A stretch of DNA of 64,000 bases from Vicugna vicugna (lineage: Eukaryota). Positions 1 through 64,000 of this stretch are shown here, piece after piece. Below the pieces are notes generated by a model. That model was not told the origin of the DNA. It saw only the letters and a program-made list of their open reading frames with translations, and made no database searches. Location: the NCBI GenBank assembly GCA_013265495.1, contig MU057887.1, positions 73,985-137,984 on the forward strand. The letters are read 5' to 3'. Position 1 is the first letter of the stretch. The number at the start of each line of letters is the position of its first letter. The position numbers and the translations under genes are program-made.

Positions 1-879
1 AGGAAGTGCTGGCTGAATTTCGCTGGGCAATGTCTCCTCCCCAGGCTCTCATACGCCTGACTGTGAGGCTCTCCTGGCTCACAGAAGCTCATTAACTGCT
101 CGGCCTGGCCTTAGCAACCCTTTCTGCCTGGGTCACTTGGCAGAAACAACCCCGCCTGGAGGCTGAGCCAGGCCCCCTCCACCACCTCCTTGACTCTGAG
201 GCCCAGATTCCTGTCTCGTACGGTTGACCGATGCCGCCAGACCAGCAAGCCCCACTCTCCCAGTAGGCAGTCGCTTTGGTTGTGCCCTTCAGGGGGGAAG
301 CGTCTCATGCACACACCCTGGTGTAGGTAGGGGACCCAGTGACCTCTGGGTCTCAGTCCGCTCTTCTGTATGATATGAAGGGGGCGCCACTGGGCACCCT
401 TCCTGCTCTGAGGTTCTAGGATCAGCCCCTCCTCTCCCCGACTGATTCATTCCTGAAGCATTTATAGGGAGACCAGGGCTGGGGTTCTGGTGACGCCAGA
501 ACTTGCTCAGCACAGGCATTGCTTCAGGAAAGGCCCAGAGGAGGACAGCAAGGGTGCCTTGCCCTGTCTGAGGGAGGGGGCAGGTGCAGGTGAGCCCCGT
601 GGGAATCCCAGAAACTGGAGGGTCCTACCGTGCGCTCAGGAGGCTGGATTAGGCCCAGCTTTGTCGTTTGTGGATTGAGTGAGGTTGAACAAGTTGTTTC
701 ACCCACTCTGCCTCAGTTTCCTCAGCTGGAAAATGAAAACTGCGGAGGAGTGTGTGTCCATGTGGCGCCGGGGTCTTGAGAAATCTGTGTGGGCACAGTC
801 TTTGTGGGGAGGGATGGAGAGGTGGGGGCGACTCCGTAAGCCTTTGCACCAGGGATCTGGGAGGGGGCAGGAAGCTGAG

Positions 880-1900
880 CACCGTGTGGGTGTGGCCGCA
901 GGGGACGGCGCGGGGCCTGTGCTTGGGGTTGGATTGTGCATTGGTGCGTATTCGTTTCCTGTGGGCACGTGTGGCCCTCAGAAGAGGGCGACCCCAGGAG
1001 GACCAGCTCAAGGGGCGCTGAGCGGGCGGTGGCTACGGCCGCGGAGGCGCCGGCCACGCCCCCACTCAGTGCCCCGCCCAGCTTGGTCCCGCCTCTGCGC
1101 ACGCCCCCTTCCCTGAGGCCCCGCCTCTGCCCCGTAAACTCCGCCCCTGGGGCCGCCCCTGCTCCGCCCTGGGCCCTGGGCCCCGCCCCCTCCTGCCCGG
1201 GTTCCGTTTGCGCCGGGTCCGCGCTACCCGCCGCGGTACTGGCGCTCCAGGCTGCGGCCGCTCCGAGCAATGATTAACCCCGCGGGGCGGCCGGCGCGGG
1301 GCCCGGGGCGGAGGCGGCGGGCTGGGGCGGGACCCCGGAGGACCGCTCGGCTTCCTGCTTTCGCCGAAGTTTCCTCGTAGAGGGCGCAGCGCCCGCAGGG
1401 GCCCGCGGCGCGGCGTGGCGCAGGGCGCGGCGCCGGACGCGCGTGGGCGCCGAGTCGGCCGCCGGGGTCACCATGAGGACTCTCCGCAGGTTGAAGTTCA
1501 TGAGTTCGCCCAGCCTCAGTGATCTGGGCAAGAGAGAGCCGGCCGCCGCCGCCGCAGACGAGCGGGGCACGCAGCAGCGCCGGGCCTGCGCCAACGCCAC
1601 CTGGAACAGGTAAGGCCGCGCCCTCCTGGTCGGCCCGCGGGCCCCTGGTCCCGGAGTCGGGGGAGGGGGAGCCTTCTAGCCGGTCCGCGGGCCAAGGCAG
1701 GCCCCCAGCGAGGAACTGTGCCGGGGCAGCGCGGCACTTCACAATTTGTAGAGAACTTGCTCCTCCAGAGTTGTGCGGGCGGGGAGGGAAGTTTAGTGCA
1801 ACGTGTTTCTAGAACGGAGAGACGAGACTGTGGACCCGGGGCTGGTTCCAAAGCGCCCAGCTGGTGGGTGGCGGGGTGGGCCTGGATCCCGCGAGCCCGC
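880..1900. promoter_or_regulatory. PRR5: CpG island / GC-box promoter of PRR5
   Basis: Very CpG-dense stretch with many CCCCGCCC/CCACGCCC (Sp/KLF) boxes at ~1050-1200, surrounding the first coding exon. Boundaries are approximate. Confidence 0.85.
1473..1609 (+). CDS. PRR5: PRR5 coding exon 1 (MRTLRRLKFMSSPSLSDLGKREPAAAAADERGTQQRRACANATWN), ends phase 2
   Basis: ATG in GTCACCATGA context; translation matches the recalled PRR5 N-terminus; donor AG|GTAAGG at 1610; 137 nt. Confidence 0.97.
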
Positions 1901-2849
1901 CTTCCCCCGGGGTCTTCCCACGCCTCTGCTCCAGTGCTCATGGCAACCTGGGAGGTAAATAGAGCAGGAAGTGTTTATCCCATTTCGCCTATGAGCAGAT
2001 GAGCCTCGCGGGCGCAGTCGGTGGGTTGCTTCTGCGCTTCCTGTTTCTGCGTTAGGGTTCCTCTGGTCGGGGGTGGGCGGGTGGCTTTCCCTTGAGGGGC
2101 CCCCTGTCCTCCCAGCTGTCAGCAGGGGTGCTGCAGCTGCCCGGCATTCCTTAGACGACCCTCCCCCAGCGAGCCCTTCCCAGACTAGCAGGGGCGTGGG
2201 AAGTCCCACCACCCCTCCGCCCCCACCCCAGCTTTGTTTGAAGAGCAAGGCTGGGATCCGGAAAAAGAGACGGTTTATTCAGTGGGATTTCCCACCGTGT
2301 TTGCTCATGAGCTCTTTTCAAAAATAGGTGTTTCCACCCAAAGGAAAATGAGAGGGGAGTAGAGTGGGGCAGACTTTTCAGGGGGCTGTAGATGCTGTCC
2401 CCCCACCACACACGCCTGGTGGTGAAATCCTGCCAGATACTCCACTGTCTGGTTTCGGCCACCAGGAAGCTGACTGTCTACGTGGATGCTCGTTTATTCA
2501 GTTCATCAGTCGTTTCATGAGCATCATGATGGGCACAGGGCTGCCAGCCTGAGACCCTCGTCTGTGCACCAGGCAGGACACAGCTGTCCGCGTCACGTAC
2601 TCCTCTCCTGCCCCCTACAGGGATGCAAACTGCTTGAGGGCTGGGACTGGTCGGCCTCAGTTTCCCTGTCGGTCAGTGGGCACCCGCATTCCTTCTTACG
2701 GAACTGCTGTGAGGACAGTGAAAGAAGGCCTATTCTTGGGGAATCTTATCTACCCAGTGACTGTACACTGTCTTAAGAGGCATTTTCTCCTCTCACAGAA
2801 TTGAGGTGATGGAAGCAGTCTTTGCCATGGTTTAGCAGAAGGAGCCAGA

Positions 2850-3050
2850 TAGATTTTAGTTCAAATCTCAGCTCTGCCTCTTCCCTACTGCGTAAGCTGG
2901 AGCAAGTTGTTTAACCTCTCTGGTCCTCAATGTCCTTGTCCATAAAATGGGTTAATAAGAGTGCCCATATCATAGGGCTGTCATAGGGATTAAATGTGAA
3001 GATCTGTATTAAAGCCTTTAGCACGTGCCTGGCACATAGTAGGTCCTCTG
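2850..3050 (+). mobile_element. MIR SINE (one of many; others near 660-740, 8090-8165, 12810-12880, 38220-38300, 38930-39060, 59460-59640)
   Basis: GTTCAAATCTCAGCTCTGCC...CAAGTTGTTTAACCTCTCTG...TAAAATGGG...GGATTAAATG...GCCTGGCACATAGTAGG. Confidence 0.8.
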
Positions 3051-3909
3051 TAACTCATTACTCAAGTTCAAACTCATGCCCGGGACAAACTTGTGTCAGG
3101 GTGAGCCTGCAGGGATTTGAGGGGCCCCTCAGGAGACAGCTATTTCCTGAGCTCTCACCTACGGCAACTGTCTGAGCACCCCTGCCCCTGCTGGGGTCTC
3201 CTGGTGTGGTTGACCCTGCTGGGGGGGGGTCCCCAGGGAGTGTCTGGGCAGAGGTGGGGGCAGCCTGAGGTCAGCTCTGAGCATTCCGGGGCTCGGGGGT
3301 GGCTGTAGGGCGAGGTCCCCTGAGCCCCTCCACTGCTTCTCACTTAGAGGAGTGTCAGAACTTCGGCTCTGCTCTGTGCCTCGGCCTGCCGACTGCAGGG
3401 GAGCGCCTGCTTCCGCAGCCCAGACGGCACCTGTAAGGCCCTGAGCCTCCCAGCCCCTGGACCCACATCAGCCCCACCTGCTGGGCTGTCCTCCTGTGTG
3501 CCAGGCCCCTTTGTGACCCTTGGCTCACTTCGCCACTGTCTCATAGCCCAAGGATGCAGACATGACTACCACCCCCCATTTAGAGGTGCAGAGGGGGACA
3601 CCACCAGGAGACCTGCCCATGTGGATGCCGCAGAGCAGAGCCCCTGCGCTCGCCCTGAGGAGAGGGAGCACTGAGCTGGGGAGGGGCAGTACCTTCCCCC
3701 GCAGCGCCCCGCAGAGACCACTGAGAGGCCAGGCCTCTTCTGATCACTGCCTGCCTGCCTCCCCGCCCCCACCCCGGTCCCGGCAGCGCTCCCTGCCAGG
3801 GCCCATCAGGACCACAGCCTTGGGGGTCGGGACATTGCGGGCCCTGCCTTGCTGAGTTGTGGACGCCTCATTCTGAGTCCAAGGTGAACCCCCTTTCCCA
3901 TGTGACCAC

Positions 3910-4340
3910 ATTAATTTCCTAGGGGTGGCTGTAACAAATTGTCGCAGACTGAGTGGCTTAAAACAACAAAAGTTTATTCTCTCCCAGTTCTGGAGGCCAG
4001 AAGTCCCAAATCAAGGTGTCCGGGCACGCTCCCTCCAGAGGCTCTAGGGGAGGCCCCTTCCTGCCTCTTCCAGCTCCTCGTGGCTCCCTGGCCTGTGGCC
4101 ACACCACTCACTCTCTGCTTCTGTCCCCACTGGGTCTCTCCGCCGTGCCGCTATGTCCACACCTCCTCTCCCGCTCTTATTTATAAAGACGCCAGTCACT
4201 GGATACAGGGCCCACCCTAAATCCAGGACGATCTCATCCCAAGTTCCTTAACTAATTACATCCACAGAGACCCTGTTTCCAATTAAGATCTAGGGTATCA
4301 AGTGGGCATGAATTTCTAGGGGGACACTATTCAGCCCACC
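3910..4340 (-). mobile_element. MaLR LTR (MLT1 family)
   Basis: GGCTGTAACAAATT...GGCTTAAAACAACAAAAGTTTATTCTCTCCCAGTTCTGGAGGCCAGAAGTC...GGGCCCACCCTAAATCCAG. Confidence 0.85.
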
Positions 4341-4406
4341 TCAGTGACATCCGTTTCCTCACCTGGATGCTCACTCCAGGTTAGTGGAATCCATGTCCCC
4401 ACCTAG

Positions 4407-4431
4407 CATTCATTCATTCATTCATTCATTC
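4407..4431 (+). repeat. (CATT)n microsatellite, probably an L2 tail
   Basis: Six CATT units. Confidence 0.85.
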
Positions 4432-5949
4432 TCTCTCTCACTGGCACTGGGCCAGCCCAGGGCGCGGAATCAAGCGGACAACAGCCTGGGGCTTGGAGTT
4501 GATGAGGGGATTCAGGAGATAAACAAGGATGCGTGTAAACCCACGGGGTCTGTGCGGGTGGCGTTCCGTGCGGGGAAGAGGATGAACCGGATGAGCGCGG
4601 TGCTGAGCACACACGGCTAGAGCCTGCGACCCCTGCTTCCTCCGTGCACGCTGATCCCGTGGCTGTGCGGGGGATGTTTGAGGTCCGGATACCAGGCTTC
4701 CAGCTGGCTGGGCCACCCCCCAAGCGTAAACTGGAACTGCTTCCTAAGCACCTGCTGCTGCATGGCAGGGCAGGGCGCTCCCCTGCGCCTGGCCCAGTGC
4801 TGGCGCTGCAGAGGCAGGTGCGGGCGGCCTAGAAGGCTCACCTGTCGCTCCTACCTGGAGTCCCTATCCCCTCCCTCCCCAAGGGCCCGGACGTCATGTC
4901 ACCATCTGTCCCCGTATTCGCGCCCGTTAGCTCCCTGCTGGGCTTGGGCCCAATGCGTGTTCAGGGCCTCTGGCTCCATGAAGGTCCTGTTCTTGGGCTA
5001 AGAGGCCAGCGGGGAGGGGGCAGGAACTCCCCAAGCCTCAGCACAAGTGCCCTGGACCTGCATTTGGGCCAGAGGTGTCACCATCATGACGCCCTTCTCC
5101 TTGCCTGGCCTGGATCCCCCCAGATGCTTGAGGTTTGGAGAGCCCAGTGCCCACCCACCTTCTGGATGTGAGAGCGGAGGCCCCCAGCAGGTAGCCTGTG
5201 CCCTTGCGCTGCGAGCGACCTTACCCTCTCACACTCCACAGATTTGCCTCCAAGGCTGAGATGATGGTCTTTAGCTTAGAGATAGAGAAACTGAGACAGG
5301 GGGAGAGGGACTTGATCAAGAGCCTCGGCCAGCGTTGGGTCTGAGCCTTGGTCTGACTTGAAGCTGCCGCCCGGGCGCCCATGTGAGTTCGTGTCTGTTG
5401 GCCAGGTGAGGCCAGTATTGCTGGTAAGAGCCCGGAGGCTGTGGCTGCCCGCCTTGTCTGCCCGTCCCTGGTCCTGGACGGGGAAGGCGGGGATAGGGGG
5501 CGCTGGCCCAAACCCCACAGAGCGTCCTGTACCCAGATCTCCTCCTGGACCATGAACATCCCATCCCCCCAGCTGGCGGTGCACACTCACCCCGACCCAT
5601 GCTGGGCTCTGTCCAAACCCGGGACGTGGAAGAGCTGCTTTCATCCCTGCAGCACCTTCCAGGTGGTTCTCATCGCCCCCATCCTGCAGATAAGAGCACC
5701 GAGGCTCAGAGAGGTGCGGGGACTGTCCAGGTCTCTGACTCCAAAGCTTCTGCCACCACCTCGTAGGGGTCTCTGAGGAGCCAGAGGAAGCTGGCTGGAG
5801 CCTCAGGGTGACTGGTTGGTTGGGAGTAGGGGGTTGGAGGGCAGTGGGGGGCCTGTGCGTGGCTTCCCCACCACCCCACCTACTCGCTCTGGGTCAGGCC
5901 TCGGGTCCTGAGCCCATGCCCCTCTGAGTTAGTCTGGGTGTGGCCAGCA

Positions 5950-6400
5950 GAGCAGTGGTCCCCAAAGATGCCCCGGGACCTGTGAATACATTTCCTTACA
6001 TGGCAAAAGGGACTTTTCAGATGTGATTAAGTAAAGGATCTTCAAGTGGGGAGGTGATCCAGGCGAGCCCAGTGTTATCACAAGGGTCTCGACAGGAGGG
6101 AGACCGGGGCTCAGGGTTCAAGAAGGAGGCGTGAGGATGGAGGCAGATTGGTTGAAGACACCACGGTGCCGGCTTTAAGGATGGAGGGAGGAGCCCGGGC
6201 CAGGGAACGTGGCTGCCTCTAGAAGCTGGAAGAGGCCAGGAAACAACATTCTCCCCTAGAGCCTCCAGAATGAGGCTCGAGTGACACCTTGACTCTAGTC
6301 CTATGACAGTGATTTAGAGCTTCTGGTTTCAGAACTGCAAGAAAGCACATTGGTCTGGTTGTAAGCCACTAAGCGTGTGGTCTCTTGTTAACAGCAGTGG
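5950..6400 (+). mobile_element. MaLR LTR (MLT1D-like)
   Basis: CCTTACATGGCAAAAGGGACTTTTCAGATGTGATTAAG...TTCTCCCCTAGAGCCTCCAGAA...TAAGCCACTAAG. Confidence 0.85.
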
Positions 6401-9400
6401 CAGGACGCTCATACGCTGGATTTCCCTCCCTCCCAACCCTGCTCACTTCTCTGCCCCCCAGCTCGGGCTCAGAGCCGTCTGCAGTTCCTGAACCTGGCCT
6501 CCCACTTGGCCGGTGGGGACGTGAAATCAGGCAGCTGTGGGAGGAGGTGGTTGCTCCACTGTCCCCTGCAGCCTTTCAGGATGGGTAGATCAGCCCACAG
6601 CCAGGCATCTGCCTACCTGGGCAGGTGAGCCTCTAGAGTAAAGTTCCAAGCTCCTGCCTGGCACCCAGGGAGGAGGAGTGGTGGGCGCGAGGCCCCTCCC
6701 ACTCGGCCAGGAGCCCGGGCCAGGGTTGGGCGTTATTTAAACCAGGTGCCCCGAAAGCAGGGCGAGAGTGATGCTGGTTGCTGAGGAGCAGGTGAACCTG
6801 GTATTCTCAGCCCCACTTTCCAGCTGGTCAGATGGGGGCCCCACACGGGGGCAAGGTTGGGCTCTGAGTCACCTGTCTCCCTGTGCCTTTCACCGGGGCG
6901 TGAAGAGGAGGCCAGTGGACGCTTCTCCAGGGGCAGCTGGAACAGAGCCACGCAGTCCCCCCACTTCATCTCAGGGCTGGGCTGACCCTCCAGGATACAG
7001 ATGAGGACACTGGGGCTCTGGTCACCGTTACATGGACAGGGCAGAGGGAAGGCTAGAACCTGGTCTGTCTGAGGTGGGCTGGGAGCCAAGGCAGGCACTG
7101 TGGGGCCCCAGTGGAGCCCAGTACCCACACCCACCCTCGTCCAACAGCAGGGAGATAGATCTTGAGAAGAGTCAGGCCTTGACACCAGTGGGAGGGGCTG
7201 GAGGAAGTGCCAGCCCCTCCCGGGTCCAGGTCGGCCAGTTTTCTGGGCCTCCAGAGCAGGGCAGGGCTCTACCTCCAGGCCCCCAGCTGGGGCCTCAGCC
7301 TCTCTAGAGGTCCCTGAAGGCTCACTGGCCTAGCCTGCCACTCACTCACTCTCTGCCAGGGCTTCCTGTATGGGCAGGCAGGCGACACTGAGAGACGTGT
7401 GACAGTGGGCCAGGGACCCACCCAGCTGGTGTCCCACCTGCTCTCAGCCCCACGCTGACCCCAGCCTGAGCCAGAGCAGCCACGGGCAGGTCTCCCCCAG
7501 GAGCCCCACAATCTGCCCTTCCTCCCCGAGCCTGACCGTGGGGGGCCCCGTCCTGTCCCAGGCAGCCCTGGTGGCAGCACATCTCGGCACCATCGTGGGT
7601 GCCGTGGAACCTCACCAGGGGCCCTGCCCCCCCCCAGGTGAGAGGCTGAGTCTTGTCCCTGCCCTCCTGCCTCCCTGCGTGGGGAGAAGGGATGGGCCGG
7701 AGAGGGCCTGCCCAGTGAGAGGAAGCAGTGGAGGGAGGTGTTGGGCCGGCTGCCGCTCCGGCCTCACCAGGAAGTGCCCCGGTGTCCCCGGCTGGGCCTG
7801 CCTGCCTCTGGCCTGGGACGGCCCGCGCCAGGGTTTCACTTCTATTTGGGGTATAAGTCACAGTATAAGCCTCTCCTCTCCCCACCCCTCCCCTCTCCCC
7901 CAGTGGCTCCTAGCAAGGTTTTGTTATTTACCGAACTCGGACTTTGGAAAGAGCGTGGAACCTCGGCTGGAGAGGCCTTGCCTGTCCACCTGCCCGCCCC
8001 ACATTGGGTGGGGGCAGTTTCTGAGCAGCCATGTGGGAGTCGGGGGACTGTGGGCATAGGGCTCTGTTCTGGTCCTTCCAGGCATCAAGCTGTGTGACTC
8101 TGGGCAGTGTCCCTTGGCTTCTCTGAGCCTCAGTGTTTCCATCTGCAACCTGGGCTGTAACAGTCCCCACTTCATGCCGTGGTTAGAAGGAGGTGGGGAT
8201 GCTTGAGCTGTGGGGAATGCTTTGAGGGGCACTCCCTCCCCTGGAGTCACTGCTGATGATACCATAGCACACATGACTCTGCAGGGCGCTCTCTGCTCCC
8301 CAGTGTCTCCTAAAGGAGCTGTAATTCTGGACCCTGTTGTACCCATTGTACAGACAGAGAAGCTGAGGCACACGTGGTCCTATCTCTTGGCCCAGTCATG
8401 CAGCAGGGAAGCCCAGACCTGGGATTCAAACCTAGACTCGCACCTGAACCAGCCTGAGGGCTGGAGGTGGGATGGGTGGGAGCAGGGTCCACCTGGGTAG
8501 GAGGCTGGGCTGGGGTGTGGACAGGAGAACTCCAGGGTGACCCCAGGGCTGGGCAGGCCACTACTCAGATACACGGGTTGAAAGATGGAAGGGTGGGGAT
8601 GAGGCTGGGCTGCAAATGGGGGCCAAATGGTAAACCAAATAGACCTCCGCTCCCCCAAAAAAAGCTAGGGTCAAATCCTCATCCGACACCATAGTGAGGA
8701 GGGGTGGGCCTGACCTCATGGTGAGCCTCCAGGATGGGGAGCAGCAAGGGCGAAGGCCCTGAGGCAGGAGGAGGCCGCTGCTGCTCAGACCCAGGCATGG
8801 AGAGTGGTGGGGGGTGGTTCTGGTGACACAAGGCGCCAGACCCTTGAGGGCCTCGAGGCAAGACTTTTCCAAAGAGCCGTCTTACCCTCCAGAGCCATGT
8901 GGTTAAGGTCCCCTCTGAGCAGGTGACCAGAGTGGGCTGGGAGTCCTCTGGAAGGTTTACCAGAGAGGGAGGAAGGCCTTGGAGAGGCAGCAGGACCAGG
9001 CCTGGCAGGCTGACCAGGGCTCCCTCCATGTTGTCCCCTTGGCCTGATGGAGGCCTAGGCCCCAGGGAGACCTCGGGAGTGGCTGGGCCCGTGGGGCCAG
9101 GGTCAGGAACGCCCCACCTGCCAGCCCCCAGGCTCCTCCGCCGACAGGACTGGGAGGGGCTGACCCCACTCTGTGGTTGTCCCTCCTCCGCTCCCTGCAG
9201 CCTCAGCCTCACGGGCCGGGAGCGAGTCCCCAGCTGTTTGGATTTCAGGGTGGCAGCTGCTTTGGACAGCGGGCTTCCTGGCGGCCGTAAGACTTCCCGT
9301 CAGAACTTCACTTGTTTCAGTCTGTAGACGGGGAACAGGTTGCCGTGACGCAGTTGTGGGCCTGGGTCTACCGGGGACCTCTTAGCAGGTGAGTCCACCC

Positions 9401-11263
9401 CGGCCATGACCTCCCACTGAGGCCTTCATCCTCCCAGCAACCTGGGGCAGGCGCACTCGTGACCCCCATTCACAGACAGGAGACAGAAGTTAGAGGACAT
9501 GTGCCCAGATGCACGAATAAGCGACATTCCAGCACCAGGCGCCGGAGTCAGGCACTCCAGGTCAGGTGACGAGGCCTCTGGCCTGGCCAGGCTGGGACCA
9601 GCCGTGGAACCCGGGCAGGTCCCTGCCCTGCTCAGAGCAGCCTTCACCCACCTGGGGTGTGGGGCCCTGCCCCTGCCCTGCCCCCTCCAGGGTGCACAGC
9701 TGACTTGGCATCAGGAGGCTGCGTGGGGAGAGGAGGCAGCTGTCGGGTCAGCTCTGTGGCTTCCCGGAGGGACTTGGCTCTTCTGAGCCTCAGTTTCCTC
9801 ATCTGCAAAGTGGGCGGTTAGTCCATGTTGCTGGGAAGGGCAGAGCTGATAAAAGCAGACCAGGGCACCCAGACTGGGTCACTGCCGTCTAATCCGTGCT
9901 GCGAATGGCAGCACATGTCCGGCTGTCCCTCCAGGCCAAAAATCGCACTGCCTGTCCGCAGTGGTGAGCTTCAGAACAGCAGCCAGACCCTGGGGGGAGC
10001 AGTGCAGCCACCCAGACTGCGCTTTCGCCCTCAGGAGCTCATGGCTGGTGGCAGGGACCGACATGAAAGTAAATCGGCGGAGTGCTAGGGTATGAGTCTG
10101 TGCAGGGAAGGGAGGGGGCCAGGAGGGCTTTTTGGTTGCGGTGGCCTTGGAGCCAAGGCTCTAGTATAGATCCCTAGTAGATAGAGAGCATTAAAGGCCT
10201 GCCAGGTCAGGGGCAGTGGATGCAAAGACCCTGACGTATGGCAGCCCCTGGCAGGTCCAGTACTCTGTGAGATTATAGTGTAGGATGCGCAGGAATGCAG
10301 GGAGGGACCATTCTGGACGAGCCTCAAATGCCATGTCCAGGCCTTGGGCTATATGTTCAGGGCCCTGGGCAAGGAAGGGACTCTGGCTGCAGTGGGTTGT
10401 GGACGCACTAGGGAGGTAGCTGGGGCGATCGGAGGTTTAGGGGAGCACAGGAGAGAGGCAGGGTGCGGCAGAGACCACGGGGTAGAAATGGGTGGGGCTT
10501 CAGGATCAACTGGATTTGGAGGGTGAGGGAGAGTCAGGATAAATTTCATCAGATGCTTAACCAGGCTTCTTTGAGCCAGGCGCTGAGCACACGGTCATGA
10601 ACAACACGGCCCTGTGGCCTGAGGTTTGTAGATAATGGCGGAGATCAACCACTGAAACAAATCACTTATAAACGTTCAGGTGTCCACTGACAAGTTTTGT
10701 AAATGCTGAGATGACTTGTGACCCGAAGGAAGGATCCACATGGATCCAGGGGAGGGGGGACCAAGCAGAAGAAAAGACGTGTGTACAGGCCCTGTGGTGA
10801 GGGCAGCTCCCTCGGTGGAGCTGGGTGCAGGTGGCACAGGCACAGCCCGGGGGCACTGGGGGCCAGCTCACAGCGCCCTGAAGCACCGGGAGAGTAAGCC
10901 AGTCGGACTCGGTTATGTTTGGGGGTGTAAGGCGATCAGAGGGTGGCCCCTAATTTCTGGCCTGGGTGTAGAGGGTTCAAGAACACGGGAGGGGAGGCAG
11001 GGTGTGGAGCGTACACAGATGTCCTGGAGAGATGATGGGGAGGCTGGGGCTGGGAGCTGAGGTTCTGGTGTGGACAGGGTTCCACGGGGACGGCCAATCC
11101 CTGTGCTCCAGGGCCTGCCTCCTGAGAGAAAGAACGGGCCCCCTGCTTCTGACCGGGCCCCCTCTGTTCCTCAGGCAGAGCAGGAGGGGCTCCTGGGGAG
11201 AGGGAAGGTGGGGAGGGGTCTCAGGGCCTCTGGACAGACATTCTCCTCTTTCCCCACCTACAG

Positions 11264-11344
11264 CATCCACAACGGGGTGATCGCCGTCTTCCAGCGCAAG
11301 GGGCTGCCCGACCAGGAGCTTTTCAGCCTCAACGAAGGCGTCCG
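11264..11344 (+). CDS. PRR5: PRR5 coding exon 2 (SIHNGVIAVFQRKGLPDQELFSLNEGVR)
   Basis: Polypyrimidine tract + CAG acceptor; donor CG|GTGAGT; 81 nt; phases fit neighbours. Confidence 0.97.
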
Positions 11345-13227
11345 GTGAGTGGCCGTCTGTCCTGTTCCGGGCCTGGGTCTGGGAGTCGGGGGAGGGCCTA
11401 GGCTGAACCCTCCCCACCACCATCCCCCAGCCTCAGGTTCTACCATTAGGACAGAGGTAGCAGTGACCACCGCGGGGACCTTAGCCGCAGGTGCTGTTCC
11501 CTTCACCCCCACCCCGCCTGACAACTCCTTTTCAGGGAGGCAGGGTGGGACTTGGACAGTGGTTCAAGATAACACCCGCATTCCTCGCTGGTGTTGAGCA
11601 TCACAGAGGATATTTATTCTGTTAAAAGAGGAAGGACCCACCTGCTTAATGATGGGAGTGTCGTTTCCAGAAAAGCAATTACAGCCGGCCGAACGCCCCT
11701 CATTTCCTGTGCATAGCCGAGAACTGAGCGCTTGTGAAGGCGCCCAGGACAGCCCAGCTCCGAGGGAGTCTGCAAGGCCGGTGCGTTAGTCCTGCGTTGT
11801 AGTGGAGGCTGAAGCTCAGAGAGGTGCAGTGAATTGTCCAGGGTCACACAGCCGCCGCGGAGGGGCGTCTCCCACCTCTGTGCTTTTCCTCCCGCCCCAG
11901 CCCGTGCTACTCTGGCCCCGCATCAGAAGACTCTTTGGGAAAAATAGGCAGCAAACCTCCTCATCAGCCGGGGCAGGAGTTAAAGGGTGCTGGGGACAGG
12001 GTCACCCCACCCCCACCCCCGCAATGGCAGCGCTGAAACGGCCCTTACACAAGGTAAACGGAGGCCCAGGCTGGGAGAGGGGCTGGCTGAAGTCACAGAG
12101 AACAAGGGCTTGTTGCCTCCCCGAGACCCGATGTGTGTGACCGGAATTCCAGGGGGTCCTGCTTTTCTTGGGCTCATGTGACCAGACAGGGGTGGGGCCC
12201 TAGGAGCCACTGGGGGTCTCAGTGGGGCCCACAGCAGCCCCGTTTTCCTAATACGCCTCTGCTTAGGGTAAAAGGAGTTCTTTTACCTGAAGAATCGGCT
12301 GGATGTTTAAACAACAAAAACAAAAGAGGAAGTATTTCTAAATTCATGGACAAAGCAGCAAGGACAGCCCTCCTGCAGTGTGTACATCCTTCCCATCCCG
12401 TGGCAGAAGCAGCAGGCGTGATCGCCTGGCCTCCAGCTGCCTCCTCTCCACGGGGACTGTGACTGCAGCCCCGGTGTCCCCGTGCCCAGCCCTGGGGGGG
12501 GCTGGCACAGTGGGTGGCCTCCCTCAGGAGCGTGTGCTGGGGATGGAGGGCAGAGAGGCTGCCCTGGGCTCCAGGTCACCCTCGCCAGCCCCAGGGTCCT
12601 TTCCTAAGAATCAGGTAGAGGTCAGGTGATGTGAGGCTTGGAGCTCCTGGCCAGTTAGGCTGTTTGGGGCAATATCTTTTTAGCCAGTCGAAAATTAAAT
12701 GGTGGCGATTGTTAAGTAATAACAGAGCCTTTCTGTTGAGGGTTTGTTCTGCGCCGTGAGCTTTCTCCATGCCCTGTGCTCTCTCTGTGTCCCTGAGGAC
12801 CGGGCACCTTATGGTCCCCATTTTACAGATGAGGAAACCGAGGCACAGAGAGGGCGTGGGCTGCTCAGGGTCACAGGACTCGTCAGCAGAGCTAGGGCTC
12901 AGGCCCCCGACTCCAGGGCCTGTGGGTTCTTCTCCCCCGCGCTGCCCCCCCAGCTCATCTGCATCACATGGCCACATTAAATTGAGTTTAATTGTGCAGT
13001 AAATCCGTTATTGGTCATTAGCTTTGATGCCACGAGAGAGCCTTGTGACTGGAGCCACCGACTGTCCTGTTATCTGATGTTTTCCACTCAGTTCTGAGGA
13101 TGGTCAGTGCGGGTGAGGGCCGGGGCTCCCTCAGCTGTCCCCAGGCACGGGCGGGGCCAGGGTCAGCGCACTGTCACAGGATTCTGACGTCCGTCCGTCA
13201 TTCTCGTTTTCTGCCATTTTATATAAA

Positions 13228-13248
13228 TGTGTGTGTGTGTGTGTGTGT
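13228..13248 (+). repeat. (TG)n microsatellite
   Basis: About 10 TG units at the tail end of the L1M fragment. Confidence 0.9.
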
Positions 13249-13249
13249 T

Positions 13250-13790
13250 TTTAAGATGATTTGCTCTTTTAAAATGTACAGTTCAGTGATTTTTAGTATA
13301 TTCACAAGGTTACGTGACTATCACCACTATTTAATTCCAGAACATTTTAATCATGCCCCCCTCCCAAAAAAAGCCCCTTAACAGCCATGCCCCGTTCCTC
13401 CCCTCTGCCGGCCTCCGGCAAGTACCAGTCAGCTTTGCCCCTGTGGATGTGCCCTTCTGGACGTCTCACGTAGACGGGGTCACACAACACACGTGTGGCC
13501 TTTTGCATCTGGCTTCTTTCTCTCAGCGAAATGTTTCTTGCTCGGGGTTCGTCCATGTTGGAGGGTCTGTCAGTCCTTCGTGTCTCTTTACTGCCACATA
13601 ATATCCTTTTGTATGAAGAACACACCATCTTGCTTATCTAGTCATCTAATGATGGATATCTGGGTTGCTTCCACCTTTTGGCCATTGTGAGAAGCGCTTC
13701 TGGGAACGCCTGCATATGAGACCTCGTGTGGACCTGTGTTTTCACGCTGTCGGGTCTGCGCCTGCGGGTGGACTTGCTGGGTCGTGTCCA
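13250..13790 (-). mobile_element. L1M (L1MB-like) 3' end
   Basis: AAAATGTACAGTTCAGTGATTTTTAGTATATTCACA...TGATGGATATCTGGGTTGCTTCCACCTTTTGGCCATTGTGA, typical antisense L1M 3'UTR. Confidence 0.8.
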
Positions 13791-14441
13791 GGAGCCTGGC
13801 CCTGAGAGGGTCTGGACTACAACACCCATCATCATCTCGGCCCCCGAAAGTGTGCACTGCCAGTTGTCCACATGAGTACAAAGGACGTGGCTCAGCTTCT
13901 AGCTCGGCGTGTCCTGTGTGCCCTTGGACAAGTCGCTTGACATCTCTGAGCTTCTCTCATCTCCCCTGTAAAAGGGAACAGCAGTCAACACCTGCTGCTG
14001 GGTTGGTGAGGACAGAATAAGCTTCTCTAGAGTAAGGGAGGAAACACCTCAAGCCGCCCTGCAGGGGAGAGAGGGCAGAGAGCAGGGGCTGTGAGCCGGG
14101 GCCGGGGGCGGGCTGCCAGCTCTGAGATTAGGTGTGGACGAAGGGGTGGGGCTGGGTGTTGGAGGCCCGGCCTGCCGGGTGTCCCCCAAGAACCTGAAGG
14201 ATGCCTGTGACCCTCGCTTCTATTAGCGGACCCCTCCACTTCCCCTCGTGTGAATCGGAGGGGTCCTAGGGAGCCACTGCCGTGGCCCAGGGTGCACGCG
14301 GCCTCCCCGCAGGGCTGGGCCGGGCACGTGCCCCCCTCATGTGGCTGGGCTGTGCGGCCACCACCCCAGCCTCCAGCCCTCACCAGCACCAGGCGGTCCC
14401 TGACTCCCGCCTCCCTCACTGGTCTCCCTTCCCGCCCACAG

Positions 14442-14490
14442 GCAGCTGCTGAAGACGGAGCTGGGGTCCTTCTTCACGGAGTACCTGCAG
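14442..14490 (+). CDS. PRR5: PRR5 coding exon 3 (QLLKTELGSFFTEYLQ)
   Basis: CCCACAG acceptor; CAG|GTGGGT donor; 49 nt. Confidence 0.96.
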
Positions 14491-15044
14491 GTGGGTGCTC
14501 TGTGCTCTCCAGCCGGGCCGGGGTTGCTTCCTGAGCTGGCCAGAAGGGACGGGGGCACCCACTCCTGGTGGGTGCGGGGAGCGCTAGGTCTCCGCCTTGC
14601 CGTGACTCGGTTTCCCCATCCAGCCAGTGCAGCTGGTTGGGAAGGTTGCATGATCAGGTGCAGGTGAAGACCCAGCGCTGTGGCCGGCACAGGCTGGGGC
14701 TTGAGGCCAGTTCTCGGTCGTCCGCCTCCTCCCGGAGCATCAGTATAGGTTCCCAGAGTCTGTGTGTAGGTGTCTACATACCCCAGCGCCCCGAGCTGTG
14801 GGATGACGGTGTGGGCGTGTCACCAGCATCGCCAAGGCCACTCTGCCCAGACGCTGCAGCTCCAGGCCTGCAAAGTCGATGAACATGCAGGGTCCTGGGG
14901 CTCGGGGAGGTGAGAGAACTGTCAAGGTCGCGCAGCCAGGAGGGCCGAGTGGTGCAGGGACATCCTCAGGCGGGCTCGGAGCAAGGCGCCCCCTCCCAGG
15001 AGAGGGTGAGGCAAGGGCCAGCCTGTGGGTTTACGGTCGGTTGT

Positions 15045-15500
15045 TTTTCATTTAACAGCTTTACTGGGGTGTAATTCACAGACCCCCAGTTCTGTGCACC
15101 CGCTGAAAGGGGACACTTCAGGGGAGTTTGGTGTAGTCAGAGCCGTGCAGCCGTCCCTGCTGTCCAGTTCCAGGACTTTATTCGTCGTCACCGGGAAGGA
15201 GGTCCCATGTTTATAAACAGTTCCCATCCCACTCTCCCCCGAGCCCCAGGCCGCCTCTGGTCTCTGTTCTGCCTCTGGACATTTCTATCAGGACCGCACG
15301 GCATGTGGCCTTCTCTGGCTCCTGTCACTGGGCACAGCAATCTCAAGGTTCATCCGCAGTGTCGCCTGTGTCAGAGCCTCGTTTTTTTCTTATGGCTGAA
15401 TAGCATTCCCTTACATGGAGGGGCCACGTTTTGCTTATCCACTGCGCTGTCGGTGGCCCCGGGGTCACCTGGCTGCTGTGACTGGTGCTGAGACCACGCG
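15045..15500 (-). mobile_element. L1M 3' end, highly GC-shifted
   Basis: TTTAACAGCTTTACTG...TAATTCACA; AAGGTTCATCC; TTATGGCTGAATAG motifs. Confidence 0.7.
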
Positions 15501-15774
15501 GTGTCACTCTGCCACGCCCAGGAGGTGTGCACAGGGTCTGCCGTTCGAGCCTCCCGTGGGTGATGGCAGTGCCCAGGCCCGGCCAGTCTCGGGGTGGGGG
15601 TGGCCCCTGCTCCACCCCCTGTCTCAGGACGGCCCAGCTGGGTCAGTTGCCCACGTCCACCCAGGGAGTTGAGGTTCCCGCTCTGGGCCTTGGCTGCTTG
15701 TTGGTAGACTCTTGGGGGTCCTGCCTGCCGGGACCCCACGGAGCAGTGACCGTATCTCCACATGTGCCTTTCAG

Positions 15775-15832
15775 AACCAGCTGCTGACAAAAGGCATGGT
15801 CATCCTCCGGGACAAGATCCGCTTCTACGAGG
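15775..15832 (+). CDS. PRR5: PRR5 coding exon 4 (NQLLTKGMVILRDKIRFYE)
   Basis: TTTCAG acceptor; G|GTGAGT donor; 58 nt. Confidence 0.96.
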
Positions 15833-18800
15833 GTGAGTCTGGTGGCCCTGTGGCTGGACTGGTGCCAGGCCACACTGCTTGCTGGGAACCGTGGCCCTGC
15901 CAGCTCACCCAGGCCCCTCAGCTGGGTGGGCGGTGTGTCTCTCCTGGTTGAGGGAGCTCAGAAGGGGCAAAAGCAGTGCCTCGAGGGCGGCAGGGCTGAG
16001 GTCTGACCCCAGAGGGGACCCTGTAGGGAAAAGTGTCCCCCACCTTGCCGGAGCCCAGGAGGGCCGAGAGGCGACTGGGAGAAGGCCCCTGCTTCACCTC
16101 ACTGCCCAGAAGACCTTCGGCCCCCATGAGCCCACCCCAGCAGCCTGGGAGAACCCCCGTCAGGGTCTTTGAGGGCCAGAAGGGAACTGGTTTAGGCCCA
16201 AGTGGCCCTGATTCTCCTGAGGGACAGGGTCAGGGCAGGGACCCACCACTTGGAGGGAGCAGCTGATGGGGGCTCCCTGCTGGGGTCTGGGGCCCGAGCA
16301 TGGCCGGGGCTGCTGGGCACGTTCTCTCCTTCAGGGCTCATGCCCGCCCTGTGAGGCCTTTGGGTCACTGTGCCCGTTTCGCAGTTGGGGGCCTATGGAG
16401 CGATGGCCTTCGGCTTGTCCATGGCTGCACTGTAAGCGAGGGGTGGAGGGGGGATTCGAACCCAGGGCATCCCGTCTCCAGAGCACACCCCTTTACCCTT
16501 CTAGGGTGGGGCCCACAAGTCACAGCTGGCCTCTCCGGGCCCGGAGCCCTGACAGGACAGCCTGGGGCTCCCGGTGTCTGCAGGCCAGGGCCGGGGGCCG
16601 TGACAAGCACAGCGTGTGCTCTTCCTCACAGGAGTGAGTCAAATTATGGGGGAATTCAGCTCAAACCAACACGCCTTGCTGAGGGCCTACTGTGTGCCAG
16701 GCCCCCCAGGGCAGGACCCGCCGTGGGCCGCGCACCAGGCCCCCGCACATGCTCACTCTGTGCGAGACTCTGTCCCAGGTGTTTTCCACCTCCTGACTCA
16801 CTGCCTTGCCCAGCGACCCTGTGAAGAAAGCTCTGATGTTGCAGTCACTGAACGTTTGGGTAAATCAAGGCACAGAGGGGCTCGGTAACTCACCTGGGCC
16901 ACACAGCCCCCACCTGGCAGCCTGGCTTCTGAGCCCATAGTCCTCTCTCCGCTGCTCCAGGTTCCTCCTGGACTCCTTGCTGACCTCGGGAAGAGTCTTA
17001 GCCTGTTTCACAGAGGCAGAGTCTGAGGCCTGGGGCGTTCAGCATGAACTCGGAGCTGTGTGTCCCATCTTCCTTCTGCACCATCTCTTTGTGTGTTGGG
17101 TAGAAGCAGCTGAGGCAGGAGCCTGAGAAGGGCTGTGAGAACCACTGACGTTGGTGCAAGAGGCACAGGCCACCGGTGGTCTGGGCCGGCTTCCTGGAGG
17201 CGGCAGCACCTAAGCTGGCAGAAGGATTTGCTGGTGGAGATGCCCTCCCACACCCATCCCCTGACTCGGCACATTCCGGCAGTGCCTCACCTCCCACCAG
17301 CTCCGGCCCAGGGGAGCTGGGACCTTCAGAGAAGAGGTGCTTTGTGCAGCTTCATGGACTCCTGCCCACGGTGGCCGTATCCGCCAGGCCACTCAGTTGG
17401 GAGTGCCAGCACCTCCAACCTCCCCTGGCCTCAGGGACAGGCACAGAGCCCCAGGCAGCGGGCCAGAGGGCCTGGCCTCTAGTTCTTATCCAGCCACAGA
17501 CACGTCATTTACCTCTGGCCTCGGTGTCTCCACCTTAGCACTGTGGGGTTAGATGGACTCTATCTGTGTTCTCACTAAAGGTCAGGCTCCTGGTGGCCTC
17601 TGGGGACCTGGATATGGAGACCTGGGCTCTACCTGGCAGGGGCTCACAGCCCAGTTAGGGACATAGACGTGGAGCAGACAGTGACAGTCCAGTGTGATAA
17701 ATGTCAAGGTGATGGGAAGCCCTGGGGAAGGAAAGGTTAGTTCCACCTCGACAGTCAGGGAGGACTACGTGGAAGCGGCGGCCCTTGAGCCAGGCCTCAA
17801 AATGTGGTCATTTCAGGAGGATATCTTGCCCCCTTCAGCCCATGCACTGGGGACAGTGGCTAATGTCACACACCAAGGGGTGGCCTTGGGAACCTCCCCC
17901 TTCTGCCTTCTGCCCTGGTTTAGGTCCCAGGGAGAGGTCTTCCCTGAGACTGCTCCCTGTGGCAGCCATGTCCTCGGCCCATGCCTCTGTTGGATGGGTT
18001 GGATGGCCCTATGTGGGGCAGCCCCAGGACCGTGCTACCTGCTCCCCTCCAGCCTCCAGTGAGGTCTTGGACGTCGGCTCCCGAGCAGAGTGATTCCTGG
18101 AATTGGGAAGCCTGGCAGACAGCCGTGGGATGGAGGCCCCTGCCCTGGGACCACGTTACTGGTAGTAGACTGGTGGTCTCGGCCTGTTAGCTTGCAGGAG
18201 TGGGCGTGGCTGCAGCCAAACAGGTCGGGGACTCTGGGGAGGAACCCAGGGTCTTCTGTGGGCCCGGGGCCCTGAGCTCTGCCTCTTGTCCTGCAGGAAT
18301 CCCAGCCTGGTTTAGGTCAGGCCACCAAACACCGCAGCGAGCCTTCACACACTCGCCTCCAAGCCTGGGCTGTGCACGTGCCCCTGCCAGACTCCACCTG
18401 AGTGTCCTCCTTGGAGTCCCCGCTGTGGGCTTTTCCACTGTCCCTGGGGTCTCCCCATCCCTGAGCCCGGAGCCAGGATTGGCCTGGTCCCTTCCAGTCT
18501 CCGGGGCCTGCACGGTCAGCCCCCAGCACACTTAGACTGAAGAAAGGAAGACAGACAGGCTGGCCCACCTCTCCCCACCATCCGGGGGAGAAAGAGCTCA
18601 AGGGCACGGCCGCTGCCCTGGCTGGGTCCTGCTGAGCCTCAGCACGGACACAGGACGCGGGACATGCGGGCCCGGGCAGCGCCAGGCTAAGCCCTGGCTG
18701 CCTGGCAGCTGTTAGTCCGAGGAGCGCGGGGGCCTCCATCACGCCGGTTTTACAGGGACCGCACTGAGGCTTGGGCGGAGGGACTCCCCGGGGTTCCAGA

Positions 18801-20477
18801 GCCAGGCTTTGACGCCGGGCCGCCTGACTGTACCCCCTGACCACCCCGGCTCCCTCAGACCACAGTCCCCAGCAGAGAGCCCGGCCCGGGGACAGCGCCG
18901 AGCTTCCCGGCCCCTTGGTGGGCGTGCGGCTCTGGCCGGGACTGGACTCTGTGTTTTACAACATCTGCTTTCCGCCGCGTTTCCGCCCCGTGGGCTGGAG
19001 AGCAGCCTGCGCCCAGCAGACTCCGGCCTGGCCCGCGCCCAGAGCCGCCCCACGGCCGCCCAGGGAACTGAGCAGCCTTTCTTCTTGCCGGCGACAGCAG
19101 GGACCTCAGGGGACCTTTGTGTGCAGAGTTCGGGTGGTGGGCATCTCTCGTCCTAGGTTCCGCAGAGCCTGGCCTGGGTCCCCCGGGAGGACCCAGAGCC
19201 GGCCCCTGGGCAGGGACCCCAGGGCCAGCAGACGGGCCACACTGGAGGCCGATCTGCCCTCCCCATGGTCGCCACCCCACCGCCCCAGGCTTCCCTTCCA
19301 AAGCCCGGCCCCTTTACAGGCCTAGGGGCTTGCCGGGTGGGAGCGTGGGGCCCAGAGCCTAGGGAAAGTGAGCAGGGGCGGCGAAGTCCCGACCTCCTCG
19401 TTCCCATGGAAACCTTGAGACGGCTGCACGGGCAGTGAGGTCCTGGAGGTGGGCCAGCCTGTCGCCCCGGCCCCCACCTGACACGCCCACCAAGCCCATT
19501 TTCCTGCAGCTGATTGCTAGTCTGGCTTCCAGGTGGGGCTCCCACCAAGCAGCAGAGGCCCTCCGTCCCAGCTTTCTGCTCGTTCCAGGCAGAAGGGCTG
19601 AGGGTGCAGCACTTGGCCGTTCCCAGGGGAGCCCAGGGCTGTCTTGCGGTGTCTCAGCTGCCCCTGCCCTTCAGGGCTGTCCCCCGTGGCTGGGGCCGCT
19701 CCTTCCCCAGAGCCAGCAGAAGGGCCCGCGGAGCTTGTCCAGACGCCTGCTTTTCACACTCCACTTCCGCGGTTCATGCAGCAAGGCTGTCGGTCAACCA
19801 GGCAGAAGCACTTGGCCAGCACCTCCTCCGGGAGTCCCTCCCTGCCTGACGCCCTCTACCCAGGACGCGTTGCTGTTACTGGATGTGATCTCCCCGGCCT
19901 CCACTTCAGGCAGCCCGGCTGGGGAGGCCCCGGGCCCTCGAGTGAGACATCTGAGCCTCTCGGAGGCCCGGCCTCTCCGTCTGCCCGACGGGATCACTCC
20001 CCCCTCGCCAGGATTGTCCTGTTGTGATGGGACCAGGGAGTTTGGGGCTCAGCTGGGACCCCCATGCCAGGCCCGGCACAGTGGCGGTGCTCTGTCAGTG
20101 TCTGTCCCGGGGACAGAGGGACAGAGCAGTGGGCGAGGCAAGCGTGTGAGCGGGAGCTCCCGCTGGGGCCGGGCCGTGGGGCTCGTGTGTGGAGGAAGTG
20201 GGGACCTACGTCTCCTCTGCCCCGGGTCCCGCTTCGTCTGGCTTCTCCCGGCAGCTCTGGGGGTCACCCTGCTGCAGCCCAGTTTTATTAAATGGGGCAG
20301 CTGAGGCAGGGGACGGGTGGGTGAACAGGGGTACCAGATCCCATGACTCTGGGGCCTGGAGCCCGGCCCTCAGCTCCTGCATCCTCCACCGACGGGAGGG
20401 GTGCCTTGTGACCGGGGAGGGCGGGAAGCGGCTGCCGGTGCCCGTTGGGGCAGTGGTGATGCTCCCTGTGCCCACAG

Positions 20478-20569
20478 GACAGAAGCTGCTGGACTCCCTG
20501 GCAGAGACCTGGGACTTCTTCTTCAGCGACGTGCTGCCCACGCTGCAGGCTGTCTTCTACCCGGTGCAG
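20478..20569 (+). CDS. PRR5: PRR5 coding exon 5 (GQKLLDSLAETWDFFFSDVLPTLQAVFYPVQ), HbrB-like domain
   Basis: CCCACAG acceptor; CAG|GTGAGC donor; 92 nt. Confidence 0.97.
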
Positions 20570-20987
20570 GTGAGCGGCCCTGGGCCCCGGCGACAGCCCG
20601 TCCTGGCCTCGCTCCCTGGCCCCCGGCCTGGGGGCGGGCACACCTCTGCCCATCGCTGCCACGGGTGGGCTGTCTGCGCCTGCTCACATCCCTGCGCCTC
20701 TCAGAACCTGTTTCCCTCCCCCGGGGTGGGAGCCAGGACAGCTCCCTCCTGTGGGCCCTAGGAAGCCCCGAGCAGCACACAGTAGGCCCTGCCCTGCACG
20801 CAGTAGGGTCTCTGTCGGTGACAGTAAGGAGGATGTGTGGGGCCCCCCTTCTTCAGGACAAGGGTCATCTGGGGAAGAGGACAGGGAGGAAGGGGGCCTG
20901 AGGTTTCAGCGGGTCCCATGTATCTGACCCTAGAACTCAGCGAGGGGCGGGGAGCGAGGGTCTCACGAGGCGGCATTGTGTCCGCAG

Positions 20988-21128
20988 GGCAAGGAGCCGT
21001 CGGTGCGCCAGCTGGCCCTGCTGCACTTCCGGAACACCATCACCCTCAGCGTGAAGCTGGAGGATGCGCTGGCCCGCGCGCACGCCCGCGTGCCCCCCGC
21101 CATCGTGCAGATGCTGCTGGTGCTGCAG
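20988..21128 (+). CDS. PRR5: PRR5 coding exon 6 (GKEPSVRQLALLHFRNTITLSVKLEDALARAHARVPPAIVQMLLVLQ)
   Basis: CCGCAG acceptor; CAG|GTGGGT donor; 141 nt. Confidence 0.97.
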
Positions 21129-22236
21129 GTGGGTGGGGCCCGAGGGGCGGCCGCTGGCCGGGACAGGCCCGGCCCCCCAGTGACCTGAGAGGAGGATTTG
21201 GGTCCACGTGGCTTATCCCCGGGGGTGCTGTCAGGAGAACGCATGGAGGGAGAAGCAGCAGCCGGGTTAGAGAAGGAGCCACACAAAGATGTGGCGTCAG
21301 GAGACTGCCGGCCTCGGGGTCCCACGGAGAGCCCCGGAGTGTGAGCAGAGTGTCCCTCCCCGCAGCAGTGCTGGGCCGATGCACCCCTCGTCCACCAGTC
21401 CCTGGGGCTGGGTCCACCTCCCCCTTCTCCCCACTGTGGTTCCAGACATGCCTGGTGCCGGTGGCTTTTGTCTGTGAGGGCAACTCTGAGGAGGGGGCAG
21501 CTGTGAGACGTTGGCAGCCACACTCCTACAGCTGGAGGGAGCGGCCCCGCCCACGTCCCGTCAAGGGGACTCTGATGGGCTTTTCTGCAAATGGCTGCAT
21601 CCCAAAGGGGCACAGCACCCTACGCTTTGCCAGTTTCTCTCACTGTCACAGGACAAGAGAGGGCACCGTCAGCACCCCCATTTTACAGGCAGGGAAACAG
21701 AGTCCTCACTTGACTGCAGCTGAGAAGGCCAGGAGGCTGGCCTCCCCGTTGTCCTGAACCCACCCAGGCGCGTGGAAGTCCTTCTGAGTTAGGGTCAGTG
21801 AAGTTGTTCCCGGGGCCCAGGGCGGCCAGTGAGGATTCCAGGGCGAGGAAGGAGCTGAGGAATGTGGAGGTTTGAAAGGCCAAGGGGCTGCACTCCGCAG
21901 GGGCTGGTGGTCGCCCTGGCAGCCAAGCAGGGTGTCAGGCCTGCAGCTGGATTTCTAGGGGCTTTAGGCCAGACCCAGCTGGGGTGAAGTTTGTGGCAGG
22001 GGAGGGGGGCTGGAGGGACATTGCATCTCGGCCTGTTTTCTCATTTATGTGATAGGGTGAGACCACCTACCTGGGAGGGCAGGAGCAAGGTTGATGGAGA
22101 GAAATCAATGCCGAGTCCTCCATGTTGCTCGCTCCTGGGGGCAGGCAGTGAAGGGGCTGGGCTTTCGAGCCAGGAGTAGGAAGGTCTCCCCTTGAGCTGA
22201 GGAACAGCACCTGGGTGGCGGCCAGGCTGGGTGGTG

Positions 22237-22253
22237 CTGCCCCCTGGTGGCCA
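22237..22253 (-). promoter_or_regulatory. CTCF motif TGGCCACCAGGGGGCAG
   Basis: Reverse complement of CTGCCCCCTGGTGGCCA; near-perfect match to the CTCF core consensus. Confidence 0.7.
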
Positions 22254-22809
22254 CTGTGCCTCATGCAGCTTTGGGGCTTGGCCCCATGTCTCCCCATCCT
22301 GGTGGTGACCCCTGCCCCCAGTCACAACCCTTTGCCCTTCCCTGGCCTCTGCTTTGAGTGGCCTTGTCCCAGCCTCGCAGTAAACTTGTCCCCACTGTTT
22401 TCAAGTCCCAGATGGGTCTGAGGTCACAGCTCCTGGTCTGTGCATTGAAGACCTGCTGTGCGCCCCCTGCTGCACCGGCCGAATCTCGGTTCCCTCTCAC
22501 GGGGCCCAGAAGCTGGGTAACGGCCCCTCTGAGTGCACAAGAATAAGGCAGCCGCTGGGCCTCCATTTCCTCACTGCACAATGGGGGGCAGAGCCCAGAC
22601 TTCAGAGACAAGTTCTGGGAATGAAACAGCATGAAGTCTGTGAAACGCCAGCACAGCTCGGCAGTCACGCCGTCCCACCCCCACGGCACTGGCGCTGGGA
22701 GCGGGGGCAGCTCCTCCCCGTTCGTCCGGGGGGCACCCCTGGGGTCCACCGCCTCCTTCCAGGCACAGCTGGGTCCGCGGGGTCTGCAGCGACGTCCCCA
22801 CCTTCGCTT

Positions 22810-23880
22810 CTGGCGTGAGTCACTGGTGTCTTCCGTCCCTCTCTCTCAGCCTGGCTAGGGCTTGTTGACTTCGTTGATCATTTCAAAGAACCAGCGTTCA
22901 GTTTTGTTGATTTTTCACTATCCATTTCACGTTTTCAGTTTCATTGATTTCTGCTCTGATTCTTATTTCTTTTCTTCTGCTTACTTGAGACTTAATTTGC
23001 TTTTCTTTTTCCAGTTTCCTAAGGTGGAAGCTTGGATGATTGATTTTAGACCTTTTATTTGTTGTTGTTGTTTTTTTCTTTTCTTTTCCAACATATCCAT
23101 TCGTTGCTATAAAATCCCCTCCACACACTGCTTTCGATGTATGCCATAAATTTGGATGTAGTGTTTTCATTTCATCTAGTTCAAAATATTTTAAAATAGT
23201 TCTTGAGATTTCTTTTATGGCCCATGAGTTATTTAGAAGTGAGTTGTTTAATCTGTATGTATTAGGGGATTTCCCAGTTAGTATTCTGTTACTGACTCCT
23301 GGTTTAATTCCTCTGTGGTCTGAGCAGACGGCGTATGAGTTCTGTTCTATTAACCATGTTGAGGGGTGTTTTACAGCCCAGAATGTGGTCTCTCTTGGCG
23401 AATGTCCCTTGTGAGCTTCAGGAGAACGTATTCTGCTGTCGATGGACAAAGTTCTCTATAAATGCTGATTCTGTCCAATGGATCAATGGTGTTACTGAGT
23501 TCATCTGTGTCCTTACGGACTTTCTTCTTGCGAGATCTGTTTCTGAGAGGGCTGTTGAAGTCTCTGGCTGTGAGAGTGGATTTCTCTCTCTCCCCCTCAC
23601 TTTTTCCCTCACATACTTCCCTGCCCTTTTGTTTGGTGCATACGCAGTAAAGCTTGTTATGTCATCCTGGAGAACTGACCTGTTTACCATTAGGTAATGA
23701 CCTTCCTCGCCCCTGTCATGCTCCTTGGTCTGAAGCCTGTCCTGTCTGAAATTGACGTGGCCACTCCTGCTCTGGTCTGTGATCGTGACCCGTGTTACCA
23801 CGTGTAACTGTCTCCTTTACTCCTCATCTGTGTGTCTTTATAGGTTAAGTAGGTCTCTTGTAGGCTGTGTATAACTGGGT
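22810..23880 (-). mobile_element. LINE-1 fragment, ORF2 endonuclease / post-endonuclease region, degenerate
   Basis: Minus-strand ORFs 22898..23449 (SDHRGIK...YRLNNSLLNN...NLWHTSKAVCGGDFIA...LRKLEKEKQ...IRAEINE) and 23418..23801 (EEGHYLMV...YAPN) resemble L1 ORF2p; AT-rich; frameshifted. Confidence 0.9.
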
Positions 23881-24788
23881 TCTCTCGCTGTCTTCAACCA
23901 TCATTTGACATTAACTTGGATAAATCTTGTTTCTTAATTGCTGGCAGCTCCTTCGGGAGCAATGTCTTTCATTCATTCATTCATCCACTGAGACATCATT
24001 TGTTCAGCAAGCACTCCCTAAAAACCTGCCGTGTGCTGCCCGTTGCTGCGGGTGCTGGGAGCACAGGGCTTCCCCCTGAGCAGCTCATGACTGGGTGGGC
24101 AAGACCAAGGCTGTCCCGTGGGTAGCCTCATTCTTCAGGCTTTGGCTCAAGTGAAACAGGAGGAGGTGGAGTTCCCTTTGAAGCTCTGGATGAGGGGAGG
24201 TGTTGAGGGGGGAAGCTGGATGAGACCTGGTGGGGGCAGCCACGTGGGACGGGGAGGGAGGGCTCTGTCTGATGGGTGGGCCTTGACTGCCCAGCTGGTG
24301 CAGACCTGGGCCTGGGCCTGGGCCCGGCCCCGGAGGACAGCCTTTCGTGCCCACGGTACTCCACGAGGCAAGGGAGTGAGGGTCGGGGCCCATTGACACA
24401 GCTGGCCCCACAGGACTGCCCGGAGCCCCTAGGAAGCCAGCTCATGGAAGGGGACACACGATGTCCCGAGAAGGGGCGTGCAGGGAACCCAGCCTCATTT
24501 AGCCACAGAGCCCTTTCCCACAGGCATCACCGTCTCTTGGACCACAGCAGCCACTGTGCGCAGCAGGCAGCCACGAGGACGTTAGAAGAGGAGAGGGGCG
24601 CAGAGGGCCCAGCTTGAGAGACGGCTGGGGAGGGAGGGCGCTGTGGGCATCGTCCTGGGGGCCAGGGCCCCCTGGGAACTGGGGGGGCGGGGCTGATCAT
24701 GGTGGCCTTTGAGCCAAGCCCGCTGGGCTAGGGAAGCAGGGGACAGGCTGTCCCATGACCCTCCTGCCTCCCTCCCTCCCTGTTGCAG

Positions 24789-24924
24789 GGGGTGCATGAG
24801 TCCCGGGGAGTGACCAAGGACTACCTGCGCCTGGAGTCACTGATCCAGAAGGTGGTGTCACCCTACCTGGGCACCTACGGCCTCTACTCCAGCGAGGGTT
24901 CGTTCACGCACTCCTGCATCCTGG
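24789..24924 (+). CDS. PRR5: PRR5 coding exon 7 (GVHESRGVTKDYLRLESLIQKVVSPYLGTYGLYSSEGSFTHSCIL), ends phase 1
   Basis: Long C/T tract + TGCAG acceptor; G|GTAGGG donor; 136 nt. Not in the ORF track; translated by hand. Confidence 0.96.
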
Positions 24925-25873
24925 GTAGGGGTCGCCTGGGTCTTGGGTGGGGAGCGGGCTGACCACTGGCCTCGTCCACCTCTTCCCCTGGGGCCCAGAC
25001 CTCCCAGTGAAAAGACGTGCAGAACCAGGATCCCAGCAGGATTTGCGTTTCAGCCACATAGCTAACCTGTCCAGAGCATCCTCCAGCTGTGCTGTGTGCT
25101 GGGCACTGGTCACACGGAGGTGGGTCACCTGGGATCCTTCCTTCAAAGGCTGAGGAGGACTCAGTGGGCAGACACCATAAGTGGTGTTGCAGTGACTCCC
25201 CTGAGAGCCCCGAGAGGCCCCGTCACCCCCAAGGAGCTCCCATCCATGCTCAGTCCTGAAACTTAGGAGTTTTCCAGGCAGAGGACACAGCACATGCAAA
25301 GGCCTGGAGCCCAAGAAATCCTGGCCTGTTTGGGGACTCATGGGGGCATGGATGGGTTGTGGGGTGGGCGTGGCCTGGCGTTTCCCCTTTACCAGATGGG
25401 CTTGGCCCCGTTGGCTCATTCGGGGCTGTAGACTGAGCACCTGCTGAGCGCCAGCCCCTCTTCTTGGTCCTGGGGCTTCAGCAGAGACCAAGCCCCACCT
25501 TCATGGGCTCTTGTTCCCCCCGGGAGGCAGGCTAATGGGTAAACCATCCCCAGGTGAGTGCCCGAGGTGACCCGTGCCCAGGTGACATGAGGGCCATGGG
25601 CAGGGAGGTCGGGGAAGGCCAGACTGGGAAGTGACCACTGAGCTGAAGGACAGGGAGGGCCCAGCCCGGGAAGAGGTGCATGAAGAGAACCAAGGGGACA
25701 GTGGCACAGGGGCTGGTCAGCGGTGTCCCCTCGTCCAGAGTGCCCACCCACCTCCGGTATAAACCTGCTCGGCACCGTGTCTCAGCTCCGGCGGGACCGC
25801 AGCACCTGGAGGAGAACTCGGAGCCTCTGCTCTGGTCCAGGAGCCGCCCCTGAGCCGCTCACCGTGCTCAGTC

Positions 25874-25890
25874 CTGCCACCTGGTGGTCA
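25874..25890 (-). promoter_or_regulatory. CTCF motif TGACCACCAGGTGGCAG
   Basis: Reverse complement of CTGCCACCTGGTGGTCA; fits CCASYAGRKGGCRS fully. Confidence 0.6.
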
Positions 25891-26470
25891 CTTTGCAGAA
25901 CTGCAGGGCCCTGAGTGGGAGCCTGAGACCTGCCCTTTACTATTCTCTCCTCCCCACCCCTGACCCCCCAACCCCCTGAGAGCTCCCAGCGCACTCAGGA
26001 TAAACCCCAGCCCCGACCTCAGGTGGCGCCCCGTCCGGGCACTTAGCACTGCCTGACCCGTGCCCACCCAGAGGGATATCTAGGCCCCCATACCTAGCGA
26101 AGTGCTGGCGCCTGGCAGGTGCTGAGACTGGCGACTTCCCACAGGTGGGGCACTTAGCAGGCACACAGGTTACGGGCGGGCATGGTGCACCTTTGAACCC
26201 AGCGGTTGACGAGGCCCCGCACCCCGGCCCGTCCAGGCTGAGACGAGATCACTTACAGGGGTGGAAGCACCGACTCCCCTCGCCCGGCCACTCCGCCCCG
26301 GCAGGGTCTGCACCAGTCGGGCTGTTGCCTGTAGTGGACCTTTTGTGCAGAGCCAGGCGCGCAGCAGATGCACGCAGTAGGTGCTCCCTAGTATCTGGCC
26401 AGAGGGAGGGCCTGGAGCAGGCAGTGCCCGGAGTGGCCCGTGCCTGACGCCGCCACCTGTCTCTCTGCAG

Positions 26471-26946
26471 AGAAGCACTTCCTGCGCCGCTCCCGCTCGG
26501 GGGACGTCCTGGCCAAGAACCCGGTGGTGCGCTCCAAGAGCTACAACACGCCACTGCTGAACCCCGTGGCCGAGCACGAGGCCGAGGGCGCGGCGGCCGG
26601 CGGTGCCGGCATCCGCAGGCACTCCGTCTCCGAGATGACGTCCTGCCCCGAGCCCCAGGGCTTCGCCGACACGCCCGGCCAGGGCCCCGCTGGGACCTTC
26701 AGATCCTCCCCGGCCCCCCAGTCGGGGCCCTGCCCCAGCAGACTGTATCCGCCAGCCCAGTCCCCCGAGCCCGGCCGAGGCCCAGCCCGCGGCTCCCCAG
26801 CCTCCTCCAGCCCCGAGAACCTGGTGGACCAGATCCTGGAATCTGTCGACTCAGATTCGGAAGGGATCTTCATTGACTTTGGCCGGGGCGCTGGCTCTGG
26901 CACGTCTGAGTTTGAGGGGGCCGGGGGCCGGCAGAGCATCGTGTGA
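26471..26946 (+). CDS. PRR5: PRR5 terminal coding exon 8 (EKHFLRRSRSGDVLAKNPVVRSKSYN...GGRQSIV*)
   Basis: CTCTCTGCAG acceptor; the frame of ORF 26440..26946 matches the recalled PRR5 proline-rich C-terminus; TGA at 26944-26946; exon lengths sum to 1170 nt. Confidence 0.97.
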
Positions 26947-27398
26947 GCGCCTCGTGTTTTACTGACCCCATGTGTCTGGTGCGTGAGTGCGGGAGTTTTC
27001 TACTCTGTCCCATCCTGTCCCCCGTGGGCCTCAGCCACCTGGGCATGCCTGAGCCTTTGTGGGAAAAACCGTCGCTGCCCCGGGTCCAGCACCACTGTGT
27101 CCTGGGGCGTCTGCGTGCGGGGCTCGCTAGGTGCCTGGGGCAGCCTTGTGTGTGTGGAGCTGCCATAGCCGTCCCACCACCCTTGCCCGCCCCAGCCCTC
27201 CGATGTCCACACCTTGGAGACTGTGAATCCCTCAGCTTGGCCAGGCCCCCAGAGTGATGGGGTCGGTAGCAGACTGGCCTCTTCCCTCCTAACTCACCTC
27301 AGGCCACAGTGTGACCTCCTGTGCGTGACTCTGTCCCAGACTCTCTGAGCGCCGTGTCTTCTCTTTGCCCAAGGTGGCCGTGGGCAGAGAGCAGGTGG

Positions 27399-27404
27399 AA
27401 TAAA
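27399..27404 (+). terminator. PRR5: PRR5 polyadenylation signal AATAAA
   Basis: First AATAAA after the stop codon, ~450 nt downstream, in otherwise GC-rich sequence. Confidence 0.8.
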
Positions 27405-30400
27405 ACTTGTCTACCTGGCCCCCAAGCTGTGTCTGCGATGCCAGGCCCCAAGGACATCCTCCCAGGGTCCTCACCCTCACGGGGGCCTCCCCTCCCCCAG
27501 AGGGGGTAGGTTCCCAGGGCCAGTTCTGGGCTTCTGGCAGGAGCCTTCTGGGCTAGGTGGGGGACCCCAGACCCCCTTCCAAGTGCTCCCCTCTCGTGGA
27601 GTTAATATTCTGTTGGAGGTGGGGAGGGGACGCCCTCTGAGCAGTAAAGGACAGACCCAGGGCGGGTGAGCAGCGTGACGGGGTGCTGGAGCCAGGTGGT
27701 CGGGGGAGGGAGGTGGACGCCCGGCGGGAAGCATCAGCCCCCAGTGCTCTGCAGGGCGAGTTGTCTGCGTGGACGAGGTTCTCCCGTCTCATGGGAGGAA
27801 CGGGCCAGGAGCCCCGGCTCCAGCCCTGGGTGGGGTGTGGGGGCGGCAGGGTGGGAGCTCCTTCCTGTGGTCTGTGATGGGGAAACATACTGACTGCACA
27901 GGGCCTCATGACCGCTCAGCGTTCAGAAGGTGCCCTGGAACAGTGTCCTGGAGAGAAGTAACCCCAGCCTCAGAGGAACCAGGTTTGGGGGGTGGGGACA
28001 AAGCCAGAAGTCTGTCCCTGGTCTGAGAATCAACAAGAATGCTGCCACTCAGCTCGGCTGGTGGGGCTGAGATCCCTGACCCGCCCCCCCGTTCCCCTGC
28101 TCCCTTATGGAACCCAGGGAGGCCTGGGGCCAGCTCACCCTGGGAGGGTGACGGGGGAGGTGGGGAGCATTATCAGCAGGGTCCCCTTAAGGCAGAAGGA
28201 CCAGACAAAGGGTGGAAGTTGTGGCGGGGACCTGGCTAGCTGGGCTCTGCCTGCACCGAGGGGCTGGGCCCTGTTCTGCCCTCACCTTCAGATATTGGGG
28301 CTCCATTATGAAGGTCTGAGCATCCCAGGCCCCTGTGGGCTGCTGGGCCTGGCCTGATCCCTGGGGACTCTGGTGGCACCTGCTGGCACATAGGCCCAGG
28401 ACCAGGTGTGACCATTGTCCATGGGGCCCCTGAGCTCTGACAAATCCCTCCACCCTGGGGTGAAAGGAGGCCCCAGACACCAGCCAGCTGTGCCTCGCCT
28501 GCCATGGGGAGACTGCAGCCCAGGGAGGGTGGGTGCTGAGCCCGGGTCCCACAGCAGCTCTGGACACTCATTTGGGGCTTCTAGCTGGGGCTGCCCCTGC
28601 TCCCCAGAAAGGGGCAGACCCCTGAGGTGGGCCGAGCTTGTCCATGTGTTATACCCAACCTTGTCTGAAAAATGTTTGAGGTGATCTACATCAAAACGTT
28701 AAAATTGGTATATCATAAATGAAAAATCAGGACTAGGGAACACACAAATTAAGATAGAAGGCCAGCTACTCCTGGTCTCCTGGTCCACAGAAGCTTTCAC
28801 ATACAGCCATATGGGCCTTGGTGGAAGATGAAACCCAGGTGTTCCTCCAAGAACCAAACCTTACAGTGACGGTCACATCACTGACCATGTCTTCCTTTGG
28901 CCGCCAGGGAGCTCAGGCCAAGCCCCAAGCTAGCTGTGGTCAATGCCAACCTATGGCCCTATGTCTGCCCCACCAGCCTGCCTGCCTTCCACCCCCAAGG
29001 CATGGTCTCCTCTCCCCACCCTACACCCCACCTCCTGATTCTGCACCTAATCGCTTCATAGCGCTTGTCACTCTGAAATCCAGGGGTGGAAACAGGGATC
29101 GTGGGGTCAGAATCGCATACAGCGCAGTTTGCATTAAGGGCAGAGTGGAAAGAGACTGGAGAAACTCCCACATCTGCAAATTTACATCTGAACACGGGGC
29201 CGGGGGTCGTGGAGTGACTGGAGCAAGAGGAGCCCAGGGGTTTTAGCTTCATGAGCTCAGGAGAGACTTCCCCCCCTAGAGAAATGAGTTTGTTGTTAGC
29301 TTGTCTCCCCAGCCAGAAGGCAGCCCCGCGCGGCCAGGAGGCTCACCCGCCCCGCTCCCCCCGAGTCCTGGGCCACAGGCCAGTGCCAGCACGTGTTGGC
29401 TATTGGTTAACTAAGGGCTGGTGTGGCCTGGGCTTCAGCCGGGGAATCCTCAGTGGAACGTTGCGTGTGCATCTCCAGGGCTGGGGTTCCAAGGACCGGC
29501 TCACTGTTTTTGTCTTTTGTTGGTTTATTTGTTGTAGATTTTCCAGGGTGACCTCTCACCCCCTCACCTCTCAAATGCAGAGTCTCCGGCTGGCCCGCAC
29601 CTGCTGCTGCTGGATCTGCATCCCGGCCAGACCCGGGGGTCCACGGGCTGTGATCTGCTCCACACACCGGCTACGCTTGGGTTCCGAGGCGGCTGCTCCG
29701 AGGGTTGTCTGGACGGAAAGTCCCGCAGGCTAGTCAGTCAACAGCACTGCAGGCAAAACACACCAAAAAGCAGATGGTGGCTCACCTGCCCGTCCGTCCA
29801 GCCGCCTGCAGTGGGGGTGCTCGCGGTGAAACTCACATCCCCCGCCTCTGCTGGTACCAGGCCGAGGGCTGCTCACCCCGCGGGCTGGTCTTCATCCGAG
29901 GACAGCCGACCCTCACTCCGAGGTCAGGGCGTGAGCACAGAGCTGGTGATCTTATCTGCGGGCAGCTCAGAGAATCTGAGGAGCTGCGGTCCAGACCCCG
30001 CAGCCCACCCACCTCTAGGGGCAGGAGGGACTCCAGATTCCCCTCCCCTGGGGTCACGTAAGCCGTATAGTGTCTGCTGGCTAGTTGTACCAGGCACTGT
30101 GTGGTCCCATTGGTGAGGCTGCTGGCTGCCCCTTCCCACCGGAGGAGCTGGGACTCAGCCAGTTCAGTGTCCCCGGAGGCCTCCTCACCCTCCTGCCTGT
30201 GCCCACCACCCCCGCCTGCCTAGGCTGCCTCTCTCCCCAGTCACAACAACGGCGTCCACGCCTGGCTCCTCCCGCAGGTCAGCACTACAGGCAAGAGCTC
30301 CCCTCCCACTGCCCCTGCCTCGGGGGCCAGGGCGCGCTCTGCAGCCTGGATGGAAGGCCCTTATCAGGGAGGGCCTGTTGGCCTCCCCTACCTGGCTGCC

Positions 30401-32199
30401 CCTACACACCATGCACATGCATGCACACCCACACGCTTGTGCACACGGCACATAGCTCACCTCCCAGAGGCCCTTTTCTGCTTCGTACCTGCTCCTGCCG
30501 ATCCTTGAAGGTTCTCCCGACCAGCCGGCTGCCTGGCAAACACTCACTCAGGGTCCCCGACTGCAAAGTGCTCCCTGGTTTCCCTGCAGGGAGACTCAGC
30601 TGTGCTGTCCTGACCCCCTCCCCTCTGAACCGAGGGCCTGTCAGGTTCCCATGGCACCCTTGGGGCCCAGGAGACAGGAGGGTTAAATGAGACTTCCCTC
30701 CTGGAAGAGGACACAGGGCAGGGACAGCGGGTGACCGCAGCTTAGGACCCAAAGCCGGAGCAGTCCCTGCCTCGCCTCGCATTCTCCATAAATGGCCAGT
30801 GCGCCAGCTGGCAGTGGGGGTCAACAGGCCATCCTTGGGGGGCCCTGCTGGTGAGAGCTTCGCCTCCCCTCACCCAGCAAACATGCTTGTCACTCTCATT
30901 AGACACCGGTAGCCCTCTCAAGATCCTGCTCCGTCCACGCAGAGCAGAGAGAATTCTCTCTGTCTCTGTCTCTGTCTCCTGACAACGGTGCCCCTAAAGC
31001 CATCCAGGGCCCCCACCCCCTCAGCGTCTTTTTTTGCAGAAAAGTCCAGCTCTGTCCCTTTGGTCTTAAACTTTCATATCCAGGCCTGGAGGAGGCTATC
31101 ATATCCTTCTTAACAAACAAAAGCCCTTTCAACCACCAGGCTCCACCTGCTTTCGAAGGCAAGAGAACTGTGTGTGGGAGGTCGCTTCTGGGACGGAGGA
31201 AGGAATTATTTCCTGCCCCACCGGTACCGGCCTGCTGTTGCTCCGGGCCAGCACCTGGCCACAGAGTCCCCCTTCGTCACCTCCTCTAACCCCTTCTCCC
31301 CAGAGCTAGCTGCTACCATCAGTCCTATTTCACAGATGACAAGACTGAGGCCCCACCGCTGTGAGAGGTGAAGCTGGACTCTGTCCCAGCCCTGTCCGAC
31401 AGCAGGACTCTCGTTCTGAGCTTCACTCTGACCGCTGTTGGCCCTCTGGCCTGAGAGCATCCGGAGGCTGGAGTACCTGGGACTTGTGGCTGGGACCTGT
31501 ACTCAGAGGGTGCCCGCAGGTGTCTGCTGGATGAACTGAATCTCAGAGGAGCCTTTCAGAAGAGGCAGAAGAAAGATCAGGCTGGATGTAGCTTACGTTT
31601 TTTCCCTTGAAAAAGATAAACCAAAATCATGTAATATTCTTAACTCCCCCCGCCCCCTTCTCTCAGCTACGATTTCCTTTCTCTGACCCCAGACTTCAGC
31701 TCCAGATGGCACTGATGTGCTCTGTGGCTTCATTCTTGGATGGGAAATGGTACAAACGCAGGTTACACGTGGGTGTGGGGGCAGGGGACATACTGGCAGT
31801 AGCTGGTGTGTCCTAGAAGCACTGCAGGGTGCACCTTTGGCATGTCCCTACGTCTGCCCGCAGTCCTTGGACTGCCACCTGCCCCTGAACGGCTATCAGA
31901 GAATGTCTCTCCATGCCCCAGGGTCCCCACTTCCTTCCCAGCACCCCAAGGGGCTTCCTCAGTGCTGGGGATCCATCCTGGGTGCTGGTGTTAGGGGGCT
32001 GTCTGTCCCCCGGGCCTCACTCAGCATCTGGGAGAACTTCTGGGGCCGCTCGCTGTCTGCCACCCCTGCCCCAGCCTGGTTAGCCAGCCCCTTGTCCCTG
32101 GCATTGCCTGTGGGTGGGCTCAGTCCCCTGTCCCTCCCCAGGCCCCCTACATCTTGTGAACAACAGGGATCCTTTGGGCAGACAGAGAAAAGTGGGAAC

Positions 32200-32674
32200 C
32201 TCTGGACTGATACGAAATCACGCATTTTGGGGGTGACAAGTGGCCTGGAGGCCAACAAAGAAAGATGGGAAAAGGTGGGGATCTCCCGTGTCCGAATGTA
32301 ACTTTTGCTCTCTATGCCTTCATTTCAATAAAATCAGCCTTGCAGATCAGAAGTACCCGTCAGGCACCGATGCCATGACCCTTCCCATCCAGACTCAATA
32401 AGGACAAAAATCCCTCCTCCCCTCGGGAAGGTGGAGCTGGGTGATCAGGGAATAGGACCCCGAACCCTTCCCTCCCCAGTGAGTATTCTGCACATTCATT
32501 TTTACACCCCGTGTAACCAACTTGCCAAAGAGACTCAGGGCAGCTGCTCCCCTGAGCCTGCCCGCTCTCCCCTTGGGAGCGTGCTCTCCAACACTCAATA
32601 AATCTTCACTCTGCTTTCTGGGCCTCCGTGTCTCTTCTCAGGGACAAGGGACAGGAACCTAATCACCGGCAACA
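32200..32674 (+). mobile_element. Probable solo ERV LTR
   Basis: LTR-like R/U5 layout (TGTAACCAACTT...GCTCTCC...CTCAATAAATCTTCACTCTG...) ending in CAACA; family not identified; 5' boundary uncertain. Confidence 0.5.
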
Positions 32675-34447
32675 GTTCCCGTCACTCAAACTTCTATCAG
32701 CACCGACAGCAGCCCCGTCCCAGGTATTTAACCTTGCAGCCACTGCAGCTCCCTCGTCTCCCCCCACTCCTGAGCTGCCCGTCTAGGCTGCCCTTTCTTG
32801 CATAATAAATTTCAGGGCCGCCTCCTCCCTTACAGTATAGGTCCCAGTGGCGTGCCTGGTCACCGTCTGGGCCCTGGGTTTATTCTGGGTAAACCCGCGG
32901 TCTGGCCCCCCGGGGCAGAGAGACTGGGAAGGTGGGGAATCCCAGTAGAGCAAGGGCATTTGAAAGGTGCAGGGTGTCAGAGGACACAACCACGTTCCAC
33001 CCTGACGTCAAAAAGGCATCAAGAACATGACCTGCTCAGCTGCAAGTCAAAAGGGTTTCAACAGTCAGGTCCAAACAACCCAGAAGACGTGGTGGAGCGT
33101 GCACACGGGTTCGACTCGGCTGGCAGTCAGTGCTAGCGACCAGATGCACTTGCTCTGAACTACGGGCCAGCGCACAGGATAGGAGGCCAGGGCGTCAGGA
33201 AATGCGGCCGGGGTTCCTGGCTTGGCTACACAGCCACCAAGAAAGCCTCCTACCTCACTGGGTCTCAGGCCCGGGCCCATAAGGGAGAGAGTTGGAACGT
33301 GGCCCTCCTGCCCGTGCCCACGCTTAGCAGGAAAACCTTAGTTTCATGGTTTTAATAAAATTCAAAGCAGACCAAATCTTGGCTCCAGCAGCTGGCAGGG
33401 AGAGTTAATTTGGGAGAAGACAAATGAGAAGCCCAAGGCTGGATGGGCTGTGGGGGCGGGTCTTTATTTCCTCCTTTCTTCGCGCTCCCATCCCCCAGTG
33501 CTTATTAACGTGGAATTTGCTGCTTGGGGGAGAAGCAACTCTCCGACTTCATAAACATTTGCACGGAGCAAATTTAATAAAGCCGGGAATAATACCATTC
33601 AGATGTAATTCCTTCATTTTGCATTATTATTCTTGCTTTGCTACCGCAAAGCGCTTGAAATGCAAGGAGTTATTGTTACAGCAACAAAAGGAAATGACTG
33701 ACTGGTGGGTTACTGATTAGACGTGCTTGGGGAAAAACAGAAGAAAGTCCCTAAAAGGGAGCCGGCCTGGGTCTCACAGTTCCTTTTTAACTTTTTTTCC
33801 TTTTATTATGAATGGCAGGATACACCTGCAATTTTTTCCCCTACAATCATTCTGTATTATTGCTTTATTTGTACCTATTTTAATACCACTAAGCTATGGT
33901 CATGGAATTTGTATGAGATTTTCGCAAAACACAAATGCGAGGAGGGTGGCCTTCCCCTGACATCTTGTAGTACCTTGAAATTAACGCTGTCAGCCGCAGA
34001 CCAACCGGGGGCTGTTTTATTTCTGTTCAAAGTCAATTTTTGAAACAGAAAACCTGCAAATTGTCCGGCTTTCATGAGACTGATCTTACACTGGGAATAA
34101 AAAAAGATGTTTACATTCCAGAAAAGGAAAAGAGAACCCAGCACAAAGCACTAGACAAACCCAGCCAGTGTGTGAGTCACCGGCATGAGTTTTGTCCTAG
34201 AAATAGGCCCCCTTCCTGATCCAGCCTCGGGCTCAGATCTGCGGGGCTTAGAGGTCAGACAGTTCCGTCCGCTTTCTCACCACCCATGTCCTTCGGGATC
34301 AAGGAAAGTTCAGATACTAATAAGTTGCAAGGGTGCTGTGTGAGGTGAACAGGCCCACGTGCTAGGATGGTTACAAATTCTTTGCACAGAAAAAGGCAAC
34401 TGCATGGGTGACGATAGGGAGAAACTGAGGCCATTCATACACTCGTA

Positions 34448-34582
34448 TTTTTTGTTTTTTGGGTTTTTTTTCAGGGGGCGGTAATCAGGTTTATTTATTT
34501 TAATAGGGACACTGGAGATTGAACCCAGGACCTCATGCATGCTAAGCACACGCTCTATTACTGAGCTACACCCTCCACTCCC
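34448..34582 (-). mobile_element. tRNA-derived SINE, Vic-1-like (camelid)
   Basis: Minus strand reads GGAGGGTGTAGCTCAGTAATAGAGCGTGTGCTTAGCATGCATGAGGTCCTGGGTTCAATCTCCAG (A/B boxes, tRNA-Ala-like), followed by an A-rich tail. Confidence 0.85.
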
Positions 34583-35922
34583 ATTCATTCATATTAACTG
34601 GGGACAGTGGCTACTCAATACTGGGCACAGGGCTAGGCTCTGGGGATACCTCAGTGAGCAATAGTCTCCTGGTGCTGGCCTGAAGTAGAAGGGTGACAAC
34701 TAATGTTTAGTGCCAGGCAGTGGTCCCCATTCATACTAAACCATATTCATTTATTTCATGGTCACCATTAGCACAACTGGTGTGAAGCTGACTGTCTTGA
34801 CTATGGGCTCACTACGGCCCCCTGAAGGCCTGCATGACTGGCTTAGGCCCAGTTACTTCCAGAGCTTGAACCAGCTGCTGGAGCAGTGGAGCGGTATTAC
34901 ACCGACTGGCCTGTGCAATCAGACCTCATCTCTAGAAATGGGGAGAGGCCAATACATCTGACTGTCCTAGCTGCTGTACACTGGCCACCAGGGACCACAG
35001 AGCCTGCCACACATGACCTCAGAGCTGACAGCAGCCACACCACCCACCACGCAAGGCAGCCCGGGATTGTGGGGCTGTTCTCACCCCCACCCTCCCCCCC
35101 ACCCCGAGCAGGGGGAGAAGGGGGAGGGGCACTTGAGCAGGGACAAGACAGGATCTCAGGAAAGGATTCCCCTCGCTGCTGTGTTGACACAGATGGAAGG
35201 GGGCGAGGGCAGAAGCAAGGAGATGGCTTCGGAGGCTGCTGCACTGAGCCACGAGAGATGTTGGCCTGGACCGCGTGGGCCAGTGCGGGTGGAGAAAGTG
35301 GAGGCATTGTGACACATTTTGAAGGAAGAGCTATCACGCTTGCGGAGCACTGAGGGACCACGTACGGGTGTGAGAGAATGGGGGAGTCAAGGATGGCCCT
35401 GCAGGCTTGGATGGGGCTGGTGGAGATGGACATGGGAAGCCCAGGAGAAGAGCCGACGTTGAAGTGCAGACCTTGAGCTGCCTGCCGAGATCTCCCCGTG
35501 GAGACAGCAGGTGGGCAGTCGGAGGCAGGGGTCTGGAGTCAGGAGACATTAGCTGGGTACCATCAGGGCATAGGCTGTATTGAAAGCAGGAGGCTGGGGA
35601 GTGATTACAGAAGGGAAGAGGTGCAGTCCCAGCCCTGGAACGTGTCCTTCAGAAACCAGGGAGATGGGGGGAGACTGAGAGCTGCACCAGAGAGGGGGGC
35701 GTGATTGACAAGGGGTCTGATGGAAATCCACCCTTAGAACCCCACTTCCTGAGCAGCTCTCCGGATTGGAATGTGACCATATCGGAGGACCCGCCATCTG
35801 CTTGCCTGGGGCTCGGGGCAGTCAATGGCACCTCCAAGGGTAACTGGGCCCCAGCCAGGGCCTTCCTGATTATATGACCCCTGCCTCAGGGCTGGGGCAG
35901 TGACTGCGCACACGCGCAGAAA

Positions 35923-35971
35923 TGCAGCACCGGCCCCGAATGACCCCGGGTCATTCGGGGCCGGTGCTGCA
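35923..35971. repeat. Perfect inverted repeat, 24-bp arms, 1-nt spacer
   Basis: TGCAGCACCGGCCCCGAATGACCC-C-GGGTCATTCGGGGCCGGTGCTGCA, checked base by base. Confidence 0.98.
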
Positions 35972-36349
35972 GGAAAACAGCGCCGGAGGGGTAACGCGCG
36001 GGGCGGGGCGAGGGGCGGGGCCTGCGCGGGAGCCACGTCCGGGGCGGGGCCAGGTGAGGCGCGGGCCGAGCGGAGCCCAGGTGAGGAGCCGGCCGGGCTG
36101 GAGCCAGGTAGGGCCCGGGGTTCGCGGGAGGGAGCCCGCCTGTACCCGGGTGGGAACGCAGAGCGGGTTCTGAGGTTGGGCCCATTGCTCAGGTGGACAC
36201 GCCGAGGCGGGGCGCGGCGTCAGGCGACGCGGTGCGATGACCGGCGGGGACCCGAGTGCCCGCGCTCGCCCCGGCCCGGCCCCTCCCCCTCCCCATTTTG
36301 CACAAGCGCCCTTCTCTCCCTCCTCCCGCTCCTCCCGCTCCTCCCCTCC

Positions 36350-36417
36350 NNNNNNNNNNNNNNNNNNNNNNNNNNNNNNNNNNNNNNNNNNNNNNNNNNN
36401 NNNNNNNNNNNNNNNNN
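36350..36417. other. Assembly gap (68 N)
   Basis: Run of N inside a C-rich low-complexity tract of the CpG island. Confidence 1.
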
Positions 36418-37582
36418 CCTGCCCCTGCTCCCTGCCCCTTCCTTGCACCCCCGTCCCCTCCCTTTCTGCTCCCTCCCTTTTCCCGCGTTTTCGCGTTTTG
36501 GTTTGGTCTCAGCCCAGGCTTTTGCCGGCCGCCCATTTCCCTCCTCTAATTCGGGGTCTCCAATCCGGCCGACACATCAGCTCCCTCACTCCGAACCTGG
36601 GAGGCGGGAGGCATCGTCCCGTTTCACAGATGTGAAAACTGAGGCACAGCAGGTGCTGCGCTCACTCAGAGTATCTGGCTGCGGGCGCTGGCCCGTTTAT
36701 CACCAAGACCAAATATGCCGAAAACTTAAATCCGGAGGCTAATCAACCTCCAGAATCGCTTGTTAGGGGAGAGGCCCTGACTGCTTTCACTTTTCCCCAA
36801 ACCTGGCATGGGGCCACTGTCAACAGCACGGGCTTGAGGGTTGCCCAGGGCCTGGCAGGTGTGTGAAGAGTGGCAGCTCAGGCCCCTGGAGAGGCAAGCA
36901 GGGTGTGAGGGGAGGAATTCCTGAGTCCTTATTTGGCCAAGTTGGGAGGGTGGGGACTGGGCCTTGGCTGTCTGGTGGTGCAGACTTCAAAGTTTTGTGT
37001 GAGAGGTTGTGTGGATTCCAGAGAGCACGGCGCTGCTTGTCAGTGAAGTGTGGTGTTGACGTTTGTCTGGGTGAGAATGCAAAACCTGAGACTCAGCAGT
37101 AAATATCCTTTGGTCGGTCTCTGTTGGTGATTTTAGGGTCTTGTTTATGAGTTTCTCCTTTAACGCAATGACTATTTCTCAAACTAACACCAGGGCAGGG
37201 GCCAAGGGGTGAAGAGGGACGCGGGGCACTACCTGAGTCCAGCTAGTCCTTGAGGACAGCCCCCTCCCCAGACCCTGCCCACAGAGAACCCAGAGTCTAG
37301 CCTTTGTGTGACAGAAGGAAACTAGGGGCTTATAGGAGATCAGGGACAGCTTCTTGGAGGAGACGACCGTTGAGCTGGAGGATGGATGAGAGATAGGCGG
37401 AGGAGGTGTGGCACGCTGAGGTCACACACAGGCTGGTTGGCATAGTTGGCTGGTTGGGGATAAACCACCTGTGAGGTGGGGTTGGAAATGCCTGTAGAGT
37501 ACCTGACAGGTGGAGCCGGTAGGAATTTACCTGGACTCAATGACTTGAGTCATTGAAATGCAACCTCAGTGAGATTTTTGTT

Positions 37583-37790
37583 ATATTTATTTATTTATTT
37601 TTTAGATTCCACATAAAAGTGAAATCATATGGTATTTGTCTTTCTTTGTCCGACTTACTTCACTAAGCATAATAATACCCTCCAGGTCCAACCATGTTTT
37701 TCCAAATAGCAAATTTCGTTCTTTTTATGGCTGAGTGATATTCCATTGTATGTACAAACCACATCTTTATCCACTCATCTGTTGATGGGT
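37583..37790 (-). mobile_element. Younger L1 3' fragment
   Basis: (TTTA)n followed by AGATTCCACATAAAAGTGAAATCATATGGTATTTGTCTTTCT...TTTTATGGCTGAGTGATATTCCATTG. Confidence 0.8.
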
Positions 37791-40700
37791 ACTACAGGGA
37801 GATGTCTTGAGGTCTGGAAACTTGACTAAACATCTCACAGACACATGCGTCTCCCTGACAAGCTAGTTCCAGCTGACTTGGTGGGGGGCATGCCGTAGCA
37901 GGTGGCTTCTGTTAAAGAGAGGACAGCAAGAGCTCAGGCCACCGTGGAGATGCCGAGGTGCAGATCCGTTCCCTGATTTTGCCCTCTTTTACTGATGGGG
38001 AAACAGACAGGCAGCAGGAGGGTGAGAGCCGCAGGAAGAGTCAGAGACTTGAGCAGGTCACTTTCTCTCTTGGGGACTCAGCTTCCTGACCTGTTAAGTG
38101 ACCTTCTTGGCTGTACTTCCCCCAAAGGGTCATGGTCACCTTTGCTAATGGCTCTCAGGCTCCAACTGCACAACTGGTTGCCTCGTTCCTCTCTCCCGCC
38201 ATCCTCGTGAGGCAGGAACTGTTATTGTCCCCTTTTACAGATAAGGAAACTGAAGCAGGGAGCTTTAGGTGACTTTCCGAAGTCACACGGCCAGTGAGTG
38301 GAGAGCCGCAGTGTCCACACCCTCCCCACCGGCACTGAGGTCTGCCTCCTGGGTGGAGACATTCCAAGCCTGCCAGTGACTGCCTTCAGATCTCTGTGAA
38401 GTTAGCATGTTGATATAGAAATGTCTAGAGGTTTTTTTCAGACCAATTTTTCAACTTTTCCCCCAATCCTTTGATTAAAATTGGTGCTCAAAGAAGATGT
38501 GCCCCACGCATCCAGAGCTTCGAGGCCTCCCGGCGTGCCTTTGAGGGTCCCCTTCTGGCCCAAGCACTGTGGGAGTAGGGATGGCCTCAGAGATGCTGTG
38601 TGGGGCTCAGCTGCAGGCAGACGCGATGCTCCTGGGTCCTGCCCCAGCCACCTTCGTGTGCGGCTTCTGGAGCTGCTGGCAGCTGGACCTGGCCACTGTC
38701 CAGGTTACTGGGTCCCTGAAAGGCAGGAGACCTGGCTGAGTCAGGTCCCTGTTGTCCCACCTCTCAGGCAGGCATCGCAAGCAGCAGGTGGTCCTGAGGC
38801 GCAGAGGAAATGACGTGGGTGCTCAGTGCAGGCCGAGCGGTGCGCGGGTTAACAGCTGATACTGGAGCCTGACTCCCCGACCCAGCCAGGATCCTGGCAT
38901 GTGACTTTGAATTGCTGACCCGAGTTACTCTGTGCCTCAGTTTCCCCATCTGTAAAATATGAACAATGTTATCTCCTATCATAGGGTTATTGGGAGAAAC
39001 AAATGAGTTAATTTGCATAAAGAGCCTAAAACAGGCTGTGGCACCTTTACAGGTGTTTACATTTATTTGTGCTAGACCCCCCCCACCCCCCACCATCACC
39101 CCCAACCAGGGGAGACGGGGGAGGACTGAGCTTGTGTGGAGCCTGTTCTGCCCGGGCCGGGGCCAAGTGGTTCTCTCTTCAGTGCCCCTGGGCAGAGTAA
39201 GGCTTGAGAAGTTCGCTTCAGTCAGAGCTCGTGACTGGTGACTGTCCATCCAAAGGAACTGGTTTGGCAGGTCAGGAGTCCAGGAACTCCTGGGGACTGC
39301 CCGGTCCCTTCCCCCATCCGGTCGTGGAACTGAAGCCAAGGACACGCTGGCGGGCAGGAGGCTGTCTGGGCTGGGCCATTTGTCCTCTACAGAAAAGCTT
39401 CATTTCAGGTGGCTGAAGGCAGAAGGCGGAGGCTTGAACCAGCCAGGCAGGTGTGGGGCTTCTGGAAAGCGCCTCCCCTCTGGGCCGTGGTCTCTGTCAA
39501 GTTGTAGGTGCCTCCGAGACCCCCGCAGCTGTGAGGGTCTCTGCTCCCCCCGGATTCCTAAAGCTGCAGGGTCACCGCATTTGCTTCTGTGCTATTATGG
39601 CACCTTGCATCTAGGGTGGGGGGGCTTTGGGGATTTTACTCAGTTTTTTTCTTTAAGGAAAATTTTAGATAATCAGAAGTGAGCAGGACGTCCCAGCGTC
39701 AACCACTGCCTCGCTGCAGCCAAGCCTGGCCGGGGGCTCACCCTGCCGCCTTCCCATTCCGTTCCCCCACCTGCTCACCCCCCACCCACTCAGCCCCGCC
39801 TCCTGCTCCCGTATCATCTTAATACTTGTTCTCCATAAACACTGCAGTGTGCCTCCCCTTATACAATGTGACCACAATACTATTATCACACTTTAAACAA
39901 CGGTAGTTCCTTAATAGCCAATACCCAGTTGGCAGTCAGATTCCCAGTTGCCTCAAATATAAAAATAAGGTTAATCTGTCTTCTGGCCATGCCTCACCTC
40001 TTGAGGAATGGTCTGTCCTTGGCTCCCACAGCCCTGGTGACTCTTACGATGCATTAGCCTCGGAGCGCCCGACCTTTCAGTGTGCTGTCACGCCTGTCAC
40101 TTTATCTGATCTTCAAGGCACTGGCCAGGCAGAGCTTGTGCCCATTTCACAGACGGGGAAGTGGGGTTTAGAGGGGCAGATTGACCTCAGCAGGGAGGTA
40201 CCCTGAGTAGGGGTGACCCAGGCTGGAACCTGTTCCTCTGACTCCTCGTCCATGCCGTTTGCTCACAGCGCCAGCATGGAGGTACAGAGGGGTCTCTGGG
40301 TGGGGTGCAGAGGGGATCAGAACCAGGTCCCTGGCTCTGGGAGGTATGGGTGGCCTGACCTTCCCCCAGGGACCTGGGGTGCTTTTCTCTCTGGCTACAT
40401 GGAGGGAAAATCTATTTGACTCAGCTAAGCTCTAACCAGATCTTTCCATACAGAAACATCTGAAGGTAGAGGGGTTTTGGGCCCTGTGGGTCCCACTTTG
40501 ATTTCCAAAGAGGCCAGTGTGGAAGGTAGATTTGAATTCAGACTGAATTATTGAACTGGACTTGAGCCAATGCTAGTAATAGGAACCATCTATGGATCAT
40601 TGACCACCTGCAGGAGCTATGTGTTCCAGGTAGCATAGACAGCATGTGCAAAGGCCCTGAGGTGGGAACAGCTTGGCATGTTTGAGGGGCAGCCCTGAGG

Positions 40701-43124
40701 CCTGTGTGGCTGGAGCAGAAAGAACCAGGGTGGAGGGGAGGTGATATGAGACAAGTTTTTGAGGACAGCAGGGCCAGGCCACAAAAGTCTTTCAGGTGTC
40801 TGCAGGGGTTCGAATTTTATTCCAAGAACTGCAGGATGCTGCTGGCACTCAGAGGGTGTCATGGGAAGTGTGGAGTAGGCAGCTGGGATATTCGAGTCCA
40901 GGACTCCGGGAGAGGTTTGGGCCTGAGATCTGGGTGTAGGGGTGGAGAGCGTGGGATTTAATATCCCTTAGGGAGGAGAGGAGAGGGCCCAGGGTCCCCC
41001 ACCCAACAGGTCTGAGTGTGGATGATGGAGATCATGACAGGGGCCACAACTGTGTCCTCTTCTGGGACAGAGAAGCCTAGGATGGCAGCCAGTGGAGCCA
41101 GCTGGAGTGGAAGTGGCCCGGGAGTGACCAGAGAGTGCTGGTGAGACGGGCCGGGAAGGCCTTGAAAGCCGGGCGCTGTCGTTGCGCTCTGTTTGTTCTC
41201 CTGTTCAGCAGGCACCCCACGTTCCTTTCATGTCCTGGATGAGAGCCGAGACTCAAGCATGCGTCAGAAATGGCCCCGGTTGTCAGGGGACACCCAGTGA
41301 TGGGTCCAGAGAGGCGCATGGACACGCGATGTTGGCTGGTGAGGGCTGCCGGAGCCTAGAGGAAGCTCCTGCAGCCTGAGGTGGGTGGGGGATCAGGGGG
41401 CATCATAACGCTTCTGACTGTGACAGACAGAAAACCCAGCTCTGAACTAGCCCCAAAGTCAAAGGGGACCCACTGGCCCTTGTAGCCAAAATGGTCTGGG
41501 GATGCTGTGGAGATCAGATATGGCTTGATCAAGCCTTAGCAATTTCCTGTGCTTTTTGTGGGCTGCTGGCTCCTCAGGGTGGCAGTGATTGGCTACAGCC
41601 ATTCTAGGCCACATCTTTATACACAGCTGTGTGGCGAGAAACTCCTCTATTGGCCATCTCCTGATAGCAAATGATCTGGAAAACTTTTCCTGGTCTCTCG
41701 CAGGCCTCAATGAACCTATCCGATTGGCCAGAAAGATTGCTAGGTGCTGATTGGTTCAACTTGACTTCCCCCACAAACCTTTGAAAAGGGAGACTGGCTT
41801 ACCCTTAGGTAATTGGCAGGTCCTAGGAGGTGGGGTGGGTCAGCTCCTTGCAGCTGGAGGGCTGTGCAGGTAAGAGGAGCACCTGGGTACCACGGGCAGG
41901 GCCACAGGGATGCTGGGGAGGGGAGTGGCCCTGAGTCTTGAGCTTGGTGTCTACCAGAACCACAGGAGCGAGTGGGTGGCCCCAGCAGCTCTTTACAGAC
42001 TCCTTTGTCCTTTCAGAGTGTCAGGGGACTTGTGGGCAGGCCTCTGACAGAGCCGTGTAGCAGGTCACAGCTCACCTGGACCTTGCTGCTGCCACCTTTG
42101 GGTGTCTCACCCGGGTGTCATGCCCAGGTTCCAGTGGTTCTGGCCCCGGTACCTGGACAAACCAAGCGGTCTACACACGCCTTCTCGCCAACACTGGGGA
42201 CCCAGGGGTGTTTGTGGTAAAGAGTGGGTCACAGGGGTTTCTATCAATAAATTTGTGAAACGGCTGAGACAAAAGGGTGAGAATTACTCTTCATGGGGTG
42301 CACCTGGGAGAGCCTGGCACCCAGCTCCGTGGCGGCCCCTACTCAGCCAGGAGTGAGAGTCCCTGCCCCTGCCTCAGGTGTGACCCTGTGCCGGCCCCCT
42401 CCTCTCGCGGCGGTGCCCTCCCTGTAAAGTGCGGGGCCAGGCCTGGATGGCAGCCCAGCCCCTCCTGCCACAGAGCCCTTTATCCGCAGGCCCTGTTCAG
42501 AGACAGGAGCCGGGCGGGCAGATACAGCAGCGAGCTCTTCCTCTGTACGCCCTGCACAGCGCCCGCACCACTCAAGTTAAATCTGGTGCTGATTTGCCCG
42601 AGGTAAGCAGGTGATAATTTGTACAACGTTAGGATAATTGCTATGAGGGTCTATCTGGGTAACGTGCAAGTATGTTTTTATAGCAACAAACCGTTTTGCT
42701 GTGAGTTATAAATAGAGCCGTTGAGTGATTCGGCACCTCTTTTGCATGACGTCAAGTTGCCCTAGCTCTGGTCCACGCCTCTGTCATTGTGGCCTCACGA
42801 TGCTGGTAGCTCCACGGTGCCCATGCCCCCCACCCTTGGGCCACGGAGGCCCTCCCAGAGGGAAGATTTTGGGCAGTGAGAGGTTCTGGAAGCAGGCGAG
42901 GTGCGTGTGGACTCGGGCGGAGGGTGAGACGGGTGCTCTGAAGCCCGCTGCCGAGGGAAACGGGCCCACCTGTGATGTCTGGTTTATTTTCACATCATTT
43001 CGGCGTTTTTGGAGGGCTGCATATGCCGGGCCTGGTGCCAGGGACCCCGTTTGCGCAAATCCAGGTAGAAGCCCAGTCCTCGTCCTGTGGGAGTGAGGTC
43101 CTGTGAACTGAAGTGTCCTAGAGC

Positions 43125-44010
43125 TAGCCTTCAGTTCCTGGCACAGGGCTTCCAAAACCCTCGGGATTTCCTGCATGACAGGATGAATTTGGTATTCTTT
43201 TTTTTTTTTTTAAAATGGAGGTGCTGGGGCTTGAACCCAGACCTCCTGTGTGCTGTGTGCACTACCACTGATCTATACCCGCCCCCCTCACTTTGTTATT
43301 CTTAATGAGCCCTTTTGACCTCGCCTGAGGCCACGGTAATGCGGTGACTCAGGATGGCAGCTTCAGGATGGGGGCTGGTCACCAGAGGACCCACCCTCCT
43401 GACTGGAAGGTTAGACCCATCAGCCCCACCTCTCCACCTCCAGGGAGGGGAGGGGGCTGGAGATTGAATTTAACCACCAATGGCTTGGTTTAATCAGTAA
43501 TACCTGTGCAGTGAAACTTGTAATGGAACTTGCATCAAAACACTGAAGCCATGTGGCAGAGAGAGCTTCCCGCTTGGTGAACACACGCATGTGCCGGGAG
43601 GGTGGTACCCAGCGAGGGTGCAGAAGCCCCGTCCATGCACAGCCCCAACCGCCATACCTTGCCCTCTGCATCTCTTCCGTTTGGTGATTCCTGACTTGTA
43701 GCATTTAAAATAAACCTGTCTTTGTAAGTAAAGCACTTTCTTGAGTTCTGTGAGTCATCCTAGCCAATTACTGAACCAGAGCACGGCTGGTCATGGGAAC
43801 CCCCGACTTTGTAGCCAACTCAGACAGACGTGTACCTGGTTGGGGACCTAGGACTTGGACTGGTGTCTGTAGCGGGGGCAGTCTTATGGGACTGAGCCCT
43901 TAACTTGTGGGTCTGCTGCTAACTCTGGGTAGTTTATGTAAGAATAAGACTGTGGGACACGGACTTGGCAGCAGAGGGTTGGTGTTGGAATGACGTATTT
44001 GTTGTTAGAG
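43125..44010 (+). mobile_element. MER21-like ERV LTR, interrupted by a SINE
   Basis: GTTCCTGGCACAGGGCTTCCAAAACCCT...GGGGCTGGTCACCAGA...GGAGGGGCTGGAGATTGAATTTAACCACCAATGG...GAGTTCTGTGAGTCATCCTAGC...GGGACTGAGCCCTTAAC. Confidence 0.75.
43198..43290 (-). mobile_element. tRNA-derived SINE, Vic-1-like, inserted within an LTR
   Basis: Poly-T followed by GGAGGTGCTGGGGCTTGAACCCAG...; flanked by TTTGGTATTCTT / TTTGTTATTCTT target-site duplication. Confidence 0.8.
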
Positions 44011-44467
44011 GAAAACCCTGTACAGGAGCAGAAAGAACAAGGCCCAGGGAAGAGTCTGTGCAAAGGTCCTGGGGCGGCGGAAGCAGCGTGGATTCTGGGA
44101 GAAGCTCAGATGGGCAGGTTTTGTGGCTGGAGCTGCAGGAGCAGCAGGGAGAGCCTCATGTGAGTCTCGATTATGGGCCTGTGGGGTTGGGGGCTCACAG
44201 GGCTCACCCCAGCAGTTACCCCCTAACTCACCATCTGTTGCCACAACAAAACACAGATGGATGACACGCTCAGGCCTGAATGCGCAAACTTCAAAACAAA
44301 TCGTGCTGCCTGTGCTGTGTGAGATAGGCGATGGGGTAAAGGTTTTGAGCTTGCAGAGAACAAAAAGAGGAAAAAAATCACTCTGTCTGGTTAAAGCCGA
44401 GTCTGGAGGGGAAACAAAGCCCTCTTGACTTCAGAGACTCTCGGCCCCGGGCTGTGCTGCCGGACCG

Positions 44468-44510
44468 TGCGGTGGGAGTCCTCCCTCTGCGGTGGGAGTC
44501 CTCCCTATGC
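44468..44510 (+). repeat. 20-bp tandem duplication
   Basis: TGCGGTGGGAGTCCTCCCTC / TGCGGTGGGAGTCCTCCCTA / TGC. Confidence 0.9.
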
Positions 44511-46129
44511 CGAGGACGAGGACTCGGCCTGGGCCCTTCCACTGTCTACCCGGGTAGTCGGGCCGCCTGCCTGCGAGGCTTGCAAGCAAGAATGTTCCAG
44601 GCATGTTCCCTCCTCTGGGCGGGCAGGGCCCTCAGGTGGGGGCCAGTCAGGGCCCCTGATGTCCTCAGAAGGCTGCCTCCAAGCTCTTCATCCAGCTCTC
44701 ACAGGCTTTTCCAGGGTAGCCCAGCAAAAGGGGGCGCGTGGGGCTGAAGGCTGGCGGGGGGAGGGGGCTGCGGTGGAGTGGGGACAGGATGGCTTCCCAC
44801 CTTCTTCAAACTTCAGGAGCCCCTCCTGCCTGTCGTGAGGGGTCAGTGGAATGACAAGGTGGCTGTGAGTCCCCCACAGGACTGAGTGCCCCCAAGGGTG
44901 GCAGCGGTCTTCACACGCACCCCTGTGCCTGGAGTGACGAGGACAGACATGCACCAAGTTCGCAGCTCGGCGGGCTCCCGGCCTGGTCTCCTTGCGGACC
45001 AGCTGCCTGGGCGGGTGCAGGGCTGTGGGTGTAGGTGATTGAGTTTATTTTCTCACTTTCACTGCAGATAGAGGGGAGCTCCCTGCCAGGCGTAGGTTCT
45101 AGGGTCCCAGGCCTGGGTGTTACCCCGCTGCCCCCGGGTACCTGGCTTGGGGAAGGCTGGACGTGGAAGACGGTGCTGTGTCCTGATGCGGAGGAGGTGG
45201 GTGGTGGGGCAGCGCGGGGCCTCGCTGCCTGGTGCTCGGTGCCCTGCGTCCCGCAGGGAGCAAGCCCCAGCCTGTGTGTTCACCTGGCCCCGCCCGCCAG
45301 CCTTCAGCTGCCATCCCGTCCGCCTCCCCTGCCCTCAGGAGATGCAGCCTCTGGAGAACACAGAGGGTACAGGGGTTGGGGACGGGGGCAGTGGGCGGGG
45401 GTGGTCGCAGGTCCAGTCGCTGGTGAGGGTGAGACGTGTGGGTGGTTAGGGGGCCGATCTGGAACTGTCTGTGAGGGCGCTTGCTGGAGGTGGTGGCCCA
45501 GAACTGTAGGCACAGGGGAGCCAGGACGAGTGTGTGTGTGTGTGAGTGTGAGCGAGTGTGTGAGAGACACAGAGAGAAGTGGAGAAGGTGGTGCAGGTGA
45601 CTCCTGCAACCTCGCCTGCCTGTTCCTGGGGTCCCTCTCTCCGGGGGTCTCTGCCCCTCTTTCCCTGCCTTCCCCATCCTGGGCTCCCTCCCTGTGCTCT
45701 GTCCAGCGTCTTCCACCAGCAACCAGCAAGGCTCTTGGTCCATCTCAACTCAGAGAGGGCACAAAGGGCGACACAGCTATCAGTGGCCGCAGAGCCCACC
45801 TGAGGGAGCAGGTGGCCTGGGCTGCAGGGAGTGCTGGCGGGGTGGGGGTGGGGGACAGAGCAGGGGGTGGAGGCTGGTTGAAACTGGAAATGGTCACTGG
45901 TGACATGGCCCCTAGACAGTGGAGAGCTGTCAGAAGGGACACACAAAACCCCCAGGTGTGTCTGTGCCAAGGTGAGAGAAACTGTAAAGGGATCGGAGTA
46001 ATAGGAGGCATCCTGGGGCCATGTCACCGTGTGACCGTGAGCCACTGTCTGCACCTCACTGGCCTTCCTCTTGTTCTCCGATAAATGGGGAGGCAACGGA
46101 GTGGCTCCCTCCTTCCTGCCTTCTGTCTC

Positions 46130-47200
46130 CAACCATTGTTATGAAAATTGTTCAGAGTATAGCAACATGTAAGAAAACACACTTTTTGCCTTGGTTTGGA
46201 AGTTGGTACCGTTCATTATGGATTTTCTCTCTCTTTCTCTCTCTCCGAGCTGAACTCTTGGAAAGGAAGTGGCAGACCCACGCCATTCATTCCCTGCCGA
46301 CTGTTTGAGCATAAAGACGTTCTCCTGTACAACCTGATACCATTCTCACAGCTCAGCAAATGAGCCGTAATTCCTTTAATATCATCGTCCATTCAGGCCA
46401 CGTTCACGCTTCCGCAGTTGTCCCAGGGATGTTTTCGCGGCTCCTTTATAAACCAGAATTCCATCAAGGGTCACATGCTGCGTTTGCTTGTTCTGTCTCT
46501 CCGGCTCCATTCAGTCTAGAACAGTGCTCCCACCCCACCCCACCCCCACGCCTCCCCTGCCTTTTTAAAAAATAACATCAACTTTTAAAGAGGCCAGGCC
46601 AATAAATTGCCTGGTAGGATGGCTCTCATTCTGGGTTTCTCTGCTTGTTTTCCCCCATTATTGTGATATTTCTTGTGTTCTTTGATTCCCTGGGGTGTTT
46701 CCTCTAGAACAATAGAACTGGAGGCTTAATTAGATTCGGGTTGGACCTTTCGGGCAAGAGTATTGCAATGTATCTGAGGGTGCGGAGGTCAGGCTGTCCT
46801 GCAGTCGTGGTGCTGGGCTCGCCTGACTGCGGGGTGGCCACCAGCACGTCACATGTTGTCCAGCACCCAGCTGTGTTGTCCACACCCCTTTCCTGACCCC
46901 CACATCTTCCTCTTTGCAGCAAGAGACGCCAACTCCCATCCCAGATGGCGCTGGCCGTGCTGCTGGTGGCCCAGGCGCTGGGCTGAATATTCCAGGGTCT
47001 GGGGTGCTCGGGGCTGATGGAGGTGGTGGTGGGTAAGCAGACAGAGCTGGTTATGAAACATACATGTACATGCAATCTGATTGTGACTGTAAAATATGGG
47101 TGTGTGCGGACAAAGACCGGAGGGAAGTGTGCAGAAATAAAAGTTGGATACAGGGTCATGAGAGACATCCCCCCAACCCCTTAAATCAGTCCTTCAGTGT
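46130..47200 (-). mobile_element. Old L1ME-like fragment(s)
   Basis: AT-richer block with L1ME-like motifs (GACGTTCTCCTGTACAACC, AATAGAACTGGAGGCTTAATTAGATTC); boundaries uncertain. Confidence 0.45.
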
Positions 47201-50200
47201 GATTGTCACACCATTTTGCTGTTTAGAAATGAACTGCAGAGTAGAGGGAGGTCTGGGGGACTTAATCACGGCGACGTGGAGCGGACCAGGTTCCTTACAA
47301 GGCTGTGTTATCTGCCTGGCACAGAGAAGCTTGGATCAGGGGAGAGCAGCGTCCTCAGGTGCCCTGCTGAGTCAGCGTTGGTGCTACCGTTTCTTACTGT
47401 GTCCGCGGAGTGGAGAGATGGGGTTGTGTGCAGGGCCAGGGCTGGCGTCGGTTGTAGCTCTGTTCTGAGTCAGATTTCCCCCAGAGAGTTTTCAGAAATG
47501 CAGTTTGTTTACCTGTACCACCATCAACAGGAAACTCGTGGGCTTGATCATTCCATTCCCTCAAAGAAGAGAATATTGAGGCAGATTTCATCAAGTGTTT
47601 CAGTATCACTGATTTTTCAAAGAAAAAAATATCAGTTTTGGTGGAAGTGACAGGTCATCTATAACCCAAACTGGCTTAAGCAGAAAAGAGGATTTATTGG
47701 CTCTTCACACTCAGGTACAGCTGGATCCAGGTGCACAGTGTTCTAGGGACATTTCTCTTCTGCCATTCTGTTTTCATTTTCCTTAAGTTCATGTGGTGAC
47801 CCTGGCTAGCTCAAGGCTCACATCCTCTCAGGTTTGGGTCCAGCAGAAGAAATTTTAAAAGCATCTCCTTTCAGTGGCTTTGTGGACGTCTTAGATGTCG
47901 GTCTGATTGGACTGGCTGTTCGTGTCATCGCTCCTGGGTTGATCCCCGTGGCTCAGGGAGTCTCGTGCTGTTACTGACCAGGCAGAGGTCCCGGGGGTGG
48001 AGCCTCACTCGCCATCGCAGGGCTGTGTGTATGCTTGTGTGCATGTGGGTGAGGGAAAGAGTGCACGTGTGTGTGTGTGAGGGAGAAAGTGGGTGAGTTA
48101 CGGGCAGAGGAGGGAGAGGATGCTGGTGGCCAAGAGGTGTCCACTCAGTCCAGCCATGAGCCCTCTTCCTGTGGGGCCGCAGGCCTGGACCCTGGCCGGA
48201 GCCTGTGTGTGTGGCATCGTCCCTTTGGGCACAGTGTGAGCAGTGCTGACTGGGGAGGCCGTGCCTCTGATGCCTGACGGGGTCTCCTGACACCGGCCTC
48301 CCTGCCCGTGTGTGGCCTCAGCAAGCCCTTGCCTCTGTCATTCTCCACATGCGTCTGGTAGACACCCAGTCCTTTCCTCACACTGGTCACTTCATGTCTG
48401 GGCCCCTGTCTCAGCCTGAGCGCTTCTGAAGGCACAAATCCATCCTGCTCTTTGTCGGGGCCCTTGGACCCTGCCTGGAACGGGTGGCAGGTGAGGGGTG
48501 AGGCCATTATTTCATATGAATGGAATCGTGTGATCTTTTGTGATGGCTTCTTTCACCAAGCATCATGTCTTCAAGGTTCGTCTGGGTTGTAGCAGGTGTC
48601 AGCACTTCCTTCCTTTTCATGGACGAATAATACTCCATTGTTCAGATACTAATGGGGATTTTTGTAAAGATGTGCACAGGTTTTGAAGCAGCATCTGGGC
48701 ACAGAATGACCATGTGGTAACTCTTAGCTATGATTGTGATTGCCAGCCCTATGCAGCCATGAGTAGCTGAGATGGAGCTTTGCTGGCCTCAGTCACCCCA
48801 TCTGTAAAGTGGGTACAGGAGTGAGTATGCGTATCTCTGAGGTGGGTGGCTCGGCAGGAATGAAAGTGTCCTTGTAGTGCTGTCCCCACTCCATGTGTCC
48901 CTGATCCCACCGCCCTCCACCCTGCTCTCCTGGGATGTGGGGCTGGTTGGTGAGGGGGAGCCCTGTGGGTGCCCTGGTCGGTGGGCAGTGCCTGCAGAGG
49001 AGGAGGTCACATGTAGAGGCCCAAACATGGGGTTGATGCCACCGTGCAGCTGGACCTTGAGTTGTTCATCGAGGGGTAGTTCTCCCGTGTTGAGGGGACG
49101 GGGTGCAGGAGGGCTGGGCAGGCTGAACCCCGAACACCAGAGTGATCTGCAGTCTTGGCGAATCAGATGGTAAGTGTTTTTTTTTTTTAATGTCAAGGAG
49201 GGAAATTAAACAGCAAACAGGTCACATGAAGGGCGCTCCTTTACTCCTTAAGCCCGGTGCACTTGTGTGTTAAATGCCCCCTGGGTTCCGTGTGCTTCTC
49301 CCTCAGGGCGTCGGAAGGACCCCACGCTCGGATCCTCAGGCGGTGGCATCCGGATGGTGTGCCCAGGCCACCCTGTCCCCCGTCACAGCATGTCCCGGCT
49401 GGACTTGGAGGAGCTGGCCGAAATAGGTAACGCGCATCCTCCCCCAGCCCCATCCTGGGAGATCCCTGGGGCACATTTGTTTTTAATAGGTAATATATTG
49501 ATATGGCTCAGAAAACCCTAGCCCTCTAAGAAGGTGCTCCGTGAAGCTGTCCTTCTACCCCATCTCTGGATTCCCACCTCCACCCTCAACAGCCAACCAT
49601 TAGGGACTTTTTTCTTTCCAGAATTTTTAATACAGATTCACCTGCACCCCCAAGGGTGATGACGGCCATCCTGCTGGGGTGCTGAGGCCCAAATGGGAAA
49701 ATACCCTCATTCACTGCTTCCCGCTCCCTGCTGGGGTGCCGGGTTCTAGACCCCCATTTTACAGATAAGCAGCCTGAGACTGAGTGACCGGAAAGCATGC
49801 CGAGGTCCCCCGGGGACAGGGCCCGGATGGGAGGAGAGCCCGTCATCCAGGTGTGTGGGGAGACCGCTTTCCGTGGCATCAGCTCGTGGAGCTGGTTAAG
49901 GCCACGTGCATATGCGTGTTTAGGTGAGGCGCTGTTTCTGTTCTTGTGTGCAGCGCCGCCAGACTATCTTATTCATTTCACTCAAGTGCAGATTTCAAGG
50001 TTTGCAGGAGCCAGGGCAGCACCTAAGGACCTGCTGAAATAAGTGATTTTCCATCTGCGTCAGCATTTGACACAGATGAGGAACCCTGACTGGGTTTTAC
50101 ATATGCTGCTCGAGAACCCGCAGTTTTACCTTCCAGTTTCTGCTCCTTAACGCAGAAGCATGCAGCCTCAAACCACTTCTCGCTCGGGTCGATTTGGCAG

Positions 50201-50374
50201 CATGATGATGGTAGTGCCAGTTTTAGGGGAGGTGACGTAGTTCTGAGACACGGGCCATCCTGTCCCCGGAAGGGGTCCTTGTTTCCCTCCTCCCCCGCCG
50301 TCCTTAAGGGGCCCAGGGTTCCAGCTCGTCGTCTCTTTACAGGTGTCCCTGCCACGTGCTGGAGCAGCTTTTAC

Positions 50375-50900
50375 TTTTCTTTTTAAATTGAGGTGAAATT
50401 CATTTAACATGAAATTAGCCATCTGAAAGTGAACAGTTCAGTGGTCTTTATGATATTGACAATGCTGTGCAGCCATCACCTCTCTCTGGTCCCAGAACAT
50501 GTTCATCACCCCAGAAGGAAACCCCAAACCCGTTAAGCCATCTCTTCCCCGTTCCTCCCTCCCCCCAGCCCCTGGCAACCATCAGTCTGCTTTCTGTCTT
50601 TATGGATTTACCAGTTTTGGAGATTTCATATAAATGGAATCGTACATTCTATGTCTTTTGTGTCTGGATAGATGACATTTTGTTTATCTATCCATCTATT
50701 GATGGACACTTGGGCTGGTTCTGCTTTTCAGCTTGGTGAGTGGTGCTGCTGTGAACATGGTGTGTACGTGGATTTGTCTGAAGATTTGTGCTCCTTTCCT
50801 TGTGTGCACACCTAAGAGGGGACTCGCTGGGTCGTAGTAATTCTGCGTTCCACTTTTTGAGGAATAGCCAAACTTTTCCACGACGTGCTCCAGTGTCATA
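50375..50900 (-). mobile_element. L1M (L1MB-like) 3' end
   Basis: ATTGAGGTGAAATTC...CAGCCCCTGGCAACC...ATTTCATATAAATGGAATC. Confidence 0.8.
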
Positions 50901-51789
50901 AACATCTATCAAGATGCTTCCAGAAGTGGGGCATTTGTGGGGTTTCCGTGGGGCTGTGTCTATAGGATGTGGCGGGTTTAGAGGTGGGTTACTTTCAGTG
51001 AACATGGGTCAGCCCAGCTCCGGGGCACGGCCTGAAGGTCCCCAGGACCTGGCCTCACTCAGCTCCAGCCTGATCCGCACGCTCCCCTCTGTCTCTGGTG
51101 TGAGGCTGACCAGGATGATCACTTACGGCCCCCATCTTCCTGCTCTTCCTCCTGGACTCGTGACCGTAGCTTTGTGGCCCCGTGGTCTGGCCTGCCCACC
51201 CCCAGGCCTCACCCTGCCTGCGTACCCCCTGCTCTCCCTCTGGCCATGCTTGTCTGTTACCCTTCCCCCACTAGGGCCCTTTCCTCCCTCTGGACCACTT
51301 ACCCTCTCACCCCTCTGTTATTTTATACCCGTCCATCATGAGCACTCAGTATAGACCCAGCTCCTCCAGGAAGCCTGCTCCAACCGCCTGGGATGGGCCA
51401 GCCCCTCGCCCCTGCCCCCTGCAGCCTGCAGGCCACTCAACTGCCCAGGGATCCTGGGAAAACCCGTGGATGGAGCTCTTCAGGGTGATAGGTCCCTACC
51501 CGTCTTCTCTAATTCTCCCCGGGACTCCCTGCTGACACCTCATGGCCTCTGTGCGCCGTTCCCTCCACCTGGATTCCCTTCCAGCAGGTTCCAGCCACCT
51601 GCCTCCCTCCCTCCTTCACGCCTCTGCTTAGAGGTCCCCAGCTCAAACCCCCAACCCTGTGTCCCCCTTAGGCTGCTTGATCTTCCGTTTGCCCCCCACA
51701 CCTGACATCCCTCTGGTGTCTGTTTCTTGACCCCGCACGAAGGCTGGTCCTCGAGGGCAGAAACTGCATGAGTTCCCTAGAGCTCCTGA

Positions 51790-52170
51790 AACAGCCCCAC
51801 AGAGCTCGTGTCTTGGCACAACGCTGTCTGAAGTGCGTTTCACTGGGCGGGTCTGTACTGAGGCCTGTACTCCCTGGGGGCTCCCGGGGAGAAGCTGTCT
51901 CCTGGCTTTTCCACGTGCCTGGGCTTGTGGCCCCCCAACACCCTGCAGCTCCGCATCTTCCTGTCTGTCTGTCTGTCTGTCCTCATATCTCCTCGGATGC
52001 TGACCCTCCTACCTCCTTCTTACAAAGACCCTCATGATGACATTGGTTCCACCCAGATACTCCGGTTTGATCTCCCCATCTCAGGTCCTTCATCATTTCT
52101 GCAGAGTCTCTTTTGCCGTGGAAGGTCCCCTGGTCTCAGGTTCTGGGGATCAGGATGCGGACATCACGGG
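51790..52170 (-). mobile_element. MaLR LTR (MLT1 family), degenerate
   Basis: CCTCCTTCTTACAAAGACCCTCATGATGACATTGG...TCTCCCCATCTCAGGTCCTT...CAGGTTCTGGGGATCAGGATG. Confidence 0.65.
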
Positions 52171-52533
52171 GCTGCCAGTGTCAGCATCTCTCAAGAAGGG
52201 CCCACATTGGAATGTAGAGCCGGGGAGCTGAGTTCACGGCCACACCTTGCTGCCAGTTAGCAGTACGACCTTGGGGAGTCATTCCCTGCTCTGAGCCTCG
52301 GTTTCCACCCCTGACCACACAGAGGACAATATTCAGCCCTTGGCTGTCGTTTTTCCCTCTCCTGGTGCTACGCACTGAGCGGCTGCGCAGTGGGTGCATA
52401 GCAGAGGTGGGTGCATAGTGGGTGCACAGCTGAGACAAGGTGTGTGTCTTAGAAAGACCTCAAGAGGCTCCCTCTCTGTCCTCCATCCTTGGGAATATAG
52501 CTGACTTCCTCTCCCCCTCATTGTCTGCTGTAG

Positions 52534-52677
52534 AGCTGCAGAGAGATGAGGAGGAGGCCGCGGCACTGGGCGCGGTGAGAAGGACCCCGGTGGCGCCCAC
52601 GGCTGGCCCGGACCCTGCTCTGAGCATGAATCACCCCTTCTACGACGTGGCCAGACACGGCATCCTGCAGGTGGCCG
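52534..52677 (+). CDS. ARHGAP8: ARHGAP8 exon with translation start ([48 protein letters not shown]); first in-frame ATG at 52626
   Basis: Pyrimidine tract + TAG acceptor (52531-33); G|GTGAGT donor; 144 nt; [16 protein letters not shown] is the recalled ARHGAP8 N-terminal sequence. Confidence 0.93.
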
Positions 52678-52889
52678 GTGAGTCCCAGCTGGGTGGTTCC
52701 CCAGGACACCGACAGGGCCAGCCTTCCGTGGGTCCTGTGGCACAAGACGGGCTCCTCACGTAACCCCAAATGTCCTCTTTAGAAAACTTCTAACGTCTAG
52801 GTAGTGGGGAGGAATACTGGTCCAGATGTGAGGGACGTGGACCCACAGATTAGGTGCTCACCACAGGAAAGCAGGAAATCTAGTTACTT

Positions 52890-53120
52890 TTAATAAGATG
52901 TAAAAAATTCATCATGTGTGTTAATGTGCAGTGGGTTTATTATTCTTTTAAAATGAGCGAGTAACTAAATATTTAAAAATTCTCTGTTTTAGGTTTTTAA
53001 TACAGTAAATTTCTATAGAAATAACCCACATTAAAAAAAATTATTTAAAATCTCTTTGAGGTCCTCAGTGAGTTTTAAGAGTATTGACATGTTCTGAGAC
53101 CTAAAAGTCTGGGAACCAGT
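52890..53120. mobile_element. hAT-Charlie-like DNA transposon end
   Basis: AT-rich block ending GAGGTCCTCAG...TTTTAAGAG...CTGAGACCTAAAAGTCTGGGAACCAGTG. Confidence 0.5.
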
Positions 53121-53124
53121 GGCC

Positions 53125-53640
53125 TTGTCTATGATCTGTCTTGTGCACTTAAAAAGAATGTATATTATATTCTGCATTTTGGGGCGGAATGTTCTGTGTA
53201 TTTCAATTAGGTTAGGTTGGTTAATAGTGCTGTCCAAATCTTCTGTCTTCTTCATCACTTTTGTGTCTGCTTCCATCAGTTACTGACGGAAGCGTTCAAA
53301 GCTCCCACAGTTAGAATTTGCGCATCACTCCCTTTGGTTCTGCCCACTTTTGTTCTGTGTTTTGATGCTTTGTTTTAGGGGCGGCATATATACTTAGGGT
53401 TTTTATGGCTTCCTGATGTGTTGACCTTTTTGTCATTGTGGGGTGGCCCTCCTTCCGTGGGTCATACTCCTTTATTCATCCTCTTTGCCCTGTTTGTCTG
53501 ATGTTACAGTCGTCACGACAGCCACGCCAGCTTTCTCCGTGTTGCTGTTGGTAGATACGCCCTCTCCATCCTTCCCCTTCCAGCCTGTCTTAGTCTCTGC
53601 GTGGGCAGCGTGTCTCTTAGAAACAGCTGATCATTGGCTC
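53125..53640 (-). mobile_element. Old LINE-1 fragment (ORF2 endonuclease region)
   Basis: Minus-strand ORF 53031..53276 (EDLDSTINQPNLIEIHRTFRP) resembles the L1 EN domain. Confidence 0.75.
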
Positions 53641-54035
53641 TCTCCTTTCTTTGAGAAGCGGGCTGAGTATTGGAAGCCACCTTCTTGACAACTTGCATAC
53701 CGTGCTGGGGAGTTTGCACTCGGTCACGATGGCTCTGGGGAAGCTTGAACAGCACCGACGTAATCGGGTCTGATTTAGGGGATCCTTCTCGCTGCGGCGT
53801 GGAGGGTGCTGACGGCGGCTGCAGGAGGCAAGGAGACGCACGGGAGCAAGAACGTAGCAGCAGCGAGAAGGGAGTGGATGGAGCTGAGAGAGACTCCAAG
53901 ATGTTATGCTGAGGACCAGCTGAGTCCCACCTGGGATCAGGCCCTCGTAGACGAGATGAGGCTCCTGGGTGCAAAAGGAAAAGTGGAATTAAGAGACGAG
54001 GGTCTCCGGGCAGTGACTCAGGCTGGCTCTTCTTT

Positions 54036-54156
54036 TCTTTATTTATTTTTCTTTCTTTTTTTAAATAATTTTTCTCTTTTATGGAGGTACTGGGGATTGA
54101 ACCCAGGACCTCGGGCATGCCAAGCACTCGCTCTACCACTGAGCTATTGCCCTCCC
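54036..54156 (-). mobile_element. tRNA-derived SINE, Vic-1-like
   Basis: GGGGATTGAACCCAGGACCTC...CTCTACCACTGAGCTA; perfect 13-bp TSD CTGGCTCTTCTTT at 54023-54035 and 54157-54169. Confidence 0.88.
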
Positions 54157-56913
54157 CTGGCTCTTCTTTCACGTGCCTCACCTCCACCTGCTGCTCTGGT
54201 GGGGGCCGGCGGGACACAGTTTCTTCCTGGCAGGAGGCTGTGGGCATCCCCAGGGTTTGTGGCGGGCCCTTCAGCACCGTTAAGGGACTGTAGCTGCCAT
54301 GGGGCTGTGCTCAGGCCCTTCTAGAGACACCGCATGGAACCGTCACAGTTGAACACGTGGGCCTGTGTCCGCACTCCTGCAGGTTTCCTTGGGAGGGTGG
54401 AGGCTGGGCAGTCATCTTTGGATTCCGGATGGTTTTTTCGGACTAGATTTCTCACTCACTCAAACACCAGCTTCTTGAGCTGTTTAGGTGTCTTAAAAAG
54501 AACACCTGATAGCCTCGAGCCATCCTGAAGACCGCGGCCCCCCTCAGAGGTCGTGGATAGCTGCAGAAGGAATCAGCAGGACCAGCTCCACACTCGGCGA
54601 ACGGGGTTTTGTAGTCAGGGATCGACGGCAAGGGGAATGAAGGGCCTCACCTGGGTGACTCAGTGGCTCAGGATGGAGAAAACCATTAGAGCAAAACCCA
54701 GCGTCCCTGAAATCACGCGTGGCTTTTCCAGTTGGAGCGCCCGGTGAGGGCAGGCCCCGGGGTTCCCTCCCTGAGGGCTGGCCCTCCAGCCCTCCTCCCA
54801 GGCCTCACCTGGTCCAGCGTTGTCCCCTCATCCCAGCTCAGCCATGCTCCTTTGTGTCCGGTGGGTCTGTGAAGTGGGGACGGTTCAGGACCTGGAACCC
54901 TTTTTCCTGCTCCTCCAGGAGGTGGCACAGGCCACTCTGGGACCCCCTTCAGGGGTAAGCAGGCATCCCTCTCTGCGAAGGGGCTCCTCTAATTTTCCTC
55001 TCCCAAATGCCACCTCCTCCAGCGCTGAACGTCCAAGCCACAGCCAAAAACCAAAGAGTCTTCTTGAAAATAGTATTGAAGGATCTCTCATTACTTTAGG
55101 GGCTGTATGTTTGGCCAGGTGGAAGCTTTGTAGAACTTTAACTCTTAAGGCAGTGCTCTGTACATACAGTTGATTTAAATATTTTGAGGAGCGGTCGTCA
55201 TCTGAAGCTCCGGGCTGGGGCTGGGGCTGGAGCTCAGAGGGGAGATGAGCCTGCAGAGAGCAGGGGGGTCCCGAGAGATCGAGGAGGTGGGACGTGTCAT
55301 CTCTGAGGCGCGTGGCAGGGCAGAGGGACACCGGGTCTGGTCCCGCTGGAGGACAGTCACCACCCTCACATCCAGAGCTTTCCTCGCGGCCCATTCAGAC
55401 TCCAGCTGGCCTTCCCTGCAGGATGAAGACAAAATGAGTCTTCAGATCACCTTTCACTTCTGCAAAAGAAAGTTAGCAACCTGACAACAAAAACCAAAAC
55501 AGACAAGCCCCCACGTTGGTCCCGATGAGGCTGCTGCTGCCTTTATTACGCATTTTAATCATCCTTCACTCTCGGAGCGATGATGGATCGACGCGGGCGT
55601 GGCAGGGCAGCGGCTCGGGGAGTCATTTCTTTATTCATAAACGGGGCTTCTCCCGCCTCGGAGACAGTGAACGATGCTGTGCTGTAAACAGCCAGTGGAG
55701 GAAAAGGGTCATGAATTAAACCGATGCTGCGTCCAGTCTGTGTTTTATTGATAGTTTTCATTTCCCGCCGTATTATATCATGTGGAAGCCCGTTCTCGAC
55801 ATGCTGGCCCGTGTTGCGGAGGGCAGCCGAGGGTGTTCACTCATCTTGACTGATGTCGTTGACGCCGATGCCCAGCGACTGTGCAATCAGCGGGAGGGCT
55901 GGGTGTCCAGGGATTCCTCTGGGCTGTGGAGGAGGCTGGACCCCAGCGGCTGCGGAGTGCAGAAGGCCTCCTCCCTGGGAACGTGAGGGACCCGGCGGCA
56001 GAGGGGGCTGCCGAGGCCGGGCGGGGGGGTGCCACCCTGGGAGTCGACCGGCTGCGGGGTGGACCCAGCTCTGACACTCCCTGGCCTCCCCGGGCCTTGG
56101 TTTTCTCACCTGGAAATGAACAGCACACCTGGAAGCCGCCCCGCATCCCACCTGGCACGTGGTCATGGGTCACATTTATTGAGCACGTGCTGTGTGCCAG
56201 CTCTGCAAGACTATTCAAGCTATCGATCTAGTCTCCCCTGAACCCCTTGAGGGGCCAGGCAGGAGCCGTGTCTGGTCTCTTGTCTCCAGAGCTGAGCGCA
56301 CGTGGGCCTTCAGCAAGCGCTTGTTGGCCGGATCTTCCGTTCACCAAAGTAGCGCATCCCCAAGACTTTCCATTCGGTCCGATTCAGATGTTAGTGCTCG
56401 TTTTCCCCGTCGCTTCATGGTGGCTGCAGACTTTCTGTTTCAGCCCCAGCGGCTTTTAGTTCCTGGCTCCTTCAGTAGCCGCACAGACAGTTCACATCCT
56501 CAGAAGCCGACTGGTCCTTTTCCCTTTCCTCCCGCGGAGCCCCGGCCTCCAGGGCGGTAGGAACGTTGTTTGGAAAACAGTCCAGGCAGAGCCGTGGAAG
56601 GCTTTGTGCCGGAAAACGCCCCTCTGGCAAGGGGAGCAGATCAATGTGTGGGTTCCAGCGCAGCCCTCCCAGCGGGAGCTTTCTAAGCAAATGGAAACCA
56701 TGACCAGAATTCTCAAGCAACCTGTGAAAAGGCCGCTTTATTTGGAAACCGAAACAACTCTCGAATTCTGAACGTCCGAGTGGCTCCCAGGCTCCTGGGA
56801 GAATCAGACGTGCCCTAAATAACAAATAGCTCCCTGGCCGGACAGCGGGCGGGGACCTCGAGGGGCACGTGATGTGTGCGCGCCTGTGTGTGTGCCCGCG
56901 CATGTGTGTGATC

Positions 56914-57008
56914 TTTTTCTTTCTTTTTTAACAAAGATGCTGGGGATTGAACCCAGGGCCTCGTGCATGCTGAGCACGTGCGGTACCTCTGAGCTAGACC
57001 CTCCCCCC
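56914..57008 (-). mobile_element. tRNA-derived SINE, Vic-1-like
   Basis: T-rich tail followed by GCTGGGGATTGAACCCAGGGCCTCGTGCATGCTGAGCACG...GAGCTAGACCCTCCCC. Confidence 0.82.
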
Positions 57009-57497
57009 GACGCATAGGATCTTGCCTTTCAGAGCTGGGGGCGGGGCTGAGGAGGCGGGGCTGCCGTTCTTCTCATTTTAAGCAAACCTCTGAGAACAGT
57101 TGTGAATACTTGTTAAAGGGGCTTAAAGTGGGTTCAGAGTCGGGCACGTTTCTGGAAGGGCTCCCTTGTGTTTCCTTCAGGTTCCTGGTAATCTTCCCAC
57201 AGTCAGTCCCTCAGCCAGTCAGTGAATGGGTGTCGGGCATCATTTGAGCCACAGGCGTGGGCAGCAGGCGTGGGCTCTGGGGATGCAGATGGTGAAGGTG
57301 AACTTGACACAGGTGCGCAGAGCGTCAGGTGGTGGGTGCCCATTCTCAGGTGCTGCATCCACCTCGCCCTGGGCACCTGTGGCCTAGTGGGCTGGTCAGG
57401 AGGCTACTGGTCTTTGTTATCACCTGCGGGCGTGATGGGGGAAGGCAGCCTTGGGTGTCAGTGCCACGAGGCTCGGCTCACGCTGTCTCCCCTGCAG

Positions 57498-57585
57498 GGG
57501 AGGACCGCCTTGGAAGACGAGTCGTCACGTTCAGCTGCTGCCGGATGCCCCCCTCTCATGAGCTCAACCACAGGCGGCTGCTGGA
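57498..57585 (+). CDS. ARHGAP8: ARHGAP8 BCH-domain exon ([30 protein letters not shown])
   Basis: CCTGCAG acceptor; GA|GTAAGT donor; 88 nt; phase 1 to 2. Confidence 0.96.
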
Positions 57586-58334
57586 GTAAGTCCCGTCCCC
57601 TGCCCCCTCCACGCACCCCCACCGCCTTGTGCACACATCCCCTCTGTAGGCTACCCCCCCCCCGTGTAAATGCCTCTCTGACTCTCAGCACCAAGTGGAT
57701 GTTCGGGGTCAAAGGCTAACATGCACAGACTGACGGGCAGGTCCCCAGGTGGATGTCACGTCAACTGCCAGGTCACCAGTCCACCCCTGGGCCTGGAGCC
57801 CACAACTCGAAGTGAACAAAGGCACAGTTGGGTCCCAGAAGCACCTGGAAGCTTTGGGCTGGTTGTTCCGTGAGGCTCCCCCTGACCCAGGTGTCTGCTC
57901 TGGCTTGTTAAAGAATCTTCCAGTAGCTGCTGAAGATATAATGGCGATGGCAAAATCTTTGCTGGGAACTGGGGCCCAGAGTCTTTCTGCCAGAGAGCCA
58001 GTTCTGCTGTCTCGAGCTGGGATCGGCTGTGGAGTTCTCGAGGGGAGCCCGCGTGCCAGGCAGCGGGTTCCCCCGGACGGCAAGCCGGCCCTCCCAGGAG
58101 GTGCTGGCCTCCCTGAGGAGCCAGGCCAGTCTGCCGCCCACTCTGTGTAGACAGGGCACGTGGGGAGGGAGGGGTGCCCGAGCCCAGAGCACTGGTACCC
58201 TGTGGTCCTCCGAGATCAAACACATTCCCTTGCCAGATTATTCCTTTTGTGGCATCAAGTAATCTGTGACCTGTGGGTCAGCTCTCACCAAGGGTACCAC
58301 TGCTGGGCCAGGAGTGAGTTCAGGATGTGTTTTC

Positions 58335-58540
58335 TTGGAAAGACAGAAAGCAGGTTGGTGGTTGGGGGTGAGGGCCAGGGGAAGGAGGAACGCCTGCTTA
58401 CTGGGCTTTTTTTGGGGGCAGTGAGAATGCTTTAGAGCTGGCTGAGGTCATGCTTGCACAGCATTGTGAATGGACTGAATGTCACTGAATTGTTCACTTT
58501 AAGATGGTTAATGTCACACATTTCACCTCAATCCAAAAAA
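58335..58540 (+). mobile_element. L1M 3' end, sense orientation
   Basis: GACAGAAAGCAGGTTGGTGGTTG...CACTGAATTGTTCACTTTAAGATGGTTAAT...TTTCACCTCAAT. Confidence 0.75.
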
Positions 58541-60339
58541 ATGTACCTCTGACAACAGTCGGTATGTTGTGCTCTTCTGCCCTGCCTCAGAAACCATCAT
58601 TACCGGATGGAGGTGTTAAGCATGGCCACCATGAACAGTTGTGTAGGTTGTCTACTGCACAAGAGCACCAGCAGGTGCTCCCCTCACCCAGTGCTGGCAG
58701 GCGTCTACCTGGAGGAAGAGGCGCCTTTTTCTCACTTGCTTAGAAGTGCTCTGTGGGCTTCTCGGCCTTGATAAGATACGCCCTAATACCTAGTCTTTTC
58801 CGTGGCTTTTCAGGAAAAATCAACACCATGTACATTATCCTCCATCACTCCATCCCAGTGGGTGGCTTTCCTGTGGCCAGATGTGTGCTCCTATTTTGAA
58901 ACAGGGGAAGAAATAAGTCCGAGCCTTTGAAGCTCAACCAGTGATTTAGCTAATGACTTCCTGTGCTGAGCAGGCGTGCAGATGTGCTGAGGCACTGAAA
59001 GGAACTTGACATGTTATGGAAGGAGCCGGGGCACGCTGGGCTGGGGAAAATGTGCCCGCTTTCACTGCAAGTGTCCGCTGTGGACACGTGAGCTGGCAAG
59101 GACAGCTTCCTGATTTCTCCTTTCTTAAGAAAGTTGAGAAATGCAGGAGTGACCATCCTTACAGGAATGAGAGGGCATTCTCGGGCTGAGGGACTCTCTG
59201 CGGGAAGTCAGAGATCTCCACCTGGTCCTGTCAGTGAGGGCAACTCGAGGCAGCATGGTATCTGTGAATTATGCCCGAGGGCTTGGTCCCGAGGATCTGG
59301 GGGACAGTGCACTGGAGAGTGTCTGGGCGTTGGCGTTGCTTCCGTGGCTGCTGAGCCCAAACCATGTACCACGTGAGGTCAGACTTGCATCGTTTTTATA
59401 TCAGAGCAGATGGCGGGTGGGGGCCTGTGGCTTTCTGGGGGCAGGACAGTGTGGGTCAGAAAGTGGACTCCGGAGCCAGGCTGCTGCATTCAGATCCTGT
59501 CTCGGCCCCTTACCCGTTCTCCTCTGCCAGCCTCTGTTGACTCCTCTGTAAAATGGGCATATTGGTGCCTGCCTCAAAGGGTCGTTGTGAGATTTAAACG
59601 AGCAAATCCATGTAAGGGCCTGCAGTTCATGTGGTCAGTGCTTTGGGCAGAGGGCACTCTGATGTTTAGTATCACACAAGCAGAGGAGAAGCTGCCATCC
59701 TTTGGGGCAAGGAAAAGACCCCCTGCGGTATTCCGGCCGTGCGGGGCAGCTGCATGCCTGCAGGCGGCGGGGACTACCTGGGTTTTTGCCTCAAGTGGTT
59801 CTGGGGACGCTTATCCACCTGAGAACCGGCCTGCACGGTGGACCCCCGGGCTCCAGCGGGCTGCGTTCACACAGCTCACAGTGAGGGCCGCTGTGTTCAG
59901 AGACGCTGGGTCTGAGCTCCTGGAGTGCCTGGCTGGGTTAACTTCTAGGTAACAAATGACTCTGGCAGCCTGACATGTGAGAGCTCGGCCCGACGGCTGG
60001 GTGTCAGGGGCCCCGCCAGCGTGGTGGCGGGCTCAGGGATGGGCCTTCTGCAGCTCGTCTACCGGCGGCCGCACGAGGCCGTTCTGAGTGGGCCACATGG
60101 GTGTGTCCAGGAGGGAGGGATCCGTGATCTCGGGACTTGTAAAGCTTGTGCTGGGGGTGTGGTCAGATGACTGAAGCAGAGCAGAGCCAGGGTTGTGCTT
60201 TACAGTAAAAAGAAAAGGTGCTGAGAGCTATTTATTCTGGGCGGAAGGAGTTGCTTGCTTCTGGAGATGCAGCAGAGCAGCAGGGAGTCGAGGTGGAGGG
60301 GCCGAGCGAGTCCCGGGGCTGCGTCCCAGTTCATCCTCT

Positions 60340-60800
60340 TTGTTGGTTTCCTATGGCTCTTATAACAAATTACCGAAAACTAGGTGATATAAAACGATGA
60401 ATTTATTCTCTTCCGGTCCTGGGGGACAGAAGCCTGAAAGCGTGGTGTTGACAGGGCCCCCTATCCCCCAGAAGTTGCTCCCCGTCCAGGAGAGAATCCC
60501 TCTTGCCTCTTCAAGCTTTTGGGGGCTGTCGGCAACCTTTCACCTGCCCGGAGCCGGTGGCTGTGTCACTCTCTGCTCTGCCTCCGTCTCCACAGGGCTG
60601 TCTCCCCGCTCTAGCTTTCTCTCTTATGTCCGTCTTATCCGGATACAGTATTGCATGTAGCGCCCTCCTGGATAAACTCCTCCTCTCGAGGTCATTGTCT
60701 TAATCACTTTCACTGAGACCTTTTTCCATGTAAGGCCGCATTCATGGGTACGGGGATTTGACATGGATGTCTTTGGGGGACCATTTTCAGGCTACCCCCT
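60340..60800 (-). mobile_element. MaLR LTR (MLT1 family)
   Basis: TTTCCTATGGCTCTTATAACAAATTACC...ATTTATTCTCTT...GGATGTCTTTGGGGGACCATTTTCAG. Confidence 0.75.
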
Positions 60801-61012
60801 CCACTTACTGGCTGTGTGACCTTGGGTAAGTTACTTAACATGTCTGAGCCTCAGTCGTCATCTAAGAAACGAGGACCAGGCCCCCAGCCTGTGGATTCTC
60901 AGTGTTGTCCTGGACGTGTCCCCACTGGGTGCCTATAGCTTCTGTTACGGGGAGAGCACATTTGGTTTCAATGATGAGGAGCGGGAGACTGAGCCCTGTG
61001 CTTTGCGCCAAG

Positions 61013-61144
61013 GTATCTGAAGTACACGCTGGACCAGTACGTGGAGAGTGATTACACCATCGTCTACTTCCACTACGGGCTGAACAGCCAGAACAAGCCA
61101 TCCCTGGGCTGGTTCCAGAGCGCCTACAAGGAATTCGACAGGAG
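61013..61144 (+). CDS. ARHGAP8: ARHGAP8 BCH-domain exon ([43 protein letters not shown]); gene continues beyond the window
   Basis: AAG acceptor; AG|GTGCGT donor; 132 nt; phase 2 to 2. Confidence 0.96.
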
Positions 61145-61309
61145 GTGCGTGCCCTCCAGCCTTCGAGGGGGGAGCCTCAGGGTGCAGGAGGCTCGGGTGA
61201 CAGGAGGGGTCACGCGTCTGCAGTAGGGGAGGACGGGATGCCAGGGGAAGTTGGGGTGTTAGGGGCGCCTCCCTTCAGGGCCGGGGCCTCTGCCCAGCGC
61301 TGTCACAGG

Positions 61310-61615
61310 GGGCAGGGTGGGCACACATACTCTGAAAGGGCCGGACAGTCAGGATGCTGGCTTTGTGGGCCACCATGTCTCTGTCGCAACCTCTCAACTC
61401 TGCTGGAAAGTCTGGAAGTGGCCGTGGGTAACAAACAGGCAGGACTATTTATTTATGGACATGGAAACGTGAATTTCATGTCATTTTCACATATCACAAA
61501 CTATTATTCTTTTCATTTTTTTCAACCATTAAAAGCGTAGAGCCATTCTCAGCTTGCGGGCTGTACAAAGCAGGCGACAGGCCAGACTCGTACCCGAGAG
61601 CACCGACTCTGGTCT
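61310..61615 (+). mobile_element. MER58B-like hAT-Charlie DNA transposon
   Basis: AAAGGGCCGGACAG...GGCTTTGTGGGCCA...GTCTCTGTCGCAAC...GAATTTCATGTCATTTTCAC...TTCAACCATTAAAA. Confidence 0.7.
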
Positions 61616-63379
61616 AGTGAGTTGCTGGCAAGGAAACGTAACCATCCCCCCGCTGCCCTCCACCTGCAGCGCGCTTCAGTCTGCAGGGGGCTTTCTGGTG
61701 TCTCGTGTCGAAGAGGTGGGCACAGGTGTTACAGACAGGGACACACGGGCCCCAGAGGACGGGTGTCTCCCTCTAGGTCCCTCAGCTGGCACGTGGCAGG
61801 GCTGGGACCCCAGCTGAGACCCACGTTCTGCACTGTTTGGGGACTGCCAGGGGCTAGTGGACTTTTTCCTGCCGTGTCTTGCGTAACAGTGGGCTTCGCA
61901 GTGCACGCGGCTCACAGACGGCGCTGCTGGGCGTTAATGTTGAAATCCGGGACTCCTCCGGGTTTTCCTTCTTCCAGGTCCTTTCAAACCTATAATGAAA
62001 TCTCCCTAACAGATGTTTGAGTCGGTGGGACGGTGGCAGGCAGTGCCTGATTTCTCAAAGCCCTCCCTCCCGACTGCCTCTTGGGCCCTGCTGCCATTGT
62101 CAAGAGAAGCTAATTTAGAGGGATTTCTCGATTTCCTGCCCTGGGTCTTGGGGAAAGTTTTGTTGCTACGTTTTGCAGTCATTTATCTGGCACCATATGT
62201 ACCGGTCAATGCAGGGGAGTCAGAGGCGACCAGGCCTTAGCTCTGGCCTTCCCCCATGAAGCCTTCCTGGATTGGCCCAGGAGAATCAGCAGTCCCTCCC
62301 CTGCAGCTTCACTGTCCCTGTGCCAATGATGCACCTGCAAAGTGTGCATTTGTGGCCAGGTCTTCCCCCTGCACCTGGCTGCACCCCCTGATCCATCTCT
62401 GCATCCCTTGCCTATCAGAAAGGGTCTGCATGTGACAGGCTCTCATAAATGTTGGGTGGGAGGAGGGAGGAAGGAGGTGGGCTAGCACTAAATACCAACC
62501 TTCCAACTGGGGCAGTCAGAGAGGCTGCATGGAGGAGGCAGCCTCTGAGTGGCTCCTGGAGTGATGGGCAGGCTGTTGCTAGGCGGCAGACACAAGAAAG
62601 GATGGTGGGCTGAGGCTCCGTGGGTAGGAGGGCTAGACTGGTGAGCTCACATGGGAACCATGGAGGGAGGCAGCAAAGGGTAGGGAGCGTGCTAAGGGTG
62701 CCAAGCTTTGTCTAGGAGGCAGTGGGGAGCCATGCAAGGTTCTTGAGGAGAAGCAAATGACATGTTCAGAGTAACCCTTTTCAGAAGCTCAGGCTGACAG
62801 CACAAGGATGTGTGTTTATACCTTTGTCTTGAACTGAAAAAGATAAATTGTCAAATGAGAGGAAGTTAACTTGTTCTGTGTCTCATACTCCCCTCAAAGG
62901 TGGACTGTGGGTAGGGATAGGGTTACAGAGCTAGGTTTGATGGAAGCCAAAATGAGGGAAAGCCTAGGCTTCAAAACCAGCCAACAGTGGACTGTCTGCT
63001 ATCAGATAGTGAGTTCCCCACCACTGGAGGTATGTAAGTGGATCTCCAGATCTAATTAGATGAGATTTATACACAAGGATTTTCCATCCGCCATCACTGC
63101 ACCCCAGTGGGTTTCCTGGGTTCTTTTCTGTTGTCTCTGCTATTGACTTCTCGTCTTCCAGACTATTCTGCCAGGTTACTCCTTTAAGGAAGAACCATTC
63201 ACACAGGAGTGTCCGTGACCCTCTTCCAGCAGTACTCACCTCTGCCAAGAAGCTCCTGCCATGGGGGCACCTAACGGAAGCCACCTTCCAGTAGGGATGG
63301 ACTTCATGGCAGCTGTGTTCTGGGTCCTTGGACCACCTGAAAGTCACCGTAGCCTCCCTGTTCCGAATGGCAAGCCTGT

Positions 63380-63960
63380 CTTTTTGTAATTAATTAGTAT
63401 TCCTTTGGGAGACACTTGGCGATTCTATAAATACCCTGTTCCTCATGGGAGTTGTGTGGGCTAGCTTTGGCCTCTGTTGCCGTTTCTCGGCTTGATTATT
63501 ACTAAAATGGGTGCCAAACAGTGACTGGGATTCCTGGTTGGCCCTTTACTGTAAGAAAGAGCCTTCTCTTCTGGTTTATTTATGTCAGTATGGACTTGTG
63601 ATTTCCCATTTTATTTGGTGGGTTAAAATCCATGACTGTATTTATCTTGATGCTCAAATTGTTCGAATTTGGCCAAGCGGGCTTAAGCCTAGCTCTGTGT
63701 CCCTCAGACACGCCCCGTCCCTCTGAGCACTTCCGTTACTTTCTAGCACCAGGAGATGCTCTGCCCAGCCTGGGAATTGCCGTTCCTCTTAGTGGAGGGT
63801 GCTCCTAAGGCCCTGGAAGCAATGTGCTAGTTGCTCTTGGGGTGTTACGGCTCCTAGGCCAGTCGGTAGACAGTTGGGGGGGTGCGTGTGTGTGTACATA
63901 AGCACGCACACACATCAACCTCGGTCTCACATTCACACTTACCTATTCCTACTGGTACCC
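63380..63960 (-). mobile_element. Old L1 (L1MC/ME-like) 3'UTR fragment
   Basis: TTTATTTATGTCAGTATGGACT...TTGATGCTCAAATTGT...TTTGGCCA motifs; subfamily uncertain. Confidence 0.55.
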
Positions 63961-64000
63961 ATACGTTCACACCGACATCTACACCAGTTTCAGCCCTACC

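Follow-up and report, generated by a model that had tools for sequence, protein, structure and literature searches.

The 65-nt linker at 52534-52598, lying just ahead of the position at which human ARHGAP8 starts, is almost certainly ordinary ARHGAP8 coding sequence that is entered from a start exon at 49307-49426. The window analyzed is a 64,000-nucleotide stretch of Vicugna vicugna DNA (contig MU057887.1) in which PRR5 and ARHGAP8 are tandem neighbours on the same strand, with ARHGAP8 downstream (Table 1). The linker forms the first part of an exon (52534-52677) that encodes the second half of a helix, a variable spacer and then the start of the BCH region. The start exon is located about 3 kb upstream of this exon and joins it in phase 1 and in frame. 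Translation of 49354-49426, 52534-52677 and 57498-57585 gives the alpaca RefSeq ARHGAP8 protein XP_072829767.1 (101/101 residues) and agrees with the dromedary RefSeq protein at 98 of 101 residues. The "UTR" label that a preliminary description had given to 52534-52598 was therefore wrong, since the segment is coding in the alpaca RefSeq protein. While the exon, its splice sites, its phases and the identity with the RefSeq protein are read directly, transcription would start in the CpG island at 36 kb, which has three GC boxes (at 36000, 36012 and 36041) and contains a 68-base N gap, and translation would initiate at ATG 49354 or at ATG 49390. Splicing to one of the other AGs near the 52534 acceptor, at +2, +8 or +10, would shift the frame. 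The window covers the ARHGAP8 exons up to residue 146, the remainder of the gene lying beyond it.

Table 1. Position of PRR5 and ARHGAP8 features in the window.
Feature	Position	Strand	Remarks
PRR5 exon 1, coding part	1473..1609	+	ATG at 1473; tblastn and boundary check
PRR5 exon 2	11264..11344	+	tblastn, splice sites
PRR5 exon 3	14442..14490	+	tblastn, splice sites
PRR5 exon 4	15775..15832	+	phase-1 donor
PRR5 exon 5	20478..20569	+	tblastn, splice sites
PRR5 exon 6	20988..21128	+	tblastn, splice sites
PRR5 exon 7	24789..24924	+	phase-1 donor; same donor in 643-aa human and lizard fusion models
PRR5 exon 8, coding part with stop	26471..26946	+	contains RRSRS, RSKSY, RRHSV
First AATAAA 3' of PRR5 stop	27399..27404	+	likely polyadenylation signal
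CpG island	36001..36500	.	CpG o/e 0.89; likely ARHGAP8 promoter and first exon
ARHGAP8 start exon, overlooked earlier	49307..49426	+	120 nt; CAG acceptor; GT donor, phase 1
In-frame ATG of camelid RefSeq models	49354..49356	+	RefSeq comparison
Conserved ATG + 12 codons + 1 (MSRLDLEELAEI)	49390..49426	+	first half of N-terminal helix
ARHGAP8 coding exon	52534..52677	+	144 nt; TAG acceptor, GT donor
ACG (Thr) where Met starts human ARHGAP8	52599..52601	+	Met there in Camelus and human
ARHGAP8 coding exon after 52534-52677	57498..57585	+	tblastn, frame
ARHGAP8 further coding exon	61014..61145 (approximate ends)	+	tblastn

To follow the start exon across vertebrates we used the peptide encoded by 52536-52679 as a query, which gave 110 linker-bearing matches, counted as clusters and isoforms rather than as independent species. 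ARHGAP8's own start exon precedes the linker in 69 of these, the others having a PRR5 junction (10/110), another upstream piece (11/110) or a start within or after the linker (20/110); peptide searches of this kind are biased toward species with an in-frame linker. In the 67 of 69 own-exon matches that could be placed in register, five residues (A, E, L, D and E) of the motif spanning the exon junction are invariant, and its Met is conserved in 61. The same motif was found in anoles, Sceloporus, a frog, catfish, salmon, Gambusia and hagfish, so that at the peptide level it appears conserved through vertebrates. Coding constraint on 52534-52598 had thus been proposed correctly, but its source is not the PRR5-ARHGAP8 fusion: it is ARHGAP8's own N-terminus, encoded by 49307-49426 and the 52534 exon. 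The internal start codon, described earlier as lost, is indeed absent here, but more likely it was never present, as own-exon clusters carry Met at this position in 8 of 69 cases and Thr in 35 of 69. Among 18 Logan-assembled matches, 12 join the own exon to a 52534-type exon and none contains a PRR5 junction; the own-exon contigs are only 1.1-2.2 kb long and therefore probably derive from spliced RNA. One of these 12 matches is of the decayed rabbit type.

The N-terminus of alpaca ARHGAP8 is predicted to be one acidic helix ahead of the BCH-RhoGAP body. AlphaFold2 places a single helix at residues 15-35, over the exon junction, with a pLDDT of 89 for residues 21-30. ARHGAP8 (BPGAP1) is a BCH-domain RhoGAP whose paralogue is ARHGAP1 (p50RhoGAP, PDB 6r3v), and in the alpaca protein (P0416) Pfam assigns CRAL_TRIO_2 (BCH) to residues 78-212 followed by RhoGAP at 256-400. 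ARHGAP1 is also its best solved relative (E 1.8e-142 over 54-434). The alpaca protein extends about 34 residues beyond the human start, or 46 when counted from its RefSeq start, and the conserved helix lies outside the ARHGAP1 match and is absent from human NP_851852.2. Docking of residues 11-45 on 55-430 scored 0.35 against 0.00 for the best control, which gives weak support to a contact; scores of 0.60 or less were obtained for only 5 of 78 solved complexes yet for all 4 passing mismatches of 180, and peptides lie outside this benchmark. The docking runs agree in at least 55% of contacts, with a partner pLDDT of at least 55. Autoinhibition of ARHGAP8 may involve a folding back of the helix onto the BCH-GAP body, a tentative model that we regard as possible rather than probable. 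The next guess, already rather unlikely, is a putative nuclear-export signal. The CRM1-type consensus has a hydrophobic spacing of x2-x2-x1, and this spacing is present over the exon junction in 94 of 103 motif proteins (isoforms counted separately), although it fits any amphipathic helix. A search of the ESM Atlas with residues 13-45 gave a best score of 0.84, below 0.9 and hence a lead only, some clusters having a minority of CRAL_TRIO_N; the Foldseek matches listed were to RhoGAP domains, with none for the helix. Our literature searches found no paper on a conserved ARHGAP8 N-terminal helix or on an N-terminal extension in primates. This ancient helix, missing from human ARHGAP8, is a more interesting lead than the fusion; it opens ARHGAP8 in most vertebrates examined and offers a simple test of how the GAP is restrained.

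Annotated human and squirrel ARHGAP8 proteins do not have the junction motif and start at the internal ATG, and in these species the linker decays. The distance from acceptor to domain is 2 mod 3 in all own-exon species listed, whereas the gene-model peptides (not DNA) imply 99 nt in three platyrrhines (Saimiri, Sapajus and Aotus) and 94 nt in two squirrels (marmot and ground squirrel). At the peptide level, the readable models without the own exon imply a broken frame in 3/3 platyrrhines and 2/2 squirrels and a preserved one in the 8/8 catarrhines listed. Frameshifts in orthologous linkers, which the preliminary description had named as evidence against its proposal, are therefore probably present in New World monkeys and squirrels but not in catarrhines. 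Judged from these sequences, the linker frame appears to track ARHGAP8's own exon and not the fusion. Simians and rodents would have dropped the start exon, a loss deduced for human and rodents from annotations rather than from their genomes, and shifted to an ATG arising from ACG at a CpG, after which the linker would have drifted.

The catarrhines could nevertheless be a special case: once the start exon had gone, the linker would have been kept in frame by the read-through. All eight catarrhine species listed are 2 mod 3 and their platyrrhine sister group is not, the sole length difference (101 versus 104 nt) is a whole codon, and several of the macaque RefSeq isoforms are exon-4 fusions. 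However, the indel falls in an alanine run, and the acidic residues have drifted, DEE, near-invariant elsewhere, being replaced by DKA or DEA. A rough neutral simulation with assumed rates kept a 65-nt linker open in 21-67% of cases at 0.1-0.2 substitutions per site, which makes neutral survival plausible. We consider this reading unlikely, and it is silent on the present window.

The PRR5-ARHGAP8 fusion itself is already known for human: it is annotated, as the preliminary description had stated, and published. The human forms are NM_181334/NP_851851.3 (564 aa, exon 4 junction) and UniProt B1AHC4 (643 aa, exon 7 junction); the exon 4 donor is the one given for the RefSeq fusion in a table of PMC6862657. 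The window resembles the human locus in gene order, strand, phase-1 donors (exons 4 and 7), acceptor exon and open frame. Unlike in human, the acceptor exon is fully ARHGAP8-coding and is preceded by the internal coding exon 49307-49426, which has no counterpart in human annotations, and the linker measures 65 nt instead of the 71 nt implied by the human peptide. Summing the seven exon coordinates confirmed that PRR5 exons 1-7 total 694 nt, or 231 codons + 1, and the join from exon 7 to 52534 is, as claimed, in frame and stop-free through 57498-57585. The phase-1 join from exon 4 is open as well. However, two of the seven PRR5 donors are in phase 1, and shuffling a 63-nt linker leaves it free of stops in 66% of cases, so that neither the phase match nor the open frame exceeds what is expected by chance or from ordinary coding. 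Because the linker is ARHGAP8 coding sequence, its frame is no evidence for the fusion; the read-through would be in frame only by coincidence, through phase-1 introns in both genes. With the fusion published for human and the frame explained by ordinary coding, the open frame here is of no consequence in itself. A camelid read-through that skips PRR5 exon 8 and enters at 49307 or 52534 could probably arise at a low level as a by-product. The members listed for the camelid ARHGAP8 clusters (7 and 9 members) include no fusion, a result that informs on annotation and not on expression.

It could also be that both hold: the linker codes for ARHGAP8, and the exon 7 read-through is in addition an old selected isoform. 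By exchanging half of the N-terminal helix for the PRR5 domain that binds mTORC2, this isoform would recruit a Rho GAP to the complex. In RefSeq models of Anolis carolinensis, A. sagrei and Sceloporus undulatus, PRR5 exon 7 is joined directly to the same ARHGAP8 exon, bypassing the own start exon, and HbrB, BCH and RhoGAP are all whole. Their whole BCH domain means that these models were not copied from the human 643-aa form, so the read-through may have an old origin. The exon-7 junction is shared with human, chimpanzee and orangutan records; it has been sequenced in human gastric cells and reported higher in tumours (PMC5095152). Coelacanth, frog and sturgeon models show PRR5 and ARHGAP8 in the same order, and in the window exons 4 and 7 both give an open phase-1 join. 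The human proteins are however incomplete, the exon-4 form having no HbrB match and the 643-aa form matching the 137-position BCH profile only from 69 to 136. The mTORC2-Rho link suggested for the fusion, already printed as speculation (PMC5804024), gains some independent support from the lizard models; neither human fusion protein examined has both domains whole. Of six yak, deer, muntjac and coelacanth records considered as independent support, five repeat the human 643-aa exon skip, and are probably homology projections, and the sixth (P0051) is without the junction. We also rejected as fusions a frog 950-aa record and the sturgeon records, which are merged models without the junction and inform on gene order only, and P0232, which resembled a fusion in length but is a shrew ARHGAP8 whose N-terminus is unrelated. 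Only 7 of the best 120 of 493 matches are contiguous over both halves of the junction region, and the out-of-frame linkers deduced for three platyrrhines and two squirrels, like the camelid and Logan results above, also argue against a selected isoform. We therefore judge this combination very unlikely. No literature on the conservation of PRR5 conjoined genes was found, and two proteomics papers name PRR5-ARHGAP8 as an entry in a list. The age of the read-through suggested by the lizard models can be checked in public RNA-seq.

There is similarly little chance that the 52534 exon is an old two-way socket, which, joined to the own start exon, would complete a vertebrate-wide helix that folds back and restrains or places the GAP and, joined to PRR5 exon 7 as in lizards and apes, would lose half of that helix, gain an mTORC2 anchor and yield a de-repressed Rho GAP on mTORC2; if so, the human and rodent ARHGAP8 studied in laboratories would be derived, helix-less versions. 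Finally, that 52534-52598 is an ARHGAP8 5' UTR kept open only through the fusion fits the catarrhine annotation, where ARHGAP8 starts from the internal Met and the linker occurs mainly in fusion models, but at the level of sequence and annotation it is already refuted for this species, in which an in-frame start exon is present and used by the annotated protein and the internal ATG does not exist.

PRR5 (Protor-1) is an mTORC2 subunit with an HbrB domain, its role in the complex being described in PMC10903481, and the window has an intact eight-exon gene. Exons 1-7 have GT donors and exons 2-7 AG acceptors, and exons 1-8 encode 389 aa, the end of which matches the alpaca PRR5 record P0007 letter for letter. 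The HbrB match covers residues 31-131 of P0007, and the three motifs assigned earlier to exon 8 were found there. Our search returned no solved structure for PRR5, and no repeats of at least 40 bases between PRR5 and ARHGAP8 were found in the window. Otherwise without notable difference from human, PRR5 exon 1 encodes one additional alanine.

The window contains PRR5 together with the 5' portion of ARHGAP8 from alpaca or a very close relative; the end of the spliced PRR5 frame matches that of Vicugna pacos PRR5 (P0007) letter for letter, and all 101 residues compared at the ARHGAP8 start are those of the RefSeq protein of V. pacos. The first 65 nt of the ARHGAP8 exon at 52534 (the linker) had been labelled UTR in the preliminary description. 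This label does not hold, because an in-frame ARHGAP8 start exon lies in the window and ends in phase 1 into 52534. The open frame at the linker is thus very probably coding sequence of ARHGAP8 itself. A sequence search with the translated 52534 exon gave 110 matching proteins, which are clusters and isoforms and not independent species. Upstream of the linker, 69 carried the own ARHGAP8 exon, five PRR5 exon 7, five PRR5 exon 4 and 11 another upstream piece, and the other 20 began within the linker or past it. The own exon was joined to the 52534 exon in 12 of 18 Logan-assembled matches, on contigs of 1.1-2.2 kb that we read as spliced RNA from other mammals, and none of the 18 contained a PRR5 junction.

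Features of the PRR5-ARHGAP8 region, in window coordinates
Feature	Position	Remark
PRR5 exon 4	15775-15832	phase-1 donor
PRR5 exon 7	24789-24924	phase-1 donor
Splice target of camel PRR5 models P0004 and P0008	29500-30100	spliced from within exon 8; other C-termini
Hexamer cluster between the genes	32327-34096	six AATAAA
Repeat within CpG island	36049-36109	27-base unit, 2.3 copies; three consecutive CAG-GT donor-like sites
ARHGAP8 start exon	49307-49426	120 nt, phase 1 to 1; ATGs at 49354 and 49390
N-terminal acidic helix motif of ARHGAP8	49390-49426 + 52534-52560	spans the exon junction
ARHGAP8 exon	52534-52677	TAG acceptor, GT donor
Linker	52534-52598	65 nt
Out-of-frame ATG	52546-52548	short frame, stop within same exon
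Human start position	52599-52601	ACG
In-frame ATG	52626-52628	9 codons past human start position
Lizard RefSeq fusion isoforms P0432, P0463, P0465		PRR5 exon 7 to the 52534 exon; BCH exons kept

The peptide across this junction is conserved. In the 67 of 69 own-exon sequences that we compared in register (P0142 and P0208 were left out), five positions are invariant and the motif Met is present in 61, and the exon stretch ahead of it is variable. The 5' part of the start exon is probably UTR, since its frame appears to change in models of dog, cat and some bats. The motif was found in anoles, Sceloporus, reed frog, catfish, chum salmon and Gambusia, with small changes in hagfish; tarsier and tree shrew keep it, and in rabbit and hare it is decayed and still in frame. 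It is conserved from hagfish to camelids, and the annotated proteins of human and squirrel lack it. In human and in most other simian, sifaka, pika and squirrel records, the protein begins with the internal Met or enters the linker from other upstream pieces, and annotation suggests that the start exon is missing in human and rodents.

The acceptor-to-domain distance, deduced from peptides, is 2 mod 3 in every listed species with the own exon, and likewise in 8 of 8 catarrhines. It is 94 nt in marmot and ground squirrel and 99 nt in the platyrrhines Saimiri, Sapajus and Aotus. Because of this distribution the linker frame appears to track the own ARHGAP8 exon, though perhaps not in catarrhines. 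The Sapajus and Aotus models read through the intron, and a Gln fitting the acceptor CAG just before the shifted reading supports its register; the marmot peptide aligns with two alternative frames of the exon in the window, one after another. Frameshifts in other mammals, which the preliminary description had named as a finding that would count against a preserved fusion frame, are thus inferred in three platyrrhines and two squirrels, whereas all the listed catarrhines keep the frame, with acidic residues changed. In a rough neutral simulation with assumed rates, such a linker stays open 21-67% of the time at 0.1-0.2 substitutions per site, taken here as the catarrhine tree length.

As for the fusion itself, recounting confirmed that PRR5 exons 1-7 add up to 694 nt with a phase-1 end, that joining exon 7 to 52534 leaves no stop through the next exon, and that the linker falls 6 nt short of its human counterpart (human length deduced from P0107). 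The open join is nevertheless weak evidence alone, because two of the seven PRR5 donors (exons 4 and 7) are in phase 1 and 66% of 20,000 shuffled linkers are stop-free. The human read-through is already in print: gastric cell lines yielded the sequence of its junction (PMC5095152), it has an entry joining exon 4 to exon 2, NM_181334 (PMC6862657), and an mTORC2-Rho role has been proposed for it, with its function termed unclear (PMC5804024). On the residues by which PRR5 binds Rictor, PMC10903481 gave no more than that PRR5 is a member of mTORC2, and PMC2075366 nothing further. The fusion had been expected to join the Rictor-binding PRR5 domain to a BCH-RhoGAP. Neither human form is a clean join of this kind, because the 564-aa RefSeq form (exon 4) has no HbrB match and the 643-aa form (exon 7) matches the BCH profile in Pfam over its second half only. 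In the RefSeq models of Anolis carolinensis, A. sagrei and Sceloporus undulatus, PRR5 exon 7 is joined to the 52534 exon, bypassing the own start exon, and the BCH exons are retained; in A. carolinensis, where we checked it with Pfam, both domains are present. RefSeq models of this kind usually rest on RNA-seq. They suggest an older read-through, although one of them may have served as a guide for the rest. Fusion models of yak, deer and coelacanth were set aside, as they repeat the exon skip of the human form and are probably projections. In this camelid a read-through is possible and would reach acceptor 49307 before 52534; since the start exon is symmetrical and stop-free, this route is also in frame, and it would retain the whole helix. 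The original observation is confirmed and its interpretation partly supported. Between the genes, the AATAAA cluster could terminate PRR5 run-on transcripts or be part of a mobile element, and the C-termini of the two camel PRR5 models are possibly artefacts.

The locus is of interest for a vertebrate helix that some lineages seem to have lost and for the fusion models of lizards. AlphaFold2, with an alignment of 57 sequences, predicts one helix at residues 15-35 of the RefSeq protein, across the junction (pLDDT 89 at 21-30). Fold-back regulation of ARHGAP8 is a tentative reading. Residues 11-45 folded against the BCH-GAP body at 55-430 scored 0.35 versus 0.00 for the best control, with contact agreement of at least 55% and partner pLDDT of at least 55, which is weak support. 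Scores of 0.60 or less among the passes came from 5 of the 78 solved complexes and from each of the 4 mismatches, out of 180, that passed; peptides lie outside this calibration. Human BPGAP1 is reported as autoinhibited (PMC10011724). Nuclear export is a less likely reading. In 94 of 103 sequences the hydrophobic spacing also agrees with the nuclear-export consensus, a fit to be expected of many amphipathic helices. The remaining probability goes to binding of some other partner. A literature search, which covered mainly open-access papers and neither the first descriptions of the ARHGAP8 and PRR5 genes nor supplements, where the junction may be listed for further species, found no paper on an N-terminal ARHGAP8 extension; PMC13168625 names PRR5 only in its reference list.

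The internal ATG at which annotated human ARHGAP8 starts had been described as lost. Among the 69 own-exon sequences this position is Thr in 35, Ala in 13, Met in 8, Ser in 7, Pro in 4 and Val in 2, and Camelus has Met. Repeated gain appears more likely than loss, because the window has ACG, which a CpG transition turns into ATG. This CpG site makes an internal start codon in camels, sac-winged bat, sloth, tarsier, simians and rodents. Further upstream, the three CAG-GT sites in the CpG island may represent alternative ends of the first exon of ARHGAP8.
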